A stretch of DNA of 57,791 bases, from NCBI GenBank assembly GCA_049516635.1, contig JBEKSX010000008.1, positions 1-57,791 on the forward strand, written 5' to 3'. Each line of letters opens with the position of its first letter. Position 1 is the first letter of the stretch. This document shows, piece by piece, positions 1 to 57,791 of the stretch. A model generated the notes under the pieces. That model made no database searches and had not been told where the DNA came from. It worked only from the letters and a program-made list of their open reading frames with translations. Made by a program: the position numbers and the translations under genes. Origin of the DNA: Ignavibacteria bacterium. GTDB taxonomy: Bacteria; Bacteroidota; Ignavibacteria; Tepidaquicellales; OLB5.

Positions 1-140
1 TATAATAACTAATTTTCAGGTAAATAGTATAATTTAATATTATTTTACAAAATTTTGACATTTGCTTTACACGATTATGACAGGTTCACTCCTTTCAAGT
101 TCTATGTTTGTATAGAAATTAAATTTGAAAGGAAAACAAA

Positions 141-905
141 ATGAGATCATTGATTCAAACCCTGGTTTCCATATTATTTACTGTATTCTTTGTATTAAGT
201 GCAAAAGCACAGGATAAACCCTCTTCGAAACTGATAGACGTGGATGCATTCAATCTCGGTGATACGTGTAAGGTCAGAATGCTCGACGGGCGGGAAATAT
301 ATGGTGTGCTCGTTATCAAAGGCACGAACACAATTCAGCTTGTCGATAAGCACGTAAACAATTCGATAGCCATAAATGAAATATTTGCTCTGGATCATTA
401 CTCAAACATAATACAAGTTGATTCTGCCGAATCACAGACCGGCAATCATCCGTCTTACCGTTACTATATTCATCTGAAAGATCAGATCTTGTCCCGCTGT
501 GATCCGTTGACCCTTACAGGTGATACTTTGTTAATATCGAATAGTAAATACGGGAATAAAAAGTTGAATATCGATGATATCAATACGGTCATTAAGGTAA
601 ATAGATCTTATTCTTGGGAAGCGGGGATAATCGGAGGAGTTGTCGGATTGGGATTAGGGTATCTCATTTCTCATGCCATTGCCTATAGTGACTACCATGA
701 ACCTGTACCCGGTACTTTCTATTTTGACCTCCCCGGATTAAGAGATATGACGATAGCCTGCGGCATGATACTGGGAACTGCAACGGGTGCAGTTATCGGT
801 GCGTTAATCGGTGCAAGCTTTGGAAAGGATGATATTTATTCACTGGATAATATGAACAAACTGGAAAAAATCCGTCAGCTTAGAAAAATAGTAGATGAGA
901 AATGA
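141..905 (+). CDS. hypothetical secreted/membrane protein with C-terminal glycine-zipper-like segments
   Basis: 254-aa ORF. N-terminal signal-like hydrophobic segment ending AKAQ. Two Gly/Ala-rich hydrophobic stretches near the C-terminus (GIIGGVVGLGLGYLI; GMILGTATGAVIGALIGASFG). No catalytic motif recognised. Confidence 0.55.
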   Translation: MRSLIQTLVSILFTVFFVLSAKAQDKPSSKLIDVDAFNLGDTCKVRMLDGREIYGVLVIKGTNTIQLVDKHVNNSIAINEIFALDHYSNIIQVDSAESQTGNHPSYRYYIHLKDQILSRCDPLTLTGDTLLISNSKYGNKKLNIDDINTVIKVNRSYSWEAGIIGGVVGLGLGYLISHAIAYSDYHEPVPGTFYFDLPGLRDMTIACGMILGTATGAVIGALIGASFGKDDIYSLDNMNKLEKIRQLRKIVDEK

Positions 906-915
906 AAAAGACTTG

Positions 916-1067
916 TAGGGTTCGCTACCCGAGCGAACCCTATAAATAACAGATTGTTCGGGGAACAATCCCAAATATAAATCCCCCTTAACAAAGGGGG
1001 TGTCAGGCTTCTGCCTGACGGGGGTTGTTTAATTTCGAGTCATAACGGATTGTTCGGGGAACAATCC
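916..1067. repeat. cluster of five GC-rich hairpins between convergent genes, including two copies of GATTGTTCGGGGAACAATCC
   Basis: Read directly: GGGTTCGC/GCGAACCC (918-940); GATTGTTC-GGG-GAACAATC (952-970 and again 1048-1066); CCCCCTT/AAGGGGG (983-1000); GTCAGGC/GCCTGAC (1002-1019). Confidence 0.7.
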
Positions 1068-1099
1068 TTACATAAATAGTTCTTTTAATAATGTGGAAA

Positions 1100-2908
1100 T
1101 CAGTTCATCGTCTGTTTATATCTCTGTGAACCGATGGGCACCCACCACTCATTCATCAACGGGCTGTTGCGCTTTGCATAGAACCGTGTATTCTTGAACC
1201 GGATATTATAAACATATCTTGCAAGCGGGCTCCACAGAAATGTGTACGGCTGATCTTCATAGATTATCTGCTGCCATCTTTTGATGATCTCGATTCTCTT
1301 GTTCTCGTCAAGCTCGGCGCGGAACTGTTCTATGAGCTTATCCGATTCGGGGTTCTTATAGCTGATATAATTGCTCCCCTCCCCTTCGGATTGCGAAGAA
1401 TGCCATAACTGGTACGGGTCCTGGGGCACAACACCGAGCACCCATCCGCCGTAGGTTGCATCGAACTGGTGTTTCTTGATCTTATCGAGATAGACCGACC
1501 ATTCGAGCTGCTGCAGGTCCGCCTGTATGCCGGCTTTCTTCATGGCGTCTATCACAACAAGGAGCACCTGCTGTCTGACGGGATTCGTATTTATAAGGAA
1601 CGTGAACTTGAAATTTACTTTTTGGCCGTCTATGACCTTATCGAGAACGCCGTCGCCGTCAGAATCTTTCCACCCGGCTTCAGCGAGGAGCTGTTTTGCT
1701 TTTTCGGGGTCATAGGGAATAATAGGCAGGTCTGCATTGAGGAATTTTTTCTGTTTGTAATAAATCGCGGATTGTATCGGAACGGCACTTCCGAACAATA
1801 TTTTATCTGTGATGATATTCCTGTCAACAAGATAAGATAAAGCCATCCTCACTTTTTTGTCCCTGAACAGGGGGCTGTTCTCGTTCCATCCGAGATAATT
1901 GTATGATGGTTCGCTGGGAGTGATGCGTTCCATATCATAATCCTGGGCATCGGAGAGATCTTTGTAAAAATCAACCGGGACCACTACAGCCATCAGGTCG
2001 ACCTCTTTATTCTTCGCGGCTACGATAGAGGATGCGTTATCCTGGATTATCTTGAATACAATTTTATTTACATAATTCGGGGTGTGCTGTTTATCCCAGT
2101 AGCGGGTGTTCTTTGTCAGGGTGATCGATTGACCTGTCACCCATTTCTCGAGCATATAAGGTCCGGTGCCCACAACGTATTTGGATTCACGTGAAACCTC
2201 CTGCGAATTGAGAAAATCGGCGAACTTAACAACATTTGGATTTTTCTGGGCTGTCGGCAGGTCACGCAGTTCATCCCACGAATATTTATCGGTCAATCCG
2301 TCGGGATCAAGTATATGTTTGGGCAGGATTGAGAAATCCCCGTTCGAATAAATGGCAAACCAGTACGGCTGATTCATGACAATCCGGACAGTGTACGGAT
2401 CGCCGTTGACGAGCTCCACTTTTTTGACCTTCTCATAATAGTTTCTCAAAGCGGCATCATCTGCGAGCGGGTTCTTGACGGCTTTCATAGTAAATATCAC
2501 GTCTTCACCTGTCAGCGGATGCCCGTCAGAAAAAGTAACATTTTTGTTAAGCTTGAATGTATAATTGAGCATGTCAGGTGAGATCTCGGGCAGGGATGCA
2601 ATACTCGGTATTTGCTCGTAATTTTCATAGTTCATGCTGGTAAGCGATTCGAAGATCATCGTATATATATCTTCGGCGGTAGCGTCATTGGTGACGATTG
2701 GGTTTAATTTTTCAGCATCCGACATTTCACGTTTAATAAGCCAATCGCCTTCGACTGCACCCGTTGTATCGGTGGGAGCTAATTGTTCACCTAGTATTTT
2801 GTTATCTCCCGTTTTCTCTTTTTTACCGCAGGATATGATGAGAATCGATGTACTAATGATAACTGCTGTGAATAGCAACTTTATTAATTTTGTATTTATT
2901 AATTTCAT
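1100..2908 (-). CDS. ABC transporter substrate-binding lipoprotein, family 5 (oligopeptide/dipeptide/nickel type)
   Basis: 602-aa ORF. Lipoprotein-type signal with Cys (LIISCGKK). Size and sequence character typical of family-5 solute-binding proteins (FSDGHPLTGEDVIFT, GTGPYMLEKW). No adjacent permease or ATPase genes. Confidence 0.85.
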   Translation of the reverse strand: MKLINTKLIKLLFTAVIISTSILIISCGKKEKTGDNKILGEQLAPTDTTGAVEGDWLIKREMSDAEKLNPIVTNDATAEDIYTMIFESLTSMNYENYEQIPSIASLPEISPDMLNYTFKLNKNVTFSDGHPLTGEDVIFTMKAVKNPLADDAALRNYYEKVKKVELVNGDPYTVRIVMNQPYWFAIYSNGDFSILPKHILDPDGLTDKYSWDELRDLPTAQKNPNVVKFADFLNSQEVSRESKYVVGTGPYMLEKWVTGQSITLTKNTRYWDKQHTPNYVNKIVFKIIQDNASSIVAAKNKEVDLMAVVVPVDFYKDLSDAQDYDMERITPSEPSYNYLGWNENSPLFRDKKVRMALSYLVDRNIITDKILFGSAVPIQSAIYYKQKKFLNADLPIIPYDPEKAKQLLAEAGWKDSDGDGVLDKVIDGQKVNFKFTFLINTNPVRQQVLLVVIDAMKKAGIQADLQQLEWSVYLDKIKKHQFDATYGGWVLGVVPQDPYQLWHSSQSEGEGSNYISYKNPESDKLIEQFRAELDENKRIEIIKRWQQIIYEDQPYTFLWSPLARYVYNIRFKNTRFYAKRNSPLMNEWWVPIGSQRYKQTMN

Positions 2909-3210
2909 AATAAAAAATTATTTAATTGTTTTCCGATACTTTATTATTATAATAAATTAACCGTTTCGATAAACAATAATAAAATAGTCCTATATTTAGT
3001 AAAGTAAAATTGAAAAACGGGGATATATAGTGAGTATTGTTTATTTTATTATTTTGGGAAAATGCAGAAAAAAGCATTAAAAGTTAGGAACCAGTAAAGG
3101 GATAATATAGTTTTTGTGTATAACTCATAGGTTTGTAGAATTGCACTCCTAAATAAAGTGAATTTTACAACTATTTTGTGTAAATTAATATAGATTCTGG
3201 AAAAGGTAAA

Positions 3211-3480
3211 ATGAGAAAAGATTCCGGAAATTCCGATGGGAGCAATTCTGTAGACAGAGAAAAGCTTCTGAAACAAAAAGTTATCTTCTGCACCGAATGC
3301 GGCGTGGATTTGACAAATTTCTGCTTTTCCGAACGCGCAAAAAGCCCGGAAGCAGTGAGAAAATCGCTTGCACAGTGTAAAAAAATAGGCAAGTTTAACG
3401 GTGAGTTCTGCTCCAAACTATTTATATCAGATGACTACACGATGGACGACCTTTGGTTAGACGATGAATTTGATTTCTAA
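3211..3480 (+). CDS. hypothetical small protein with acidic C-terminus
   Basis: 89-aa ORF in an otherwise non-coding stretch. CxxC-like FCTECG motif and DDLWLDDEFDF tail. No family recognised. Confidence 0.35.
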   Translation: MRKDSGNSDGSNSVDREKLLKQKVIFCTECGVDLTNFCFSERAKSPEAVRKSLAQCKKIGKFNGEFCSKLFISDDYTMDDLWLDDEFDF

Positions 3481-3891
3481 CAAGCACTTCTTTCCAGATT
3501 AAAATTCCTTCAATTATTTCCAGCTCAATCCTTTCTGTTATAATCAATTTCTTATAGGATATTCTCAAAAAACGAATAAAAAACACATTTTAAGGGGTTA
3601 ATGCTATAGCGACTCCTGCTAAGAACAAGACCAGGTTCGTTTTCAGCGCGAAACATGCCATTTTTTTTATGAGTTTGACTTTCCTTAACTACTATATTTA
3701 TAAAGCAATTATAGGAAAACACCCCTCCGAAATTTCATGAATCTTAATAAAATCTGTACTTGACATATTATTTTTTTTAATGCCATCTTTGTATGCTGAA
3801 GATTTTTGATGTTTAGTGCTACAATTTTTTAAAACCTGATTAGATTGGATTAATTATTCCGAATTTACAGCAATATGACGTAATAGAGATC

Positions 3892-4152
3892 TTGAATAAG
3901 GAATCTATAATCGAGGCAATAAAAGAAAAAATAGGGTCCACAAGAACTTCGATTTGGTTCATCGGGATAACCGGCAGACCGGATGAAGTGCGTCAGCACT
4001 ATGAAAAGAACGGGATCAGAACAACCTGCTGGACTGTCTGGCAAACGGATTCCGAACGCGACCTGGAGGATATAGTAGAGTATTTCCTTGTTCAGGGAAT
4101 GAAGCAAGGGATTAAAAGCGACAGTAAGGCTAACTATTTGTACGTGTTCTGA
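3892..4152 (+). CDS. hypothetical small protein
   Basis: 86-aa ORF with a TTG start, followed by two strong hairpins. No family recognised. Confidence 0.4.
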   Translation: MNKESIIEAIKEKIGSTRTSIWFIGITGRPDEVRQHYEKNGIRTTCWTVWQTDSERDLEDIVEYFLVQGMKQGIKSDSKANYLYVF

Positions 4153-4163
4153 TTAATTGCAGA

Positions 4164-4224
4164 ACATAAAGTCCGAGATGACTTTATGTCGATTTATACT
4201 GTCAGGCAGTTGCCTGACAGTATA
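4164..4224 (+). terminator. two consecutive perfect hairpins downstream of 3892..4152
   Basis: ACATAAAGTC/GACTTTATGT (4164-4189) and TATACTGTCAGGCA/TGCCTGACAGTATA (4195-4224). The second shares the GTCAGGC...GCCTGAC core with the hairpin at 1002-1019. Confidence 0.5.
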
Positions 4225-4323
4225 AAATCTTTCTTATTCCAAAAGTAACCAAATTCGTTACGTCTTCGGTACAGGAATTGCAGTATATAGTGCTGGTGAT
4301 CAAAGAACTTAAAAAAACAGCCT

Positions 4324-4548
4324 ATGAAAGACTCTTTTAAGAAAAAAGTATACTGCAGTTTCCTCGACCGTGAAACAAACGTTGAGTACCATATCAGAAA
4401 TCTGAATGTTACTCCTGCAATAACAAAAAAAACTATAGATCATTATTCCTGTGAATTAAAACCGCTTTGTGAAGGCTCATTTGTACTCAGCAGGTGCGCC
4501 TCGTTCAAAGGAATGAAAAGAACTGAAGCGGAGGTTTTGCTGGGATAA
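4324..4548 (+). CDS. hypothetical small Cys-containing protein
   Basis: 74-aa ORF with an ATG start. No family recognised. Confidence 0.35.
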   Translation: MKDSFKKKVYCSFLDRETNVEYHIRNLNVTPAITKKTIDHYSCELKPLCEGSFVLSRCASFKGMKRTEAEVLLG

Positions 4549-4778
4549 CATAACCGCCAAATGTTATCAGGGGGTTAATCCGATAACCCGGCGTAATTTA
4601 GCTGTTAGATCGTACATATTTCACAAGGGAACAACAAGTTTTTCGTAAATGACCTTGCCCCCCTCCAAATATGGCTGTCACGGTTTATATTGTGACAGCC
4701 ATTTTATTTCCCGGACAGGCTCTAAAGCTTATAAAGCTTTATCCCCGCTTTGATAAAGTCAATTACACCAGAATTGTT

Positions 4779-5216
4779 CTATTTCGACTCAGAAGCTTCA
4801 AATTCGATCACGTCAGCTCTTACAGATATCTTAACTGAAGTATACACGGCTAAATTCAATGCGTTTCCATCATACCTTACGTTAACGAGCGCATATTTTT
4901 TCCCGATTATAGAACCGTTCACTTTTTCAAAATTTTTCCAGAGGTTATTGATAGCATCGGCATACAATGTGCTTGTTCCGTCTATCTTGAACAACGCATT
5001 GATAGAGGTTGACATACCCGTAGTAGATGTAAATCCTAAGATGTATGCTGCCTTCGACTCCCCTGAAACATCCCTCGCAACTATCGTGTAGTTATCCTGG
5101 GATAGCTTGACATCTGTCACATTCCCTTCGGAGAAAATGCCTGCAGAACCGCATCCGTAAAGTGTGATTGAAAGAAAGGCGAGGATGAAGAATAAGAATT
5201 TTGTCGATGTTCTCAT
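4779..5216 (-). CDS. hypothetical lipoprotein
   Basis: 145-aa ORF with a lipobox-like signal (LSITLYGCGS). The antisense ORF 4750..5091 is judged a shadow. Confidence 0.6.
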   Translation of the reverse strand: MRTSTKFLFFILAFLSITLYGCGSAGIFSEGNVTDVKLSQDNYTIVARDVSGESKAAYILGFTSTTGMSTSINALFKIDGTSTLYADAINNLWKNFEKVNGSIIGKKYALVNVRYDGNALNLAVYTSVKISVRADVIEFEASESK

Positions 5217-5934
5217 AATTTTAAATATTTTTGCTGCCGGACTCTTTTACGAATTCAGCAGACGGTTATAAAATAGAAGGATTTAATAATGGAGAGAATT
5301 CCTCTGCCATAAATCTGCCTATAAAGAAAAAACCTGTAAGATATTATTTTGCACAAATTTAATGAATATATAATCTATAAATCTATGATATTTATCATAT
5401 TCCAAAATGATTCATATCTTTTAAAAAAGCATAGGTTGTCATATAAACTGTTATTGCGTGATATTATAATCGAATAAAATCCTTTCACACAGTGGAAGCA
5501 ATAGTAGAAAAATGACCCGGAACCCAGGAGAGTCATTTTTTTAATGGGATTTGCACGGGAACCTATCAATACTTTCAATGGTTCTTTAGTACAATTAAAT
5601 CATAAAGTTATGAAGAATTATTTTATTATCTCCATCTTTCTAATACTGTATTCATCGGCAAATTCTCAATTATCTATGTAATTTATTACCCTCCTATGGA
5701 ACAAAACATCACAATCAAAGTTAAATAGTTAGGCATTTTTATACTTGTAATTTATATTGTTCTCAACAATTTAAGATTGTAAAAGATGCATATTTCTATT
5801 AAACAGGTAATTTGTGATCTTCAGACTTTAGGTAATTATTTTATTTAAAAAAAGAAATATTATGTTACATTCTGTTAATATTTTAAATATTTTTTTTATA
5901 TATATTATAATGAAATTTTAGGAGTTAAACTAAA

Positions 5935-6960
5935 ATGAATATAAAAATATTGCTCAGATATATATTACCATTACAAATACTGCTCTTATTTGCAATTGGA
6001 AAAACAAATGCCCAGGTCGAAGTAGATACTTCTAACATGGGTCCGCCCTCTCAAGATCCGACGCTCCAGGATTTTCAGGATTCCTTATCAAGAAGCGGCG
6101 ATTGGGAGCAAATTACTACGGATGAAATAGACCCGGATTCGCTGGAGGGCGAAGATTCGCAATCATTGGATGATGATATTTATACGAATGAAATATGGGT
6201 CCCGAATCCTGCCCTGATCTGGATCGGATGGAACCCTTACTGCTACGGCAGATGGGTGTGGACGTATTGGGGCTGGGAATGGATACCGTATGATAACTGG
6301 GGCTGGTGCACATATCATTACGGCAGGTGGTGGTGGCATCACCACTACGGATGGGTATGGTCACCGGGTCACAGGTGGAGACATTGCTGGGTTTCATGGC
6401 ATAGAGGAGGCGGTTATTGGGGCTGGCACCCGCTCCCGCCGAGGGTACATTATAAAAGCGGAGTATCGGTTTTACCTATCACTAAAAATACTGAGAAAAA
6501 CGGATGGGTTTTTGTGAACAAAAAAGATTTTACGAAACCGGTGGATAAAAAAACAATTATAGATGTTAATAAATACACCGGAATCCTAAAAACTCCGAAC
6601 GTCAACGTGAAGAAAAAGGATCAGGGAATAAATAACGTTAACAAAAAATCGTGGGTCGATAAGACACGCATACCTGAAGAAAAGACACAAACTAACCGGA
6701 CAAACGGGAAACCGAATATCAATAGCAGACCAAATGATAATGGTAAGAAAATATATACACCCGGAAATCACAATGGAAATTCAGGTAAGGGTAATAACAA
6801 TAACAGCGGAAACAGGAACAGCAGTGGTCCGAAATCCAATCATTCGGGAAATTCGAACCATACAGGCAGCTCACATAATTCCGGGAATCCGAACCACTCC
6901 GGGAATTCCAGTCATTCGGGGAATTCGAATCACGGGAGCACTAGCAAAGGCAAAAAATAA
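5935..6960 (+). CDS. secreted Trp-rich (WGW/YGRW repeat, DUF6600-like) protein with Asn/His/Ser/Gly low-complexity tail
   Basis: 341-aa ORF with signal peptide. Core is WNPYCYGRWVWTYWGWEWIPYDNWGWCTYHYGRWWWHHHYGWVWSPGHRW. C-terminal NHSGNS-type degenerate repeats. Paralogue of 36107..37330. Confidence 0.75.
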   Translation: MNIKILLRYILPLQILLLFAIGKTNAQVEVDTSNMGPPSQDPTLQDFQDSLSRSGDWEQITTDEIDPDSLEGEDSQSLDDDIYTNEIWVPNPALIWIGWNPYCYGRWVWTYWGWEWIPYDNWGWCTYHYGRWWWHHHYGWVWSPGHRWRHCWVSWHRGGGYWGWHPLPPRVHYKSGVSVLPITKNTEKNGWVFVNKKDFTKPVDKKTIIDVNKYTGILKTPNVNVKKKDQGINNVNKKSWVDKTRIPEEKTQTNRTNGKPNINSRPNDNGKKIYTPGNHNGNSGKGNNNNSGNRNSSGPKSNHSGNSNHTGSSHNSGNPNHSGNSSHSGNSNHGSTSKGKK

Positions 6961-6995
6961 ATTTGTCTGTTCAAGCGAGTCAGACATGAGACAAT

Positions 6996-7028
6996 AAAAA
7001 AGAGGAGTTCAATAGAACTCCTCTTTTA
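6996..7028. terminator. bidirectional rho-independent terminator between convergent genes
   Basis: AAAAA-AGAGGAGTTC-AATA-GAACTCCTCT-TTTT read directly. Confidence 0.75.
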
Positions 7029-7087
7029 ATTTATTACAGAAAGCTATTTAATAAACCCGTCTGTATCGGGCTTCTAAAATAATTCTG

Positions 7088-8827
7088 CTATTTTATCAAC
7101 ATCATTTTGCGTGTCTCAACAAAATTAGGTGTTTCCAATTTGTAGAAATAGATACCGCTGGAATAGTTACTGCCATCCCACTTTATGCTGTATTCTCCTC
7201 CATTCAAAACACCGCTGTACAGCGTTTCGACCTCTTTCCCGTTAATATCATATACCTTCAATATGATATGACTTGACTTCGGAATTTCAAAGTTGATAGT
7301 CGTCGACGGGTTAAACGGGTTCGGATAATTTTGCGAAAGCTTATACCCTTCAGGAAATGTATTCACTAACGGTAGTATCCCGCCTGTAGGCATTCCAACC
7401 ACTACTGCTGTGTAGGTTTCCTGGTTATTTCCTCCTGCACGTTCATCTGTCCAGACAGGAACTATATGATTGCCCCAGAAATCGATCCCGATATAATCTC
7501 CGAATCGTACATTAGTACCAGGGGTGTTAGTCGGAGATTGTGCAGTGCTCAATACTGCATTTGCGAAAGTCTGGCCGCCATCCGTAGAAGCAGCCACCCA
7601 GGCTTCGATGATGCTATTACTCGATGTATTCCTGCTGTCATAGTACACTATTGCTATTCTGCCTGAATCATCTACTGCTATCCATGGCCAGCACTGAAGC
7701 TTTCCGTTTGAAATGGGATCGTTATTCACACGCACTGGCGTAGACCATGAACTTCCGTGATTTGTGGAACGAATCAAAAATACATCGGCGTCACCATTAC
7801 GGGCATCGCACCATGTAACATAAACATAACCGGATCTCGGACCACTTGTAATATCGGTAGCAATTGACGGGAATGTAAGATAGCCGCTTTGAGAAAACGG
7901 GACCGATGGTGTGGGACCTTCGGCAATATTTGCAGGTGTACTGAAGGTTACTCCTCCATCTGTTGACTTGCTGAACCACTGAATATCATCGGAGCTGCCT
8001 CCCATCCATACGATATATACTTCTCCGTTGTAACCGACAGCCAGATCAGATCCCTGCCCCGAACTGGAAGAATTACTGACGTTATAAGCAGTTGACCAGT
8101 TGATACCGCTGTTTGTAGATTTCATGCACTTAATGCCGGTACTAGCTGAAAACCTTGTCCAGCTTATGTAAAGTGTGTTTTTATAAGGACTGCCGGGTGT
8201 AAAATCACAGGTGATATATTCTTTATCTTCATTCCCGGTTTGGGCGGCAATAACCGCTGTCGGGAATGTAACCCCTCCATCAGTGGATCTGTATACGGCT
8301 ACGGTTCCGTTGCTGTTTGAATTATTCAAAGCAATTGTGGATATATAAAAATATCCATTAGTATCAGTAGCTACAGCCGGGTCACTGTTTCGGAGAAGCG
8401 AACCAGGCAGCAGGGTCGAATCCAGAAGTGCACCTACCGACCAGGTTGCACCTGCATCCGTGGAATAGCTATAGCCAACCCTTCTCACTGCGTTGGGATC
8501 GACACCGAGCCGAAAATCGCGCCAGGATGCTACTACCTTGTTCGGAAATTTCTTATTTATCTTTACAGATGGTTCATTTTGAGGAGCAATGTTGTTCGTA
8601 ATATCCACATTAGTGTATGTCAGAATTTCATACGATTGGGGGGGAGACGGATAGAGCAATGGTGATGTATTCACATTATCCGGAAAAACATCATGTGGTT
8701 TTGAGAATCTTGACGAATCCGCTCCTGAAGCTGTTAATCCTTTTTCCGGGAAATATTTGAAATTTGTTGAGGTAACAAATAACAAAGCCCCAAAAATAAA
8801 GATTATGAAAAGGATCGTTTTATGCAT
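7088..8827 (-). CDS. BNR/sialidase-like beta-propeller protein with T9SS C-terminal sorting domain
   Basis: 579-aa ORF with signal peptide. Repeated SxDxGxT[WF] motifs (STDAGATW, STDGGVTF, STNSGINW, STNHGSSW, STDGGQTF). C-terminus is NYPNPFNPSTTINFEIP...GIYFYKLE...RKMMLIK. Confidence 0.8.
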   Translation of the reverse strand: MHKTILFIIFIFGALLFVTSTNFKYFPEKGLTASGADSSRFSKPHDVFPDNVNTSPLLYPSPPQSYEILTYTNVDITNNIAPQNEPSVKINKKFPNKVVASWRDFRLGVDPNAVRRVGYSYSTDAGATWSVGALLDSTLLPGSLLRNSDPAVATDTNGYFYISTIALNNSNSNGTVAVYRSTDGGVTFPTAVIAAQTGNEDKEYITCDFTPGSPYKNTLYISWTRFSASTGIKCMKSTNSGINWSTAYNVSNSSSSGQGSDLAVGYNGEVYIVWMGGSSDDIQWFSKSTDGGVTFSTPANIAEGPTPSVPFSQSGYLTFPSIATDITSGPRSGYVYVTWCDARNGDADVFLIRSTNHGSSWSTPVRVNNDPISNGKLQCWPWIAVDDSGRIAIVYYDSRNTSSNSIIEAWVAASTDGGQTFANAVLSTAQSPTNTPGTNVRFGDYIGIDFWGNHIVPVWTDERAGGNNQETYTAVVVGMPTGGILPLVNTFPEGYKLSQNYPNPFNPSTTINFEIPKSSHIILKVYDINGKEVETLYSGVLNGGEYSIKWDGSNYSSGIYFYKLETPNFVETRKMMLIK

Positions 8828-9125
8828 AAGGTTATTTGATAAGGTTTTATTATAGATTTAAATTAAAAATATACTTTTTTTATTAAAATGTTCGAAAAGT
8901 AAAATTTAAGTATCACACTGCCATTTTTAATACCTTATAATACTCTATAACTAAAATAATAACAAGACGTTCCAATAGATGAAAAAATATGAATTCGTAT
9001 TTAGGTAACTACAAGAACTCTAAACATGTAATATACTTTATTAAGTACTGAAATGAACGTGAATAATCTATATATGTTGATGAATCTTTGTATATTCTAC
9101 ATGTTCAAAGAACGAAATAGACTCT

Positions 9126-10424
9126 CTATTTAATCAACACCATCCTTTTAGATTCTGAAAAATCCTCGGTTGTAAGTCTATAAAAATATATACCGCTTGG
9201 AAAATTTATCCCGTTCCACCCTATCTCATATGTGCCGGGTTGTAATTGCGTATTTACCAGAGTGGCAATTTCGTGACCGAGGATATCGAAGATAGTCAAT
9301 CTTATGCTCATCCCTCTAACTCCCTTTATCTCGGGGAAATCTGGAATATCGAACTTTATCTTAGTTGCCGGATTAAAGGGGTTCGGGTAATTTTGATACA
9401 ACATGAATTGCCCGGGAACGTTACTGCTTAATTGATGAATTCCAATCGTTGATGTGTTAAACTTGTATATCGCACCGTAAGTACCAAATGCCCACCCATG
9501 CATAGAATCGATAAAATTAACATCGTATATCCCGCACGTATCCGGCACCGGAATTGGTTGGTAGGTCTTCCCCGTATCGAGTGTGCGCATCCAGTGAGAA
9601 CCATAACCCAGTGCAACCCAGATATCATTTTTAGTTCTGGAAGAAATTGAATAACCTATACCGAAGACCAGTAATTGATAATAATCCCAGCTTAAGCCGG
9701 CATTGTTTGTTTTTACAATCCCGAGACCTAATTCAAAATCGCCCCCGCTTCCAATTGCTGTTTGAGAATCGATCAACAGCATATCGTCTACAGGCTCGGG
9801 TGAAACGTATTGGCTGTTCCAATGCAAACCAAAGTCAGTCGTTTTCCAAACAACTCCTCCGGCATCCATAATCCCGCCTCCCGCAAATCCATATTGATAA
9901 TTATAAAATACAAACTTGTTAATCGTTCTGTTTGCATATACCCCGGTATCTATTTCGCATCTGTTCCAATTATGTCCTGCATCAGTAGTTTTTAGTATTG
10001 TACCCCATTGTCCTCCAATAAATCCAGTCATAGAATCTAAGAACATGATAGTAGACAACATCGTCAAAGTATCCTCATAAGGAGTGGAGGTCCAGTTATT
10101 ACCGCCATCGGTAGTTTTTAAGATAATGCTCGAAGGATAGATTAAATGATTTGCAATGCTCCAGCCCAGACGTTTATTAAGGAAAAAAATATTTGAGAGT
10201 GGTATATCCAATCCGCTGTTCTGAGTGACCCATGTAAGCCCGCCATTTGAAGTATGGATGATCACACCTGAATCGCCCGCTACCCAACCATTGAGCGTGT
10301 CGGTGAATGCAGATTGTATGAACCATCTGTTTGTCGGTGAGGGCTGACGGATCCAGTATTCCTGGGGAAATAAATAACCCGGAAGGATCAACATGAATAG
10401 TATGCAACTTAATAAAAATTTCAT
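9126..10424 (-). CDS. Ycf48/BNR-like beta-propeller protein with T9SS C-terminal sorting domain
   Basis: 432-aa ORF with signal peptide. T[ST][ND]GGxxW repeats (TSNGGLTW, TTDGGNNW, TTDAGHNW, TTDFGLHW). NYPNPFNPATKIKFDIP...GIYFYRL...KRMVLIK. Confidence 0.8.
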   Translation of the reverse strand: MKFLLSCILFMLILPGYLFPQEYWIRQPSPTNRWFIQSAFTDTLNGWVAGDSGVIIHTSNGGLTWVTQNSGLDIPLSNIFFLNKRLGWSIANHLIYPSSIILKTTDGGNNWTSTPYEDTLTMLSTIMFLDSMTGFIGGQWGTILKTTDAGHNWNRCEIDTGVYANRTINKFVFYNYQYGFAGGGIMDAGGVVWKTTDFGLHWNSQYVSPEPVDDMLLIDSQTAIGSGGDFELGLGIVKTNNAGLSWDYYQLLVFGIGYSISSRTKNDIWVALGYGSHWMRTLDTGKTYQPIPVPDTCGIYDVNFIDSMHGWAFGTYGAIYKFNTSTIGIHQLSSNVPGQFMLYQNYPNPFNPATKIKFDIPDFPEIKGVRGMSIRLTIFDILGHEIATLVNTQLQPGTYEIGWNGINFPSGIYFYRLTTEDFSESKRMVLIK

Positions 10425-10704
10425 CTAATGAAATAATTTTTCTAATTCATAGCTGCTTAATAATATAACAACCAATTCTGAAATAAGGACTGGTAAATAG
10501 AATACCGGATTTTACAGCATTTGGTGTATAATAGTAAAATAAGATTCCATTGTGTGTGAACTTTTTGAATTGCTCGTCATAAGCAAGTTTTTCTGCGTTA
10601 AAATGTATGGATTAATTTCTGATGGGGAAAATAATTTCAATTATTAAAGATCCCGAACCAGCGGGATCATTCAAATATCGCGGTCAACGGAAAACCGGAA
10701 TGTC

Positions 10705-11154
10705 CTAGATATCTACTACTCCCTGCTCGGTTGTATAGGATGTATTAGGAGCTAACTGAACCAATTCGCTTATCTTAAAAGGTGACTTCTTATCCTGCAG
10801 GGGAAGTTCTTTTATCCAGTCTATTGTACCTTTATAATAATCACTTACTTTCCAGTATGCTTTTACTGCGGTAACATTTATATCCCAATCTACAATATAA
10901 TCCACCCTGAAGCTTGTTGACTTATACTCTCCAATGATCTTCGGACTGGTAGTAAACTGATCGGTCTTCCAGTTGCCAGATGATGGTGCAGCATAGGCCT
11001 GATCAAATACAACCACGTCGAATGTTTTGGTCCCGTTTATTTCGGTATAGGTTTGAGTAATGGTTAAATGAACCAGATACTGGAGATCAGTACTGCCTGT
11101 TTTTATACAGGATACTAAAATTAAGATAAACAAAAAGAATGGGATTTTTCTCAT
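10705..11154 (-). CDS. hypothetical lipoprotein
   Basis: 149-aa ORF with a signal peptide containing Cys (LILVSCIKTGS). Confidence 0.5.
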   Translation of the reverse strand: MRKIPFFLFILILVSCIKTGSTDLQYLVHLTITQTYTEINGTKTFDVVVFDQAYAAPSSGNWKTDQFTTSPKIIGEYKSTSFRVDYIVDWDINVTAVKAYWKVSDYYKGTIDWIKELPLQDKKSPFKISELVQLAPNTSYTTEQGVVDI

Positions 11155-11277
11155 ATAACTTTAATAATTACCTTAATCTATAAAAAAAAACTTTAAAATA
11201 ATACTGATTAATTTTTAATTAATACAGCGAAATCCTGGCTCCCAGCTTCAATTTCACGCTATTGCATGACCGTAATA

Positions 11278-12867
11278 CTACTTAATAATATTTTTATAGA
11301 GTTTGATCACTTTCTCACATTCATTATTGTTAGATGGAACAAGCTTCATATAATTCAATAATGCTGCTAGTTTATCACCTACTTTTAATGAGATCATTCC
11401 CAGGTAGTAATGAAGGTCAAAATCCGAATATGTATCCTCTTTAAATAAAGCCCTGTCATTCCCGGGTTTAAGGTCAAGAATCAGCCTGTATTCGTATGCC
11501 TTATCAAAAAGACTTTTTGCCTTTGAATAATAACCTGATCTATAATAATACTTTCCTAACTGGAAATATGCTCTGTAAAATTCCGGTTCTTTTTTAATTG
11601 CAAGTTTATATTGTTTTAATGCATTCACACTGTCACCAATATCTTCATAAATAGTACCGAGTTTGTAAAATACGTCAGCTTTTACATCGTCTTTCCCCTC
11701 AACCATTCCGTATAATTTCTTTATCTCACCGAAATTTTTAAGGCGAAGGTAATAAGTTTCCAGTGATTTTGTTAAGTATTGCAGCTGCGGATCATCTTTG
11801 AATATTCTTCGAGCATTATTGTACACTTCTTCTGCTTTCTCAGGTTTACGTATCTTAAGATAAAAATCTATGAGGTCGTCATATGTATCAAAGTATGCTG
11901 AATCAAGGGAGAAGCATTTTTTATAATAACTTTCAGTTTTATGAATGTAAATATTGTTCAAAGAATCCCGATCAACATTATTTCCGGAAGTTGATGTATC
12001 ATCTGGCAATGATGATGCCCTGGCATAAAGATTTTTTCTCGAAGAATCATCGAATAAACAATAGGTCTTAATTTCTTTTTTCAAGGCACTTGCCACTTCA
12101 AGAAAATTTTTAATTCTTTCATTTATCTTTTTCGGTGTCATCACGACCGCTGAGGGAGATCCCGTATCGTTTAAAGGCATAAGTTTTTTAAAACAATTTA
12201 TTGCTACTCCGAAATTCAAATTACCAAACGCCAGGTAATTATATGATGTAATCCCTATTACTTCTCCCATGGAATTGAAAAACGCTCCTCCGCTATTACC
12301 CGGTGAAACTGCAGCATCGGTCTGGATCACCCTTTCAAAGACCACCTGCTCCCCATCTAAATATTCTTCTGCATTGTCCCTGATCCCTGAGATTATTCCC
12401 TGTGATATTGAATATTCATAACCCATGGGGCTGCCAATTGTATAGATAGCTTCTCCTGTTTTTAATTCATCGGAATTGCCCATCGTAATGCATTGAAATG
12501 AGTCGGTTTCACCGGCATGGATCTTTAACAAAGCAAGGTCATTTATAGTGTCACAGGATATTATGCTCGCCGGAAAAAAAGTTCCGTTTGAAGTCTTAAC
12601 AATAATTGTATCTATATTTGATATCACGTGATAACACGTTGCAACAAATCCCTCTCCGCTGACTATAAACCCGCTTCCCCAAATCACGAGAGTATCAAAT
12701 GAATATTCTTTCTTTATCTCATTGAAATATGCTTCATCAAATGTCCATATCGAGACAAGAGCCGGTTTATTTGATTCGAGAATTTGTTCTGCATCCTGGG
12801 AATAGAGGAAGTTATTGTTCAGAAAAATGGATAATGCGGTCAATATTGAAAATATTATTGATCTCAT
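11278..12867 (-). CDS. trypsin-like (S1C/HtrA-family) serine protease fused to C-terminal TPR repeats
   Basis: 529-aa ORF with signal peptide. Catalytic triad context TCYHVI (His), NDLALLKI (Asp), SPGNSGGAFFN (Ser). No PDZ-like region seen; instead TPR-like helical repeats (YFQLGKYYYRSGYYSKAKSLFDKA etc.). Confidence 0.8.
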   Translation of the reverse strand: MRSIIFSILTALSIFLNNNFLYSQDAEQILESNKPALVSIWTFDEAYFNEIKKEYSFDTLVIWGSGFIVSGEGFVATCYHVISNIDTIIVKTSNGTFFPASIISCDTINDLALLKIHAGETDSFQCITMGNSDELKTGEAIYTIGSPMGYEYSISQGIISGIRDNAEEYLDGEQVVFERVIQTDAAVSPGNSGGAFFNSMGEVIGITSYNYLAFGNLNFGVAINCFKKLMPLNDTGSPSAVVMTPKKINERIKNFLEVASALKKEIKTYCLFDDSSRKNLYARASSLPDDTSTSGNNVDRDSLNNIYIHKTESYYKKCFSLDSAYFDTYDDLIDFYLKIRKPEKAEEVYNNARRIFKDDPQLQYLTKSLETYYLRLKNFGEIKKLYGMVEGKDDVKADVFYKLGTIYEDIGDSVNALKQYKLAIKKEPEFYRAYFQLGKYYYRSGYYSKAKSLFDKAYEYRLILDLKPGNDRALFKEDTYSDFDLHYYLGMISLKVGDKLAALLNYMKLVPSNNNECEKVIKLYKNIIK

Positions 12868-13005
12868 GGTGATTATCTCCTTTGATTATTTATCTAAAAA
12901 TAAGGTAGTCGATAAGAGAAAGCGTATCATTGAATGATATAAATCTTGAATTCACTTATTTTTAGCATTATTTTGTACAAGTAAATTTGTATCATCTCAA
13001 TATTT

Positions 13006-13869
13006 ATGACCGACCTTAAAAATAAGCTGAGACGCCAGATAGAAATAGTAGGTATCTGTTTATCCCAAAATTATCCTCACCCGTTAAAAACCTTTGACCT
13101 TGCTGATCATTTCAACGTGGAAGAGCTGACCATAAAACGGGACCTGCAGGACCTGAGAAGCTCAGGAATAGATATACATTCAACCAAAAAACATGGTGTA
13201 TGCCTTGATAAAGAGATCGATGAAAGTAAGTTGCGCGAGCTGATACACCAATATTCTGCCCTTTGTTCCTCAGATAAATACGTTGAAAAATCAACGCTCT
13301 TGCTGGTTAATAGGCTCGGAACCAAAGCTCTTGCCAATATGGTCACGATACAGATGTGTATAGATGAACATCACGCAGTAAAAATTGACTATGAAAAGGA
13401 GTCGGAGGAAGTGGAGTTCAGCAGGGAAATATTTCCTGTACTGATCTTTCAGAGCGAAGGTTACTGGCGTGTACTTGCAGTGAATCAGGATAAGCTGAAA
13501 CAATTCCATTTGAACAAGATTGTTGAAGCACGGGAGACGCAAAAATCATTTCTGCCTGTAATGAAAGAGAGGATCGAAGACATTTTCAGATACTCCTGGA
13601 GGAGCTGGCTGGGAACAGAAAAATTCGAAGTGAAACTTAAATTCTCACCTTACTGGGCTGAATGGTTAAAACCGAAACAACTCATGGACACCGAGAAATT
13701 TACCGAGCTCCCTGGCGGATCACTGATATTCGAAACCATCGTTAATTCACTTGATGAAATAGCAAGCTGGATAGTAAGCAGAGGCGAAGGGATCACGGTC
13801 TTACTACCGGATGAGCTGAGAGAAAAAGTTATCAAGCTTGCTAAGGGAGTATTGAACAACTATCAATAA
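13006..13869 (+). CDS. HTH + WYL domain transcriptional regulator
   Basis: 287-aa ORF. N-terminal wHTH (FDLADHFNVEELTIKRDLQDLRSSGIDI). Central WYL-like segment (FQSEGYWRVLAVNQDKLKQFHLNKIVEA). C-terminal extension typical of the family (GEGITVLLPDELREKV). Confidence 0.75.
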   Translation: MTDLKNKLRRQIEIVGICLSQNYPHPLKTFDLADHFNVEELTIKRDLQDLRSSGIDIHSTKKHGVCLDKEIDESKLRELIHQYSALCSSDKYVEKSTLLLVNRLGTKALANMVTIQMCIDEHHAVKIDYEKESEEVEFSREIFPVLIFQSEGYWRVLAVNQDKLKQFHLNKIVEARETQKSFLPVMKERIEDIFRYSWRSWLGTEKFEVKLKFSPYWAEWLKPKQLMDTEKFTELPGGSLIFETIVNSLDEIASWIVSRGEGITVLLPDELREKVIKLAKGVLNNYQ

Positions 13870-13899
13870 ATAATCCGCATTCATTATTATCAACGTAAC

Positions 13900-14619
13900 A
13901 TGAAAGCTGTGAATTATCACATATCCGAAGATATATTTAAGCTGTTCCTCGGTTACACCCGTGGTGTACTTTTTTTAAAGAATGTTAAGAATAAAACCTC
14001 TCCTGAAAGATTAACTAACTTAATTAGAGAAGAGGAAAAGGTCATTAGGGAAAAATATAATTTGTATTCTCTGCTCGAGAGCGATCGGATTATTTCCTGG
14101 AGAAATGCTTATATTAAAACAGGAATTAAACCTGGAGAATTCCGCCCTTCAATAGAAGCGATGCTGAGGAGAGTATTAAAGAACCAGCAATTACCGTCTA
14201 TAAATGCCCTGGTAGATATTGGTAATTATTTCTCTTTAAAATATCTGATTCCCATCGGTTGCCATTCCCTCCAAAATATTAATAATGAAATGGCTTTAAG
14301 ATATGCAAACGGCTCGGAAACTTTCATACCGTTTGGACAAAATGAAGCTGATAATCCGTTAAAAGGCGAGATCATTTTCACTGACGGGAATGATGTAATG
14401 ACAAGACGATGGACCTGGAGACAGAGCAATCACAGTATTATCACACTTGATTCTGGATACGTGGAATTCAATATCGATGGTTTGTATCCTGTCACTAAAG
14501 ACGATGTGGATAACATAGGAGAAGAAATGATAAAACTAATTAACGATTTTTTTGATCACCCTTCTCATTCTTTTGAAGTAATAACAAAAGATAACCCGTC
14601 CATAATGCTTGAATATTAG
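13900..14619 (+). CDS. B3/B4 tRNA-binding-domain protein (PheT B3_4-like, stand-alone)
   Basis: 239-aa ORF, 30 nt after the WYL gene. WRNAYIKTGIKPGEFRPSIEAMLRRV...LPSINALVDIGNYFSLKYLIPIGCH resembles stand-alone B3/B4 domain proteins. Confidence 0.7.
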   Translation: MKAVNYHISEDIFKLFLGYTRGVLFLKNVKNKTSPERLTNLIREEEKVIREKYNLYSLLESDRIISWRNAYIKTGIKPGEFRPSIEAMLRRVLKNQQLPSINALVDIGNYFSLKYLIPIGCHSLQNINNEMALRYANGSETFIPFGQNEADNPLKGEIIFTDGNDVMTRRWTWRQSNHSIITLDSGYVEFNIDGLYPVTKDDVDNIGEEMIKLINDFFDHPSHSFEVITKDNPSIMLEY

Positions 14620-14715
14620 ATAGAGATACTTTCTACTGACAAAATGGAATTTGTTGATTTTATTTCTGTAAAGAAGATGATCTTAATTAAATAAATTGAT
14701 CAAAGGTAAATATTA

Positions 14716-14748
14716 AGCCCGGTGATCATTCGATCCCGGGCTTTTTTT
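14716..14748 (+). terminator. rho-independent terminator
   Basis: AGCCCGG-loop-CCGGGCT followed by TTTTTT. Confidence 0.6.
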
Positions 14749-14836
14749 ATTTATTTAACCTGATCGGATTCTAAGAGACTACCATATAATAGCACACAAC
14801 CTGAATAGAGATTAAATTAAAATCCCTAGTAAGTAA

Positions 14837-16072
14837 TTATTTTAACAACACCATTTGCCTGGTATCCGAATAATTCCCGGCAGTGATTGTATAAAAATAC
14901 ACTCCGCTGGGATAGCCGGTTCCGTCCCATTCCACCTCATAGCTGCCAGGCATCAATTCTTTATTTATGAGCTCAGCAACGGTCCTTCCCAGAACATCAA
15001 ATACTTTAATCGTAACAAAATTGTGGCCTGCCGTTTGAAACTTTATTTTTGTTACTGGGTTAAACGGGTTCGGATAATTCTGAAATAGACAGAATTTATC
15101 GGGAACTGAATTCCATGCAGGCTCGATAGCTACGTAACCGCTTGTTGTTTTTAAGATAGTACCATTCGAACCTACTGAATAACCTGTGTTCGGAACCGGG
15201 AAATAGACTGAATGGAGATCATTGTTAGTACCGGATACCAGATGCATCCAGTTAACACCGCTGTTTGTGGTATGGAGTATCGTTCCATTCTGTCCTACTG
15301 TATATCCTACGCTGGAATAAGTGAAATGGATCTCATACAAATCATTAGTTGTCCCCGATACAAGCGGATTCCAGTTTGTACCGCTATTGATCGTTTTAAG
15401 TATAGTGCCGTTCATCCCGACCGCATATAGATTATTTATATCCATGTTATTCGAGAATCTTACATCGAGAAGAGAATTGTTGGTACCGGATGTCTGCGGA
15501 TTCCAGTTTGTGCCTCCATTCGTTGTACAACGTATTGTACCCGCTGAACCTACTACAAATCCTCTGCCTGCAGGTATAAAATTCACTTCATACAGGTCAT
15601 TATTTGTGCCGGATGTCTGGGCTACCCAGTTTGTACCGCTGTTAGTAGTTTTACGAATAGTACCATTAGAGCCCGCTACATAACCCGTATTATAATCAGC
15701 AAAGAATATTTCATAAAGTGTATTGTTTGTACCCGAAGTTTGAGCAGTCCAGTTGGTACCACCGTTTGTAGTTTTTCTAATGGTTCCGTTAGTCCCTGAG
15801 ACATATCCGGTTGTAACATTGAGGAAAAAAACTTCATAGAAGTCATTTGTTGTACCCGATGTAATGCTATTCCAATTGGTACCACCGTTGGTTGTCTTAC
15901 GGATTGTACCGTTGGTTCCTACAGCATAACCTGTGTTAGCATCCAGGAAATATACCGAATAGAAGTCTTGAGTAGTACCAGATACTTGTTGTACCCAGGT
16001 TGTTTGTGATTGAATAAGTTCAGTAAATAAAAACAGGAGCAGGAAGATTGAGATAAAGTTAAATTTTCTCAT
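14837..16072 (-). CDS. Ycf48/BNR-like beta-propeller protein with T9SS C-terminal sorting domain
   Basis: 411-aa ORF with signal peptide. Seven or more TTN[GS]GTNW repeats. NYPNPFNPVTKIKF...GVYFYTI...RQMVLLK. Confidence 0.8.
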   Translation of the reverse strand: MRKFNFISIFLLLFLFTELIQSQTTWVQQVSGTTQDFYSVYFLDANTGYAVGTNGTIRKTTNGGTNWNSITSGTTNDFYEVFFLNVTTGYVSGTNGTIRKTTNGGTNWTAQTSGTNNTLYEIFFADYNTGYVAGSNGTIRKTTNSGTNWVAQTSGTNNDLYEVNFIPAGRGFVVGSAGTIRCTTNGGTNWNPQTSGTNNSLLDVRFSNNMDINNLYAVGMNGTILKTINSGTNWNPLVSGTTNDLYEIHFTYSSVGYTVGQNGTILHTTNSGVNWMHLVSGTNNDLHSVYFPVPNTGYSVGSNGTILKTTSGYVAIEPAWNSVPDKFCLFQNYPNPFNPVTKIKFQTAGHNFVTIKVFDVLGRTVAELINKELMPGSYEVEWDGTGYPSGVYFYTITAGNYSDTRQMVLLK

Positions 16073-16240
16073 TTTTGTTCCTTTATTTGTTAAGAGCTAG
16101 GTACGTAAAATAGCTGATTTGGTTAGTTAATGCTATAACGTAAAAGGGGTATATTGATAGCTATTCCTACTATAATTATTAGCCATTAAACGAAGATATT
16201 TTCTCGTTAATAGAACATGCAGTTATTTGATTTAAATTAA

Positions 16241-16269
16241 AAAACCGAACTCTCTTTGAATTCGGTTTT
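16241..16269 (-). terminator. rho-independent terminator for 16409..17617
   Basis: AAAACCGAA...TTCGGTTTT stem. A T-run follows on the minus strand. Confidence 0.6.
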
Positions 16270-16408
16270 CGTCTATGCTGTACATCCTAGATACTAGGGA
16301 GCAGCATTCAGTTATTGATTATGTATATTTTGCTTTAATCCATCAGAATTTTTTACTTCAAATAATTTATACCTCCCAGGTATTCACAAAATAATCAATA
16401 GTTTCGGC

Positions 16409-17617
16409 TTATTTAAGCAGTACCATCTTTTTAACATCGGTAAATTCACCTGCTCCGCCGGTAGCTGATATTTTGTAGAAATAAACGCCGCTCGGGTTAT
16501 TTGATGCATTCCATTCTACTGAATATGAACCCGGTTCTAAACGAGAATTTACCAGTGTAAATACTTCCTGACCGGTTGTACTGTAGATTACAATCTTTAC
16601 ATTACTAAATTTTGGAATATCAAACTTTATCGTGCTTGACGGATTAAACGGGTTTGGATAGTTTTGAGATAATTTATATTCAGAGGGTACTTCAAATGAA
16701 ATAGGTTTGATACCAATAAGTTCTGATATAGGTCTACGCCACAATCCGTTCATTTCGGAACCTGCAAATATATATTCGTTTGCTATTAATAGATTCAGGA
16801 TGTTAATACTTCCCATACCTTCATTTTTTTGTGTCCAATTTTGCCCGTTATCTGTTGAAATAAATACACCGGGACTTTGTGTACCAATAATCATATTGTT
16901 ACTAAAAAAAACAATTGCATGAACACACTGATCGAATGAACCGAGAGGGTTCCAATCTACACCGTTATTTGTAGAAAGATATAACGCTATGCCACCGCCG
17001 CACATACCTGCGTAAATATTGTTTCCGTTATAAGCCAAGGAACTTACGAACAGGTAGTTCAAACCATCCTGTATCCAATTCTGACCATAATTTGTCGAGC
17101 GGTAAACCCCAAATGCATTGGTTCCTGCAAAAATTAATGAATCTTTGATCAAAAGTGAAGCAACATTGCCGATATTCATAGATGTTTGAACCCATGTTTG
17201 TCCGTTATTTGTTGAGCGGCTCACTCCGCCGGGTGTACCGACAAAAACGTTACTGTTCGATATACCTATACAATTTACCAACTGGTTATTCACTGAATAA
17301 CCAGTCCAATTAACTCCATAATTAGAAGTAATATATATTCCATTTCCGGCATCAGCCGTGCCTGCAAAAACATAGTTACTACCAGCCGCAATAGCATAAA
17401 CAATTTGATTATTCATTGGAGTCTGCGTCCAGTTTTGCCCGTTATTGGTAGAAGTAAACACACCATTAAATCTGGCACCTGCGAAAATAACCATATCTTT
17501 TATTGCAAGAGAATAAAAAGTTATATTATTGGATGGACCTACCTGTACCCATTGAGCTGCAGAATATTGGATTTGCAAACAGAGTACAATAGAGCAGAAA
17601 ATTAATATTTTTTTCAT
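16409..17617 (-). CDS. beta-propeller repeat protein with T9SS C-terminal sorting domain
   Basis: 402-aa ORF with signal peptide. STNxGxNW repeats (STNNGQNW, SNYGVNWT, STNNGQTW, STNYGQNW, STDNGQNW). NYPNPFNPSSTIKFDIP...GVYFYKI...KKMVLLK. Confidence 0.8.
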   Translation of the reverse strand: MKKILIFCSIVLCLQIQYSAAQWVQVGPSNNITFYSLAIKDMVIFAGARFNGVFTSTNNGQNWTQTPMNNQIVYAIAAGSNYVFAGTADAGNGIYITSNYGVNWTGYSVNNQLVNCIGISNSNVFVGTPGGVSRSTNNGQTWVQTSMNIGNVASLLIKDSLIFAGTNAFGVYRSTNYGQNWIQDGLNYLFVSSLAYNGNNIYAGMCGGGIALYLSTNNGVDWNPLGSFDQCVHAIVFFSNNMIIGTQSPGVFISTDNGQNWTQKNEGMGSINILNLLIANEYIFAGSEMNGLWRRPISELIGIKPISFEVPSEYKLSQNYPNPFNPSSTIKFDIPKFSNVKIVIYSTTGQEVFTLVNSRLEPGSYSVEWNASNNPSGVYFYKISATGGAGEFTDVKKMVLLK

Positions 17618-17822
17618 GGCTGCCCCTTAAAAAATATTTTTAAGTTAGAGTATTTGAATGCAAAAACGTTATCAAATGTATATACAAACTTATAGCTATT
17701 TCTCTATATACTCAATACAACTTACTAAAAATATCACAACCGCTTTATGAACTACAAAACTGGAAGGTCTTTGAAGAAATATTTAGATTTCAATGTAACC
17801 TGAAAAATAAAATTTTTTGTAT

Positions 17823-18329
17823 TCATTTTTGTTTAATAAATACAGCGTTCATTGAATACTTTTCGCCATTATCTTTATATTTTGTTAAATCGGTTTTGTA
17901 TAATTTCCCGTCCTGCTTAATCTCTAATGTATCATTAGTTGTATAACGTTTGCATTCACCTTTAAGATTTATCTTATTGTCTCCTATAAGTAAACCACTC
18001 AAAGATTCAAGATAATCCGCACCATTATCGTCAATATAAAATCCGATAAAAGAGCGGGTGGAAAGATCAATAGTCAGGAAATAATCTTCAGTCCAGTTCA
18101 TGTTGCTGTCATTAGCCATCCAGCCTTTAACAGTAAAATGTAAATATTTTCTATTGTGCTCGGTAGAAATGGTGAGAATTTCGTTTGCGGTACCGGGAAA
18201 TTCACCGCCGGTTACCTTGTAGCTTCCTTCCCATGTACCAATCCAGCTTTTCGAATCAAAATCTTGTGAAAAACAAGTTTTTAGAAATAATAAAAGAAAT
18301 AAAAATAAGATAAAATTTTTAATTGTCAT
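17823..18329 (-). CDS. hypothetical secreted protein
   Basis: 168-aa ORF with signal peptide. No motif recognised. Confidence 0.5.
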   Translation of the reverse strand: MTIKNFILFLFLLLFLKTCFSQDFDSKSWIGTWEGSYKVTGGEFPGTANEILTISTEHNRKYLHFTVKGWMANDSNMNWTEDYFLTIDLSTRSFIGFYIDDNGADYLESLSGLLIGDNKINLKGECKRYTTNDTLEIKQDGKLYKTDLTKYKDNGEKYSMNAVFIKQK

Positions 18330-18527
18330 TTTTTTCTCCTTTTAAAGAAATTAAAATTTTAAATTGATAAATTCTTATCTAATAAAAAAATATTTAATTT
18401 ATATTAATGGAAGTAATGAATCTTGTGCAAAGATTTCTATAAATTTAAAAATATAAAATTAATATAGATTAAGTAAGTAATAAATATTTTCTTAAAATCT
18501 CATTTTAATCAATCTATTTTATTTGTT

Positions 18528-20357
18528 TTATTTCACTTCATCAAATATTATTTTTAAAATTATTTTTATCTCTTCAGGATAAATTAGCATTTCTTTTTTT
18601 TCGTATTGATTTAGTCCCTCCATTCCATCTTTAAGAAAAGGATAAATGGATATAACTTTATCAAGATATTGCTTAGTTTTATCCAGACAACCTTTTTTAT
18701 AGTATGAAATAATTAAACCTATATAAGAGTCGATCTGTATATATGATGAATTTTCATAAACTTTATAAAAAAGTTCTATCGATTTTAAAAATAATTCAAT
18801 CGCTTTTTCTAAATTAGATTTTATAAAATATATCCAGCCAAGGTTATTATAAAACTCTCCACGATTGGGATTAATTGAAATAGCTTTTTTAAATTCAATC
18901 ATTGCTTCATCATATTTTTTTAACCGCATATAGGCGCCTCCTCTGCCATCATAATAGCGATATAAAATTTGTGAATCAGATTCCAATTCAATAGCTATAT
19001 TAAAATTTTTAATTGCTTCGTTAAATCTTTTCAATCTATAATTAATCAGGCCTTTAACATAATAAATATCAGGATAATGTGGTCTTAGTGAACTGCATTT
19101 ATCTAAATCATTCATTGCATCTTCAAACCGGTTAAGATGTGAATAAGCATTTCCTCTTAGTATATATGCTTCATATAGATCGTTCTTTAAATTGATTGCC
19201 TTTGTCAAAGCAGAAACAGATAATTCCGGAGACATATAATTAGTAATTAAATTAAAGTATCGTTGGATTTTTTTACCAATTAAGAGCAAAGCATTATAAT
19301 CGTCCAATACATTAATAATATTTTTTAAAAAATCATGTTTATCAAAATTACTGTCATCAATAAAATCAAGGTAAGCTTCGTCCACAGATATTTTATCTTT
19401 TTTAAAACTTATCAGCAGTTCTTTTGCTTCTAATTTTTTTAAATTATTATCCCACCCAAGCTTTGATAAGTTGAGCTCAAAAATTTTGCCTACAAGCTTA
19501 ATGTGATCAATGTAATAATCTTCCTTGTCATAATATAAACCTGCAAAGTTTAGCAGCTTTATTATTTGCATTATTTCCTGTTCGACATTACTTAAAGAAT
19601 TGTACCTTGTTTTCATGGCTTCCAGATCCATAAACAATGACCCGATATTACCATCAAAATGTTTTGGAATTTCTAAATTCAATTCTTTTGCAACATTCCC
19701 GCAGTTTTCTTTTTCTATTTTATCTATTTTAATTATTTTGAAAAGATTAATTTCATTTTCCAGGGTCTGCTTTAATTGGTTAAATTCATCTCCGGAACGG
19801 CAGGTAGCAATTATCAAACTATTTTTTATGATTGATGGAATTAACAGCTTAATTTCATTATATAAATTTATATCGTCTAAAATGATTATACGCTTCTTTT
19901 TTGATATCAGGTTTATTTGTTCCTGTAAATATATAATATCATTAACATGATGTTTCGGGTAAGCTATGTTAATTATTTTATTAATATTTTTCAAAGATTG
20001 ATAAACAGATCTTGTTTTTCCTGCAAGCGGACTGCCAAGAATTAACATGTGATTTTTATTTTCTGTATTTATAAAGTTTTCAATACACTCTTTAATTGAA
20101 TTATCAATATCTCTGTTGAAATATTTCTCATTGAAGTTTAAATATTCAGTACCTCTTGTTCTGAGCAGATCATAAGGTTTTAAATCGGAAGATCTTCCAA
20201 AATAATAGAATAAAGCTTTCTTTCTTTTTCTATTCTCTTTAAAATTTTTGAAAGGATGGGAAACAAATTCTATGATTACCGCGGCAATTATGGCAAGTAG
20301 AATAGCAATATAAAGTTCCAAAGGATGCTCATTAATATACTTAATTATTTCTTCCAT
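18528..20357 (-). CDS. membrane-anchored P-loop NTPase with C-terminal TPR repeats
   Basis: 609-aa ORF. N-terminal TM helix (LYIAILLAIIAAVIIEFV). Walker A is GSPLAGKTRS and Walker B is RIIILDDINLY. C-terminal third holds TPR-like repeats (YILRGNAYSHLNRFEDAMNDLDK...). Very AT-rich by eye. Confidence 0.7.
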   Translation of the reverse strand: MEEIIKYINEHPLELYIAILLAIIAAVIIEFVSHPFKNFKENRKRKKALFYYFGRSSDLKPYDLLRTRGTEYLNFNEKYFNRDIDNSIKECIENFINTENKNHMLILGSPLAGKTRSVYQSLKNINKIINIAYPKHHVNDIIYLQEQINLISKKKRIIILDDINLYNEIKLLIPSIIKNSLIIATCRSGDEFNQLKQTLENEINLFKIIKIDKIEKENCGNVAKELNLEIPKHFDGNIGSLFMDLEAMKTRYNSLSNVEQEIMQIIKLLNFAGLYYDKEDYYIDHIKLVGKIFELNLSKLGWDNNLKKLEAKELLISFKKDKISVDEAYLDFIDDSNFDKHDFLKNIINVLDDYNALLLIGKKIQRYFNLITNYMSPELSVSALTKAINLKNDLYEAYILRGNAYSHLNRFEDAMNDLDKCSSLRPHYPDIYYVKGLINYRLKRFNEAIKNFNIAIELESDSQILYRYYDGRGGAYMRLKKYDEAMIEFKKAISINPNRGEFYNNLGWIYFIKSNLEKAIELFLKSIELFYKVYENSSYIQIDSYIGLIISYYKKGCLDKTKQYLDKVISIYPFLKDGMEGLNQYEKKEMLIYPEEIKIILKIIFDEVK

Positions 20358-20982
20358 TTATAACTTTTTCTGCTTATCTAAGAAAGTCATTTATCAATCA
20401 ATAAATTATGGAAATTTTACATTATTTTGTATACATTTCTATATAAATATTCGTGTTGATCCTATTCAAAAAATAGTTAATAAAACTATTTAGCTGAAAT
20501 GAGAGGAAGAGCAAACATTAACACTAAAGTCCACTCCAGTTATTCGTTATATCAAGATTTTACAAATCAATTGAGGAGAGAATAGGATAGCCATGAGAAG
20601 AGCTTTTATTAATTTCGCTTTACCTCTGTGATAAGGTATAAATAATATTACATGATAACTAATAAATATAGCTTTTAAAATCCTATAAGCAACAGGTGAG
20701 AATTTATTATTAAATGCTAAAATATATGATGATCTGAATGAAGCAGTAAATTTGAAGAAGGAATTAAAAACAAATAAAAATGCTGAATTTTATCATTAGT
20801 TTCAAGAAAAGATAAAAGAGTTGGAAAATAAATTAAAAACAAAAGTCTAGAAATTGTGGATCCAAGCAATTCATCTCTTCAGTGAGGTAAATTAAAAAAT
20901 AGATCAGGATAGCAAATGTTAAGGTCAATCTTATTACCACATACTTATAGAAAAAAACTGACTCTATCCGAATCCTTTTTTC

Positions 20983-21027
20983 GTGAGGCTGGGAGGTCTC
21001 GAACCTCCGACCCTCTGCTTAAAAGGC
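20983..21027 (-). repeat. distal att direct repeat: copy of the 3' 44 nt of tRNA-Lys plus 1 nt
   Basis: 43/45 identical to 53914..53958. The mismatches (20993, 21007) are the paired positions of the T-stem (GGAGG/CCTCC versus GCAGG/CCTGC). The repeat ends 2 nt into the 5' strand of the anticodon stem. Confidence 0.8.
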
Positions 21028-21107
21028 GTGTAATGTGGTAATAACTGTTCAAAATACGGCACTTTTCGCAAGATTATTGCACTAATTTACACCAGTAATT
21101 ACCTTCT

Positions 21108-21130
21108 TAGTCACTAAAATAGTCACTAAA
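21108..21130 (+). promoter_or_regulatory. tandem TAGTCACTAAA repeats (candidate integrase arm-type sites, distal arm)
   Basis: TAGTCACTAAA at 21108 and 21120 (12-bp register). The same tandem arrangement occurs at 53857/53869. Confidence 0.55.
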
Positions 21131-21489
21131 AAAGAGAACGGCAATTTTTAAAAATGAACGATTATTAGCTCTACTACTCCATACAGTTTCTCGGCGAGTA
21201 GATTTTCTTTCGGTACAAATATAATATATAAAACTGAAAATTGTTATGTCACTAAGATTTACATCACAAAAATGACATGACCGTAAATGAATAAAAGACG
21301 TACAAAGTCTAACTTAATTTCCAAAATGTATCGGATGAGAAATGACTAACATAAAGGCTGGGGTAATATACTTAGAAGAATAACAAGGGAAATTTAGAAT
21401 TGGGATTTACCACTTGGATTCCTGTTTACTAAAGATTCTATAGAAGTCTACTATATTAGGCAGTACTGCTATAATACAATTGATAATTA

Positions 21490-23301
21490 TTAGTCACTAG
21501 TTATTGGATTTCCAAAGAAACCTCTAATTTTCTCCTTTTGGGTAGTATAAATTCCATCAACAATCGTAGCTGTAATTAATTCTGCATCAATATTTTCAAC
21601 ATCAGCAAAGGATACTGTAATTGAGACATTATTATTATTGGGAGCATTTGGATCACAAACCAAGATTTTATATCTTTGATCTGATTTCGGAATCGGATGA
21701 TAACCTATAGCAATTACCTGATGATCGATATTCCAGTCGGTACCTCCTTCTCCACTAATTAGCACAATCGTAATCGGGCTGCCACCATCAAGCGTCGGCC
21801 TAATTACATTATTCCATTCTTGCACAGTTGCCCAGCCAACACTGTGTTCTGGATTCCACCAACTTCCCTGGTCAGGCCGCAGATTGTGCCATTCGTAAAT
21901 CTTTGACCATACTCCATCGAGAAGAGGTGTTGGTACTCCTAGTGGATTGAGTGGCGTTCCGATTGAGTCACATTGTCGACTCCAAATCTCGCTTAATAAA
22001 GGATCCCCATTACTTGGTAATGGAGTGTCCCTTGCAATTGGGATATCTTTGAAAAATCTATCCAAAGCGGTCCAACACCAGCCACCGCAATAACCCCATG
22101 GGTTATCAAAAGGCCAGCCATGAACTGAAGGAATAAAAGCTGTTACGACAATTTGAGCGTCCCAAATTGTTCCTGCCCCACTTTTCCCAATAACAAAGTT
22201 TCCCAAAGTATTGAGAATTGCAAAATAGTCACCTTCGCCTGGTGCTACATGAGTGTCCCATATTGGAGCGCCGTCTTCTTCCCTATATATTACGAAATTA
22301 CCATCTCCTTGCATTATTGCATAGTAATGTAGAGGGATAGGTGCAGGAGTTGGTGTGGTATTCAAGCAATGTTCGAGTGCTTTCTTTGCATTCGACAAGT
22401 CAGATTGGACCCTTCGTATCTCTGCAAGTAGTGCCGTTTTAGAACCGTGACCATGCTGGAGATCATCTTGTAATGAATGTAATTCTGATTCGATTGAATT
22501 GACTAAGTTTCTCTCGGCTTCACAAGGCGTAGATTGTGGCTGCTGTGGCGTATATGATGTTGGCTGATTAGAATATGTACACCAAACTGCACCATTGTCA
22601 GGAGATGGCAATTCACCACGATAAATGACTAAGTTGGCATCTTCTTGCATTACTAGACAATATTTCCCATTGCATGAGACTAAATACTCTCCAGCTGCTA
22701 GCCGATTAACACTTTCTAGACGGTATTTCCTGTTTATCCAAAGACAATTGCTAAAATCATTTATATCTGTTCCCCTATATACACCAAAAGTTCCATCATC
22801 ATGAATCGCAACAAAATAATCAGAAGTTGCTTCATGTACACCAATATCCCAGGTAAACGCTGGATGGGACCAACCACTTTCCAATATAAATGTTGCAAAA
22901 TCACCATCATTCTGCATAATAGCATAGGAATCACCTTCAGTGAATATTCTGCCTGTTGACCAGTAAACACTATGGCTGTCGGAAGGTCCTGATCCTTCGT
23001 AGAGAACAAGGTTACCGTCATGTTGCATTATCAAATAATATCTTGCTGACGGAGAAACTATATATTCTCCACCATTTAGGCGTTCATTGGTTTTGAGAGT
23101 ACTTTTTTGTGGTTGAGGTGGATGTGGAGATTTCAAACAATTTTCAAGTGCTTTTTTTGCATTTGCTAGCTCAGATTGTACTCTTCTTATCTCAGCAAGT
23201 AATGCTGTTTTAGAACCATGGCCATGATGGAGATCATCTTGTAATGAATGTAATTCAGATTCGAGAGAACTGACTAAGTTTCTTTCAGCTTCGCAAGGCA
23301 T
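21490..23301 (-). CDS. multidomain protein: 2x Cys-bracketed helical module + bulb-type (B-) lectin subdomains + C-terminal papain-like Cys/His/Asp domain
   Basis: 603-aa ORF with no signal peptide. Residues 2-56 and 259-313 are near-identical (PCEAERNLV...HGHGSKTALLAEIRRVQS...AKKALE.CL). QxDxNxVxY motifs: MQHDGNLVLY, MQEDANLVIY, MQGDGNFVIY, plus degenerate copies. C-terminal GYCGGWCW ... DHQVIAIGY ... LVCDPN. Confidence 0.7.
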   Translation of the reverse strand: MPCEAERNLVSSLESELHSLQDDLHHGHGSKTALLAEIRRVQSELANAKKALENCLKSPHPPQPQKSTLKTNERLNGGEYIVSPSARYYLIMQHDGNLVLYEGSGPSDSHSVYWSTGRIFTEGDSYAIMQNDGDFATFILESGWSHPAFTWDIGVHEATSDYFVAIHDDGTFGVYRGTDINDFSNCLWINRKYRLESVNRLAAGEYLVSCNGKYCLVMQEDANLVIYRGELPSPDNGAVWCTYSNQPTSYTPQQPQSTPCEAERNLVNSIESELHSLQDDLQHGHGSKTALLAEIRRVQSDLSNAKKALEHCLNTTPTPAPIPLHYYAIMQGDGNFVIYREEDGAPIWDTHVAPGEGDYFAILNTLGNFVIGKSGAGTIWDAQIVVTAFIPSVHGWPFDNPWGYCGGWCWTALDRFFKDIPIARDTPLPSNGDPLLSEIWSRQCDSIGTPLNPLGVPTPLLDGVWSKIYEWHNLRPDQGSWWNPEHSVGWATVQEWNNVIRPTLDGGSPITIVLISGEGGTDWNIDHQVIAIGYHPIPKSDQRYKILVCDPNAPNNNNVSITVSFADVENIDAELITATIVDGIYTTQKEKIRGFFGNPITSD

Positions 23302-23376
23302 AATAGCCTCCCTTCTTTTTTCTTTTAAGAGATTTCTAATTTAGATTACTTTGATTTTTACTGGAATGTAACAAAG

Positions 23377-23865
23377 CTAATTCTTTATTTTCTTATCAAT
23401 ATTTTGCATGCTATCTAGGCTTTTGAATTTCTTATACATAATTTCTTTTGTACTATTAATTTTTACTATATTTGCATCTATTTTTCCATTAGATACTTTG
23501 ATTGAGTCTAAGGTGTTTAATAAATTATCTTTATTATCGATTTGTTTTGTGGATTTTAATTTTGTTTCAACATAAATAAGTCGTTTTGAAATATTATCTT
23601 TCTCCTTTTTAATTTCATCAACTTGTGTAATGGTTGAATCATAATTACTTTTTAATTCGTTATATGTTTCTATGGTGATTTCACCTTTAGATGAAAGCGT
23701 AACTTTGTGCAAGATTGGTAACATGAGTAGAACAATACCAACTACCATGATCCAACCTCCATGAGGAGGTAATTTTTTATTCTTATAGAGCAAAATTAAA
23801 ATAAGTACTAAGAATGCTGTACCTAATATTATTCCAATTATAAATGTTATATTTTGAGGTTCCAT
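23377..23865 (-). CDS. small membrane protein (2 TM helices) with coiled-coil tail
   Basis: 162-aa ORF. FIIGIILGTAFLVLILILLY and IMVVGIVLLMLPIL hydrophobic helices, then a Lys/Asn/Ile-rich heptad-like region. Confidence 0.55.
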   Translation of the reverse strand: MEPQNITFIIGIILGTAFLVLILILLYKNKKLPPHGGWIMVVGIVLLMLPILHKVTLSSKGEITIETYNELKSNYDSTITQVDEIKKEKDNISKRLIYVETKLKSTKQIDNKDNLLNTLDSIKVSNGKIDANIVKINSTKEIMYKKFKSLDSMQNIDKKIKN

Positions 23866-23926
23866 AAGTTTAATTAAATAAAATTTTAAAAATATGAATC
23901 TATTTTAATATTATATTCTATATTTT

Positions 23927-25864
23927 TTAATGTCGTTCCCACTGTATATCTAAATTACCATAAATAGGAAATGGCTGATCATTATCCACAATAATTTGTG
24001 GCTGAGATGGATTATTATTTGATTTATCAAGGTAAAATGCGTTCCAATCTGCAAAATAATAACTTGTTGCTTCATAACTTGTTGTTTCAATTCCACCAGC
24101 GATGATATCAAGAGAAGCAAAACCTAAAAGAAGTGAATTTGTAATTGCTTCTACAAGTGGTATCAAATCTTTATTATAACCAGCAGTCAATTCTTCTTTT
24201 GATATGTGTCTTGAAATTGATCTAGGTAAATTGGCTTGATTATTCTCATCATTAGTTGGATCCATATTTATAATAACAGTAATTGCTTCTAATGAAGTAT
24301 ATTCAAATAAGATTCTTACTGTGGAACGAGTAACAAACCAATAACTGACTTTCAACTTATCATTCTTAAACATGCGGTTAGATGGTGGTCTTAAAGTTAT
24401 TTTTACAGTATATTGTTGAGAAAATGAGGGTATAATTATCTTAGGGTCAGCCTTTATTTGATAAGGAATAAGAGAAAAAGAAGCAAACGTAAGTTCCTTT
24501 TCAAAATGTTTAAAAAGAGGATCTTCTCCTTCCCAAAGGTAACCTTCTTTCATTATTTGACTTACCAGATATGGGTTTGATATGAATCTAGAAACTGTTG
24601 CATCATTATTCCATTTTGATGCATGCACGATTAAAAGAGGGGGGTGAATTTCAGTATGAAAATCATCATGTCCAGCATCAACAATCCAACGCCCGAGTAC
24701 AGCAACCCGATCTCCGAATTTCACTCTATAATCTCCTGGAACCAAATTGGAATCAGTTTCGACACCAAGTACCCCTTTGATTGGCATACCTAATTCCTTT
24801 TTTGCAGTATCAATTGCATCTCTAAACTCTCCATCAACATTCGGTCCATTATCAAAATTGTTTGGAGCTAAAATCCATTCAAATCTTTCGTCCGGTACGA
24901 TAAAGAACTCCCAATCAAAACCGAATGGATGAGTAAACGGCATATCATTTCCGGAGATTTTGGGATTAACAGCGTAACCTGAAATTCCTACACATGAACC
25001 ATCCTCTTTCCCGTTATCCAAAACCGGCATCCATTCAAATCTTGGGTCTTCACCACTTAACAATGTATTTTTATTGCAAAAGTTTTTAGCCCAATCGGGA
25101 TGATAATAAGAGTTTGTAAAGTCAGGAATCTGCGGATTATTATATTTCATTGTCAGAATTGGTGGGGCAGGATAAGTAAAGCTATTTATTCCGCTATACT
25201 CTTTTGGGACTCCATCAATAGTTAACGAAATACCCCAATTGTAGTTACCATGGTAAGGCAGATTCTTAAGGGAATATTTTTTTGAAGAATACAAACTGCC
25301 ATTTTCGTATGTGTAATCTTTCGTGCTATCTTCATAGCAGATACTGTTATCCCCTGAAAAAGATAAAATTAAATGGAATGTTACTTTCAAGGGATCATAT
25401 AAGGCAGATGATGTTGCAGGGGGAAGTTTTGGATAACCAGGGTATTTGGGTTTCAAATATACAGTGCGGCTATATGAACCACCAGGATCATGCCATTTCC
25501 ATTTGAAAATTAAAATAGTATCAGAACCAGACTCGATATCTCCCACAGTAAATCCATCCAGAGGATAAAGTAATTGAATCATTTGAGTTTTAATCATTTT
25601 GCCTTTTGCTACCAAATATTTTCTTCCCCAAAATTCCTTTAATAATTTAGCCTTTTCTTCTTTCATAATTTTGAAAGTATCAAGTAAGTTTTGATCATAA
25701 TAATCGTAAACCTGTTTTGATTCGTAGGTGTAGAGATTGGGATTTTTGAAGAGGTTTAAATAGCGGAATAATTGTTGATCAGGAGATGGTTTAATGTGAG
25801 AATTTAGTAATGAGCAAAAAAATAAAATGATAAAGATTGAAAGTGAAATGAATATCTTTTTCAT
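23927..25864 (-). CDS. secreted protein of unknown function
   Basis: 645-aa ORF with signal peptide (IFISLSIFIILFFCSLLNS). No domain recognised. First gene of the three-gene same-strand cluster. Confidence 0.6.
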   Translation of the reverse strand: MKKIFISLSIFIILFFCSLLNSHIKPSPDQQLFRYLNLFKNPNLYTYESKQVYDYYDQNLLDTFKIMKEEKAKLLKEFWGRKYLVAKGKMIKTQMIQLLYPLDGFTVGDIESGSDTILIFKWKWHDPGGSYSRTVYLKPKYPGYPKLPPATSSALYDPLKVTFHLILSFSGDNSICYEDSTKDYTYENGSLYSSKKYSLKNLPYHGNYNWGISLTIDGVPKEYSGINSFTYPAPPILTMKYNNPQIPDFTNSYYHPDWAKNFCNKNTLLSGEDPRFEWMPVLDNGKEDGSCVGISGYAVNPKISGNDMPFTHPFGFDWEFFIVPDERFEWILAPNNFDNGPNVDGEFRDAIDTAKKELGMPIKGVLGVETDSNLVPGDYRVKFGDRVAVLGRWIVDAGHDDFHTEIHPPLLIVHASKWNNDATVSRFISNPYLVSQIMKEGYLWEGEDPLFKHFEKELTFASFSLIPYQIKADPKIIIPSFSQQYTVKITLRPPSNRMFKNDKLKVSYWFVTRSTVRILFEYTSLEAITVIINMDPTNDENNQANLPRSISRHISKEELTAGYNKDLIPLVEAITNSLLLGFASLDIIAGGIETTSYEATSYYFADWNAFYLDKSNNNPSQPQIIVDNDQPFPIYGNLDIQWERH

Positions 25865-26414
25865 GTTGCAACCATTTTTTAAAATTATTTTAAAATATAT
25901 AGACTTTTAAAAACAATAAGATTAATTAGATTAGGACCAGTGAGTTGTATGGATATTTAAGAATAGAGAGACTCACTCAATATATGATGTGAGAATGAAA
26001 AAATACTGAGTGTAGAAGTAGAGGATGTATTTTATGGAGTGATTATAGAATATTCATTCTCTCTTTAATAATATTTAAAAGAATAAACTATAAAGCTGAA
26101 TATGATAGTCTATCCAGCCCGAAGAGCCATGAATTTCTATTAGTTGGTGTACTATAATATAATATTACATTTTTAGTATGTCAAGTGTTTTTAATATTAT
26201 GTATTTATAATTGTAAGTAACGAGATTTATATTGGCATATAAATTGTTTAATTGTTAAAAGGAATCTTTGTTTCTTATCGAATTACTAGATATTTAGATG
26301 GTTTTAGTTACTCTTTAATTATTTTTATTGTGTCTATAGGTTAACTTTATATAAACTTTCTTAAAGAAACTGGGTTTCAAATCTTTAAAAATATGTATTG
26401 ACTCTATCCATATA

Positions 26415-26436
26415 TACCCATATATTTATATGGGTA
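26415..26436. promoter_or_regulatory. 22-bp palindrome TACCCATATA-TT-TATATGGGTA (candidate LexA operator) over the dinB promoter
   Basis: Perfect 10-bp inverted arms. Sigma70-like TTGACT (26398-26403), 17-nt spacer, TATATT (26421-26426) inside the palindrome. Confidence 0.65.
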
Positions 26437-27740
26437 TTATGCAAAAGATAAGCTCATCTTTTTTCATCACGAGGGGAGGGGGTAAGGGCAGGAATATATT
26501 CAAGAGAGTTAGATTCATGCCGATTTACTCCTTTCCGCATCATAAAGATCTGAATTATAAGATAGAAAAACATGACAGAAGGTACTTCTTGCACCTCGAT
26601 TTTGATGCTTTTTTCGCTCAGGTTGAACAACGGGATAATCCAAAGCTGAGGGGTAAACCGGTTTCAGTAGGAGGGAACGGGGGTATTAAGGGCATAGTTA
26701 TGACCTGTTCCTATGAAGCCAGGGCTTTGGGAGTTAAGACGGGAATGTCAGTTTTCGAGGCTAAACAGATTTGCCCGGAACTAATTTCCCTGCCCTGCTA
26801 CGGACCCAAATACGAGGCTATCCTATTAAATATTACTGAAGCGTTCATAAAGCTGGTACCGGAAGATTGTATAGAACAATACAGCATAGATGAATGTTTT
26901 CTTGAACTAACCCCGGTTGTAAAGGATTATTTTGATGCAATTAGATTTGCGCTAAAAATAAAGAAATTAGTTAAAAGAATGGAGAATCTCACAGTATCTG
27001 TGGGTTTGTCCTTTAATAAGTCATACGCTAAACTTGCTACTAAGTTTCGCAAACCTGACGGATTATCTGTTATCAGAGAAGAAAACAGACCGGACATTTA
27101 TACGCTTCCTGCAGTAAAATTGTGGGGAGTAGGCAATATGATTGAAAAACGTCTCGCTATGCTTGGAATATTTACAATTGGTGACTTGGCAAACTGCAAT
27201 TTCCACGCTGTCCATAAGGAGTTTGGCATTAACGGAGTAATACTAAGAAAGATTGCAAGAGGAGAGGATACAAGCACCATAGCAACGGGAAAACAAAAAA
27301 GAATAGAAAAATCTTTTAATCATCACCATACTCTTACAGAACCAATCTACAAAAACGAAGATGCAACAGATGAGATTAGGAGGATCGGAGAGTATATGTG
27401 CAGGAAAATGAGATATAAGAATCTTGCAGGTAAACACCTTTTTCTCACATTAAGGTTTGATGATCTTGGTTTTATTTCAGAGGACATCAAGTTATTCAGC
27501 CCAACCAATGACGAAAGAGATATCTTTGAAGCTGCTATGCATCTTTATAAAAGATTTCCAGAACCAGAACCCTTTCACAAGGTCAGGATGTTCGGGATGA
27601 CAATATTTGATCTTCATCCGGTTACAGGATACAATCTCGATCTTTTCAGGAAACAGCCAATTCTGCCTTACAAGGAATTGGATTATCTGAAAGAAAAGTA
27701 TGGGGAAAATATAATAAGGGTAGGTCTTACCAGATTATAA
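26430..27740 (+). CDS. dinB: Y-family DNA polymerase IV
   Basis: LHLDFDAFFAQVEQRDNPKLRGKPVSVGG and SIDECFLE motifs. The start is ambiguous: ATG 26430 lies in the palindrome, and the alternative ATG 26517 (MPIYSF) gives a more typical N-terminus. Confidence 0.85.
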   Translation: MGIMQKISSSFFITRGGGKGRNIFKRVRFMPIYSFPHHKDLNYKIEKHDRRYFLHLDFDAFFAQVEQRDNPKLRGKPVSVGGNGGIKGIVMTCSYEARALGVKTGMSVFEAKQICPELISLPCYGPKYEAILLNITEAFIKLVPEDCIEQYSIDECFLELTPVVKDYFDAIRFALKIKKLVKRMENLTVSVGLSFNKSYAKLATKFRKPDGLSVIREENRPDIYTLPAVKLWGVGNMIEKRLAMLGIFTIGDLANCNFHAVHKEFGINGVILRKIARGEDTSTIATGKQKRIEKSFNHHHTLTEPIYKNEDATDEIRRIGEYMCRKMRYKNLAGKHLFLTLRFDDLGFISEDIKLFSPTNDERDIFEAAMHLYKRFPEPEPFHKVRMFGMTIFDLHPVTGYNLDLFRKQPILPYKELDYLKEKYGENIIRVGLTRL

Positions 27741-28361
27741 TATCTGGTATTTACGCCGGAGTTCAATCACTTTACCCAGGATTTGAAATACTTTTCCCGA
27801 GATAGGTTTAAACTTGACATTAGCAGGTTCAAGATATGCACCGGTTTTCCGTTTCCTCAGCGTTTTTACCGTAGCTTCATCGTCAAGTAAAGCTATTATT
27901 ATCTCGCCATCCTCACAATCATCCTGCTTCTTAACAATTACAATATCGTCATCATATATCCCCGCATCCTTCATACTGCTTCCTTTTACCTTAAGTGCAA
28001 AGATATCCCGTAACGATTTCTTTTTCCTTTCATAAGCTATATATCCTTGAATATTATCCTCTGCGAATATTGGTTCTCCCGCAGCAACACTCCCGTAAAG
28101 CGGAATGACCTCTATGTTCGATTTAAACCGTGATATTTCCAAATTCTCATTCTGATTTACTACCTTTATCCCTCTTGCTTTATCCGGTGATTTTTCCAGA
28201 TACCCCTTTCGTATTAATGCAGATATGTGGTCCTGTACTGTACCAACGATGATATTAAATTTTACTGCTATTTCAAGATAGGTGGGAGGAAAACTATTTG
28301 AACTTATGAATTTCTGGATATACTCAAGTATCTTTTTTTGTTTAGGTGGTAAATTACCCAT
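27735..28361 (-). CDS. lexA: LexA repressor (autocleaving S24 peptidase)
   Basis: 208 aa. N-terminal wHTH (YLEIAVKFNIIVGTVQDHISALIRKGYLEK). Ala-Gly cleavage site (SVAAGEP). Ser nucleophile (KGSSMKDAGI) and Lys (ATVKTLRK). 6-nt tail-to-tail overlap with dinB. Confidence 0.9.
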   Translation of the reverse strand: MGNLPPKQKKILEYIQKFISSNSFPPTYLEIAVKFNIIVGTVQDHISALIRKGYLEKSPDKARGIKVVNQNENLEISRFKSNIEVIPLYGSVAAGEPIFAEDNIQGYIAYERKKKSLRDIFALKVKGSSMKDAGIYDDDIVIVKKQDDCEDGEIIIALLDDEATVKTLRKRKTGAYLEPANVKFKPISGKVFQILGKVIELRRKYQIL

Positions 28362-28375
28362 ATATTAATATGGTA
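28355..28375. promoter_or_regulatory. degenerate copy of the palindrome overlapping the lexA start codon
   Basis: TACCCATATATTAATATGGTA has the same register as the 22-bp palindrome with 3 changes. The lexA ATG (28361..28359) lies inside it. Confidence 0.55.
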
Positions 28376-28441
28376 TATAATGTTTCAAAAATCAAGAGAT
28401 TTGTATAATGCAGAAGATAGGCTATTGCAATATTTTATTAT

Positions 28442-28463
28442 TACCCATATATTTATATGGGTA
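28442..28463. promoter_or_regulatory. second perfect copy of TACCCATATATTTATATGGGTA over the promoter of the lexA-divergent small gene
   Basis: Identical 22-mer to 26415..26436. TTGCAA (28425-28430), 17-nt spacer, TATATT (28448-28453). Confidence 0.65.
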
Positions 28464-28475
28464 TTTATCACCACA

Positions 28476-28736
28476 ATGTATACGCAAAACCAGGTATTTG
28501 AACCGGTAGAAGTAATTGCTTATTTCCATGAACTAAAAATAGAAATTGTTAAATTCAAGTGGAACAACAAAGTCTATAAGGTCAACCAGATGATGAATAC
28601 CTGGAAGATACCCGATGGTGACGGATTCTCATCTCATTTCGTGGTTCTATGTAAAGAAAACGAACTCTTGTGTGAACTATCTTTTAACCATACCGATCTG
28701 AAATGGGAATTAGTGCAGTATGATAGTTTGAGTTGA
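28476..28736 (+). CDS. small soluble protein divergent from lexA (candidate SOS-regulated gene)
   Basis: The ORF track gives 28380..28736, but the first 32 codons read through the operator/promoter. ATG at 28476 (MYTQNQVF...) gives 86 aa. No TM segment and no family recognised. Confidence 0.55.
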   Translation: MYTQNQVFEPVEVIAYFHELKIEIVKFKWNNKVYKVNQMMNTWKIPDGDGFSSHFVVLCKENELLCELSFNHTDLKWELVQYDSLS

Positions 28737-28895
28737 TATGATTATGCAATTCATTTAAAGTCATACAATATTCCATCTGCTTAAACAGCGTATTGTTTAT
28801 GTCTGATTATTGCGTTTCCTATAAATTATTAAATTTTTTCTGACTTAATAAGTATTAATTTGATACTTAGCAAGAAATGCTATTACAATGATATT

Positions 28896-30164
28896 TTATT
28901 TCATCAGGACCATTTTTCTGGTCTCAATAAACTCACTGGTAATCAATTTATAATAATACACTCCGCTTGGATAATTAGATGCATCCCAATTTACTTGATA
29001 TGTTCCAGGATTCTGTTTTTCATTTACTAAAATTGTTACTTCTTTACCTAAAGCATCATAAACAGTTAATTGAACGTAACCAGAAATTGGTAATTGGTAA
29101 TTAATTTTTGTTGTTGGGTTGAACGGGTTTGGGTAGTTTTGGCTAAGATTAAATCGTTCAGGAATACTACTACTAATAGGTTTAATGCCTGTTACGTTTC
29201 CACCTGTCGTAGTTTTAAAAATAGTTCCATTATCACCTACAGCCCAGCCTGTCATTTGATTGGAAAAGAAGATTGAACGCAGAATTAACCCCGATCCATT
29301 GAACTGGCTAAACCAATTAATTCCTCCGTTTGTTGTATTCATTATTGTTTCATTATCACCAACTATCCAACCGATGTTTTGATTTACAAAGTATATTGAC
29401 GATAGACAATTACTAGTCATGTTGAATTGACTAAACCAATTTGTTCCTGAATTCGTTGTTTTCATTATTGTATAACAACTAACTACCCATCCCTTATATT
29501 GATTTATGAAATAGGCAGAGACAAAATAAGGATAGTTTACACCAGATTGAATAAACCAATCTGTACCTCCATTGGTTGTTTTTTTGATAATCCCACCATT
29601 ATCGTCTCCGCCAACCACCCACCCCGTGTTTTGATCTGTAAAAGAAACATAATATAAAACCACATGATAGGCCCAATTGGATTGTAAAAACCAACTGGAT
29701 CCACCATTTGTTGTCTTAAATATGATTTCACCTCCATTATAAGTATAACCACCTACAACCCATCCAGTATTTTGATCTAGGAAGTAAACTGAAGTCAGAC
29801 AGTAATTATTAGAAGAAAATTGACTAAACCATTTTATTCCCCCGTTTGTTGTCTTAATTATTAAATCATTAGCTACTGCCCACCCTGTATTTTGATCTAT
29901 GAAATAAACTGAAAAGAAAGCATAATTTGTGGCTCTGTACTGCTTAAACCAATTAGCTCCTCCATTTGTTGTCTTAATAATTACTCTTTCATTAGAAGAG
30001 CCACCCCCTCCAACTATCCAACCAGTATTTTGATTTATGAAATATACAGAATATAGAGTTGCATCAGTGCCGCTAGCCTGCGTAAACCAGCCTGACTGAG
30101 ATTGTAAGTTAGAATACGAAAAGAGGATAATTAGAAATGATATTGCAATGATTATTTTTTTCAT
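28896..30164 (-). CDS. Ycf48/BNR-like beta-propeller protein with T9SS C-terminal sorting domain
   Basis: 422-aa ORF with signal peptide. TTNGGxxWF repeats. NYPNPFNPTTKINYQLP...GVYYYKL...RKMVLMK. Confidence 0.8.
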   Translation of the reverse strand: MKKIIIAISFLIILFSYSNLQSQSGWFTQASGTDATLYSVYFINQNTGWIVGGGGSSNERVIIKTTNGGANWFKQYRATNYAFFSVYFIDQNTGWAVANDLIIKTTNGGIKWFSQFSSNNYCLTSVYFLDQNTGWVVGGYTYNGGEIIFKTTNGGSSWFLQSNWAYHVVLYYVSFTDQNTGWVVGGDDNGGIIKKTTNGGTDWFIQSGVNYPYFVSAYFINQYKGWVVSCYTIMKTTNSGTNWFSQFNMTSNCLSSIYFVNQNIGWIVGDNETIMNTTNGGINWFSQFNGSGLILRSIFFSNQMTGWAVGDNGTIFKTTTGGNVTGIKPISSSIPERFNLSQNYPNPFNPTTKINYQLPISGYVQLTVYDALGKEVTILVNEKQNPGTYQVNWDASNYPSGVYYYKLITSEFIETRKMVLMK

Positions 30165-30620
30165 TGTTGTTAATAAGATTAATTTATTCGTAATATTTAT
30201 TCAATACGAATATACATTCCCTTAATTTGGAAAGCCAAAGACATTTTATTCGATTTGTGTTGAAGTTTGTAAACTCGAATGGGGACATTTAAGTATTGAT
30301 ACTTCATGATTTATTGTGATAAGATTAAAATTTAAATGCTTTTTTATGACTTATATCATATAGGATGAAGACTTAAATAGGGCTTTGTGGCTTTCTGACC
30401 TTGTTTCCCTCCCTTCTTTATAGAATATTTATTTTTCCACATAAATTATAATCAATCTTTAATACTCATTTACTTTTCTGGAATAATATCCCTGTAACTC
30501 AAACCTTCCAATAAATTTACCAAGAAAGGAGTTTTCTAATGTTAACTACAATTAAAGAATTCGTAATAAGAATTCTTAAGTATATTTACAAACTCATACT
30601 TGAGGACATTTTTAATAGGA

Positions 30621-30744
30621 GATGGTGATGGATTCTCAACTCATTTCGTTGTTCTATGTAAAGAAAACGAACTGTTATGCGAACTCTCTTTTAACCACAC
30701 TGACCTGAAGTGGGAATTGGTGCAGTATGATACTGTGAGTTGAT
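30621..30744 (+). pseudogene. truncated copy (last ~40 codons) of the lexA-divergent small gene
   Basis: Encodes DGDGFSTHFVVLCKENELLCELSFNHTDLKWELVQYDTVS*, aligning with 28612..28736. No in-frame start. Similarity continues ~50 nt past the stop. Confidence 0.7.
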
Positions 30745-30989
30745 TTGATTAAGCAGAAGTTTATGGTCATTAAATAAGACTTGTACTCATTCAGCAGAGG
30801 ATCGGAGGTTCTAATTTTCCTGCCTTAAATTATTGATGATTTACGTGATAATATTTTGAACGCGCTTGAAATTGTAATAATATAAGTTTTAAAAATACAG
30901 TAAATTTGAATAAGGGATTTATCTAATTGTCTAATTTCGGGAAATTCCTCTTTTAAGCTCTTATTTTATTAACATATAACTGGGTTTAA

Positions 30990-32276
30990 ATGAATGATAT
31001 AAGAAATGAACAACAACAAAAATTTTCTTATAAACTTCTTCGATTTTGGAAAATACTTGGACCTGGACTCGTTACAGGCGCAAGCGATGATGACCCTTCG
31101 GGTATAGCAACCTACTCACAGGCAGGTGCAGCGTACGGACTCTCAACTCTCTGGACTGCACTTATTACATTTCCGCTCATGGCTTCAATTCAGGAAATGT
31201 GTGCTAGAATTGGCTTGGTCACTTCACATGGTTTGGCAGGAACGCTTAAATCTCATTATTCAAAACCTGTTTTATACTTAATGTTGTTGTTCAGTTTTCC
31301 TGCCATTGTAATGAATATTGGCGCTGACATTGCAGGGATGGGAGCAGTAGGTAATTTATTATTCCCTTCAATTCATGCAACTTATTTCTGCATCTTTTTC
31401 ACTTTCATACTTTTAGTATTAATTATTTATTTACCTTATCTGAAAATTGCTGCAACTCTAAAATACCTCTGCATCGCTCTTTTAGTTTATCTAGTTGTTC
31501 CATTTTTATACAAACAAGATTGGGTATCGGTTTTGAAATCCACTTTTATCCCTACAATCAAGTTTGACATAAACTTTATCATCATTCTTGTTGCCATCCT
31601 TGGAACTACGATTTCACCCTATCTTTTCTTCTGGCAGGCAACTATGGAAGTAGAAGATAGAAAGCAAAAGATAAATCATTTAGTTGTGAACAAAAGAGTA
31701 ATTCACGAAATGAATCAAGATGTCGATTTTGGAATGTTATTTTCAAATCTTGTAATGTTCTTTATCATCCTTACCACAGGGACGGTTTTATTTAATGGCG
31801 ATATTCATAAGATTGACACCGTTGAACAAGCAGCTCAGGCTTTGAAGCCATTAGCCGGAAATTCAGCATATTTACTTTTTACTGTTGGTGTAATTGGCAC
31901 CGGACTTTTAGCCATTCCCGTATTGAGTGGTTCTCTTTCTTACATCATTACCGAAACATTTGGTTGGAAAGAAGGATTAAATAAAAAATTTACCAAAGCA
32001 AAAGCATTTTATATTATTATTACCATTTCACTAATCCTGGGGTTATCATTGGATTACATTGGCATTTCGCCCATTAAAGCGCTGATTTATTCGGCTATTC
32101 TTTATGGAATGACTGCACCGGTTTTAATTGCAATCATTCTACACATTTCCAACAACAAAAAAATAATGGGCAAATTTACAAACGGAAAGACTTCTAACAT
32201 TCTTGGATTTACGGCATTAATTCTTATGACCGTTGCTGCTGTGATTTTAGTTTACATGCTACTAACGGGAACATAG
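30990..32276 (+). CDS. mntH: NRAMP-family divalent metal cation transporter
   Basis: 428 aa, about 11 hydrophobic helices. N-terminal GPGLVTGASDDDPSGIATYSQAGA motif typical of the family. Confidence 0.8.
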   Translation: MNDIRNEQQQKFSYKLLRFWKILGPGLVTGASDDDPSGIATYSQAGAAYGLSTLWTALITFPLMASIQEMCARIGLVTSHGLAGTLKSHYSKPVLYLMLLFSFPAIVMNIGADIAGMGAVGNLLFPSIHATYFCIFFTFILLVLIIYLPYLKIAATLKYLCIALLVYLVVPFLYKQDWVSVLKSTFIPTIKFDINFIIILVAILGTTISPYLFFWQATMEVEDRKQKINHLVVNKRVIHEMNQDVDFGMLFSNLVMFFIILTTGTVLFNGDIHKIDTVEQAAQALKPLAGNSAYLLFTVGVIGTGLLAIPVLSGSLSYIITETFGWKEGLNKKFTKAKAFYIIITISLILGLSLDYIGISPIKALIYSAILYGMTAPVLIAIILHISNNKKIMGKFTNGKTSNILGFTALILMTVAAVILVYMLLTGT

Positions 32277-32550
32277 AACTGCACATGACATGGATTTGAA
32301 GCTATCGAGGCTGATGTGGTTATTCGATTTTACGAGTTCTGTATTTTATTTTCGTTTCGTGTGACAGTGACGTATATAAATATAATAAAAATTGAAGAAA
32401 AAACCTTTCTTCTAATATTATTATTCCATTTGGGTATAAAGCTACAGTCTTAAGGTCTTCAAATGCTGGAATAAACTGCATAGAAATTGGTTTGCTCTCC
32501 GACAAGAATATATCTTCTGTTGTTTTTCATGATCAAAATACAGGATATTA

Positions 32551-32577
32551 AAGGGAGATTCATTGCTCCCTTTTTTT
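32551..32577 (+). terminator. rho-independent terminator-like hairpin
   Basis: AAGGGAG-loop-CTCCCTT followed by a T-run. Confidence 0.45.
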
Positions 32578-32610
32578 GCTTATATTTAGTAAATAACAAT
32601 TGGAAGTATT

Positions 32611-33240
32611 ATGAAAACCTCCGTACTTCTCTTCGGTTGCATGTGTTTCCTCACTATTCATAACAGCTATTCACAATCGGGCTGGTTCCAACAAAACAGC
32701 GGGTATCCGGATATTAATTTCCAATCTGCATATTTTGTAAATGCAGCAACCGGCTGGGCTATAGGTGGTAACGGTACGATACTCAGTACATCTAACGGAG
32801 GTGCAAACTGGACAGCACAGACAAGTGGGACTGCTTTTTGGCTCTTTTCCGTAAACTTTCCTAACACGACCAACGGCTGGGCTGTAGGTATCTTTGGAAC
32901 AATACTTAAAACAACTAACGGAGGTATTACGTTCATTAAACCTATCAGTACTGAGCTCCCGGATAAGATTCAGCTTTTTCAAAACTACCCCAACCCATTT
33001 AATCCGGTTACAAAAATAAAATTTGATATTACATCAGACATGAAATATCAAACGGCAAACGTGAAAATAATTATCTACGATGTCCTTGGGAAAGAAGTCT
33101 CTATCCTTGTTAACGAACAGCTAAAACCCGGAACGTATGAAACATCTATCGATGGTTCAAAACTTTCAAGCGGAGTTTATTTTTATAAATTGATAACGAA
33201 AGAATTTAGCGAAACGAGAAGGATGTTGTTAGTTAAATAA
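32611..33240 (+). CDS. short BNR-like repeat protein with T9SS C-terminal sorting domain
   Basis: 209 aa with signal peptide. STSNGGANW and TTNGG repeats. NYPNPFNPVTKIKFDI...GVYFYKL...RRMLLVK. Confidence 0.75.
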   Translation: MKTSVLLFGCMCFLTIHNSYSQSGWFQQNSGYPDINFQSAYFVNAATGWAIGGNGTILSTSNGGANWTAQTSGTAFWLFSVNFPNTTNGWAVGIFGTILKTTNGGITFIKPISTELPDKIQLFQNYPNPFNPVTKIKFDITSDMKYQTANVKIIIYDVLGKEVSILVNEQLKPGTYETSIDGSKLSSGVYFYKLITKEFSETRRMLLVK

Positions 33241-33397
33241 TTGTCATCTCTCCTTCCCAAGCTCTGTCATAGATCCCGTATGAACGAAGTGAATCGGGAC
33301 TTGGAAAGGAAGATGTTTAAAGGAATATTTTCAAACTAGTTACCTGCAAAACCAGTTAAAGAGAATTTTAAAACAACAAAATTAAATATAAAACACA

Positions 33398-35365
33398 ATG
33401 GAAAGAAAATTTTTAGTAACAGTTGTTCTCACCTTCGTGCTCTTGATGCTGCATATAAGCGAACTTAATTCCCAATGGATCCAGACCAACGGACCAAACG
33501 GCGGCAGAGTATTTTGTTTAGCCGCAAACGGCACGAATATCTTTGCCGGGACTTGGGCAGGTTTATTTTTTTCCTCAAATAACGGAGCAAACTGGACAGC
33601 GGCCAATAACGGTTTGACTACTACTAATGTTCGTTCTCTTATGTTTTCTGGCACGAATGTCTTCGCCGGTACTCATGGCGGCGGCGTTTTTCTTTCCACT
33701 AATAACGGAACAAGCTGGACGGCGGTCAATAACGGCATAGCGAGTCCTTTTGTTTATTCTTTGGCAGTTTCGGGCACAAATCTTATCGCCGGGACTTTGG
33801 GCAACGGCGGCGGCATCTTTCTTTCTACCAACAACGGCACAAGCTGGACGCTGGTCAATAACGGATTGACCAATATTAGTGTTTATGCTCTTGCTGTCTC
33901 CGGTACAAATATCTTCGCTGCGACTTTGGGCGGAGTTTTTCTATCCACCAATAACGGAACAAGCTGGACGGCAGTTAATTCCGGCTTGATAACTAATTCT
34001 ATTTATAACCTTGCAGTCTTGGGCACGAATATCTTCGCCGGGACTCATGGCGACGGAGTCTATTTATCCACCAACAACGGCTCAAACTGGACGGCAGTTA
34101 ACTCCGGCTTGACCAATGCTGTTGTTTATGCCCTTGCAGTTTCGGGCACAAATCTCTTTGCGGGGTCTTGGGGCAGCGGCGTATTTCTTTCCACCAACAA
34201 CGGCTCAAACTGGACGGAGGTCAGTTCCGGCTTGACTAGCAATAAAATTCAGACTCTTGCAGTCTCGGGTACAAATGTGTTCACCGGGACTGATGGCGAC
34301 GGCGTCTATCTTTCCACCAACAACGGCACAAACTGGACCGGGGTTAATTCCGGCTTAGCAAATACTGATGTTTATGCCCTCGCGGTCTTAGGCACTAATC
34401 TCTTCGCAGGGACTTTTGGAGGCGGAGTTTTTCTTTCAACAAATAATACAAGCTGGACGGCAGTTAATTCGGGTTTGCCGATTACGAATATTGTTGGTTA
34501 TGCTCTTACAGTCTCGGGCACGAATCTCTTCGCAGGAATTGATGGCAGCGGGATCTTTCGTTCCACCAATAACGGTACAAGCTGGGATTCGGTCAATACC
34601 GGATTGACAAACAAATATATCCGAACTCTTGCGGTTTCGGGCGCGAATATCTTCGCAGGGACTTTTGGCGGCGGAGTTTTTCTTTCAACGAATAACGGCA
34701 CAAGCTGGGCTGCAGTCAATTCCGGCTTGACGAATACTATTGTTTATGCCCTTGCAGTTTCGGGCGCGAATATCTTTGCCGGTACTTCCAGCAGCGGTGT
34801 TTTTCTTACCACCAACAACGGTACAAACTGGACGGAGGTCAATAACGGCTTGACGAACACTAATGTTCTTGCTCTTGCTGTCACAGGCGCGAATCTCTTT
34901 GCGGGGACCAGGCTCGGTGTCTTTGTTTCCGCCAATAACGGCACAAGCTGGAGTGAGGTCAGTTCCGGTTTGACCAATACCTATGTTATTTCCCTTGCAG
35001 TTTCAGGCACAAATCTCTTCGCCGGTACCTGGGGCAGCGGCGTCTGGAGACGACCGCTCTCTGAATTGGTTTCTGTGCGGATAATTTCGAGCGATTTGCC
35101 AACAGAGTTTGGCTTGAGGCAGAACTATCCCAATCCGTTTAACCCGGCAACAAAAATAAGATTCACCTTGCCAAAGCGTTCATTTGCAAAACTTGTCATT
35201 TATGATGCACTCGGAAGAGAACTGGAAACAATAGTTAACGAACAATTAAACGCGGGAACTTACGAGGTCGATTGGTCCGGAGATAAGTTTTCGAGCGGCG
35301 TTTATTATTGTAAATTGTCCTCCGCGGATTTTGTTGTAACGAAGAAAATGGTGCTTCTAAAATAA
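33398..35365 (+). CDS. highly repetitive beta-propeller-type protein with T9SS C-terminal sorting domain
   Basis: 655 aa with signal peptide. About 14 tandem ~41-aa units (VFLSTNNGTSWTAVNSGLTN..VYALAVSGTNLFAGT). NYPNPFNPATKIRFTLP...GVYYCKL...KKMVLLK. Confidence 0.8.
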   Translation: MERKFLVTVVLTFVLLMLHISELNSQWIQTNGPNGGRVFCLAANGTNIFAGTWAGLFFSSNNGANWTAANNGLTTTNVRSLMFSGTNVFAGTHGGGVFLSTNNGTSWTAVNNGIASPFVYSLAVSGTNLIAGTLGNGGGIFLSTNNGTSWTLVNNGLTNISVYALAVSGTNIFAATLGGVFLSTNNGTSWTAVNSGLITNSIYNLAVLGTNIFAGTHGDGVYLSTNNGSNWTAVNSGLTNAVVYALAVSGTNLFAGSWGSGVFLSTNNGSNWTEVSSGLTSNKIQTLAVSGTNVFTGTDGDGVYLSTNNGTNWTGVNSGLANTDVYALAVLGTNLFAGTFGGGVFLSTNNTSWTAVNSGLPITNIVGYALTVSGTNLFAGIDGSGIFRSTNNGTSWDSVNTGLTNKYIRTLAVSGANIFAGTFGGGVFLSTNNGTSWAAVNSGLTNTIVYALAVSGANIFAGTSSSGVFLTTNNGTNWTEVNNGLTNTNVLALAVTGANLFAGTRLGVFVSANNGTSWSEVSSGLTNTYVISLAVSGTNLFAGTWGSGVWRRPLSELVSVRIISSDLPTEFGLRQNYPNPFNPATKIRFTLPKRSFAKLVIYDALGRELETIVNEQLNAGTYEVDWSGDKFSSGVYYCKLSSADFVVTKKMVLLK

Positions 35366-36106
35366 CTTGTGTTCATGATTTGCGTTTTACAGCTGCCAAT
35401 CTGCTAAGATTACAGAAAAGGTAGGAATCTCATTGATTTCTGCCTTTTCTACTCAACTATTGAGAACCTTGTGTCGAAATGTCAAGACGACCTTCTGCTC
35501 ATGAAGCGTGTGGAAAGTTTCAAATAAAGCTGATTATCTAGTTTTTGGAAAAGATTAGTTACTTTGTAGTGACTTTTCACTGATTGGCTAGTTATATACT
35601 TTTTGCTTTCTTATATCTGCCTCAATTTCCTTTTTCAGGATGATGAAAAACCACAAAAACGAAAAAACGCTTCCAAACCTTCTTCAAATTTTCCATTTTT
35701 AGCCCATTTTTCGATACCATCGCTGACACTTTTGCTGACAGAATTTAGAAGGACTATAATCTTATAAGGTAATAAACTCAGGTTCAGCAGGATCATTATC
35801 CTCAACATAATCTGCATCATCTTTATCTTCAGAAATATAATTCAATTCGAATATCCATCTTTTATTTTGTCATCTATTATCAGCCATAGAGGTTCGTCAT
35901 CTTTGGCAAGCGCTCTTACTAATACATAAACTGTTTGCCTTTTCTCTGTATTTTCCGATTATTCTAAGCTTGCTCGGTTTTTTTTGATACTTCAGTGATA
36001 ACTCAACAAGAGTTCGTCATATCAAAAATGACAGAGGCTATTTCGTTTCTAGGTTATACTTTTATTAGTTTTCATGAAATGAATTATTAAAAAGTGTGTA
36101 GAAAGC

Positions 36107-37330
36107 TCATTTTTTATTGTTCTTTGGCGGAGGATTTTGTTTTTGAGGCGGGGATGTTTTAGGAGGAGGAGATATTTTAAGAGGAGCGGATGTTTTAGGA
36201 GGTGGTGATGTTTTGGGCGTGGAATTCCCTGTCTTGGTGGTACTTCCCGTCTGGTTAGACCTGTTGGTTTGATTCGTATTTCCTTTTTGCGTGGAAGTAG
36301 TAGTATTATATGTTTTAGTGCTGTTGTATGATTTTGAAGTACTATATGTTTTCTTGTTCACGCTGGTTTTGGGGCTTGTCACATTTGTATTATTCCCGTT
36401 CTCTTTTTTTATGTTGGTTCCGTTATTGTTAGGATTGGTATTATTGTTATCGTTTTTGTTAACAGTGACATTTTTATTGTTGTTGGGATTCTCTTTTACG
36501 TTTGTAACTTTTGAAGTGCCTGTAAATTCCTTAACAGGTTTTTGAATTATCGTTGTACCTTTGGCATTTTCAATTTCTTTTAGGTCAGGTCCTGAATTAA
36601 TGATCTTCTTGCCCTGTACATTGAGACCTGTGAGTTCAGTTGAGCTTTCAATAAATCCTTTGTTCTTATCGATGCTTATAACGGTTCCTTTATCTATAGG
36701 GTCTGTAAATTTCTTTTTATCTACAAAGACCCAGTTATTATTATTTACATGCTGTGAGTTAACAATACTGCCGCGGGGGTCAAAATGCTCACGCGGTGAA
36801 AGCGGGCGCCAGCCCACATATCCTCCGGAATGACGCCATGAAACCCATGCAGGTGCCCACCTGTGACCGGGTGACCAGACCCATCCGTAAGCCCTTGAAT
36901 GCCACCACCTGCCGTAATGGTAGGGATACCATCCCCACGTATAATTCGATACCCACATCCATCCCCAATCGGTCCATACCCATCTGCCGTTGCAATACGG
37001 ATTCCATCCTTCGTAAACATAATAAGGACTCGGTACCCAGATGTATTGTGTATAAATATCATTATCTACATCTCCCTGTTCATCTACATAAGTATTATCA
37101 TCCACTGTTGATTCATCAGGGTCAATTTCATCCGGTGTTATCGTTACCCATTGACCGTCCTGTGAAAGAGAATCCTGAAAATCATCAAGCGATACAGGAA
37201 TATAACCGGGGTTATCATCCTGGGTTTCATCCTGAGTTTGGGAGGAGATCGTACCGCTGCACCCTGTGAATATCAAGAAGATAATCACGGATAAGATAGA
37301 AACTAATAAATATTTCAAATTCAATTTCAA
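36107..37330 (-). CDS. Trp-rich (DUF6600-like) lipoprotein with Asn/Thr- and Pro/Lys-rich tail; paralogue of 5935..6960
   Basis: 407 aa. Lipobox IFTGCSG. Core is WNPYCNGRWVWTDWGWMWVSNYTWGWYPYHYGRWWHSRAYGWVWSPGHRW. C-terminal KTSPPPKTSAPLKISPPPKTSPPQK. Confidence 0.75.
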   Translation of the reverse strand: MKLNLKYLLVSILSVIIFLIFTGCSGTISSQTQDETQDDNPGYIPVSLDDFQDSLSQDGQWVTITPDEIDPDESTVDDNTYVDEQGDVDNDIYTQYIWVPSPYYVYEGWNPYCNGRWVWTDWGWMWVSNYTWGWYPYHYGRWWHSRAYGWVWSPGHRWAPAWVSWRHSGGYVGWRPLSPREHFDPRGSIVNSQHVNNNNWVFVDKKKFTDPIDKGTVISIDKNKGFIESSTELTGLNVQGKKIINSGPDLKEIENAKGTTIIQKPVKEFTGTSKVTNVKENPNNNKNVTVNKNDNNNTNPNNNGTNIKKENGNNTNVTSPKTSVNKKTYSTSKSYNSTKTYNTTTSTQKGNTNQTNRSNQTGSTTKTGNSTPKTSPPPKTSAPLKISPPPKTSPPQKQNPPPKNNKK

Positions 37331-37441
37331 TTCTCCCGTAAGCTAATGCTTTTTACATTGAGTAAAATAATATATTGTTTGTGTACATGAATGAATCGGC
37401 TGTAAAAATATGTTACCAATACAGCACATTACACATTATTA

Positions 37442-39274
37442 TTACTTCATTGTGTTAAATAGATTCTTCAATATATCTTTATCTTTATCCGAATAATAAT
37501 ACCCGTCATTTTCGAGCCTGGAAATTCCATCCATTCCGTCTTTAAGTGCAGGTTCAATTTCAACCGCTGTTTCTAAGTATTTTCGAGCGTTACCCTGATC
37601 GTTCTTTTCAAAATAGACCATGGAAATAGCTAAAATTGCATCCCAATTTTTCGGGTTCTTCGCCAGGCATTGATTATATTTTTGAATTGCAGCATCAAGA
37701 TCATTTTTTTCGAAATAGCAATCCCCGATGAAGTCATTAGCTCCGTCATAATCGGGTTTCAGCTCGAGGACTTTATTGAACTCCTCAATAGCGGGGTCGT
37801 ATTGCTTCATAATGAATAATATGTTTCCTTTTGCATATATTGCGTCCGAATAAGCGGAATCAATTTTAATTGCGTTATTAAAATCATCGAGTGCACCGGA
37901 ATAATCTTTCCCCATATATTTAGCGTTACCGCGGTTGAAATATGCAATAGTATAGTCGGGTTTCAATTCCACTGCTCTTGAAAAGTCCTCATCAGCACCA
38001 ACAGAGTTCGTAGAGTTTAATCTGGTAAGCCCCCTGTTATTATACGCAACGGCATAGTTCGAGTCGATTTTAATTGCCTGGTCGTAATCGGTCATGGCTC
38101 CCTTATAGTCCTGTAAATTTACTTTTGCAAGCCCCCGGTTATTGTATGCTTCTGCATAATCCTGCTTTAGATCGATCGCTTTGTTAAAATCGGAAATTGC
38201 TCCCTGAAAATCCTGTAAATTTTCCTTTGTTAATCCTCTGTTATTGAATGCTTCGGCATAGTAAGGTTTAAAATGGATCGCTTTATTGAAATCATGAATG
38301 GCATTATCATAATCCTGCAGATTATCTTTTGTTAAACCCCGGTTGTTATAAGCTTCAGAATAATCATGTCTGATTTCGATAGCTTTATCGTAATCTGCCA
38401 GTGCATCTGTAAATTCCAGCAGAATGTCCTTTAGCAGTCCGCGGTTATTGTATGCTTCCGCAAAATCAGAATTTAACTGAATTGCTTTATTGTAATCTGA
38501 TAAAGCTCCGCTGTAATCCTGCAATGAAGCCTCCGCCAAACCTCTATTGTTATAAGCTTCCGCATAATCCGGTTTCAGTTGTATTGCTTTATCATAATTA
38601 GAAATTGCATTTTTGTAATCTTTCAGGTTGTCATCGGCTAAGCCCCGGTTATTGTATGCTTCTGCAAAGTTCGGATTGATAGAAACCGCCTCGTCGAAGT
38701 CTGCATAAGCTTCCCTGAAATCCTGCAGGTTATCCTTAGTTATTCCGCGGTTATTATAAGCTTCTGCATAATCTTTTTTTAATTCGATCGCTTTGTCATA
38801 ATCTTTCAGAGCTTCCTCGAAATCCTGAAAGCATGCTTTCACAATACCCCTGTTATTATAAGCTTCAGCGAAATCAGGTTTCAATTTAATTGCCTTGTTG
38901 AAATCCGAGAGAGCCCCATGATAATCCTGCAGTCTGTTCTTTGATATACCCCTATTATTATAAGCCTCCGCAAAATTAGTATCCAGTCCGATTGCATTGT
39001 TGAAGTCGGCTATCGAGCCGTGGTAGTGATGCAGATTACATTTTGCCAGACCCCTATAATTATAAGCTTCAGCATTATCGGGTTTTAATTCGATTGCTTT
39101 GCTGTAATCAGTTATAGCATCCTTATAATTTCCTGCGCTATTTTCCTGATTTCCTTTGGAAATGAGATCATTCACCGTTTGAGATCTTATTGAGTCCGTA
39201 AAAGAATAAGCAAATAAAGCCAGTGATATTATAATAAGATACTTCATTTTAATATTTTTAATAAATGTCTGCAA
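37442..39274 (-). CDS. secreted TPR-repeat protein (~16 tandem 34-aa repeats)
   Basis: Repeating AEAYNNRGL.K..LQDY.GA..D..KAI.L.PD units. The likely true start is ATG at 39247 (MKYLIIISLALFA), not the TTG at 39274. Confidence 0.8.
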   Translation of the reverse strand: MQTFIKNIKMKYLIIISLALFAYSFTDSIRSQTVNDLISKGNQENSAGNYKDAITDYSKAIELKPDNAEAYNYRGLAKCNLHHYHGSIADFNNAIGLDTNFAEAYNNRGISKNRLQDYHGALSDFNKAIKLKPDFAEAYNNRGIVKACFQDFEEALKDYDKAIELKKDYAEAYNNRGITKDNLQDFREAYADFDEAVSINPNFAEAYNNRGLADDNLKDYKNAISNYDKAIQLKPDYAEAYNNRGLAEASLQDYSGALSDYNKAIQLNSDFAEAYNNRGLLKDILLEFTDALADYDKAIEIRHDYSEAYNNRGLTKDNLQDYDNAIHDFNKAIHFKPYYAEAFNNRGLTKENLQDFQGAISDFNKAIDLKQDYAEAYNNRGLAKVNLQDYKGAMTDYDQAIKIDSNYAVAYNNRGLTRLNSTNSVGADEDFSRAVELKPDYTIAYFNRGNAKYMGKDYSGALDDFNNAIKIDSAYSDAIYAKGNILFIMKQYDPAIEEFNKVLELKPDYDGANDFIGDCYFEKNDLDAAIQKYNQCLAKNPKNWDAILAISMVYFEKNDQGNARKYLETAVEIEPALKDGMDGISRLENDGYYYSDKDKDILKNLFNTMK

Positions 39275-39471
39275 ACTGTTTTGTTAAATTGCTTTAAAGG
39301 TATATTAATTTTGAACCTGTATTTGTTTAAAACACAATGTTAAATATAAATATATGGAATTCCTCGGTCAAGTCTAATTACATTTATTTACATTATTTTA
39401 AAATTCATTTAAATAAATTACAGCTTTGCATATTAACTTACTTATAATTTTATAATTAAATGCAGGAATAA

Positions 39472-41991
39472 ATGTTGTGTAATTTTCCCGGTAAAAAAGG
39501 TTGTTCACCCGCTGTTGTAGTGATCTTGCTGTTTTGTTTATTTTCTGCGGGTGTACACGCGCAGAACAGGCGAGAACACAATGGAAATTTTCAAGGAAGA
39601 AATTTCCCGGGCAGCATTACGGGTACTGTCCTGGACAGCAGCGGAAATTCTCCCCTAGAGGGTGCGGCAGTGAGAATATCAAGGATAGGCAGTGATAGTT
39701 CGCGTGCCAGAGGGAATTACACGGATGAAAAAGGGAATTTTACTATTAAGGTACCTTACGGAACGTATAAGATTACGGTTACATATACAGGATATAATAA
39801 ATATATAGCTGATTCAGTAGAGGTGTCATCATCCAAACCTGAAGCAAGCCTTGAAAAAATAAAGCTTTCAATGTCAAATATTTCCACCGAAGAAATTGAG
39901 GTCGAAAGCCAGAAGCCCGTTATGGAGATCACCCCTGAGAAAAAAGTGGTTAACGTAGAAAATACGATAATCACTAAAGGTGAAACAGTGATCGATCTTC
40001 TTAAGAAAATTCCGCTTGTTCAGGTTGATAACAACAATAACGTTATGATGAGAGGCAGTGCGAACGTGAAGCTCCTCATAAACGGGAAGGAATCGGCAAT
40101 GACAGACTATCTTGACCAGATGCCCGCAGAGATGGTGCAGGATATAGAACTGATAACAAATCCCCCTGCGAAATACGAATCCGAGGGACAGGCAGGGTTG
40201 ATAAACATTGTTTTGAAAGAGAATGCTAATAAAGGTATAAACGGAGGGATTACTTTAAGTGCCGCTACAAGTGACAGGTACAACGGATCGGTGAACTTTA
40301 ACATGAGGAAGGGTAATTTTACTATACTGGGTAACCTGTATTACGGAACAAACTACAATACCTCAACTTCTTCGAACAATCTTGTAAATACTTTAAATAC
40401 ACTGTCGTATACAAACCAGAATGACTTTACCGCAAATAAGAGGAGATTTGAGTATTTCAACGGGGGATTTGAGTACATGTTCAGTAAGGAACATTCTCTC
40501 AATTTTCAGGGCTTTTACGGATATGGTAAAACTAACGGAAGCGATTACGGGCAGAACTATTTGCTGGACAGCGTACAAAGCTTATATGAATATTATACGA
40601 AGAATAATTTCACGGACGGTTCCGGCAAGCGTTACCACCTATCGCTTACCTATGACGGGAAATATAAGGACAACGAACAGCTTACGGGTAATGTAACTTT
40701 AACTGGTGGATCAGCTAACAGCACATTGAACCAGACCTTGCATTACTTCGACGGGAATTACATCCCGTTAAATATCTCACCGTATAACGAAGTGGATACG
40801 AGGAACTCCAGCAATTATCATTTCAATACACAGCTGGATTATGTGAAACCGTTTTCCAAAGAATCAAAGCTCGAAGCCGGATATAAAGGAGTGATCCGCT
40901 CAAGCGATAACAATCTTGTAGCGGATACGATGAACTACAATACGAACCAGTACACCGAAAATCTTGGGACGAGCAATCATTTTATTTACAAAGAACAAAT
41001 ATATGCGCTTTATGCCGAATACGGCAACGCAATAGGTAATTTCAGCTTTAAGCTCGGATTACGGGGCGAGCAGACGTTCACAAAGGGAGACCTGGTAAAT
41101 ACCGATACTGTATTTACCACGAAATATTTTGACCTCTTCCCGACATTAAATCTTGCTCAAAAGCTGGGTGAAGTGGAACAGATACAGGCAAGCTACAGCA
41201 GAAGGATAAACAGGCCTAATAACTTCAGGTTAAATCCTTTTGTTAACCGGGCTAACCCGCAAAACATAGTTTACGGAAACCCGCACCTGAAGCCTCAGTA
41301 CACAGATTCGTATGAGCTGAATTTTGTAACAACACTCGGTACGTCATCCGTAACCCCGTCATTGTTCCTGAGACGTACGCACGATCTTATGACAAGATAC
41401 GTTGTCCAGACAGACAGCAATATCACAGTATCTACATTCCAGAACTTCTCAAGCTCGACGTCATACGGAATTGATCTGATAATGAGCACATCGATATTCA
41501 AATGGTGGATGCTGAATGCAACACTGAGCTACTACAGATTATCATTTGACGGAGGCAACATAGATAATTTTGCCACCCCGTCAGGATATTCGTTCAGGGG
41601 AAATTTTTCCACTATAGTGACCCTTCCAAAGCTATTCGATTTCCAGATGTTCTATAATTACCAGGGGAAAAAATTTACTTCGCAGGGTACAATTGATCCC
41701 AGACAATCGCTTGACGTCGGAATCAGTAAAACATTTTTTGATAATTCGCTGACGGTTCTCCTGAAAGCCAACGATATTTTCAAAACTTTAAATAATAACA
41801 GTTACATGGCAGGTCTCGGATTTATAGAAAACAGTACGGGCAGCTACAATTCCCGGAATGTGCAGTTGACCGTTACCTACAAATTCGGCAACAATGATAA
41901 GCGTCAGCAAAGAAAGAGGATGAATAATGATAAAAATAAAAATAATGAGGATGAGCAGAACGATGATAACATAGAGGACGAAGGGGAATGA
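39472..41991 (+). CDS. TonB-dependent-receptor-like outer-membrane beta-barrel protein with carboxypeptidase-regulatory-like N-domain
   Basis: 839 aa with signal peptide. GTVLDSSGNSPLEGAAVRI (CarbopepD_reg-like). Plug-like DLLKKIPLVQVDNNNNVMMRGS. Long alternating beta-strand region ending QLTVTYKFG, followed by a ~30-aa charged tail. Confidence 0.75.
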   Translation: MLCNFPGKKGCSPAVVVILLFCLFSAGVHAQNRREHNGNFQGRNFPGSITGTVLDSSGNSPLEGAAVRISRIGSDSSRARGNYTDEKGNFTIKVPYGTYKITVTYTGYNKYIADSVEVSSSKPEASLEKIKLSMSNISTEEIEVESQKPVMEITPEKKVVNVENTIITKGETVIDLLKKIPLVQVDNNNNVMMRGSANVKLLINGKESAMTDYLDQMPAEMVQDIELITNPPAKYESEGQAGLINIVLKENANKGINGGITLSAATSDRYNGSVNFNMRKGNFTILGNLYYGTNYNTSTSSNNLVNTLNTLSYTNQNDFTANKRRFEYFNGGFEYMFSKEHSLNFQGFYGYGKTNGSDYGQNYLLDSVQSLYEYYTKNNFTDGSGKRYHLSLTYDGKYKDNEQLTGNVTLTGGSANSTLNQTLHYFDGNYIPLNISPYNEVDTRNSSNYHFNTQLDYVKPFSKESKLEAGYKGVIRSSDNNLVADTMNYNTNQYTENLGTSNHFIYKEQIYALYAEYGNAIGNFSFKLGLRGEQTFTKGDLVNTDTVFTTKYFDLFPTLNLAQKLGEVEQIQASYSRRINRPNNFRLNPFVNRANPQNIVYGNPHLKPQYTDSYELNFVTTLGTSSVTPSLFLRRTHDLMTRYVVQTDSNITVSTFQNFSSSTSYGIDLIMSTSIFKWWMLNATLSYYRLSFDGGNIDNFATPSGYSFRGNFSTIVTLPKLFDFQMFYNYQGKKFTSQGTIDPRQSLDVGISKTFFDNSLTVLLKANDIFKTLNNNSYMAGLGFIENSTGSYNSRNVQLTVTYKFGNNDKRQQRKRMNNDKNKNNEDEQNDDNIEDEGE

Positions 41992-42271
41992 ATTATATAA
42001 CAAATAGCAGATACCGGGAATAAATCATACTATTTAATCTTTATAATACATAGATTTGGGCACTCAAATTCAGGCGGTAAGGTAAATGCAATTGGTGCCG
42101 CACCTTCGCATTTTATAGTTAGGGTTTGCTGTATAAACGGATCATCGATATTCGGGTTGAACTGCAAATAATTCAGAAAGCCTTCTAGACCTGCGGCACT
42201 TAGCTTCGAACGTTAGCGGCAAGCACAGGAATGACAAAACATCAATAAGCAGATTTAACTATAAATAACAA

Positions 42272-43069
42272 ATGACCATCGTAGAAACAAAGAAACTAAC
42301 ACGCAAATTCGGTTCTTACAAAGCGGTTGATTCGTTAGATATTAATGTTGAAGCGGGAGAGGCTTTTGCATTGCTGGGTCCTAACGGAGCGGGCAAAACA
42401 ACCGCAATTAAAATGCTTACCACGCTTCTTCCTGTTACCTCAGGTGAGGCATTCATTTGCGGATTCAATGTCACCACGCAGGCGAATAAAGTAAGAAGAG
42501 TGATCGGATATGTGCCGCAGATGATATCTGTTGACGGTACACTTACGGGTGAGGAAAATCTTTTACTGTTTGCCCGGCTATACGATATTCCTTCAAAAGA
42601 ATGCAAGCCGCGTGTATTAGATTCATTATCTTTTATGGGACTGAGCGATGCAGCTAAAAAGCAGGTACATGAATATTCCGGCGGAATGATAAGAAGGCTC
42701 GAGATTGCTCAATCCATGTTACACCGTCCCGTGGTTTTATTTTTAGATGAACCTACTGTTGGTCTTGACCCAATTGCCTGTAAAACGGTTTGGGAACATA
42801 TACTTCAATTGAAAAAAGAATACAACACAACCATTCTAATGACCACGCATATCATGGATGAAGCAGAACATTTATGCAATCGTATTGCCTTTATGTCGCG
42901 CGGTAAATTAGTTGCTTGTGGTACGGCACAGGAATTAAAAAACTCCATTAATAAACCGAACTCAACTTTAGAGGATGCATTTATACATTATACTTCCGAA
43001 ACATTATCGGAAGAAAGCAACTATAGAAATATTTCAAGAGAAAGAAAAACTGCGAAAAGATTAGGATAA
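42272..43069 (+). CDS. ABC transporter ATP-binding protein (ABC-2/DrrA-like)
   Basis: Walker A is GPNGAGKTT. Signature is YSGGMIRRLEIA. Walker B is VLFLDEPTVGLD. Confidence 0.9.
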   Translation: MTIVETKKLTRKFGSYKAVDSLDINVEAGEAFALLGPNGAGKTTAIKMLTTLLPVTSGEAFICGFNVTTQANKVRRVIGYVPQMISVDGTLTGEENLLLFARLYDIPSKECKPRVLDSLSFMGLSDAAKKQVHEYSGGMIRRLEIAQSMLHRPVVLFLDEPTVGLDPIACKTVWEHILQLKKEYNTTILMTTHIMDEAEHLCNRIAFMSRGKLVACGTAQELKNSINKPNSTLEDAFIHYTSETLSEESNYRNISRERKTAKRLG

Positions 43070-43073
43070 ATCA

Positions 43074-43835
43074 ATGAGACAATTTATCAGGAAAACATGG
43101 GTAATTGCTGATTTTGAAATCAGGAAAATATTGCATGACCCGACAGAAGTGTTTACGCGTGCTGTACAGCCGGCATTGTGGCTATTGGTTTTCGGGCAGG
43201 TAATGGCCCGTACAAGAATGCTTCCCGGAGAAAATTATCTTGATTTTATGTCACCGGGTGTTTTAGCGCAAAGTGTTTTGTTTGTTTCTATTTTTTATGG
43301 CATCGCTATTATCTGGGAAAGAGATTTAGGACTCACACATAAATTTCTTGCAACACCTACTCCCCGCACAGCCCTTGTACTTGGCAAAGCAATATCTGCC
43401 GGCATTCGCTGCATTCCGTTAATGTTTATCATTTATATTCTTGCGGAATTACTATCGGTAAATGTTTTATGGAGCCCGGTTAACATCATCGGAGAACTAT
43501 TCTTATTGCTTCTGGGCGCTATGCTTTTTTCCACCTTTTCTCTTATTATTGCCTGTTTGGTAAAAACCCGTGAACGGTTCATGGGAATAGGTCAGCTTAT
43601 GACCATGCCGTTATTCTTTGCCAGCAATGCAATCTATCCAATAGACATTATGCCCGGATGGCTTAAAATAATTTCTCATTTCAATCCGCTTACTTATATG
43701 ATTGACGGGATGAGATTGTTAATGATTGGCACGCCTTCCGGTTTTTCATTACTCACTGATTATATTATCCTTGCAATATCATCATCAGTATTTATACTGA
43801 TAGGAGGTAGTTTGTATAAACGGGTTATCATATAG
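43074..43835 (+). CDS. ABC-2 type transporter permease
   Basis: 253 aa with six hydrophobic helices, 4 nt after the ATPase gene. Confidence 0.8.
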   Translation: MRQFIRKTWVIADFEIRKILHDPTEVFTRAVQPALWLLVFGQVMARTRMLPGENYLDFMSPGVLAQSVLFVSIFYGIAIIWERDLGLTHKFLATPTPRTALVLGKAISAGIRCIPLMFIIYILAELLSVNVLWSPVNIIGELFLLLLGAMLFSTFSLIIACLVKTRERFMGIGQLMTMPLFFASNAIYPIDIMPGWLKIISHFNPLTYMIDGMRLLMIGTPSGFSLLTDYIILAISSSVFILIGGSLYKRVII

Positions 43836-43955
43836 TTCTATGCCGGCGAATTACCTATTCAGAGAATACATAATAATGAAATCAAGCAGTATCTTTACAG
43901 CAATTTCTCAAATTATGACCTGACCTTATTTTTAACTTACTTTAGTGATCAATAT

Positions 43956-44636
43956 TTATTTACTAAAAATAAACTTATAAACGATTCCGGCTAATACCGC
44001 ACCAATAATTGGAGCCAAAATAAAAAGCCATAACTGAGACAAAGCCCAACCCCCCACAAATATTGCCTGGCTAATACTTCTTGCAGGATTTACTGAAGTA
44101 TTGGTCACAGGAATACTAATCAGGTGAATCAAGGTCAATCCAAGTCCAATAGCTAATCCAGCGAATCCCTTCGGTGCTCTTTCATCTGTTGCTCCGAGAA
44201 TAATGATTAAAAACATAAAAGTCATCACGACCTCCGAGACCAAAGCTGCAACCAAACTGTATCCTCCGGGTGAATGTTCACCATATCCATTGGCGGCAAA
44301 ATTTCCAATATTACTTCCATTACCTGTAGCTATTACATAAAGAATCGAAGCTGCTGCAATTCCACCGAGAATTTGGGCTGCAATATATGGAAAGAGTTCC
44401 TTTAAGTTAAATCTACCTCCAATCCAGAGTCCAACTGAAACAGCAGGATTAAGGTGAGCACCCGAAATGTGTCCTAAAGCATAAACAATGGTTAACACCG
44501 TTAAACCAAAAGCCATTGCTACTCCAAGCAAACCAATTCCTAATTGCGGAAATGCTGCCGCTAAAACAGCGCTGCCACAACCACCGAGTACTAACCAAAG
44601 AGTTCCAATAAATTCTGCAGTAATTTTTTTAAACAT
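43956..44636 (-). CDS. aqpZ: aquaporin Z
   Basis: 226 aa. Two NPA boxes ([13 protein letters not shown]). N-terminus is [18 protein letters not shown]. Confidence 0.9.
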
Positions 44637-44885
44637 AATTTCCCCTTTTCTATTTAATTAAATATTTATTTTATACTTAATTTGTATGCATACCAAAATT
44701 AAATTGAAAAACGATTAATATCAACGTAATCTTGTTAAGAACTGATATTATACAAATAAGTGAAATATAAGATAAAATCAAAAAGACATAAAACAGAAAT
44801 AAATAACTATTAGAATAATATTTAGATTATTTGATAAGTTCATTTTCATATATGACAGCAACCAGAATGTCAATAGTATTGGAGC

Positions 44886-45087
44886 GGGAAAAAAGTCATG
44901 ATAAGGTATCAAGGTTTTAGAGAAAAGAAAAGTTAACCAAATGATGAATACCTGGAAAATACCTGATGGTTATTAATTCTCATCTCATTTCGTGGTTCTG
45001 TGTAAAGAAAACGAACTGTTATGTGAACTATCTTTTGACCGCACCGACCAGAAGTGGGAATTGGTGCAGTACGATAATGTGAGTTGA
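44886..45087 (+). pseudogene. decayed copy of the 3' half of the lexA-divergent small gene
   Basis: Aligns with ~28565..28736 and has a ~25-nt insertion. There is an in-frame TAA (ggt tat TAA) where the intact gene has DGDGF. Similarity continues past the stop. Confidence 0.7.
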
Positions 45088-45765
45088 TATAATTAATCAG
45101 TAGTCTCATACTCATCAAATACTTCATCTGCTAAGTAAGCAGATATCTTTCGCTGAAAATTGATTGAAAATGAATAATAAATCGGAACTAGTTACTGGAT
45201 TAGTTACTTTACAAGGCGCAAGATAATTATCTATTAAGGTTATAATAGAGAAGTCCAATAGACCCGAACTTTAACAATTATCGATAGGGGATAGAACACG
45301 TGTAATAAAAAGTACTGATCTTTCATTATATACGTTTCTATCCGTTAAATGTAATTAGATAGAAATTTCAACTTCAAAATACCTTATTTCAGTGAGGATT
45401 AAGTAAAAATATTTGGCTATTTTTGTATATATTTAGGGGTTATCAAAAAGTTAAAAAGCGAGACCGCATCCTCAAAATTCTCTCTTACGGGACTCTGAGA
45501 GAATATTTCTGCAAAGTCCCGAACAATATAACCTGCTGGAATCGGAGGATTATTCATTAAACCGGAAAATATCCCTGATAACATCATTTAATGTAAACCC
45601 CTTACATTAAATATTTCGGCGTTTTATAACATAACGAAAATAATATCAAGACTCATTCTCGAATTTTTATTTCCCTTTCACTTTCTTTACATCAGTTTCA
45701 AACCACAGATCTGACCGGATGGATAATCTATATTTTATACAATCCGATAAATTAATGATAAATAA

Positions 45766-47454
45766 ATGAAAAAACAGAATTTTTTACTTAATTCGATTTT
45801 TATCATCATTATCTATACAATACTAATAACCAGCATAAAAGCACAAGCGCTTCCTTATGCCCGTTCAATTAATAATTATCAAACATCTTATACATCTGGC
45901 AATGATGCATGGTCTACAGCTGCAAGTGAAAAGTTTGTTCACGCTGTCTGGAGCGATGATGGTGATGTAAATCGTGAAATTTACTATAATCAAGATCCGA
46001 TCGGCAACGGAATAGCTGCTATAGACAGTGTTTCACCTAATAAAAATAAGCTGAATGTTCCTTTGACTTCGGATATGAAAGTATACTTCAACCAGAGTAT
46101 GAACCCTGTAACTCTAGACAGTAACGGGATAATATTTTACGGTTCAATGACAGGGAGGAAGCGTGGAACGATCACCTACAACTCGGGAAACAACTCAGTT
46201 CAGATCGTACCCTATACACCATTTAAATACGGAGAAGAGCTGGTAAGCACAACTTTGGATTCGTTGATAAGGACAGGTTCGGGAAGTTCAATTTATCCAT
46301 ATATCTGGAGCTTTATGACCACAGCCAGAGCTTCAAATTTAATATTTAATTCTACCGGCACGGTTGGAGTTGGAAATTATCCCTGGGGAATAGCCGCAGG
46401 TGATTTCGACGGAGACGGCGATCTGGACCTTGCCGTTGCTAACGAAGGTTCAAATAACGTTTCAATATTAAAGAATAACGGGACAGGCACCTTCATCGTA
46501 TCATCTACAGTTGGAGTTGGAGGTAATCCATATGGAATAACAGCAGGTGATTTCGATGGAGACGGCGATCTGGACCTTGCCGTTGCTGACGGCAATTCAA
46601 ATAACGTTTCAATATTAAAGAATAACGGGACAGGCACCTTCATCGTATCATCTACAGTCGGAGTTGGAAGTTATCCATTTGCAATAACCTCAGGTGATCT
46701 CGACGGAGACGGATATTTAGATCTTGCCGTTGCTAACGAAGTTTCAGGCAACGTTTCAATATTAAAGAATAACGGGACAGGCACCTTCACCCTATCATCT
46801 ACAGTCGGAGTTGGAAGTACTCCATTTGGAATAACCGCAGGTGATCTCGACGGTGACGGCGATCTGGACCTTGCCGTTGCTAACGAAGGTTCAAATAACA
46901 TTTCAATATTAAAGAATAACGGGACAGGCACCTTCATCGTATCATCTACAGTCGGAGTTGGAAGTAATCCATTTGCAATAACCTCAGGTGATCTCGACGG
47001 TGACGGCGATCTGGACCTTGCCGTTGTTAACAACGGTTCAAATAACGTTTCAATATTAAAGAATAACGGGACAGGCACCTTCACCGTATCATCTACAGCC
47101 GGAGTTGGAAGTAATCCATATTTAATAACCGCAGGTGATTTCGACGGAGACGGCGATCTGGACCTCGCCGTACCCAATTACAATTCAAATAACGTTTCAA
47201 TATTAAAGAATAACGGGACAGGCACCTTCACCGTATCATCTACAGCCGGAACTGGAAATAATCCGTTGGGAATAGCCACAGGGGATTTTAATAACGATGG
47301 CGTCTTAGACCTTGCCACGGCTAATGGTAATACTAATAACGTATATATCTTAATAAACCTGACTCCCCCTATACTCTTAAGCCCTGCTAATGGCTCTACA
47401 GGTAATTTGAGTGATTCCAGCTTGCTACGGATTCACTGTTTAGTAATCTCATAA
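45766..47454 (+). CDS. FG-GAP/VCBS-repeat protein; probable N-terminal fragment of a disrupted giant adhesin gene
   Basis: 562 aa with signal peptide. Ig-like segment, then seven 49-aa (147-nt) units (GVGSNPFAITSGDLDGDGDLDLAVANEGSNNVSILKNNGTGTF). The ORF ends inside the first Fn3-like unit. Confidence 0.75.
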   Translation: MKKQNFLLNSIFIIIIYTILITSIKAQALPYARSINNYQTSYTSGNDAWSTAASEKFVHAVWSDDGDVNREIYYNQDPIGNGIAAIDSVSPNKNKLNVPLTSDMKVYFNQSMNPVTLDSNGIIFYGSMTGRKRGTITYNSGNNSVQIVPYTPFKYGEELVSTTLDSLIRTGSGSSIYPYIWSFMTTARASNLIFNSTGTVGVGNYPWGIAAGDFDGDGDLDLAVANEGSNNVSILKNNGTGTFIVSSTVGVGGNPYGITAGDFDGDGDLDLAVADGNSNNVSILKNNGTGTFIVSSTVGVGSYPFAITSGDLDGDGYLDLAVANEVSGNVSILKNNGTGTFTLSSTVGVGSTPFGITAGDLDGDGDLDLAVANEGSNNISILKNNGTGTFIVSSTVGVGSNPFAITSGDLDGDGDLDLAVVNNGSNNVSILKNNGTGTFTVSSTAGVGSNPYLITAGDFDGDGDLDLAVPNYNSNNVSILKNNGTGTFTVSSTAGTGNNPLGIATGDFNNDGVLDLATANGNTNNVYILINLTPPILLSPANGSTGNLSDSSLLRIHCLVIS

Positions 47455-50204
47455 TGAATGATTCCACATTACTTGGTACCGATTCGGTTAAATCAGTATC
47501 TGGTTTAAATGCATTGACCTGGTACTATTGGCGTTTAAACTCGAAATCAGCTAACGGAACAAGCCTTTGGTCGGGAACCTGGAAATTTAAGACACTGGGT
47601 TCCCCTACACAGGTAAGTCTTTTCTCTCCTCCTAACAATTCAGTAAATCAACCTGTGAATATTACTTTTAATTGGTTCAAAGCTGTTGATCAGTTCTTAA
47701 ATAAAATTAATCTCGATAAAGAGAATAGATCCCTTGGACCTCAAAACGTATCGAAGTACTGGTTTGAGCTGTCATCAGATTCGTTGTTCACCAATATTAT
47801 AGTGAGAGATTCAACTCTTACGGATACTATAAATTTTGTTAGCGGATTAAACAACCTAACAAACTACTATTGGAGGGTGAGAGCAAGGAACGAGGTCGGC
47901 TGGGGAAGTTATTCCGCCTGGTTCAAATTCACCACAATTATAAGCGCGCCTGCAGCTCCTGTGCTCGTAAGTCCGACTGATGGTTCACTCGGGCAGAATG
48001 TGTCACTTACGCTCGTATGGAACAAATTACCGACTGCAGCATCTTATAGGGTTCAGGTTGCAATGGACTCACTTTTCACAGGTTTGATTGTTAATGATTC
48101 GACATTAACGGATTCCACAAGAGCAATATCGGGACTTAATCCATTAACTTACTACTGGTGGAGAGTGAACGCAAAGAACATCGGAGGAACAAGCTCATAC
48201 TCGGTAGTGTGGAAGTTTAAAACGATAGGATTCCCCGTTCAGGTTACGCTCCTTAATCCTGCAAACAATGCGGTAAATCAACCAACGTCCATTACGTTCC
48301 TGTGGAGCAGAGCAACTGAACCAACGCAATCGTTCACGCAGCCATTAATGCCAATATCCAAAGAACCGCTTTCAAGAATATTAGTAAGCAAAAATGTTTC
48401 TGGTAAACTAAGTGATGGCGTCGATGCAGTGAGTAATTACTGGTTCGACATGGTAACGGATACGGTATCATTGGCAAACTTAGTTAGGGATACGACTCTG
48501 AACGATACTGCAAAATCATTAAGCGGATTAAGCAACCTGACGAGCTACTATTGGAGAGTAAAAGCAAAGGGTCAGATAGGCTGGGGAAATTATTCTGTCT
48601 GGTTCAAATTTACTACAATTATCAGTACACCTTCAGCACCTTTGCTCGTAAGTCCCGCTAATGGTTCGCTAGGGCAGAATTTGTCACTTACTCTGGTGTG
48701 GATTAAATTACCGAGTGCAGCATCCTATAGGGTGCAGGTTGCAACAGATTCACTGTTTGCAGGGTTGATCGTTAATGATTCGACTCTAACGGATTCCATA
48801 AAAGCAATATCCGGGCTTAATCCATTGACATACTATTGGTGGAGAGTAAATGCAAAGAACATCGGCGGAACAAGCTCTTACTCAGCCGTGTGGAAATTCA
48901 AGACGATCGGGCTTCCCGGACAGGTAACTCTGCTCAATCCCCCGAACAATGCTGCTAACCAGCCAATATCTATAAATTTCAGTTGGAGCAGGGCTGTAGA
49001 ACAAACGTCACCATTTGAAAGTATAAAAAAATCCGGTGAATACAGTGATGGTCTCGATGCCGTAAGCAATTACTGGTTCGATATGGTAACTGATACAGTA
49101 TCATTAGTAAATTTGGTAAGAGATACGACCTTAACCGATACTACAAAAACAGTAAGCGGTTTAAGCTATCTGACAAGCTATTACTGGAGAGTGAAAGCGA
49201 AAGGCAGCTTAGGCTGGGGAAATTATTCTATCTGGTTCAAATTTACCACTATAATCAGTACACCTGCAGCACCTGTGCTCGTAAGCCCTCCAAATGGTGC
49301 CGCAGGTCAACCAGTATCATTAACATTGATCTGGCATCCTTCACCTGACGCTACTTCGTATAGGGTGCAGTTATCAGCTGATTCGCTTTTCGGCAGCTTT
49401 TTCGTTAATGATTCCACTGTGACAGATACAACCAGAGCTGTTTCAGGGTTATCCTACCTCACTAAATATTACTGGAAAGTTAATGCGAAGAACATCGGCG
49501 GAACAAGCAATTTCTCAGCAATATGGAATTTCACAACCGGACCATTACCTCCGGCATTGGTTAACTTGAAAGTCATCCCTGGCGGTTTCTACAACACAGG
49601 AATCGCTCAGCTCAATATGAAAGATACCATTCGAATGATACTTGTTGATTCTGCAAATTGTACTATTGTTGATTCTGCAAGAGCACTGATCGACTCTCTT
49701 ACATTTTCAGCAATACCCACCCCAAGTTTCGCAAATGTTAATACAGGAAAATATTATATACTTATCTTCCACAGGAATCATTTACCTATAGCGAGCAGGT
49801 ATACACAGCAGGTAACCAGGGGCTCAACGGTAAGCTATGATTTCACTGCTGACTCATCTATGACATATGGATTCAACATGATAAAGGTATCAACATCACC
49901 CGTGCTGTGGGGAATGATACCTGCGGATGCGAACCAGGATGAATACATTGATGCTTTGGACCAGGTGATCTGGATAAATCAGAATGGAGAAAATGGAATC
50001 TTTTCCGCTGACTTCAACGGAGATACATATGTCGATGCTCTCGATCAGTTCATATGGATTTTATACAACGGCAATAGCGCTTATCTGCCGTGCGGATTCA
50101 TACCATCCAATCCGGTGATGCAGAAGAAGAATATTGATAGCAGTATTTACTGGATGAAAGTGATCCGGCAAAATCAGGTTAAACAAAATAATTCGAATAA
50201 ATAG
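47454..50204 (+). CDS. Fn3-like repeat protein with dockerin-like Ca-binding pair; probable continuation of 45766..47454
   Basis: 916 aa with no signal peptide. Begins mid-repeat (NDSTLLGTDSVKSVSGLNALTWYYWRLN). About three ~650-nt tandem super-repeats. DANQDEYIDALDQVIW and DFNGDTYVDALDQFIW near the C-terminus. Confidence 0.75.
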   Translation: MNDSTLLGTDSVKSVSGLNALTWYYWRLNSKSANGTSLWSGTWKFKTLGSPTQVSLFSPPNNSVNQPVNITFNWFKAVDQFLNKINLDKENRSLGPQNVSKYWFELSSDSLFTNIIVRDSTLTDTINFVSGLNNLTNYYWRVRARNEVGWGSYSAWFKFTTIISAPAAPVLVSPTDGSLGQNVSLTLVWNKLPTAASYRVQVAMDSLFTGLIVNDSTLTDSTRAISGLNPLTYYWWRVNAKNIGGTSSYSVVWKFKTIGFPVQVTLLNPANNAVNQPTSITFLWSRATEPTQSFTQPLMPISKEPLSRILVSKNVSGKLSDGVDAVSNYWFDMVTDTVSLANLVRDTTLNDTAKSLSGLSNLTSYYWRVKAKGQIGWGNYSVWFKFTTIISTPSAPLLVSPANGSLGQNLSLTLVWIKLPSAASYRVQVATDSLFAGLIVNDSTLTDSIKAISGLNPLTYYWWRVNAKNIGGTSSYSAVWKFKTIGLPGQVTLLNPPNNAANQPISINFSWSRAVEQTSPFESIKKSGEYSDGLDAVSNYWFDMVTDTVSLVNLVRDTTLTDTTKTVSGLSYLTSYYWRVKAKGSLGWGNYSIWFKFTTIISTPAAPVLVSPPNGAAGQPVSLTLIWHPSPDATSYRVQLSADSLFGSFFVNDSTVTDTTRAVSGLSYLTKYYWKVNAKNIGGTSNFSAIWNFTTGPLPPALVNLKVIPGGFYNTGIAQLNMKDTIRMILVDSANCTIVDSARALIDSLTFSAIPTPSFANVNTGKYYILIFHRNHLPIASRYTQQVTRGSTVSYDFTADSSMTYGFNMIKVSTSPVLWGMIPADANQDEYIDALDQVIWINQNGENGIFSADFNGDTYVDALDQFIWILYNGNSAYLPCGFIPSNPVMQKKNIDSSIYWMKVIRQNQVKQNNSNK

Positions 50205-50216
50205 AATAAAAAAATA

Positions 50217-50246
50217 GGGTACTTCCCAGGAATGCGGGAAGTACCC
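50217..50246. terminator. 11-bp perfect hairpin just after the stop codon at 50204
   Basis: GGGTACTTCCC-8 nt-GGGAAGTACCC, with an A-run upstream. Confidence 0.4.
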
Positions 50247-50259
50247 CAACAATTATTAA

Positions 50260-50497
50260 TCACAACCTCCCAATCCTTTCAACCCGACAATCACGATCAA
50301 GTATGATATACCGAAGCCACGTCATGTTAATATAACATTATTTAATCTACTCGGCAGAGGTACTCATGAACGAACGAAAAGAGCGAGGCAATTATGGCAT
50401 AATGTGAACTGCCACAAATTATGCAAGCGGGGCTTATTTCTATAAGCTTGAAACGGAGAGTTACACCGATATCAAGAAAATAATATTATTGAAATAA
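50260..50497 (+). pseudogene. frameshifted remnant of a T9SS C-terminal sorting domain
   Basis: Reads PNPFNPTITIKYDIPKPRHVNITLFNLLGR in one frame, NERKERGNYGIM in a second, and ASGAYFYKLETESYTDIKKIILLK* (50423..50497) in a third. Confidence 0.75.
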
Positions 50498-50718
50498 CAT
50501 AATAGATTTTCCAAAGAACTTAGCAATGTATTCAATTTGGATTTTTGTTGAATCTAGATTATAAGAAGCTATTACCTAAATGTTAGCTCAGGAGAGGTTG
50601 AAGTCTAAGCAACCGATAACACAGTTATTTGTAAGAGTGGAGGTATAAAATTTAACCCTCTGCTTTTTGAGCAGATGAAATGTTTGAAATGAAGTAAAAT
50701 AATATGTATTGACTCTAA

Positions 50719-51015
50719 TTATACAATTCTTGTTTTGTAAAACTTAAGTTGCTTCTTTAATCGCCATATCCACAAAATCAATCCAACAGTCAAAATTGGC
50801 CATAGAAAACAGAAAATTAGAACATTAATCTGTTCGTATGTCATATTGAAAGTTTCAGCAAGGGAATGTAGTATTTGAACGCAAAGAGCAAACATTAACT
50901 CCGGGTTTCTGATACATCTTAGCAATAGAAGAGGATCAACGCAGAATGTAAAGAATAATACGAAAATTAGAATGATGCCTAATAGGACCATAGTTTGGGA
51001 TTTCTTTATTTTCAT
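50719..51015 (-). CDS. small integral membrane protein
   Basis: 98 aa with three hydrophobic segments, 55 nt downstream of the OmpA-vWA gene on the same strand. Confidence 0.45.
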   Translation of the reverse strand: MKIKKSQTMVLLGIILIFVLFFTFCVDPLLLLRCIRNPELMFALCVQILHSLAETFNMTYEQINVLIFCFLWPILTVGLILWIWRLKKQLKFYKTRIV

Positions 51016-51070
51016 TTTTTATAAACTTGAGAATTTAAGGTTCAAATTATTTATCTTATCAATTCCAACT

Positions 51071-52507
51071 TCACTCCATCACATAATCCTTATAAATCGT
51101 TCTAATTCTTCCTTTGACGTTAACCCGAACTACAGCAGTCACGTTTGTGCCTTTCGGAGGGAGATTCTCACCGGTCCATAGGATGCTTACCTGGTAACTT
51201 TTCATGATTTGTTTTAGAATTGTAGAATATATTATCGGTAAATCTGATGGTTTATTTGCCCACCAATAAAAACCACCCGTTCTTGCAGCAATTTCAAATA
51301 GATCCGCTTCCCCTACTCCGTTGAAACCGAAGGGTATTGAATGCTTGTATTCTTCCAGTAATCCAACCGTATAGACTTTAATGCCCCTGGATTCACTTAT
51401 CCGGTAAATAGAATCTTTATTAATATTGCCAGATGAATTTTCTTCACCATCGGATAAGGCAATGACGGTTTTCATAATTGTTGGATTACAATTGTAAATT
51501 GTATCACTCAGAGCTGTATAAACGACCCTGAAAAGAGCTGTTCCTGTTCTTGGATAACATTTCTCTGTTATAGCTTTGCTTAATAGTTCTTTAGTTCTTG
51601 TATATGGACGAACAAGATCTATAGCTTTGCCAAATTTAATTATTCTTGCAAGATGCTTACTGTCCATATCGGTGATAAATGTTTGAACAGCCTTTTCCAT
51701 TGATAAAATCTTTTGCGTTTTCGGGGCATCCAAACTGAAATTATCATCATACATGCTGGGACTGTAATCCATTACAAATGTGAAAGCAATTTTCTTCTTT
51801 TCATCTATTGAAATGAATCTCACTGTACCCTGCGCTGAATCTTTTTTGTTCTCTGAATCCCATTTTAAAGTAGCCTGAACATCTTCTTCTTTTATACCTT
51901 CCTCAGGTTCGCCAGTTGTATCACGCACAGAGAGGTCACCTTGCAACTCATTCTTTGAAACCTGTTTCAATGTGGAATTTAGATAAGTTACATCTTTCTC
52001 TTCCGGTTTAGTTTTTTGATTAATGAATGAGAACTCCACTCTTCTGTTAAAAGCTCGATCATAATCCGTCAGATTTTCATTCAGAGGTTCGCTCTTCCCT
52101 TTTCCTTCCACAAGAATGTTTTCCGGATTGCATCCATTCGACACTAGGTACTCTTTCACAGAAAATGCACGTTTAACCGATAGGTCTATATTAAAGTCTT
52201 CGCTTCCGATATTATCTGTATGACCGGTAAGCAGAACTTTTAAATCTGGACTTGACTTCATTTCATCCGCAAGTTTATCCAGGATATAAAAACACTCAAT
52301 CTTAAGTTCAGAGCTTGCAAAATCAAAATAGATCATTTGATTGGTATTCAACGAATCCAATAAAGTACAAGGCGAAACTTCTGAGCTAGTGAGCGAAGAG
52401 AATAGAATGGCAGTAACTAGAATAAGAATGAACAAGATTATACTATGCAAACTATTTAATTCAGCTCGATTAGTTTGCGATTTTTGTTGAATTTTTCTAA
52501 AAAACAT
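51071..52507 (-). CDS. membrane-anchored OmpA-like (peptidoglycan-binding) + von Willebrand factor A domain protein
   Basis: 478 aa with an N-terminal TM helix. OmpA_C-like FDFASSELK...LTGHTDNIGSEDFNIDLSVKRA...NRRVEF. vWA MIDAS FVMDYSPSM and ALSDGEENSSG. Confidence 0.75.
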   Translation of the reverse strand: MFFRKIQQKSQTNRAELNSLHSIILFILILVTAILFSSLTSSEVSPCTLLDSLNTNQMIYFDFASSELKIECFYILDKLADEMKSSPDLKVLLTGHTDNIGSEDFNIDLSVKRAFSVKEYLVSNGCNPENILVEGKGKSEPLNENLTDYDRAFNRRVEFSFINQKTKPEEKDVTYLNSTLKQVSKNELQGDLSVRDTTGEPEEGIKEEDVQATLKWDSENKKDSAQGTVRFISIDEKKKIAFTFVMDYSPSMYDDNFSLDAPKTQKILSMEKAVQTFITDMDSKHLARIIKFGKAIDLVRPYTRTKELLSKAITEKCYPRTGTALFRVVYTALSDTIYNCNPTIMKTVIALSDGEENSSGNINKDSIYRISESRGIKVYTVGLLEEYKHSIPFGFNGVGEADLFEIAARTGGFYWWANKPSDLPIIYSTILKQIMKSYQVSILWTGENLPPKGTNVTAVVRVNVKGRIRTIYKDYVME

Positions 52508-52760
52508 ACTGATTCCCTCCTATTTAAAGCATTTCTAAGTTAAAGGTAAAAGGTTTCAGATGAGTATCATAACGTGATACTAATTAATAAAAATATAAAA
52601 TAAATCAATAATACATTTCCATCAACTAAAATTGTATTAGTCCTAATATGATTAATCCTGACTATAAGATTAAGTTAAAATTTAACTTGATTGTTTTTCA
52701 TATTCTTAATTCCTATAAAATATAGTAAATAAATCAAATATTGCATATCCTTGCTTGATA

Positions 52761-53810
52761 CTAATATTCTATTTTCACCTTATTTACTGCTTCTCTCAAA
52801 TCTTCTGTTTCGATGTGAACGTACCCCATAGTTGTATTTAAGTTACTGTGACCGGCCAGCTGTTTTGCATAGTTGATGTTTACCCCGTTTCTGATGAGGT
52901 TTGTGATGAACGTGTGCCTCAAACAGTGAAAATGATACTTTTCAGGTAACCCCGCTAGCCTAAGGTAATTCTTGAATTTCTTTGAAACATAGTTCCCATT
53001 AAGTTTGATACCCTTAACACTGACAAATAGGTATCTCTCGGGTTCTGATAGCTCTATTACGTTTCCTGAGCGGTTTAGAATTGATTTTAAAAGCTCGTTC
53101 AGATGATCTGAGATTGGTATGAACCTTATTCTTCCGGTCTTGATTTTGAAATCAGGTTTATTTCTAATGGTAAGGATCATTTCCTGGAAATCAACATCTT
53201 TGAATTGGATATTCATTATCTCATTCAATCTGCAGCCGGTCAGAAGAGCGAAAATTATCAGCTTTTTGAAACGGTTATCTTCAATTAAATCCAATACCCT
53301 CTTCAATTCATCATCACCAAAACTTAATTTCTCTTTCTGCGGTATTGAAAATTGTTTAATGTACTGCATAGGATTGGATTCTAGATATCTCATTCTTACA
53401 GCATAATTGAAAACTGCTTTCAGGGTCCTGATCTCGATATTTACCGAGGTCTTACTAACCTCTCTGACTCTGACATTCTTATAATTCTCAAAGTCTTTGG
53501 GATTGTACAAATGAATCTCACGATTCCCCTGAATCCTCAACAGATTATTAACCGCGTTTCCGTAAATTATCAGTGTTTTGGAGGTGAAATTTGATTCAGC
53601 AAACTCGCAAATCTCTTTAGCAAGATTAGTAAGAAACCATCTGGTTTGCTTAATTCTGTCTACACTCGATCTGTTTCGAGCGAAATTCCAAAGGAACCTT
53701 TCGGCTTCCTTTTTAGTCCTTTTTCCTGTTGAGATTTTTGTTCTTTTACCCGTGGAGGGGTTGACGAAATACAGGTCATAGAGACCTTTATACCCTTTTG
53801 AGATGAACAT
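52761..53810 (-). CDS. tyrosine recombinase / phage-type integrase
   Basis: 349 aa. LLTGCRLNEI (Arg), HCLRHTFITNLIRNG (H-x-x-R), LAGHSNLNTTMGYVH (His/Tyr). 104 nt from the tRNA-Lys 3' end. Confidence 0.9.
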   Translation of the reverse strand: MFISKGYKGLYDLYFVNPSTGKRTKISTGKRTKKEAERFLWNFARNRSSVDRIKQTRWFLTNLAKEICEFAESNFTSKTLIIYGNAVNNLLRIQGNREIHLYNPKDFENYKNVRVREVSKTSVNIEIRTLKAVFNYAVRMRYLESNPMQYIKQFSIPQKEKLSFGDDELKRVLDLIEDNRFKKLIIFALLTGCRLNEIMNIQFKDVDFQEMILTIRNKPDFKIKTGRIRFIPISDHLNELLKSILNRSGNVIELSEPERYLFVSVKGIKLNGNYVSKKFKNYLRLAGLPEKYHFHCLRHTFITNLIRNGVNINYAKQLAGHSNLNTTMGYVHIETEDLREAVNKVKIEY

Positions 53811-53842
53811 TAGATTTTCCTTTCTAATGCCGTTACCTATGA

Positions 53843-53879
53843 TTTAGTGAGGGTACTAGTCACTAAATAAGTCACTAAA
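53843..53879 (+). promoter_or_regulatory. TAGTCACTAAA repeats (candidate integrase arm-type sites, int-proximal arm)
   Basis: TTTAGTGA (inverted, 53843-53850), TAGTCACTAAA (53857-53867), AAGTCACTAAA (53869-53879). Confidence 0.55.
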
Positions 53880-53914
53880 GCCTTATGGGAGGGTCAAAAA
53901 ACCGCAAAAATGAG

Positions 53915-53986
53915 TGAGGCTGGCAGGTCTCGAACCTGCGACCCTCTGCTTAAAAGGCAGATGCTCTACCACTGAGCTACAGCCCC
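53915..53986 (-). tRNA. tRNA-Lys (anticodon UUU)
   Basis: Manual fold. Acceptor is GGGGCTG/CAGCCTC (one G-U). D arm is GCTC-AGTGGTA-GAGC. Anticodon arm is TCTGC-CTTTTAA-GCAGA. Variable loop is GGGTC. T arm is GCAGG-TTCGAGA-CCTGC. Discriminator is A. CCA is not encoded. Confidence 0.9.
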
Positions 53987-54062
53987 GATACATTTAAAAA
54001 TTAAAAATAAAAATTTTAAAATTTAAGTCTAAATAAATTAGAACTTTTTCATCAGCCATTAT

Positions 54063-54476
54063 TTACTGACCGGTATATCCCGCAACATTCAACCTGTTCA
54101 CAGCTCTGCTGTAATCAGCTCTGGCACTTTCAAGTGCAGTGCCGTGCTCGGTTTCCATGAGCCTGTGAGCTTCATCTCTTGCTCTTATTGCGCGCTCGAT
54201 ATCGATGTCTTCCTTCGCTTCAAGAGTTTCAGCCAGCATGGAGATACTATTCTTCAGTACTTCAACCACTCCCCCGCTCACGGCAAATATTTTTTCCGAA
54301 CCGTCCTTCGTGACAAACTTAACTTTTCCCGGCTGCAACGTCGATACGAACGGAGCGTGATCCGGAAGAACCTGAAAACTCCCCTCCATCCCGGGTGCAG
54401 TGAAGCTTTTTACGTCATCACTAAACTGCGTCTTAGAAGGTGTCACTATTTCCAAATGGATCAACTTATCCGGCAT
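54063..54476 (-). CDS. atpC: F0F1 ATP synthase subunit epsilon
   Basis: 137 aa, directly downstream of atpD. Typical N-terminal beta-sandwich sequence (LEIVTPSK...PGMEGSFQVLPDHAPFVSTLQPG). Confidence 0.9.
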   Translation of the reverse strand: MPDKLIHLEIVTPSKTQFSDDVKSFTAPGMEGSFQVLPDHAPFVSTLQPGKVKFVTKDGSEKIFAVSGGVVEVLKNSISMLAETLEAKEDIDIERAIRARDEAHRLMETEHGTALESARADYSRAVNRLNVAGYTGQ

Positions 54477-54491
54477 TGTTTAAATCGAATT

Positions 54492-55910
<1,419 letters not shown>

Positions 55911-56087
55911 TTATACCCTATCGAAAATTTTAAACTAAAGAATAACAAATATAAAAATTTTATGGCAAAATTGAAAGGTAAAGTTCAATTTTGCGGTTGT
56001 TCTGGATAAATCCAAATTAATTGATATAAGAGATTTTAAAGATAAAAAAAACAAGCTATAAAGCACTTTACATTAATTTTTGCTTCT

Positions 56088-56136
56088 AACCCCCTTGTGT
56101 CCCCCCTTTAATCAAAGGGGGGACACAAGGGGGGTT
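56088..56136. repeat. long (~21-bp stem) GC-rich perfect hairpin
   Basis: AACCCCCTTGTGTCCCCCCTTT-AATC-AAAGGGGGGACACAAGGGGGGTT, downstream of 56212..57372 (minus strand). Confidence 0.7.
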
Positions 56137-56211
56137 TTAGGTTAAGTTTATTAAATTTATAAAATAGTTGACTTAATTAAAAATATTTCAAGATCCAATT
56201 CATTTTCGAAA

Positions 56212-57372
56212 TCATTCTTCAATATCAACTGCCTTTCCATCGATATATTTATAAAATTTTGATGAATGTTTTACGGTATCATATTCCAAAGTTGCCATCA
56301 AATTGAGCGAAGATGCATTCTTTGATATCCAGTCTTTATTATGCTTTGACTGTAAAGCCGTATTCCTTTGGGCCGAACTTTTATCCGAGTAATAATTAAA
56401 ATATATTACTTTATCCTTTGAAACGTTCTTATCGATCATTTCCTTATTTATTTTTGACAATGCATCATCTGAACTTAAAGATGTATATACTGAAACATAG
56501 GCAAATCCATTCTGGGATATCGTGTTTTCGATGGTATAATTATTTTTTTTACCGGATAGTTCATTTATCAAATTGCTTATATGTTTATCTTTGTTCGTAT
56601 AATTTTTCACAACCATGTAGCCTCCAACAATCAGTACTATCAAAAATATAAATTTCAAAAAGCCGAATGAACTTTTTTTTGCTGCGATACCGCTTCCCTG
56701 CACTGTTGAGACAGGTGATTGCATATTGAAATCCTTTGTATCGATAAACGAGCCCGTCTTTTTTATCTGTTTATCGAGATCTGAAATATTATCCGAGATA
56801 TCTTTGTTCTCAGGCATAAGCTCATAAGCTTTCTGGAGAGCTTTCATGGATTCCCCTGCAAGGCGTTTGGCATTAGCGAGCATATTGCCGAACTCAACTG
56901 AGAATCCGCCTGTTTTCAGCGGGTTAAGAACGATATTGCGTCCGTTCTTAATATTGTTCAGCACAGCCATAACAATTCTATTTATCTCAACCGCCTCTTT
57001 CTTTTTCATATTGTCCTGTTCATCTTGTGGTGTGTATTTGACTGCATTATCCATCAGCACAAGCATTTCATCGAACCTGATATCGCTGAGTCCCGATAGA
57101 CTTCCTGCACACAACGCTTTGCCGAACCAAGCATCGGCATCTCCTCCGTTCAGCTCAAGTACCTTGTTGTAATAATCGTACGCTTCCTGAAAACTTCCGC
57201 CCTGCAAAGCTGAGTTTGCCAGTGAGCGGAAATTATCGATGTTGTTTCCGGTACCGATCAGATCTTTAACTCTAACATTAGCACCGCAGTAATCACACGT
57301 TATGACGTCCTTCCCTTCGGGGATTTTGAGCTCTGCTCCGCACTCGGGACATTTGGCTGTTGTTAATTCCAT
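56212..57372 (-). CDS. zinc-ribbon + TPR-like + single-TM protein of unknown function
   Basis: 386 aa. N-terminal CPECG...CDYCG zinc ribbon. Helical repeat region. TM helix FGFLKFIFLIVLIVGGYMVV. Confidence 0.6.
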   Translation of the reverse strand: MELTTAKCPECGAELKIPEGKDVITCDYCGANVRVKDLIGTGNNIDNFRSLANSALQGGSFQEAYDYYNKVLELNGGDADAWFGKALCAGSLSGLSDIRFDEMLVLMDNAVKYTPQDEQDNMKKKEAVEINRIVMAVLNNIKNGRNIVLNPLKTGGFSVEFGNMLANAKRLAGESMKALQKAYELMPENKDISDNISDLDKQIKKTGSFIDTKDFNMQSPVSTVQGSGIAAKKSSFGFLKFIFLIVLIVGGYMVVKNYTNKDKHISNLINELSGKKNNYTIENTISQNGFAYVSVYTSLSSDDALSKINKEMIDKNVSKDKVIYFNYYSDKSSAQRNTALQSKHNKDWISKNASSLNLMATLEYDTVKHSSKFYKYIDGKAVDIEE

Positions 57373-57433
57373 GTTCCTAATTATCTAATTTTGATACTTT
57401 TAACAAATCATCGTAAAATAAAATTGCATTAAC

Positions 57434-57540
57434 CAAAACCCCCCTTAATCCCCTCTCCGCCTATGGCGGATCTTCGACTTTAATTAAAGTGGGACATCCG
57501 CTTCAAGCGGAGAGGGGAGGAGCAAAGCGGAAGGGGGTTT
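57434..57540. repeat. ~107-nt nested/alternative-pairing GC-rich palindromic element
   Basis: The outer stem AAAACCCCCCTT/AAGGGGGTTTT encloses two TCCGC...GCGGA hairpins (57455-57469, 57496-57510). The alternative pairing is CCCCTCTCCGC (57449-57459) with GCGGAGAGGGG (57506-57516). Confidence 0.6.
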
Positions 57541-57581
57541 TAAAACTTTTTCAAACGATTTAATGATTTCTTTAAGCATAT

Positions 57582-57779
57582 TCAAAACTTAAAATCTACC
57601 ATTTTGACATACCACATGACGTTCCTGGAAATTTTCAGAACGAAACGTTTGTTCGGTTCTCTTTTCTTCCACCTCTTATAAGAGTACAAATATTTCGTAT
57701 CCGGTATTTTATAGATATCGGGGTCCTTCTCATCGATGCGATCTTCCAATTTGTTAATTCGTTTGAGATACATTTTCAT
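57582..57779 (-). CDS. hypothetical small basic protein
   Basis: 65-aa ORF with an ATG start, near the window edge. No family recognised. Confidence 0.35.
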   Translation of the reverse strand: MKMYLKRINKLEDRIDEKDPDIYKIPDTKYLYSYKRWKKREPNKRFVLKISRNVMWYVKMVDFKF

Positions 57780-57791
57780 TGAGTTTCTCCG

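Follow-up and report, generated by a model that had tools for sequence, protein, structure and literature searches.

The locus described here raises the question of whether the DNA lying between a tRNA-Lys(UUU) gene and a second, partial copy of that gene entered the chromosome as one unit, by what means, and whether it can leave again. The window, which is the whole stretch of 57,791 nucleotides analysed, is the complete contig C8 of a 136-contig MAG from a peat metagenome (genome size 2.9 Mb), and the contiguity of the locus is that of this one MAG assembly. A 32.9-kb island occupies positions 21028-53913 and is bounded by the intact, single-copy tRNA-Lys(UUU) gene on one side and by a displaced 45-bp copy of its 3' part on the other (Table 1). 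We regard it as very probable that this is one integrase-mediated genomic island in a tRNA gene, a carrier of cargo as distinct from prophages and conjugative elements. Islands of this type are ordinary and well understood: a site-specific integrase splices accessory genes into a tRNA gene.

Table 1. Features of the tRNA-Lys(UUU) locus, in window coordinates.
Feature	Position	Strand	Remarks
Displaced 3' part of tRNA-Lys(UUU), distal att junction	20983..21027	-	tRNA positions 29-73; host-type T-stem GGAGG/CCTCC
Predicted strand-exchange segment, 19 bp	21009..21027, paired with 53940-53958		anticodon stem-loop and variable region
Distal arm (one putative attP arm), non-coding	21028..21260		homologous to distal ends of the G004:C41 and G006:C48 islands
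Tandem arm-type sites, 2x AGTCACTAAA, 12-bp register	21109..21130	+	predicted sites; copies at 21109 and 21121
Second motif common to both arms, TAGATTTTCTTT	21199..21210	+	invariant in three distal arms
Promoter-like site GTGACA-18-TATATT with TATATTTG	21223..21252	-	points out of the island to the att core
Cargo, about 20 ORFs	21490..52507		Pfam, NCBIfam, PADLOC and PHROGs scans
SOS cassette in cargo	26416..28736		Y-family polymerase, LexA, orf118
Y-family polymerase	26430-27740	+	DinB-type repair enzyme
LexA	27735-28361	-	TIGR00498, 175 bits vs cut-off 111
orf118	28380-28736	+	SOS cassette
Tyrosine integrase, 349 aa, intact	52761..53810	-	reads from tRNA into island
Proximal arm of putative attP	53811..53913		between integrase and tRNA
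TAGATTTTCCTT	53811-53822		proximal arm
Inverted TTTAGTGA	53843-53850		proximal arm
Tandem AGTCACTAAA	53858-53879		proximal arm; copies at 53858 and 53870
Proximal att copy	53914-53958	-	within tRNA-Lys; element-type T-stem GCAGG/CCTGC
Regenerated tRNA-Lys(UUU)	53914..53986	-	ARAGORN; sole tRNA found in window

An intact tRNA-Lys had been predicted at 53915..53986 on the minus strand; Rfam returned exactly this interval (75.2 bits against a cut-off of 29), and ARAGORN called the gene at 53914-53986. It is the single tRNA-Lys(UUU) among the 50 tRNAs of the genome, and both calls, together with the compensated change in its T-stem, describe a complete, foldable gene. The partial copy was recovered as originally described, with 20983-21027 matching 53914-53958 at 43/45 positions in direct orientation. 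This 45-bp repeat has just two copies in the window and the same two in the whole 2.9-Mb genome, and 0 of 100 shuffles matched it. As read from the sequences, the two mismatches concern tRNA positions 49 and 63, pairing partners in the T-stem (GCAGG/CCTGC versus GGAGG/CCTCC), and the identity ends in the anticodon stem, 2 nt inside its 5' strand; both details of the original prediction were thus reproduced. Because the distal copy has the host-type base at both of these positions and the tRNA the element-type base, the exchange appears confined to a 19-bp segment, inside which strand exchange would have to fall.

The integrase next to the tRNA matches PF00589 (4.3e-33) and a SAM-like domain in Pfam. 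Its start lies 104 nt from the tRNA 3' end called by Rfam, the distance given in the original prediction, or 103 nt from the end called by ARAGORN. Residues R194, K222/K224, H295-x-x-R298, H321 and Y330 are invariant in 4/4 aligned clade members. The protein also has an extra, highly conserved N-terminal segment; a Pfam search with its N-terminal 60 residues, up to E=10, returned no arm-binding domain, and we infer that the conserved N-terminal 29 residues may bind the AGTCACTAAA sites. Members of the integrase clade at 47-49% identity were seen head-to-head with tRNA-Ser(GCU) and tRNA-Arg(CCU), whereas in the window island the usual 3' tRNA half is used and the integrase is co-oriented with the tRNA.

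Tandem repeats with a 12-bp register had been reported just inside both ends, and this proved correct: exact AGTCACTAAA occurs four times in the window (21109, 21121, 53858 and 53870), as two tandem pairs found solely at the two ends, with the inverted TTTAGTGA at 53843-53850 beside the proximal pair. When one mismatch was allowed, 9 matches to AGTCACTAAA were obtained in the window against 4.35 expected, the five one-mismatch copies all lying away from the ends. TAGATTTTCYTT is present exactly twice in the window (21199 and 53811), one per end, against 0.06 expected, and the two shared motifs have the same orientation at both ends. A further, third GTCACTAA lies at 21248-21255 in the distal arm. 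The promoter-like site of this arm scored 10/12 in a consensus scan in which the number of such sites was not above that in shuffles, and TATATTTGT is retained in all three distal arms available (those of the window and of the two islands described below). Judging from its sequence, the site may function as a promoter that, after circularisation, would read outward across attP into the integrase gene. Across 301 sampled genomes of the class, the tandem arm motif (at most one mismatch) was found in 5, all in the window's own family (5/15), vs 1 match for the reversed control.

Islands of the same construction were found in related genera. In G004 (contig C41), a perfect 49-bp repeat surrounds a 25.3-kb island in tRNA-Lys(UUU), with an integrase 58% identical to that of the window adjoining the tRNA and tandem motifs at both ends; in G006 (contig C48), a perfect 50-bp repeat surrounds a 17.7-kb island in tRNA-Val, with an adjoining integrase of 52% identity, tandem motifs distally and one exact copy proximally. 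The tandem GTCACTAA motif lies about 80 nt inside the distal repeat in both, a distance as in the window, and one or two copies are located between integrase and tRNA. The distal ends of the three islands share 74% identity over 123-141 nt, and the proximal end of the window island is 78-80% identical over 89-93 nt to those of G005:C10, G004:C41 and G006:C48; four stop codons interrupt the integrase of the related element in G005:C10. The cargo is unrelated among the three islands, consisting of Kdp and type I-B CRISPR-Cas in G004 and of a methylase/PRTase-CE/ORC-CDC6-like module in G006, and each of these two islands contains two modules with separate functions and, in addition, a second integrase of 35-37% identity. 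The homologous ends and the geometry of the motifs support the earlier proposal that both attP arms carry arm-type sites.

The nearest available genomes are from the same family but from different genera (AtpD identity of 86% or less), so that "empty site" is here a family-level statement. The atpDC-tRNA-Lys order was present in 21/23 of the relatives' loci and, by this comparison, is ancestral. Beyond tRNA-Lys, no homologue of the window integrase was found in 15 regions of relatives, and no island genes were found in relatives except paralogous T9SS proteins and one 37% OMP match. A search of relatives for an empty site had been suggested with the original prediction, and at the family level it succeeded: G005 and G007 have atpDC-tRNA-Lys without an integrase there, and their tRNA-Lys equals the 5' 28 nt of the window's gene followed by the displaced 45 nt (73/73 identical). 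The T-stem type of the distal copy (GGAGG/CCTCC) occurs in 15/22 of the relatives' tRNA-Lys genes and that of the present tRNA (GCAGG/CCTGC) in 0/22, which argues that the latter came with the element. The SBP_bac_5 gene of the left flank also neighbours the tRNA locus in G005 and G004, its orthologue lying 6.7 kb from the tRNA in the former and 3.4 kb outside the distal repeat in the latter. Together with the G004 and G006 islands, the tRNA-Lys genes of G005 and G007 bear out the central claim, that of an integrase-mediated island bounded by a regenerated tRNA and a displaced 3' fragment. Among the listed contigs of public runs (assembled contigs only), neither an attB or attP junction nor a same-species empty site was found, and two metagenome scans yielded nothing usable. 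Many loose contig ends fall at 20991-21027 in these runs, and runs X10 and X11 hold near-identical pieces (at least 99%) on both sides of the left junction.

The cargo encodes a lectin-like protein, two proteins without known function, the dinB-lexA-orf118 genes, T9SS-sorted BNR proteins, Nramp, DUF6600, TPR, a TonB-like OMP, an ABC-2 exporter, an aquaporin, FG-GAP and fn3 surface proteins and OmpA-VWA. The dinB-lexA-orf118 genes form a self-contained cassette, the context of which differs in four relatives; it contains a 20-bp palindrome at window positions 26416 and 28443, with a 3-mismatch copy at 28356. As the genome's sole lexA, dinB, Nramp and aquaporin genes are inside the island and the cargo also includes paralogues of families common in the host, its content looks native. 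Pfam searches of 21 large and 17 small island ORFs revealed no relaxase, coupling protein, type IV secretion or mobilisation families, and the same searches, with PHROGs on 10 ORFs, no excisionase, replication or transfer genes. Capsid, terminase, portal, tail and lysis genes were absent by Pfam on the 21 ORFs and by PHROGs on the 10; the only phage-type matches were the integrase and a 916-aa repeat protein whose fn3 domains matched "tail" families. A prophage was rejected since the island is without phage structural or lysis genes by Pfam and PHROGs, and an integrative conjugative or mobilisable element (ICE/IME, NBU-like) since it is without transfer or mobilisation families by Pfam. The GC content is 0.372 in the island, 0.371 in the flanks and 0.391 in the genome. 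The GC and tetranucleotide profiles proposed earlier as a check gave no compositional step at either island end; atypical tetranucleotide windows (89th-97th percentile) span 15-35 kb, across the left junction. Deviant composition is a frequent but not a defining property of tDNA islands.

For the tRNA-Lys locus we propose the standard model of island integration into tRNA genes. A circular form would carry an attP made up of the 3' 45 nt or more of a tRNA-Lys(UUU) gene between two AGTCACTAAA arms, which the island's tyrosine integrase would recombine with the host tRNA-Lys inside the 19-bp stretch of anticodon stem-loop and variable region. The element would supply a new tRNA 3' half with its own compensated T-stem pair, and the sole tRNA-Lys(UUU) would therefore stay functional; the host's original 3' half, displaced by 33 kb, would mark the distal end. 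The island can probably still excise.

It is possible, though we doubt it, that the island integrated as described but no longer excises, its repeats being scars. The lack of an excisionase among the 21 large and 17 small ORFs, of junctions among the listed contigs of public runs and of any departure from host-like composition would all agree with this; the stop codons of the G005:C10 integrase show that decay occurs in the clade, and with the genome's only lexA-dinB cassette inside, loss of the island might be costly. However, the window integrase is complete in length and retains the whole set of catalytic residues, none of the four arm-type sites has a mismatch, and both att mismatches fall outside the 19-bp exchange segment; not every tyrosine integrase is known to need a recognisable excisionase. 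We consider it unlikely that the mobile unit is the integrase with its two arms and that the 31-kb cargo accumulated by several events, either tandem integrations with decayed inner att sites or recombination with resident DNA. The second integrases and separate modules of the G004 and G006 islands would fit such a history, as would the window cargo, a patchwork of unrelated functions with GC swinging between 0.28 and 0.49 per kb, and the changing contexts of the dinB-lexA-orf118 cassette in four relatives; yet the window island has one integrase only, and searches of its interior turned up neither a third core nor a further arm motif pair or arm sequence.

That the repeat arose independently of the integrase, as a pseudo-tRNA or a local duplication, and that the interior is native chromosome, is very improbable. 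In composition and gene families the interior resembles the host, and it includes single-copy, housekeeping-like genes, but two motifs are common to both ends in the same orientation, the distal arm has homologues at the distal ends of two islands with perfect tRNA repeats, the island genes are absent beyond the relatives' tRNA-Lys (bar the T9SS paralogues and the 37% OMP match), and the displaced copy has the ancestral T-stem. The perfect-repeat islands, the T-stem polarity and the arm homology contradict this reading. An assembly chimera, with shared tRNA sequence linking two loci that come from different strains or organisms, deserves equally little credence. The source is a 136-contig MAG from a peat metagenome, and the tRNA-Lys core is common to many organisms, as the loose ends at 20991-21027 indicate; against this, the two copies are identical over no more than 19 bp at a stretch, a length that would not mislead usual assemblers, G004 and G006 independently show exactly the geometry of both junctions, and the X10 and X11 pieces flank the left junction.

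Returning to the single integrase-mediated island, it might, as a speculative extension that we would not bet on, belong to a minimal cargo-shuttle lineage, so far of one Ignavibacteria family. Such a lineage would consist of the integrase and two conserved attP arms only, would switch between target tRNAs (Lys, Val, Pro) and would carry payloads of 17-33 kb from one related genus to another. Its conserved outward promoter, which an arm-type site overlaps, would come to lie before the integrase gene only once the element has excised as a circle. If so, the payloads would include CRISPR-Cas, Kdp, defence modules and, in the window, the host's only LexA-DinB SOS cassette, and integrase expression would depend on the state of the element.

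Three known systems invite comparison. In a lambda-type attP, the core lies between arms carrying arm-type integrase sites. The window arms likewise have short repeated sites, direct and inverted, tens of bp from the core, and the extra conserved N-terminal segment of the integrase is a putative arm-binding region; the island differs in being without Xis, phage genes or a Pfam arm-binding domain. The tycheposons of Prochlorococcus, in the portion of their description available to us, have an inward-facing tyrosine recombinase by a tRNA and a partial tRNA copy opposite, adaptation or defence cargo, no conjugation or capsid genes, and an integrase clade partitioned by target tRNA; they are defined by common hallmark genes, including an optional replication module, and their cargo reaches up to 10 kbp or more (bioRxiv 10.1101/2020.12.28.424599). 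The window island shares the tRNA-adjacent inward recombinase, the far-end tRNA copy, the adaptive or defensive kind of cargo and the absence of conjugation and capsid genes, and its integrase clade is likewise divided by target tRNA. In contrast, hallmark genes as given in that portion were not found in it, and whole islands measure 17-33 kb; with no primase or helicase module and a DinB-type repair enzyme as its only polymerase, it was rejected as a tycheposon on gene content, and the likeness concerns how the two would act rather than their belonging to one group. The Islander principle, according to the part of the source consulted, maps islands in tRNA and tmRNA genes by the regenerated gene and the displaced fragment (PMC4383910). 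Here, too, an intact tRNA has a tyrosine integrase beside it, and its displaced 3' part forms a direct repeat at the far end of the island; the gene is restored and the crossover falls in the anticodon-arm region. Among the 301 class genomes sampled, the integrase clade with the AGTCACTAAA arm motif belongs to the window's own family only; from Islander-type islands the window island, whose host is an uncultured peat bacterium, differs in nothing essential.

The window, the entire contig C8 of a 2.9-Mb MAG in 136 contigs, was scanned with ARAGORN, and its sole tRNA was found to be tRNA-Lys(UUU), at 53914-53986 on the minus strand; Rfam agrees (75.2 bits), and the gene is present in a single copy among the 50 tRNAs of the genome. 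Together with the PF00589 match of the gene just beyond the tRNA 3' end, this bears out the intact tRNA-Lys and adjoining tyrosine integrase of the original prediction. The direct repeat also described there was recovered from the sequences as 20983-21027 against 53914-53958, with 43 of 45 positions alike; a pattern spanning both variants has two matches in the window, the same two in the genome, and none in 100 shuffles. As the repeat covers tRNA positions 29-73, identity stops 2 nt into the 5' strand of the anticodon stem, and the two differences are at positions 49 and 63, pairing partners in a T-stem that reads GGAGG/CCTCC in the displaced copy and GCAGG/CCTGC in the present tRNA, as originally noted. 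In all its sequence details the original description holds.

The origin of the two halves was assigned from the T-stems of the relatives' tRNA-Lys genes. The GGAGG/CCTCC type is found in 15 of 22 and GCAGG/CCTGC in none of the 22, the remainder being GAAGG/CCTTC (n=5) and GGTGG/CCACC (n=2; both of these tRNAs adjoin integrases). By this distribution the distal copy is the original host 3' half and the current 3' half of the tRNA is element-derived. As the host-type bases are both distal and the element-type ones both in the tRNA, the exchange of strands must have taken place in the interval from the inner variant base to where identity ends, a 19-bp segment (21009-21027 / 53940-53958) comprising the anticodon stem-loop and variable region.

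The nearest relatives compared share the family but not the genus, their AtpD being no more than 86% identical. The order atpD-atpC-tRNA-Lys(UUU) was observed in 21 of 23 of the relatives' loci, and this target arrangement is ancestral. In the regions past tRNA-Lys of 15 relatives (up to 20 kb, three shortened by contig ends), no homologue of the window integrase was detected, nor any island gene except paralogous T9SS proteins and one 37% OMP match. The left flank, too, belongs beside this tRNA: in one relative, G005, the orthologue of its SBP_bac_5 gene (window 1100-2908, 74-76% identity) is separated from the tRNA by 6.7 kb, and an orthologue of the small ORF at 3211-3480 comes before it. 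The tRNA-Lys genes of G005 and of a further relative, G007, consist of the first 28 nt of the window tRNA followed by the displaced 45 nt (73/73 identical), so that the empty site proposed for related genomes was encountered at the family level.

A lambda-type attP carries arm sites, and the predicted tandem repeats in a 12-bp register are indeed present inside both ends, as four exact copies of AGTCACTAAA in the window (pairs at 21109/21121 and 53858/53870). A second motif, TAGATTTTCYTT, occurs exactly twice in the window (21199 and 53811; 0.06 expected), and its copy at 53811 abuts the integrase start codon. In a class-wide sample of 301 genomes, the tandem motif, with up to one mismatch allowed, turned up in five, each of them a member of the window's own family (5/15); the reversed-motif control gave one match. 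In an alignment of four clade integrases, residues R194, K222/K224, H295-x-x-R298, H321 and Y330 are invariant and residues 1-29 almost so. Such a conserved N-terminus fits a predicted arm-binding head matching the conserved arm motif; the N-terminal 60 residues have no Pfam domain match at E up to 10, and arm binding is therefore something that we infer only. A TATATTTG-type promoter-like site (21223-21252, minus strand) overlaps the third arm-type site and is conserved in the distal arms of all three islands compared below. It faces the core, so that in the circle this predicted promoter would drive transcription across attP into the integrase gene; because promoter-like sites in the consensus scan were not above shuffles, such an outward promoter is put forward as a hypothesis only. 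SOS control of the integrase was dropped, there being no lexA-box-like palindrome near the integrase or the arms. A 27-nt stretch of the distal arm, seemingly repeated genome-wide, was rejected as element-specific, being akin to the -10 portion of a common promoter-like element. A strongly conserved promoter-like element of about 36 nt, GCCTTGATTTtTGCAGnTTnATATATTATATTTGTA, is found at about 20 places on some 20 contigs of the genome (C2:3388, C5, C7:2461, C25, C36, C51 and C55 among them) and often precedes GC-rich hairpin repeats (gtagagacgcctcg...cgaggcgtctc).

Homologues of the integrase (E <=1e-20) are carried by 21 of 31 genomes, the window's own included. Two of them mark islands of the same geometry: in G004 the 3' part of the tRNA recurs 25.3 kb off as a perfect 49-bp copy, and in G006 it recurs 17.7 kb off as a perfect 50-bp copy. 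Contigs G003:C47 (22 kb), G005:C10 (9.8 kb) and G030:C287, which may be too short, gave no distal repeat. As in the window, a tandem GTCACTAA pair stands some 80 nt inward from the distal repeat of the G004 and G006 islands, with one or two GTCACTAA copies between integrase and tRNA. The distal arms (about 200 bp) of the three islands are 74% identical over 123-141 nt, with an invariant TAGATTTTCTTT, and the proximal arms show 78-80% identity. An SBP_bac_5 orthologue lies 3.4 kb outside the G004 distal repeat, which places the G004 and window islands in the same chromosomal neighbourhood; the neighbour beyond the G004 tRNA-Lys is an LTXXQ/ECF-sigma pair, not atpC. The cargo is unrelated, the integrase being the sole gene that these two islands share with the window. 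The G004 island (G004:C41:9369-34664) contains kdpABC-kdpDE and a complete type I-B CRISPR-Cas set with a second integrase between them, while in the G006 island (G006:C48:5569-23225; all but a 1560-aa ORF scanned) a second integrase is situated just inside the distal repeat, and a T9SS protein accompanies a methylase/PRTase-CE/ORC-CDC6-like/Thy1 gene row resembling a defence module. These integrases define a small clade marked by a recognisable tandem AGTCACTAAA arm motif, and the motif can be used for mapping more islands in this Ignavibacteria family.

Several other members of the clade were noted. The closest relative, in G005, has in-frame stops yet keeps both tandem arm sites, and is a decayed element of the same clade. 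Between the G003 integrase and tRNA-Pro (G003:C47:21866-22038) there are four to five tandem 52-bp units, the last 20 nt of each being those that border the 3' end of the tRNA and run into it; these units may be stacked att remnants. Integrases on G002:C6 and G017:C163 (47-49% identity) stand head-to-head with tRNA-Ser(GCU) and tRNA-Arg(CCU), an orientation which suggests integration in the tRNA 5' half. In the window's own genome, an integrase N-terminal fragment (G000:C16:9-702, 38% identity) at a contig end adjoins tRNA-Asn(GUU) and may represent a second island broken by assembly.

Features of the island and related integrases (identities are to the window integrase)
Feature	Location	Strand	Match or context
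Lectin-like repeat protein, 603 aa	21490-23301		weak putidacin L1 family match, 93 bits vs cut-off 275
Two proteins of unknown function, 162 and 645 aa	23377-25864
DinB-type Y-family polymerase	26430-27740
LexA	27735-28361		TIGR00498, 175 bits vs cut-off 111
orf118	28380-28736
Three BNR/Sortilin proteins with type IX secretion sorting domains; Nramp transporter	within 28896-35365
DUF6600 protein, TPR protein, TonB-like outer-membrane barrel	within 36107-41991
ABC-2 exporter pair, aquaporin	within 42272-44636
FG-GAP and fibronectin-III surface proteins	45766-50204
Membrane protein, 98 aa	50719-51015
OmpA-VWA protein	51071-52507
Tyrosine integrase	52761-53810	minus	PF00589 4.3e-33, SAM-like domain; start 103 nt past tRNA 3' end
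Integrase	G005:C10:2528-3574		64%; adjoins tRNA-Pro, co-oriented; 4 stop codons
Integrase	G004:C41		58%; adjoins tRNA-Lys(UUU), co-oriented
Integrase	G006:C48		52%; adjoins tRNA-Val, co-oriented
Integrase	G003:C47		50%; adjoins tRNA-Pro, co-oriented

Annotation of the cargo came from comparing the 21 larger ORFs with Pfam and NCBIfam. At the distal end the cargo starts with the gene for a protein whose coiled-coil and monocot-lectin-like repeats are internally duplicated. Neither the 21 larger nor the 17 small intergenic ORFs matched a family of phage structural proteins, conjugation, relaxases, replication or excisionases; PHROGs likewise gave none, its 'tail' matches deriving solely from fn3 domains. 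In 15 cargo proteins PADLOC gave generic ATPase, MotB-like and TPR matches only, and no defence system. The left flank carries paralogues of the T9SS BNR, DUF6600 and TPR cargo families. GC is 0.372 in the island vs 0.371 outside, and the compositional check originally proposed (GC, tetranucleotide distance) failed to reveal a step at either end; cargo content and composition by themselves would not betray the island. The part of the left flank beside the distal junction (15001-21000) is compositionally atypical, with a GC of 0.26-0.33 and a tetranucleotide distance in the 96th-97th percentile, and the SBP gene is 18 kb from the att site in the window vs 3.4-6.7 kb in G004 and G005; this flank may be older accreted DNA.

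The self-contained dinB-lexA-orf118 SOS cassette (26416-28736) is the sole copy of these genes in the genome. A 20-bp lexA-box-like palindrome, ACCCATATATTTATATGGGT, is exact at 26416 and 28443, with a 3-mismatch copy at 28356, and the rest of the genome holds just two weak matches. The three genes also stand together in G005, G004, G002 and G006 (DinB 59-65% identical) with differing neighbours, and contig C62 of the window's genome, syntenic to the G005 cassette site, has three other genes instead. LexA reaches 62% identity to the sister family vs 42-58% within its own. By these comparisons the cassette is a relocating unit itself, so that its presence in the island is no argument against a foreign origin; the genome's only lexA-dinB pair on an island is a modest curiosity. 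The cargo exchanged by these bacteria includes surface and secreted proteins, transporters and an SOS cassette, and in relatives CRISPR-Cas, Kdp and a defence-like module.

Public sequencing runs containing window sequence, mostly peat metagenomes, were searched for excision or an empty site. The left junction is contained in 17 runs, as assembled contigs; among the matches listed for contigs from four runs, none spans it, and the listed joints were discarded as junction evidence (sides of 18-29 nt, 90% likeness, paralogous T9SS genes). Contigs from run X12 are about 98% identical to the left flank over 11006-21003 and leave 21672-27674 uncovered, which was not counted as absence. A 686-nt X12 contig was rejected as a bridge: it matches 20974-21027, followed by 632 nt unlike the window, and merely 9 letters are flank-side. 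Metagenome scans gave no match to a 23-nt flank-core pattern and, for the flanking TPR protein, two loci (a wrong-side 1.5-kb contig and a 53% relative) with no empty site.

Taken together, the integrase, the repeats, the arm homology and the relatives' target sites support the predicted integrase island in tRNA-Lys, and 21028-53913 very probably entered by exchange between attP and this gene. In the circular form of the element, attP would have had its core between a proximal arm (53811-53913) and a distal arm (21028 to about 21260); strand exchange by the integrase with the chromosomal tRNA-Lys would have fallen within the 19-bp segment, leaving the tRNA intact, which matters because the genome has no other tRNA-Lys(UUU). 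One explanation compatible with this integration is a fossil island that can no longer excise; this is possible, if the less probable course, and the integrase and all four arm-type sites are intact. Also compatible, and rather more doubtful, is a composite island with accreted cargo: the second integrases of the G004 and G006 islands favour accretion in the clade, whereas the window island has no internal copy of core, arm or integrase.

Both the arm homology and the polarity of the T-stem variants contradict the view that the repeat is a pseudo-tRNA with no connection to the integrase, and this view is very improbable. An assembly chimera is equally hard to credit, because the longest exact stretch common to both repeats is 19 bp and the same geometry is reproduced in two other genomes. 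A mobile island of an uncultured peat bacterium has thereby been given exact coordinates, and the element-derived half of its rebuilt tRNA has been identified.

A literature search turned up no published Ignavibacteria genomic island with an integrase at a tRNA. Under the Islander principle (PMC4383910), tRNA genes are the targets of tyrosine integrases and are restored by the island, whose far end is marked by a displaced fragment. The present island has the defining features of a tDNA genomic island and not those of a prophage, an ICE/IME or a tycheposon; it is a well-supported case of a known island type, whose mechanism is already known. In its mode of working the island is like the cargo-carrying tycheposons described for Prochlorococcus, in which an inward-facing integrase adjoins a tRNA, part of a tRNA stands at the opposite end, and the cargo is adaptive or defensive.

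Follow-up and report, generated by a model that had tools for sequence, protein, structure and literature searches.

The described proteins closest to the one analysed here are the lectin-like bacteriocins and a lectin-peptidase bacteriocin. [quoted passage not shown] Albusin B of Ruminococcus albus 7, a demonstrated bacteriocin, combines a B-lectin with a peptidase M15 (PMC6240691). [quoted passage not shown] We tentatively propose, with somewhat less than even confidence, that this protein, part of the cargo of a tRNA-Lys integrative island, is a glycan-targeted enzymatic toxin of modular build and of the bacteriocin or polymorphic-toxin type.

The three-gene operon and its island

The 603-aa protein is encoded by the last of three genes on the minus strand, which are separated by gaps of 61 and 75 nt, and the ORF coordinates agree with the arrangement given in the first-pass annotation of the window.

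23927..25864, minus strand: gene 1, 645-aa protein (ORF and hydropathy)
23377..23865, minus strand: gene 2, 162-aa membrane protein (ORF and hydropathy)
21490..23301, minus strand: gene 3, 603-aa hairpin-lectin-hairpin-lectin-C39-like fusion (ORF, profile searches and hydropathy)
20982..21027, no strand assigned: distal att repeat, 45 nt duplicating the 3' half of tRNA-Lys, island end
52761..53810, minus strand: tyrosine integrase, proximal island end
53914..53986, minus strand: tRNA-Lys(UUU), proximal island end

No terminator-like site was found in either intergenic gap, and no SOS box near the operon. The suggested position near the distal end of a tRNA-Lys island was borne out by an integrase beside the tRNA gene and, at the far end, a direct repeat of the tRNA 3' end, which is identical to the tRNA-Lys 3' half at 43 of 45 positions, the two changes being a compensatory swap in the T-stem. 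The repeat lies ~460 bp past the stop codon of the 603-aa gene, and the operon therefore lies by that distance inside the distal end of an island of ~33 kb. The operon had also been called AT-rich, which holds for the 162-aa gene (25.6% GC) and the 645-aa gene (33.9%), and for GC3, which is low in all three genes (0.22-0.27), but not for the overall composition of the 603-aa gene, whose 40.6% GC exceeds the window mean of 37.2%. The operon and several family members are located in variable regions, next to STAND-NTPase/TPR, TIR or integrase genes.

The 645-aa protein has a single N-terminal signal-like hydrophobic segment (residues 1-24), and its C-terminal ~400 aa form a widespread unnamed module with 554 homologues, in which H312, D317, D325, E369, D396, H399, E405 and H407 are invariant (alignment A2). 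No Pfam, NCBIfam or PDB match was obtained for this protein, which is a member of a separate, widespread and unnamed family found in unrelated contexts, and it may represent an independent second cargo enzyme rather than an obligate partner of the 603-aa protein. Hydropathy of the 162-aa protein agrees with the proposed two-TM, coiled-coil-like architecture, with two hydrophobic segments (about residues 8-26 and 39-57) on either side of a KNKK loop and, after them, ~105 aa of hydrophilic, coiled-coil-like tail; family searches gave only weak, non-significant matches. A periplasmic orientation is predicted for its tail, and the protein would be the best candidate for an immunity or release factor. 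Membrane-protein genes adjoin four of the five lectin+C39-like genes on the same strand, but they are mutually non-homologous and their adjacency does not reach statistical significance. Across 11 genomic loci, no conserved neighbours were found.

The first-pass annotation had read the three genes as one system and had itself listed a lack of co-conservation elsewhere among the findings that would refute its interpretation. In such a dedicated system an enzymatic toxin, an immunity or export membrane protein and a secreted accessory protein would act together, as might be suggested by the shared strand, the short gaps without terminator-like sites and a gene order that is identical in three other contigs, all of one population, while the recurrence of the Cys-bracketed hairpin of the 603-aa protein in the 645-aa family (at least seven members) might indicate a common pathway. 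However, the three genes are not conserved together: across 16 independent loci, neither homologues of the 603-aa protein nor those of its C-terminal domain ever have a 162-like gene or a member of the 645 family as neighbour, six 645-family loci contain no lectin or C39-like gene near the 645-family gene, no fusion joining the 603-aa and 645-aa families was found, and the 645-aa and 162-aa proteins of the window lack the hairpin. The claim is therefore unsupported, and we regard a dedicated three-gene system as improbable.

Modules of the 603-aa protein

The 603-aa protein contains no hydrophobic 19-residue stretch and thus, as first proposed, no signal peptide, nor a TM segment. An allele with 89% identity (P0391) has the same architecture, which is made up as follows.

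23128..23298, minus strand: helical hairpin 1, residues 2-58, C3 and C55 at its ends, predicted helix-turn-helix (pLDDT ~90)
22567..23103, minus strand: MMBL/B-lectin region a, residues 67-245, lectin domain 1 and first subdomain of domain 2
22357..22527, minus strand: helical hairpin 2, residues 259-315, C260 and C312 at its ends, predicted helix-turn-helix (pLDDT ~90)
22147..22338, minus strand: MMBL/B-lectin region b, residues 322-385, rest of lectin domain 2, intact motif at residue 331
21493..22146, minus strand: papain-like (C39-like) domain, residues 386-603, 218 aa, terminal RGFF strand
22087..22089, minus strand: codon of C405, putative catalytic nucleophile, helix N-terminus
21721..21723, minus strand: codon of H527, putative catalytic His, beta-strand start
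21652..21654, minus strand: codon of D550, putative third triad residue, invariant in 135/135 sequences

Of the two near-identical Cys-bracketed helical modules described earlier, the duplication and the predicted helix-turn-helix fold were retained, but the DNA copies (22340-22528 and 23111-23299, 189 nt) are 81% identical rather than ~85% as estimated; the protein copies share 80% identity across 64 aa. Hairpin 2 is an insert that interrupts the series of subdomains in lectin domain 2, since the alignment to pyocin L1 picks up again after it. Each hairpin has a pair of cysteines at its base, which suggests disulfides. The lectin part has three intact motifs, QHDGNLVLY (residue 93), QEDANLVIY (219) and QGDGNFVIY (331), and degenerate copies at residues 130, 167 and about 361, so that region a holds the motif positions 93, 130, 167 and 219. 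These six subdomain motifs are accompanied by six Trp in two putative triads, as in a tandem MMBL lectin, and matches to B_lectin, pyocin L1 and putidacin agree with the bulb-type subdomains with intact and degenerate QxDxNxVxY motifs noted at first reading. Region a aligns to pyocin L1 residues 3-169 (E ~2e-15), with a further pyocin L1 segment at residues 175-224, and the putidacin-family model NF033557 matched with E 1.5e-26 and 93.4 bits, which is below its curated family threshold of 275 bits. The earlier likening of this part to LlpA thus reflects detectable homology to LlpA and pyocin L, with pyocin L1/L2 matched at E ~1e-15.

Cell-wall hydrolase domains (CHAP, NlpC/P60, M23, M15, GH25-like or similar) are carried by at least 39 of 120 B-lectin homologues, and many Actinobacteria proteins joining a B-lectin to CHAP, NlpC/P60 or M23 bear ordinary wall-hydrolase annotation. 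The latter would be compatible with a housekeeping autolysin or envelope-remodelling enzyme, with the lectin placing the enzyme on the producer's own surface polysaccharide. In contrast, the 603-aa gene is located on a mobile island and has atypical GC3, its product lacks a signal peptide, and its distribution is patchy and rare, the full architecture being present in only one other protein among ~1.8 billion representatives, making a housekeeping role the least probable of the explanations considered here.

The C-terminal domain belongs to a family of 441 cluster representatives for which no Pfam, NCBIfam or PDB entry was found, and the window's own domain gave no Pfam or NCBIfam match. The ordered Cys, His and Asp pointed out in the first-pass annotation are present and conserved across homologues (C405 93%, H527 91%, D550 100%), together with a putative oxyanion residue (N400, 94%). 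In subfamily A7, which is lectin-fused, the residues at both the Cys and the His position vary. An AlphaFold (AF2) model of the domain (pLDDT 92.1, pTM 0.88) places the Cys at a helix N-terminus, the His at a strand start and the Asp after the next strand, which corresponds to papain-like topology. Moreover, Peptidase_C39_2 was matched by 17 of 51 relatives over the His/Asp half, all below threshold (best E 8.4e-5), and a cysteine-peptidase NCBIfam model by seven of 51. The conserved triad, the model topology and the recurrent weak matches of relatives to Peptidase_C39_2, BtrH_N and cysteine peptidases all agree with the C39-like assignment made at first reading, and we have shown, from alignments and the predicted fold, that the domain represents a large unannotated family of predicted papain-like type (clan CA, C39-like) with a conserved Asn/Cys/His/Asp set. 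As for named families, membership of Peptidase_C39_2 (PF13529) was rejected, the window domain giving no match and its relatives at best 19.9 bits against a gathering score of 24, and a CHAP or NlpC-P60 peptidoglycan amidase was likewise rejected, as PF05257 and PF00877 were matched by none of 51 family members at E <= 1. The M15 and M23 models also matched none of the 51.

Possible targets and mode of action

In relatives the C39-like domain is fused to MMBL, to a PLL-type propeller lectin (E 3.5e-17), to PG_binding_1 with OmpA, to hemopexin, to FG-GAP with a signal peptide, to PLAT, and to a signal peptide with a T9SS tail. Modules are thus interchangeable on both sides, with lectin scaffolds bearing many alternative C-terminal enzymes and the C39-like domain joined to many binding modules, and the diversity of its fusions would be typical of the modularity of extracellular warheads. 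Because of these fusions, the B-lectin/wall-hydrolase fusions and the precedent of albusin B, we favour a lectin-targeted enzymatic toxin; the first-pass proposal of a glycan-targeted enzymatic effector is likewise the best reading, given that fusions of the domain to lectins and to wall-binding modules recur. Such a toxin, lacking a Sec signal like most LlpAs, would exit from the producer cell through lysis or another route, no export system or lysis gene having been identified. Its lectin domains would then attach to glycans on the surface of competitor cells, either LPS or another polysaccharide, and its Cys-His-Asp domain would cut an envelope amide bond, most likely in a peptidoglycan stem or cross-link, or in a surface or periplasmic protein, while the hairpins, which disulfides may staple once outside the cell, might serve as spacer, oligomerisation or docking elements.

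Fucose-type PLL propeller lectin, hemopexin and PLAT modules are often deployed against eukaryotic targets. Their fusion to the C39-like domain could point to a secreted protease or amidase directed at eukaryotic or other non-bacterial glycoconjugates, for example the mannans and mannoproteins of fungi, mosses or plants in peat, with a role in antagonism or nutrient release and not in killing of related bacteria. The peat and wetland origin of the organism fits this target, a cognate soluble immunity protein is not evident, and MMBL lectins are classically mannose-binding, with antifungal and nematicidal roles (PMC6240691). On the other hand, pyocin L and putidacin, both antibacterial, are the nearest lectin relatives of solved structure, and peptidoglycan-binding and OmpA-like modules accompany the domain in one relative. 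Toxin-immunity pairs are usually found on islands with the toxin gene adjoining a small membrane-protein gene, an arrangement also seen for the 603-aa gene, and overall we consider a non-bacterial target rather unlikely.

Most members of the C39-like family (~139 of 151) have no signal-like N-terminus. The domain is most frequently found either standing alone or as the N-terminal part of ~670-aa proteins, and in long proteins it often starts at residue 2, so that the family could act inside the cell. The 603-aa protein could then be a cytoplasmic conflict or defence protease, triggered for example by phage or foreign glycans with the lectin as sensor, and the variable regions with STAND-NTPase/TPR, TIR and integrase genes around the operon and several family members would be compatible with such a function. 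However, PADLOC models matched none of the proteins, the lectin, PG-binding, hemopexin, FG-GAP and T9SS-tail fusions indicate an extracellular location, the paired hairpin cysteines suggest disulfides, and a missing signal peptide is also seen in LlpA bacteriocins (PMC6240691), rendering a defence protease quite improbable.

Comparison with known systems

Like the LlpA and L-type pyocins (putidacin L1, pyocin L1/L2), the 603-aa toxin candidate has a tandem MMBL scaffold (PDB 4le7 and 9pxj, E ~1e-15), lacks a Sec signal peptide and is encoded in the accessory genome. Unlike them, it ends in a 218-aa folded Cys-His-Asp domain and contains two inserted helical hairpins. Membership of the LlpA family was rejected, both on the score given above and because an enzymatic-type domain replaces the short beta-signal-mimic C-terminus.

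With albusin B and the B-lectin fusions to CHAP, NlpC-P60, M23, M15 or GH25-like domains, the protein shares the design of an N-terminal lectin targeting module followed by a C-terminal hydrolase, here a putative one, and the claim of an undescribed architecture therefore overstated its novelty, as a lectin-peptidase bacteriocin (PMC6240691) and the hydrolase-bearing B-lectin homologues were already there. It differs from them in its unannotated C39-like domain, tandem lectin and hairpins, and an albusin-B-like order of B-lectin then M15 was rejected, since the lectin is present but the C-terminus is C39-like and gave no M15 match. Peptidase_C39_2 (PF13529) and BtrH_N (PF14399) show the same Cys...His...Asp order and predicted papain-like topology, the end of the PF13529 profile aligning with the His/Asp half in relatives, whereas the Cys half (GxCGGMCW) is divergent and neither an ABC-transporter context nor a double-glycine substrate is present.

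The AF2 model gave no Foldseek match in the PDB at E <= 0.001, the best match and the only chain of appreciable probability being 9jdd_A (E 0.011, prob 0.89), the C-terminal domain of BtaeB, a T6SS effector from Bacteroides fragilis that was co-crystallised with its immunity protein. The two differ in structure and sequence (TM-score 0.29-0.32, 14% identity, no sequence-level match) and the window has no T6SS context. Both come from one broad phylogenetic group, and the BtaeB domain is an interbacterial effector, as proposed for our candidate.

Domain composition and relatives of the 603-aa protein

The first-pass annotation had pointed to an ordered Cys, His and Asp in papain-like contexts within the C-terminal region of the 603-aa protein. 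This domain (residues 386-603) gave no match to Pfam, NCBIfam or PDB by sequence, and its profile retrieved only insignificant ficin matches from PDB sequences. When 1.84 billion cluster representatives were searched exhaustively (E <= 1e-3), at least 441 relatives came up, and across 135 aligned domain sequences C405 (93%), H527 (91%) and D550 (100%) were conserved, together with N400 (94%), G407 (100%), Q443 (90%) and a C-terminal RGFF motif (about 90%). In an AlphaFold2 model of the domain (51-sequence alignment; pLDDT 92.1, pTM 0.88), a helix begins at C405, a beta-strand begins at H527 and D550 follows the next strand, while N400, five residues ahead of C405, takes the position of papain's oxyanion Gln; as modelled, the placement of these four residues is a papain-like arrangement. 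Scanned member by member, 17 of the 51 aligned sequences matched Peptidase_C39_2 (best E 8.4e-5), two matched BtrH_N, seven matched the NCBIfam 'putative cysteine peptidase' model and none matched CHAP or NlpC/P60. The C39_2 matches run from the helix before the sheet via NHQVVAxGY to YDPN, at the profile end, and the part covered is the catalytic His/Asp half; all matches score under the Pfam cutoff, and the domain of the 603-aa protein has no match of its own. A Foldseek search of the domain model gave no match in a viral library and no significant neighbour in PDB, the best candidate being 9jdd_A (E 0.011, probability 0.89, TM 0.29-0.32), which is the C-terminal domain of BtaeB, a T6SS effector from Bacteroides fragilis. 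Residue conservation, the papain-like model and the weak C39_2 matches in relatives thus uphold the papain-like reading, and judged from sequence and model the domain represents an unannotated and divergent C39-like family of clan CA whose putative triad is intact, and it would act on an amide bond by Cys-nucleophile chemistry.

Ahead of this domain, a tandem B-lectin (MMBL) unit occupies residues 67-245 and 322-385, to which residues 3-169 and 175-224 of the lectin-like bacteriocins pyocin L1/L2 align (E about 1e-15). The putidacin-L1 NCBIfam model matched the protein with an E of 1.5e-26 and 93 bits, the cutoff being 275 bits, and a PHROGs match was confined to the lectin part. As first described, the protein carries intact QxDxNxVxY motifs (three, at residues 93, 219 and 331) alongside degenerate ones (three) and lacks a signal peptide; a TM segment is also absent, with no hydrophobic 19-mer anywhere. 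A helical hairpin module of about 55 aa is present twice (residues 2-58 and 259-315), each copy framed by two cysteines (C3 and C55 in the first, C260 and C312 in the second), and the second copy interrupts the second lectin domain between its subdomains. The repeat itself had been noted before, with an identity estimated at roughly 85%; the copies are 81% identical across 189 nt and, as protein, 80% identical across 64 aa. Even a single-sequence prediction gives each hairpin a helix-turn-helix form (pLDDT about 90), and in a single-sequence model of the full protein (pLDDT 47) only the hairpins were well predicted; against PDB sequences, the hairpin profile found generic coiled coils only. 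We place high confidence in this structural and domain description of the 603-aa protein.

Among 151 representatives of the C39-like family, the domain stands alone in 63, lies at the extreme N-terminus before a long extension in 55, is C-terminal behind another module in 29 and is internal in 4. It is fused to an MMBL lectin in 7 proteins, and other partners are two PG_binding_1 domains with an OmpA-like domain, hemopexin repeats, PLAT, DUF5648, a transthyretin-like N-domain and FG-GAP repeats behind a signal peptide; in one case the domain has a signal peptide and a T9SS sorting tail. The profile of the ~670-aa extension family had no match among PDB sequences. In another extension family, of 13 proteins, the extension is a propeller lectin of the Photorhabdus PLL/PHL type (PDB 6rfz, E 3.5e-17). 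In this subfamily (P0171, P0174, P0220 and others), where the C39-like domain is N-terminal, the catalytic Cys and His positions are variable, and the proteins may therefore be pseudo-enzymes. Since signal-like N-termini occur in only about 12 of the 151 members, an intracellular role is possible for much of the family. On the lectin side, at least 39 of 120 B-lectin homologues of the 603-aa protein carry cell-wall-active domains (CHAP 12, NlpC/P60 7, GH25-like PF08924 8, M23 2, M15 2, and others).

Island location and gene neighbourhood

The operon and the elements that delimit its island are as follows.

Features of the operon and island
23927..25864, minus strand: gene for the 645-aa protein
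23377..23865, minus strand: gene for the 162-aa protein
21490..23301, minus strand: gene for the 603-aa protein
53914..53986: tRNA-Lys(UUU)
52761..53810: tyrosine integrase, adjoining tRNA-Lys
20982..21027: distal repeat, a 45-nt copy of the tRNA-Lys 3' half

The three same-strand ORFs were found exactly where first annotated, with gaps of 61 and 75 nt and no terminator-like site in either gap. The distal repeat matches tRNA-Lys at 43 of 45 positions, both mismatches together turning a T-stem C·G pair into G·C, a compensatory change. Together, tRNA, integrase and repeat indicate an integrative island of ~33 kb ending ~460 bp past the stop codon of the 603-aa gene, and with all three located, the operon lies inside the distal end of the tRNA-Lys island, as had been proposed. 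The AT-richness ascribed to the trio applies to the 162-aa gene (25.6% GC) and the 645-aa gene (33.9%) but not to the 603-aa gene (40.6%), the window having 37.2%; GC3 is low in all three (0.22-0.27). The island further carries lexA and a polymerase, Nramp, a TonB-type receptor and T9SS-tailed proteins, the last being encoded by many genes near the operon, which marks the host as a member of the FCB group. PADLOC gave no defence-system match, and the window sequence was found again in many peat and wetland metagenome runs.

Several other features of the window were observed. BNR/Ycf48-like repeat paralogues with T9SS C-terminal sorting domains occur both inside and outside the island (7088-8827, 9126-10424, 14837-16072, 16409-17617, 28896-30164 and 33398-35365). 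Between the 603-aa gene and a STAND-like gene, 1.1 kb (20358-21489) has no ORF of at least 60 aa and contains the att repeat as well as an exact tandem 12-mer, TAGTCACTAAAA x2, at 21108-21131. The STAND-like gene (18528-20357), just outside the island and very AT-rich (26.8% GC), encodes a 609-aa protein in which a TM segment at the N-terminus and TPR repeats at the C-terminus flank a weak STAND/AAA-type NTPase region, and may be a conflict or signalling gene. The 20-nt palindrome ACCCATATATTTATATGGGT has exactly two copies in the window (26416-26435 and 28443-28462; 0 expected by chance), the first overlapping the start of the Y-family polymerase gene and the second 82 nt ahead of lexA, and is likely the SOS (LexA) box of the host organism. 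The ATG at 26430 lies within the box, so that translation of the polymerase probably begins at the following ATG (26439). SOS control of the operon is not supported, the candidate LexA box being present only at the lexA and polymerase promoters, with the nearer copy ~550 nt from the operon start.

The trio had been put forward as a new three-gene system, a claim that is not supported by the refutation criterion given with it: the genes are not co-conserved, and relatives of the 603-aa and 645-aa proteins lie in unrelated contexts. The trio was repeated in three contigs, all from the same population. Outside the window, only P0121, a 602-aa protein of a high-GC organism, unites two hairpins, the lectin and the C39-like domain; its gene neighbours encode a secreted trypsin-like protease and a fragment of a metallophosphoesterase, and a metagenome scan revealed no closer full-architecture relatives; P0002, P0003, P0125 and P0148 combine lectin and C39-like domain without hairpins, in different gene contexts. 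No neighbours were shared among 11 genomic loci of diverse phyla (including Aegiribacteria, Chloroflexota, Nitrospirota, Gemmatimonadota and Betaproteobacteria) or between these loci and the window, and no fusion links the C39-like family extensions to the 645-aa or 162-aa proteins. The gene downstream in L040, one of the lectin and C39-like loci, was evaluated as a 645-family member and is not one. In four of five such loci (window, L001, L002 and L040), a same-strand adjacent gene encodes a protein with 2-6 predicted TM segments; these membrane proteins are not homologous, and the adjacency, at roughly p = 0.1 with either neighbour allowed, is not statistically compelling. Trypsin-like serine protease genes were observed next to a 645-family gene in L006 (394-2154), next to the closest 603-aa homologue in L004 (2264-3022) and, as a Trypsin_2 and TPR gene, ~9 kb from the operon in the window (11278-12867); two carry TPR repeats, and the recurrence may be coincidence.

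The 645-aa protein family and the shared hairpin

With at least 554 homologues, the 645-aa protein represents a large family of its own. Its conserved module of ~400 aa (residues ~235-645) has the motifs PFTHPFGFDWEF and GRWIVDxGHxDFHTEIHPP, and H312, D317, D325, E369, D396, H399, E405 and H407 are invariant. The eight invariant His, Asp and Glu residues suggest a metal or active site, and from its sequence the module is probably an uncharacterised metallo-enzyme family; no Pfam or PDB relative was found, also when its profile was run against PDB sequences. Members stand alone, in unrelated or mobile contexts, and in relatives the module is fused to FG-GAP repeats, a PA-IL lectin or the CxAER hairpin.

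This hairpin is the Cys-bracketed module of the 603-aa protein, and an HMM detected it in at least 7 of 120 proteins of the 645 family. P0343 has it N-terminally, immediately behind Met, like the 603-aa protein; P0349 and P0317 have two copies each, and P0303, P0320, P0322 and P0362 have it at the C-terminus. The same HMM finds no copy in the 645-aa and 162-aa proteins of the window itself. Beside the adjacent membrane-protein genes, the hairpin is the second of two weaker links that persist for the trio, and of everything described here it is the most novel. We speculated that it is a new delivery, docking or oligomerisation module that defines a new class of signal-less glycan-targeted effectors with two or more unannotated kinds of enzymatic warhead (C39-like and 645-family), and that the window operon unites both warheads and a membrane partner in a cooperating, bacteriocin-like arrangement of the FCB group, an idea that we consider unlikely as a whole.

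Proposed function and comparison with lectin-like bacteriocins

The first interpretation is supported in part: lectin, triad and modular relatives fit a glycan-targeted enzymatic toxin, whereas the three-gene system is not supported. Beyond what was observed directly (domain composition, conserved triad, modular relatives and island location), the wall-hydrolase/lectin fusions, the modular relatives and literature precedent make a lectin-guided enzymatic toxin, and not an LlpA, the best reading of the 603-aa protein, to which we give only tentative credence. Such a toxin would leave the producer without a Sec signal, attach through its lectin to envelope glycans of competitors and cut an envelope amide bond with its C39-like domain, peptidoglycan or a surface protein being the likeliest substrate; the hairpins, probably disulfide-stapled, could provide spacing, oligomerisation or docking. 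The TM segments of the 162-aa protein are joined by a positively charged KNKK loop, which would place the coiled-coil tail in the periplasm, and this protein is an immunity or release candidate, while the 645-aa protein may be an independent second secreted enzyme.

If active, the 603-aa protein would be a lectin-guided toxin with an enzymatic mode of action from a peat bacterium not yet in culture. It would also give a first functional entry point to two large families absent from Pfam, NCBIfam and PDB, those of the C39-like domain and of the 645-aa module. The hairpin within a beta-prism lectin, common to both families, offers a testable clue to the assembly or delivery of signal-less toxins, and lectin-guided hydrolases are candidate scaffolds for narrow-spectrum antibacterials.

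Albusin B, a bacteriocin that joins a B-lectin to an M15 peptidase, sets a functional precedent, and most LlpAs, like the 603-aa protein, are without signal peptides (PMC6240691). [quoted passage not shown] Enzymatic activity would extend the lectin-like bacteriocins past the non-enzymatic, BamA-blocking Llps of Pseudomonas. In conclusion, what is new here is an unannotated papain-like family and a novel hairpin module in a putative lectin-targeted enzymatic bacteriocin or toxin of known type.

What the first reader, a model, noticed from the sequence alone, without database searches (positions are those of the whole stretch)
26398..28463. Three copies of a 22-bp palindrome over the dinB, lexA and small-gene promoters: candidate non-canonical LexA operator
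Seen in sequence:
- TACCCATATA-TT-TATATGGGTA occurs as a perfect 22-mer at 26415..26436 and 28442..28463.
- A same-register degenerate copy (TACCCATATATTAATATGGTA) occurs at 28355..28375.
- In both perfect cases a sigma70-like -35 (TTGACT / TTGCAA) lies exactly 17 nt upstream of a TATATT that sits inside the palindrome.
- The degenerate copy covers the lexA start codon. A TTGATT-17 nt-CATATT promoter on the minus strand would place the transcription start at or next to the ATG, so lexA may be leaderless.

Established knowledge: LexA autoregulates and represses dinB by binding palindromic operators that overlap promoters. The classical boxes are CTGT-N8-ACAG (E. coli type) and GAAC-N4-GTTC (Gram-positive type). 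This motif matches neither.

Inference: this is the LexA box of this lineage, or of this island-borne LexA.
Basis: partly seen in the sequence, partly recalled or inferred. Interest (0 to 1): 0.7.

Follow-up and report, generated by a model that had tools for sequence, protein, structure and literature searches.

The report
LexA operator of Ignavibacteria SOS genes
Three copies of a palindrome over the lexA, dinB and small-gene promoters are very probably the LexA (DNA-damage repressor) binding sites of the bacterial class Ignavibacteria: they have the layout of the E. coli SOS box but two different bases in each arm, and the LexA recognition helix changes to match.

Summary
TACCCATATATTTATATGGGTA occurs perfectly at 26415-26436 and 28442-28463, and a weaker copy lies at 28355-28375. 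All three share the core CCATAT-N4-ATATGG.

The window is ordinary chromosome of a peat or wetland Ignavibacteria bacterium, not an island. The 208-aa protein is a canonical, self-cleaving LexA.

Comparative evidence supports a LexA operator:
- A core CCnTA-N6-TAnGG lies at the lexA start in about 75 of 80 Ignavibacteria genomes.
- It lies just before dinB in six lineages, four of them with dinB unlinked from lexA.
- It lies in the promoter of the 86-aa gene in six lineages, three of them unlinked.
- It is almost absent elsewhere: 103 hits against about 9 expected in 847 kb.

The consensus TACCATATATATATATGGTA is the E. coli box TACTGTATATATATACAGTA with TG changed to CA in each arm. Sister lineages use CTAT or CTGT, and their recognition helices change in step (GT, GM, NA, the last as in E. 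coli).

Not shown: LexA binding, damage induction, and the regulon beyond these three genes. I found no published Ignavibacteria LexA box. Verdict: a new variant of a known kind, confidence about 0.87.

The parts
26415..26436 (.). Operator over the dinB promoter: perfect 22-bp palindrome TACCCATATATTTATATGGGTA (core CCATAT-N4-ATATGG at 26418-26433).
   Evidence: Equivalent sites lie directly before dinB in L001, L181, L183, L185 and L186.
26398..26426 (+). Putative dinB promoter: -35 TTGACT (26398-26403), 17 nt, -10 TATATT (26421-26426). The -10 and the expected transcription start lie inside the operator.
   Evidence: 10 of 12 match. Function is inferred.
26406..26414 (+). Extra upstream half-site-like ATCCATATA (CCATAT at 26408-26413), 10 nt before the left arm. 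Weak feature, not conserved in L001.
   Evidence: A similar but differently spaced extra half-site occurs in L185.
26439..27740 (+). dinB (Y-family DNA polymerase IV-like, 433 aa) with a conserved N-terminal extension of about 45 aa. The conserved start is ATG 26439, 3 nt after the operator. The longer ORF from 26430 begins inside the palindrome.
   Evidence: Pfam IMS, IMS_C and IMS_HHH_1. NCBIfam Pol IV models match, below equivalog cut-offs. The N-terminus MQKISSSFF is shared with L001 and other orthologues.
27735..28361 (-). lexA, 208 aa. Canonical LexA with a winged-helix DNA-binding domain and an S24 self-cleaving peptidase domain. Its 3' end overlaps dinB convergently by 6 bp.
   Evidence: PF01726 and PF00717. 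TIGR00498 scores 175 bits against a cut-off of 111. Ala-Gly cleavage site, Ser129 and Lys166 are invariant. Best PDB match is E. coli LexA, E about 1e-29.
28355..28375 (.). Operator over the lexA -10, transcription start and start codon: TACCCATATATTAATATGGTA (core at 28358-28373). On the minus strand the arm ATATGGG holds the lexA ATG.
   Evidence: CCATA-N6-TATGG lies at the same place, 12 nt before the ATG, in 60 of 80 Ignavibacteria lexA loci, and about 15 more carry a one-base variant.
28367..28395 (-). Putative lexA promoter: -35 TTGATT (28395-28390), 17 nt, -10 CATATT (28372-28367), 5 nt, ATG. This implies a leaderless mRNA.
   Evidence: Sequence. The layout TTGACA-17-CATATT-5-ATG is conserved class-wide. 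The transcription start is inferred, not measured.
28442..28463 (.). Operator over the promoter of the 86-aa gene: perfect 22-bp palindrome, centred 87 bp from the centre of the lexA operator.
   Evidence: Equivalent sites occur in L001 and L005 (linked to lexA) and in L176, L177 and L178 (unlinked from lexA).
28425..28453 (+). Putative promoter of the small gene: -35 TTGCAA, 17 nt, -10 TATATT, with the -10 inside the operator.
   Evidence: The same TTGCAA-17-TATATT is present in L001.
28476..28736 (+). Small gene, 86 aa, transcribed divergently from lexA. It is an all-beta protein of unknown function found only in Ignavibacteria and is a candidate third member of the regulon.
   Evidence: 36 homologues, all unnamed. 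No Pfam, NCBIfam or PHROG match. AlphaFold model pLDDT 93 with eight strands, and no PDB match at E<0.001.

Best explanation
The three palindromes are operators of the chromosomal LexA repressor of an Ignavibacteria bacterium.

Proposed mechanism:
1. A LexA dimer places its two winged-helix domains on the inverted half-sites TACC(C)ATA / TAT(G)GGTA. The class-wide core is CCnTA-N6-TAnGG, that is CCAT-N8-ATGG.
2. Each site covers the -10 hexamer and the transcription start. At lexA it also covers the start codon of a probably leaderless mRNA. Bound LexA therefore blocks RNA polymerase at lexA (autoregulation), dinB (translesion polymerase) and a divergent 86-aa gene.
3. After DNA damage, RecA-stimulated self-cleavage at Ala94-Gly95 by Ser129/Lys166 would release the dimer and switch on all three genes.

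The operator has the architecture of the E. coli SOS box, with the two inner bases of each arm changed. The change matches substitutions at the base-contacting start of the recognition helix (E. coli N41-A42 becomes G-T here).

Shown here: sequence, position, conservation and covariation. Inferred: binding, repression, induction and leaderless transcription.
For: 1. The repressor is a true LexA. It has PF01726 and PF00717 and passes the TIGR00498 equivalog model. The cleavage site and the Ser/Lys dyad are invariant in 24 homologues. It aligns with E. coli LexA over residues 4-188 of 208.

2. Autoregulatory position. CCATA-N6-TATGG lies 12 nt before the lexA ATG in 60 of 80 genome loci, and about 15 more have a one-base variant. 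In L082 and L175 the palindrome lies between -35 and -10 or upstream of the ATG. It is therefore not a by-product of the start codon.

3. The same motif occurs at a canonical SOS gene. dinB has it directly before its ATG in the window, L001, L181/182, L183/184, L185 and L186. In the last four, dinB is far from lexA. L181 and L185 come from the same MAGs as the lexA loci L024 and L014.

4. The same motif occurs at the small gene, both when linked to lexA (window, L001, L005) and when unlinked (L176-L178, 20-bp palindromes TACCTTAATTTATTAAGGTA and TACCCTAAATTATTACGGTA). L176 is from the same MAG as L034.

5. Specificity. The pattern CC.TA-N6-TA.GG gives 103 hits in 847 kb against about 9.3 expected. 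The only hit outside these promoters, seen in four near-identical loci, lies inside lexA coding sequence.

6. Helix and operator vary together. CCAT sites go with a 'GTxQDH' helix in about 57 loci where the helix could be read, CTAT with 'GMVQQV' (L077, L175), and CTGT with 'NAIQQT' (L179), like E. coli 'NAAEEH'. E. coli LexA reads CTGT mainly through S39, N41, A42 and E45 (PMC11442139).

7. The symmetrised consensus of 16 sites, TTACCATATATATATATGGTAA, equals the E. coli consensus apart from two bases per arm.

8. In L005/L006 dinB is broken into three pieces and has lost the site.
Against: - There is no biochemical or expression evidence. No RNA runs hold this stretch.
- Only three gene families could be examined. 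No recA, uvrA, ruv or similar gene lies in the window or in the fetched loci, so a wider SOS regulon is unproven.
- The strict 22-mer scan of metagenome contigs returned only 6 unrelated hits and added nothing.
- At lexA, part of the conservation could come from the -10 hexamer and the ATG themselves.
- The non-CCAT specificity classes rest on few lineages: L077, L175, L081 and L179.
- In L179 the CTGT boxes were seen only at lexA, not at dinB or the small gene.
Confidence: 0.87

Rival explanations
1. The palindromes are operators of a different dimeric regulator, not LexA. Candidates are another helix-turn-helix repressor encoded elsewhere, or the 86-aa protein acting on its own and neighbouring promoters.
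For: No binding data exist. The small gene always carries the site. Only three gene families are known to have it.
Against: - The motif type changes together with the LexA recognition helix across lineages.
- It sits on lexA's own promoter almost universally.
- Its geometry equals the E. coli LexA box, and one lineage with E. coli-like N-A helix residues has a literal CTGT-N8-ACAG box.
- The 86-aa protein is a compact all-beta fold with no DNA-binding signature.
- dinB loci unlinked from the small gene still have the site.
Confidence: 0.07
2. The palindromes are not regulatory sites. They are a by-product of AT-rich -10 elements, leaderless start contexts (TATGG) and chance symmetry.
For: The sites overlap TATATT or CATATT hexamers and, at lexA, the ATG. 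Sigma-70-like matches are at chance frequency in the region.
Against: - The invariant CC/GG and the T before the ATG are not required by promoter or start-codon function.
- Perfect 20-22 bp dyads recur at three unrelated gene families, at varying distances from the -10 and the ATG.
- There are 103 hits against about 9 expected, confined to these promoters.
Confidence: 0.04
3. The 22-mer is a small dispersed repeat (REP- or MITE-like), or a hairpin acting at the RNA or DNA level.
For: There are two identical copies 2 kb apart, and the sequence could form a hairpin.
Against: - There are only three copies in 57.8 kb, all at promoters.
- There are no shared flanks beyond 24 nt.
- The strict palindrome occurs in just 6 unrelated metagenome contigs.
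- Viral-contig hits to the looser pattern look like chance.
- Orthologous sites diverge in sequence while keeping the dyad core.
Confidence: 0.02

Closest known systems
E. coli-type (Gamma/Betaproteobacteria) SOS box, CTGT-N8-ACAG, consensus TACTGTATATATATACAGTA
   Same: Bound by a canonical LexA with a winged-helix domain and an S24 peptidase domain. Shares the 16-bp dyad of 4-N8-4, the AT-rich (TA)n spacer and the TAC...GTA outer flanks. Overlaps the -10 and transcription start of lexA and dinB. Autoregulation is present. One Ignavibacteria MAG (L179) even carries a literal TACTGTATATTTATACAGTG before lexA.
   Different: The two inner bases of each arm differ: CCAT/ATGG instead of CTGT/ACAG, and the third base is loosely specified (A>T>C/G). 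Helix residues equivalent to E. coli S39, N41, A42 and E45 are deleted, G, T and D. The phylum is distant (FCB group). The lexA site includes the start codon of a probably leaderless mRNA.
Balneolaeota LexA-binding motif TTACACATATTTTWTACATA (PMC7739468)
   Same: Canonical LexA in a neighbouring FCB-group phylum. The left half-site TTACACATAT closely resembles TTACCCATAT here. The motif is AT-rich, about 20 bp long, and is found at lexA and translesion-polymerase promoters.
   Different: The Balneolaeota motif is described as a direct repeat. The Ignavibacteria sites are clear inverted repeats (perfect 10+10 bp here).
Bacteroidetes non-canonical LexA-like repressors with GGA-N5-TCC and CTAA-N5-TTAG motifs (PMC8565304)
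   Same: FCB-group SOS-type control of dinB, with an autoregulated S24-peptidase repressor and palindromic operators.
   Different: Those repressors have a lambda CI-like HTH domain and are not LexA homologues in the DNA-binding domain. The protein here has PF01726 and passes TIGR00498. The motifs are unrelated in sequence and spacing.
Gram-positive Cheo box GAAC-N4-GTTC
   Same: Palindromic LexA operator overlapping promoters. In several Gram-positive bacteria lexA is divergent from a small SOS gene (recalled from memory, for example yneA in B. subtilis).
   Different: The half-site and the spacing are different. No GAAC/GTTC is present in the sites.

Membership tests
LexA repressor (protein) | N-terminal LexA winged-helix DNA-binding domain | tested here: met
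   PF01726, E 3.8e-14, residues 1-64. TIGR00498 lexA equivalog, 175.3 bits against a cut-off of 110.95.
LexA repressor (protein) | C-terminal S24 peptidase domain with Ser/Lys dyad and Ala-Gly cleavage site | tested here: met
   PF00717, E 1.6e-28. A94-G95, S129 and K166 are invariant in 24 homologues. They align with the E. coli VAAGEP, GMSM and TVK motifs.
LexA operator (SOS box, generic) | Dyad-symmetric site suited to a LexA dimer | tested here: met
   10+10 bp inverted arms at two sites. The 16-bp core is exact in all three.
LexA operator (SOS box, generic) | Present in lexA's own promoter (autoregulation) | tested here: met
   Site at 28355-28375 over the -10, transcription start and ATG. 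Conserved in about 75 of 80 lexA loci.
LexA operator (SOS box, generic) | Present at promoters of DNA-damage genes and conserved in orthologues | tested here: met
   Found at dinB in six lineages, four of them unlinked from lexA. The site is lost where dinB is a pseudogene.
LexA operator (SOS box, generic) | Present at further SOS genes genome-wide (recA, uvrA, ruvAB and others) | not testable with these tools
   No such genes lie in the window or in the fetched loci. The metagenome motif scan was uninformative.
LexA operator (SOS box, generic) | Specific binding by LexA, and derepression after DNA damage | not testable with these tools
   This needs EMSA or footprinting and expression data. 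No RNA runs hold this stretch.
E. coli-type SOS box CTGT-N8-ACAG | CTGT / ACAG tetranucleotides | tested here: not met
   The arms read CCAT / ATGG in the window and in most Ignavibacteria. Only L179 has CTGT/ACAG.
E. coli-type SOS box CTGT-N8-ACAG | 4-N8-4 spacing, AT-rich spacer, TAC..GTA flanks | tested here: met
   The symmetrised consensus TTACCATATATATATATGGTAA compares with TACTGTATATATATACAGTA. In the window itself the flanks are TAC-C..G-GTA, one base further out.
Gram-positive box GAAC-N4-GTTC | GAAC / GTTC arms with a 4-bp spacer | tested here: not met
   Absent from all three sites.
Balneolaeota LexA motif | Direct repeat of TTACACATA-like units | tested here: not met
   The half-site is similar, but the second half is inverted, not direct (the motif is from PMC7739468).
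Bacteroidetes non-canonical LexA system | CI-like HTH repressor with GGA-N5-TCC or CTAA-N5-TTAG | tested here: not met
   The repressor has the canonical LexA domain. The motifs do not match.

The most novel reading that the evidence does not exclude
Within one bacterial class, LexA specificity has moved stepwise along CTGT, CTAT and CCAT. The operator architecture stays constant, and at each step the two residues at the start of the recognition helix are replaced (N-A, G-M, G-T). If so, Ignavibacteria would offer a natural, ordered series showing how a global repressor and its operators change specificity without losing the regulon. It would also link the E. coli-type SOS box to an FCB-group lineage, through either shared ancestry or convergence. 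In addition, the regulon would include a class-specific 86-aa all-beta protein with no structural relative, as a new SOS effector.
Probability: 0.45. Interest if true: 0.75.

Novelty: new variant of a known kind. Interest (0 to 1): 0.58.

Why it matters
LexA is the textbook case of a global repressor whose binding motif has changed repeatedly during evolution. How the repressor and its operators change together without collapse of the SOS response is still debated (PMC8565304 reviews 17 known motifs and a duplication-and-replacement model).

This locus adds a LexA box for a class, Ignavibacteria, where I found none described. The box is one step away from the E. coli box. Close relatives carry intermediate (CTAT) and E. 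coli-like (CTGT) versions with matching recognition-helix changes.

That makes specific experiments possible. Swapping G-T and N-A in the helix should swap CCAT and CTGT preference.

The locus also gives a motif for annotating SOS regulons in the many uncultured Ignavibacteria genomes. It points to an uncharacterised small protein as a damage-induced effector. It shows an operator built into the start codon of a leaderless lexA, which constrains the second codon to begin with G.

Tried and rejected
1. Regulon search by motif.
- The pattern ACCCATATWWWWATATGG in viral contigs gave 78 hits in unrelated contexts, consistent with chance.
- I therefore used the strict 22-mer TACCCATATWWWWATATGGGTA for the single metagenome scan. 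It returned 6 unrelated, partly simple-repeat contigs and no relatives.
- The wider regulon stays untested.

2. RNA evidence for transcription starts. No RNA run holds this stretch. DNA runs show only that it comes from peat and wetland metagenomes.

3. Function of the 86-aa protein. There is no Pfam, NCBIfam or PHROG family. The confident AlphaFold model has no significant PDB match, with best TM-scores about 0.4 to lipocalin- or monellin-like sheets.

4. 'Island-borne LexA' is rejected. The neighbours are T9SS cargo proteins, an Nramp transporter, a TonB receptor and ATP synthase. The only integrase is about 24 kb from lexA (52761-53810). Synteny is conserved in relatives.

5. The extra half-site at 26406-26414 is rejected as a conserved third half-site. 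It is absent in L001 and differently spaced in L185.

6. SRAP as a regulon member is rejected. The SRAP gene lies upstream of dinB in L001 and shows no site.

7. Literature. No paper links Ignavibacteria to a LexA box, and none contains the motif. The primary paper on the LexA-DNA structure was not held. The contact residues are cited from a review.
Full report
**Observation.** TACCCATATATTTATATGGGTA occurs without mismatch at 26415-26436 and 28442-28463, and no such match appeared in 100 dinucleotide-preserving shuffles. It is a 10+10 bp inverted repeat around a central TT. The third copy, TACCCATATATTAATATGGTA at 28355-28375, differs at four positions in an ungapped 22-nt register. Its 16-bp core CCATAT-N4-ATATGG is exact, as in the other two. 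The repeat finder groups the three as one family with no shared flank beyond 24 nt. CCCATATA occurs only once more in the window.

**Genes.**
- ORF 27735-28361(-) is a canonical LexA. It has PF01726 and PF00717. It scores 175 bits on the TIGR00498 equivalog model against a cut-off of 111. Its best solved relatives are E. coli LexA structures, at E about 1e-29.
- The Ala94-Gly95 cleavage site, Ser129 and Lys166 are invariant in an alignment of 24 homologues.
- ORF 26439-27740(+) is a Y-family polymerase of the DinB/Pol IV type. It has an N-terminal extension of about 45 residues beginning MQKISSSFF. Relatives share this extension, which fixes the start at 26439, three bases after the palindrome.
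- ORF 28476-28736(+) encodes an 86-aa protein with no family assignment.

**Origin.**
- LexA homologues at 55-84% identity are annotated Ignavibacteria, and some lie on contigs of up to 3.6 Mb.
- The stretch is held by peat and wetland metagenome runs.
- The rest of the window encodes T9SS-tailed surface proteins, TPR proteins, an Nramp transporter, a TonB-dependent receptor, ABC transporters, an aquaporin and ATP synthase subunits.
- The order small gene, lexA, dinB is kept in relatives with 84%, 71% and 52% identical LexA.
- This is the chromosomal LexA of the class, not an island gene.

**Promoters.**
- The scan finds TTGACT-17-TATATT (26398-26426) and TTGCAA-17-TATATT (28425-28453), each with the -10 inside the palindrome. 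Such matches are at chance frequency in this AT-rich region. The small-gene promoter is, however, conserved in L001.
- For lexA, TTGATT (28395-28390), 17 nt, CATATT (28372-28367), 5 nt, ATG is a weaker copy of a layout seen across the class. Most of 80 genome loci read TTGACA-17-(TG)cCATATT-5-ATG.
- This places the transcription start at or next to the A of the ATG, so lexA is probably leaderless. That is an inference, because no RNA run holds this stretch.

**Is it an operator, and whose? Five lines of comparative evidence.**

1. *The lexA promoter.* CCATA-N6-TATGG lies 12 nt before the lexA ATG in 60 of 80 loci.
   - Nine more read TATGC, in lineages whose LexA begins Met-His. Five read CCATA-N6-TAAGG 40 nt upstream, and one more has a single mismatch.
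   - The invariant C before CATATT and the invariant T before the ATG are not needed for promoter or start-codon function.
   - In L082 (45% LexA identity) a perfect TACCATAAATATTTATGGTA lies between -35 and -10, away from the ATG.

2. *dinB.* A site lies directly before the dinB ATG in six lineages:
   - window: TACCCATATATTTATATGGGTA
   - L001: TACCATAAATATATATGGTA
   - L181/182: TACCTTATAAATTTAAGGCA
   - L183/184: TACCATATATCATTACGGTA
   - L185: TGCCATAAATATATATGGTA
   - L186: TACCTTAAATTATTAAGGTA

   In the last four, dinB is not near lexA. L181 and L185 belong to the same MAGs as the lexA loci L024 and L014. Where dinB is broken into three pieces (L005 and L006, two independent assemblies), no site remains.

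3. *The small gene.* It carries the site when linked to lexA (window, L001, L005). It also carries a 20-bp palindrome when unlinked (L176 TACCTTAATTTATTAAGGTA; L177 and L178 TACCCTAAATTATTACGGTA). L176 is from the same MAG as lexA locus L034.

4. *Specificity.* The pattern CC.TA-N6-TA.GG gives 103 hits in 847 kb of Ignavibacteria DNA against about 9.3 expected from composition. The only hit outside these promoters, present in four near-identical loci, lies inside lexA coding sequence.

5. *Covariation with the LexA recognition helix*.
   - About 57 loci where the helix could be read have CCAT/ATGG sites and the helix xGTxQDH.
   - L077 and L175 share the small gene-lexA-dinB synteny. They have TACTATA-N6-TATAGTA-type sites at lexA, dinB and the small gene, and the helix GMVQQV.
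   - L179 has TACTGTATATTTATACAGTG, a literal E. coli-type box, before lexA. Its helix NAIQQT shares Asn-Ala with E. coli NAAEEH.
   - In E. coli, CTGT is read mainly by S39, N41, A42 and E45 (review PMC11442139). In the window LexA these positions are deleted, Gly, Thr and Asp.

**Relation to known boxes.**
- Symmetrising 16 sites from different lineages and genes gives TTACCATATATATATATGGTAA. CC, T and A (mirrored as T, A and GG) are invariant, and the base between CC and TA is variable.
- The E. coli consensus is TACTGTATATATATACAGTA (established knowledge; CTGT-N8-ACAG is quoted in PMC8565304). The two are identical in length, spacing, spacer composition and outer TAC/GTA. They differ only in the two inner bases of each arm.
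- The perfect 22-mer with CCC/GGG is particular to this species and its nearest relatives. The 84%-identity relative already has GGT on one side of each site.
- The Balneolaeota LexA motif TTACACATATTTTWTACATA has a similar left half but is described as a direct repeat (PMC7739468).
- The Bacteroidetes GGA-N5-TCC and CTAA-N5-TTAG motifs belong to non-homologous CI-like repressors (PMC8565304).
- I found no paper on an Ignavibacteria LexA box and none containing this motif.

**Mechanism proposed.** A LexA dimer bound at each site covers the -10 hexamer and the transcription start, and at lexA also the first codons. It excludes RNA polymerase. RecA-stimulated self-cleavage after DNA damage would then derepress lexA, dinB and the small gene. 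The two operators in the lexA/small-gene intergenic region are centred 87 bp apart. Conservation, position and covariation are shown here. Binding, repression, induction and leaderless transcription are inferred.

**Limits.** Only three gene families could be tested. No recA, uvr or ruv gene is in the window or in the fetched loci. The motif scans of viral and metagenome contigs gave only chance-like hits. The regulon may therefore be minimal or much larger. The CTAT and CTGT classes rest on few lineages, and in L179 the CTGT boxes were seen only at lexA.

**The small protein.** The family has 36 members, all from Ignavibacteria-type contigs and all 83-99 aa apart from one 118-aa entry. AlphaFold gives a confident eight-strand all-beta model (pLDDT 93, pTM 0.84). 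It has no significant PDB match. Its function is unknown. Its constant association with the operator makes it a candidate SOS effector.

**Verdict.** This is a real feature, and very probably the LexA operator of Ignavibacteria. It is a new sequence variant of the E. coli-type SOS box in a class where none was described. Confidence is about 0.87. Interest is moderate to good, mainly because of the within-class series of helix and operator changes.

Noticed in passing
window 28476-28736 (+): 86-aa protein family found only in Ignavibacteria (36 homologues). The AlphaFold model is a confident eight-strand all-beta fold (pLDDT 93) with no PDB match and no Pfam, NCBIfam or PHROG family. Its promoter carries the operator in every locus checked from CCAT- and CTAT-type lineages; none was seen before the L179 copy.
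   Followed up: partly
window 30600-30743 (+): Truncated second copy of the small gene. It covers only the C-terminal 41 or so residues (GDGFSTHFVVLCKENELLCELSFNHTDLKWELVQYD) and is about 90% identical to the full copy. There is no operator nearby. It is probably a pseudogene remnant and is also present in the near-identical contig L171.
   Followed up: partly
window 26439-26590 (+): dinB has a conserved N-terminal extension of about 45 residues (MQKISSSFFITRGGGKG...) before the catalytic LHLDFDAFFAQVE motif. Ignavibacteria orthologues share it. The NCBIfam Pol IV equivalog models do not cover it: matches begin at residue 43-51 and score below cut-off.
   Followed up: partly
window 27728-27749: A 22-nt palindrome TACCAGAT-TATAAT-ATCTGGTA sits where dinB and lexA overlap convergently by 6 bp. 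It has TACC/GGTA ends but a spacing 2 bp too long for the operator core. It may be a bidirectional terminator hairpin.
   Followed up: no
L179 4191-4230 (MAG JAFLBX010000002.1): An Ignavibacteria MAG carries a literal E. coli-type SOS box TACTGTATATTTATACAGTG, plus an overlapping second copy, before lexA. Its LexA recognition helix begins Asn-Ala, as in E. coli.
   Followed up: partly
L077 3600-3740 and 6290-6330; L175 7157, 9074, 9417, 9965: A sister lineage with the same small gene-lexA-dinB synteny uses TACTATA-N6-TATAGTA-type sites (four in the L175 cluster). Its LexA helix is GMVQQV.
   Followed up: partly
L005 2129-3418 and L006: dinB is split into three reading frames in two independent assemblies of a relative with 71% identical LexA. 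The operator upstream of it is gone, while the lexA and small-gene operators are intact.
   Followed up: partly
L001 12265-12939: In the relative with 84% identical LexA, an SOS-response-associated peptidase (SRAP/YedK) gene lies upstream of dinB. The window has no such gene there. No operator was seen before it.
   Followed up: partly
window 13006-14619 (+): An HTH_11-WYL-WCX regulator, followed by a B3_4-domain protein. It has the domain type of PafBC/DriD, which control LexA-independent DNA-damage responses (recalled from memory).
   Followed up: no
window 52761-53810 (-): A tyrosine recombinase (phage integrase family) lies next to the ATP synthase beta and epsilon genes, about 24 kb from lexA. 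No link to the finding.
   Followed up: no
L056 and L061 3939 (Ignavibacterium lineage): A second generalised site (CCTTA-N6-TATGG) lies 50 bp upstream of the lexA-start site. This suggests two operators at lexA in the Ignavibacterium album group.
   Followed up: no
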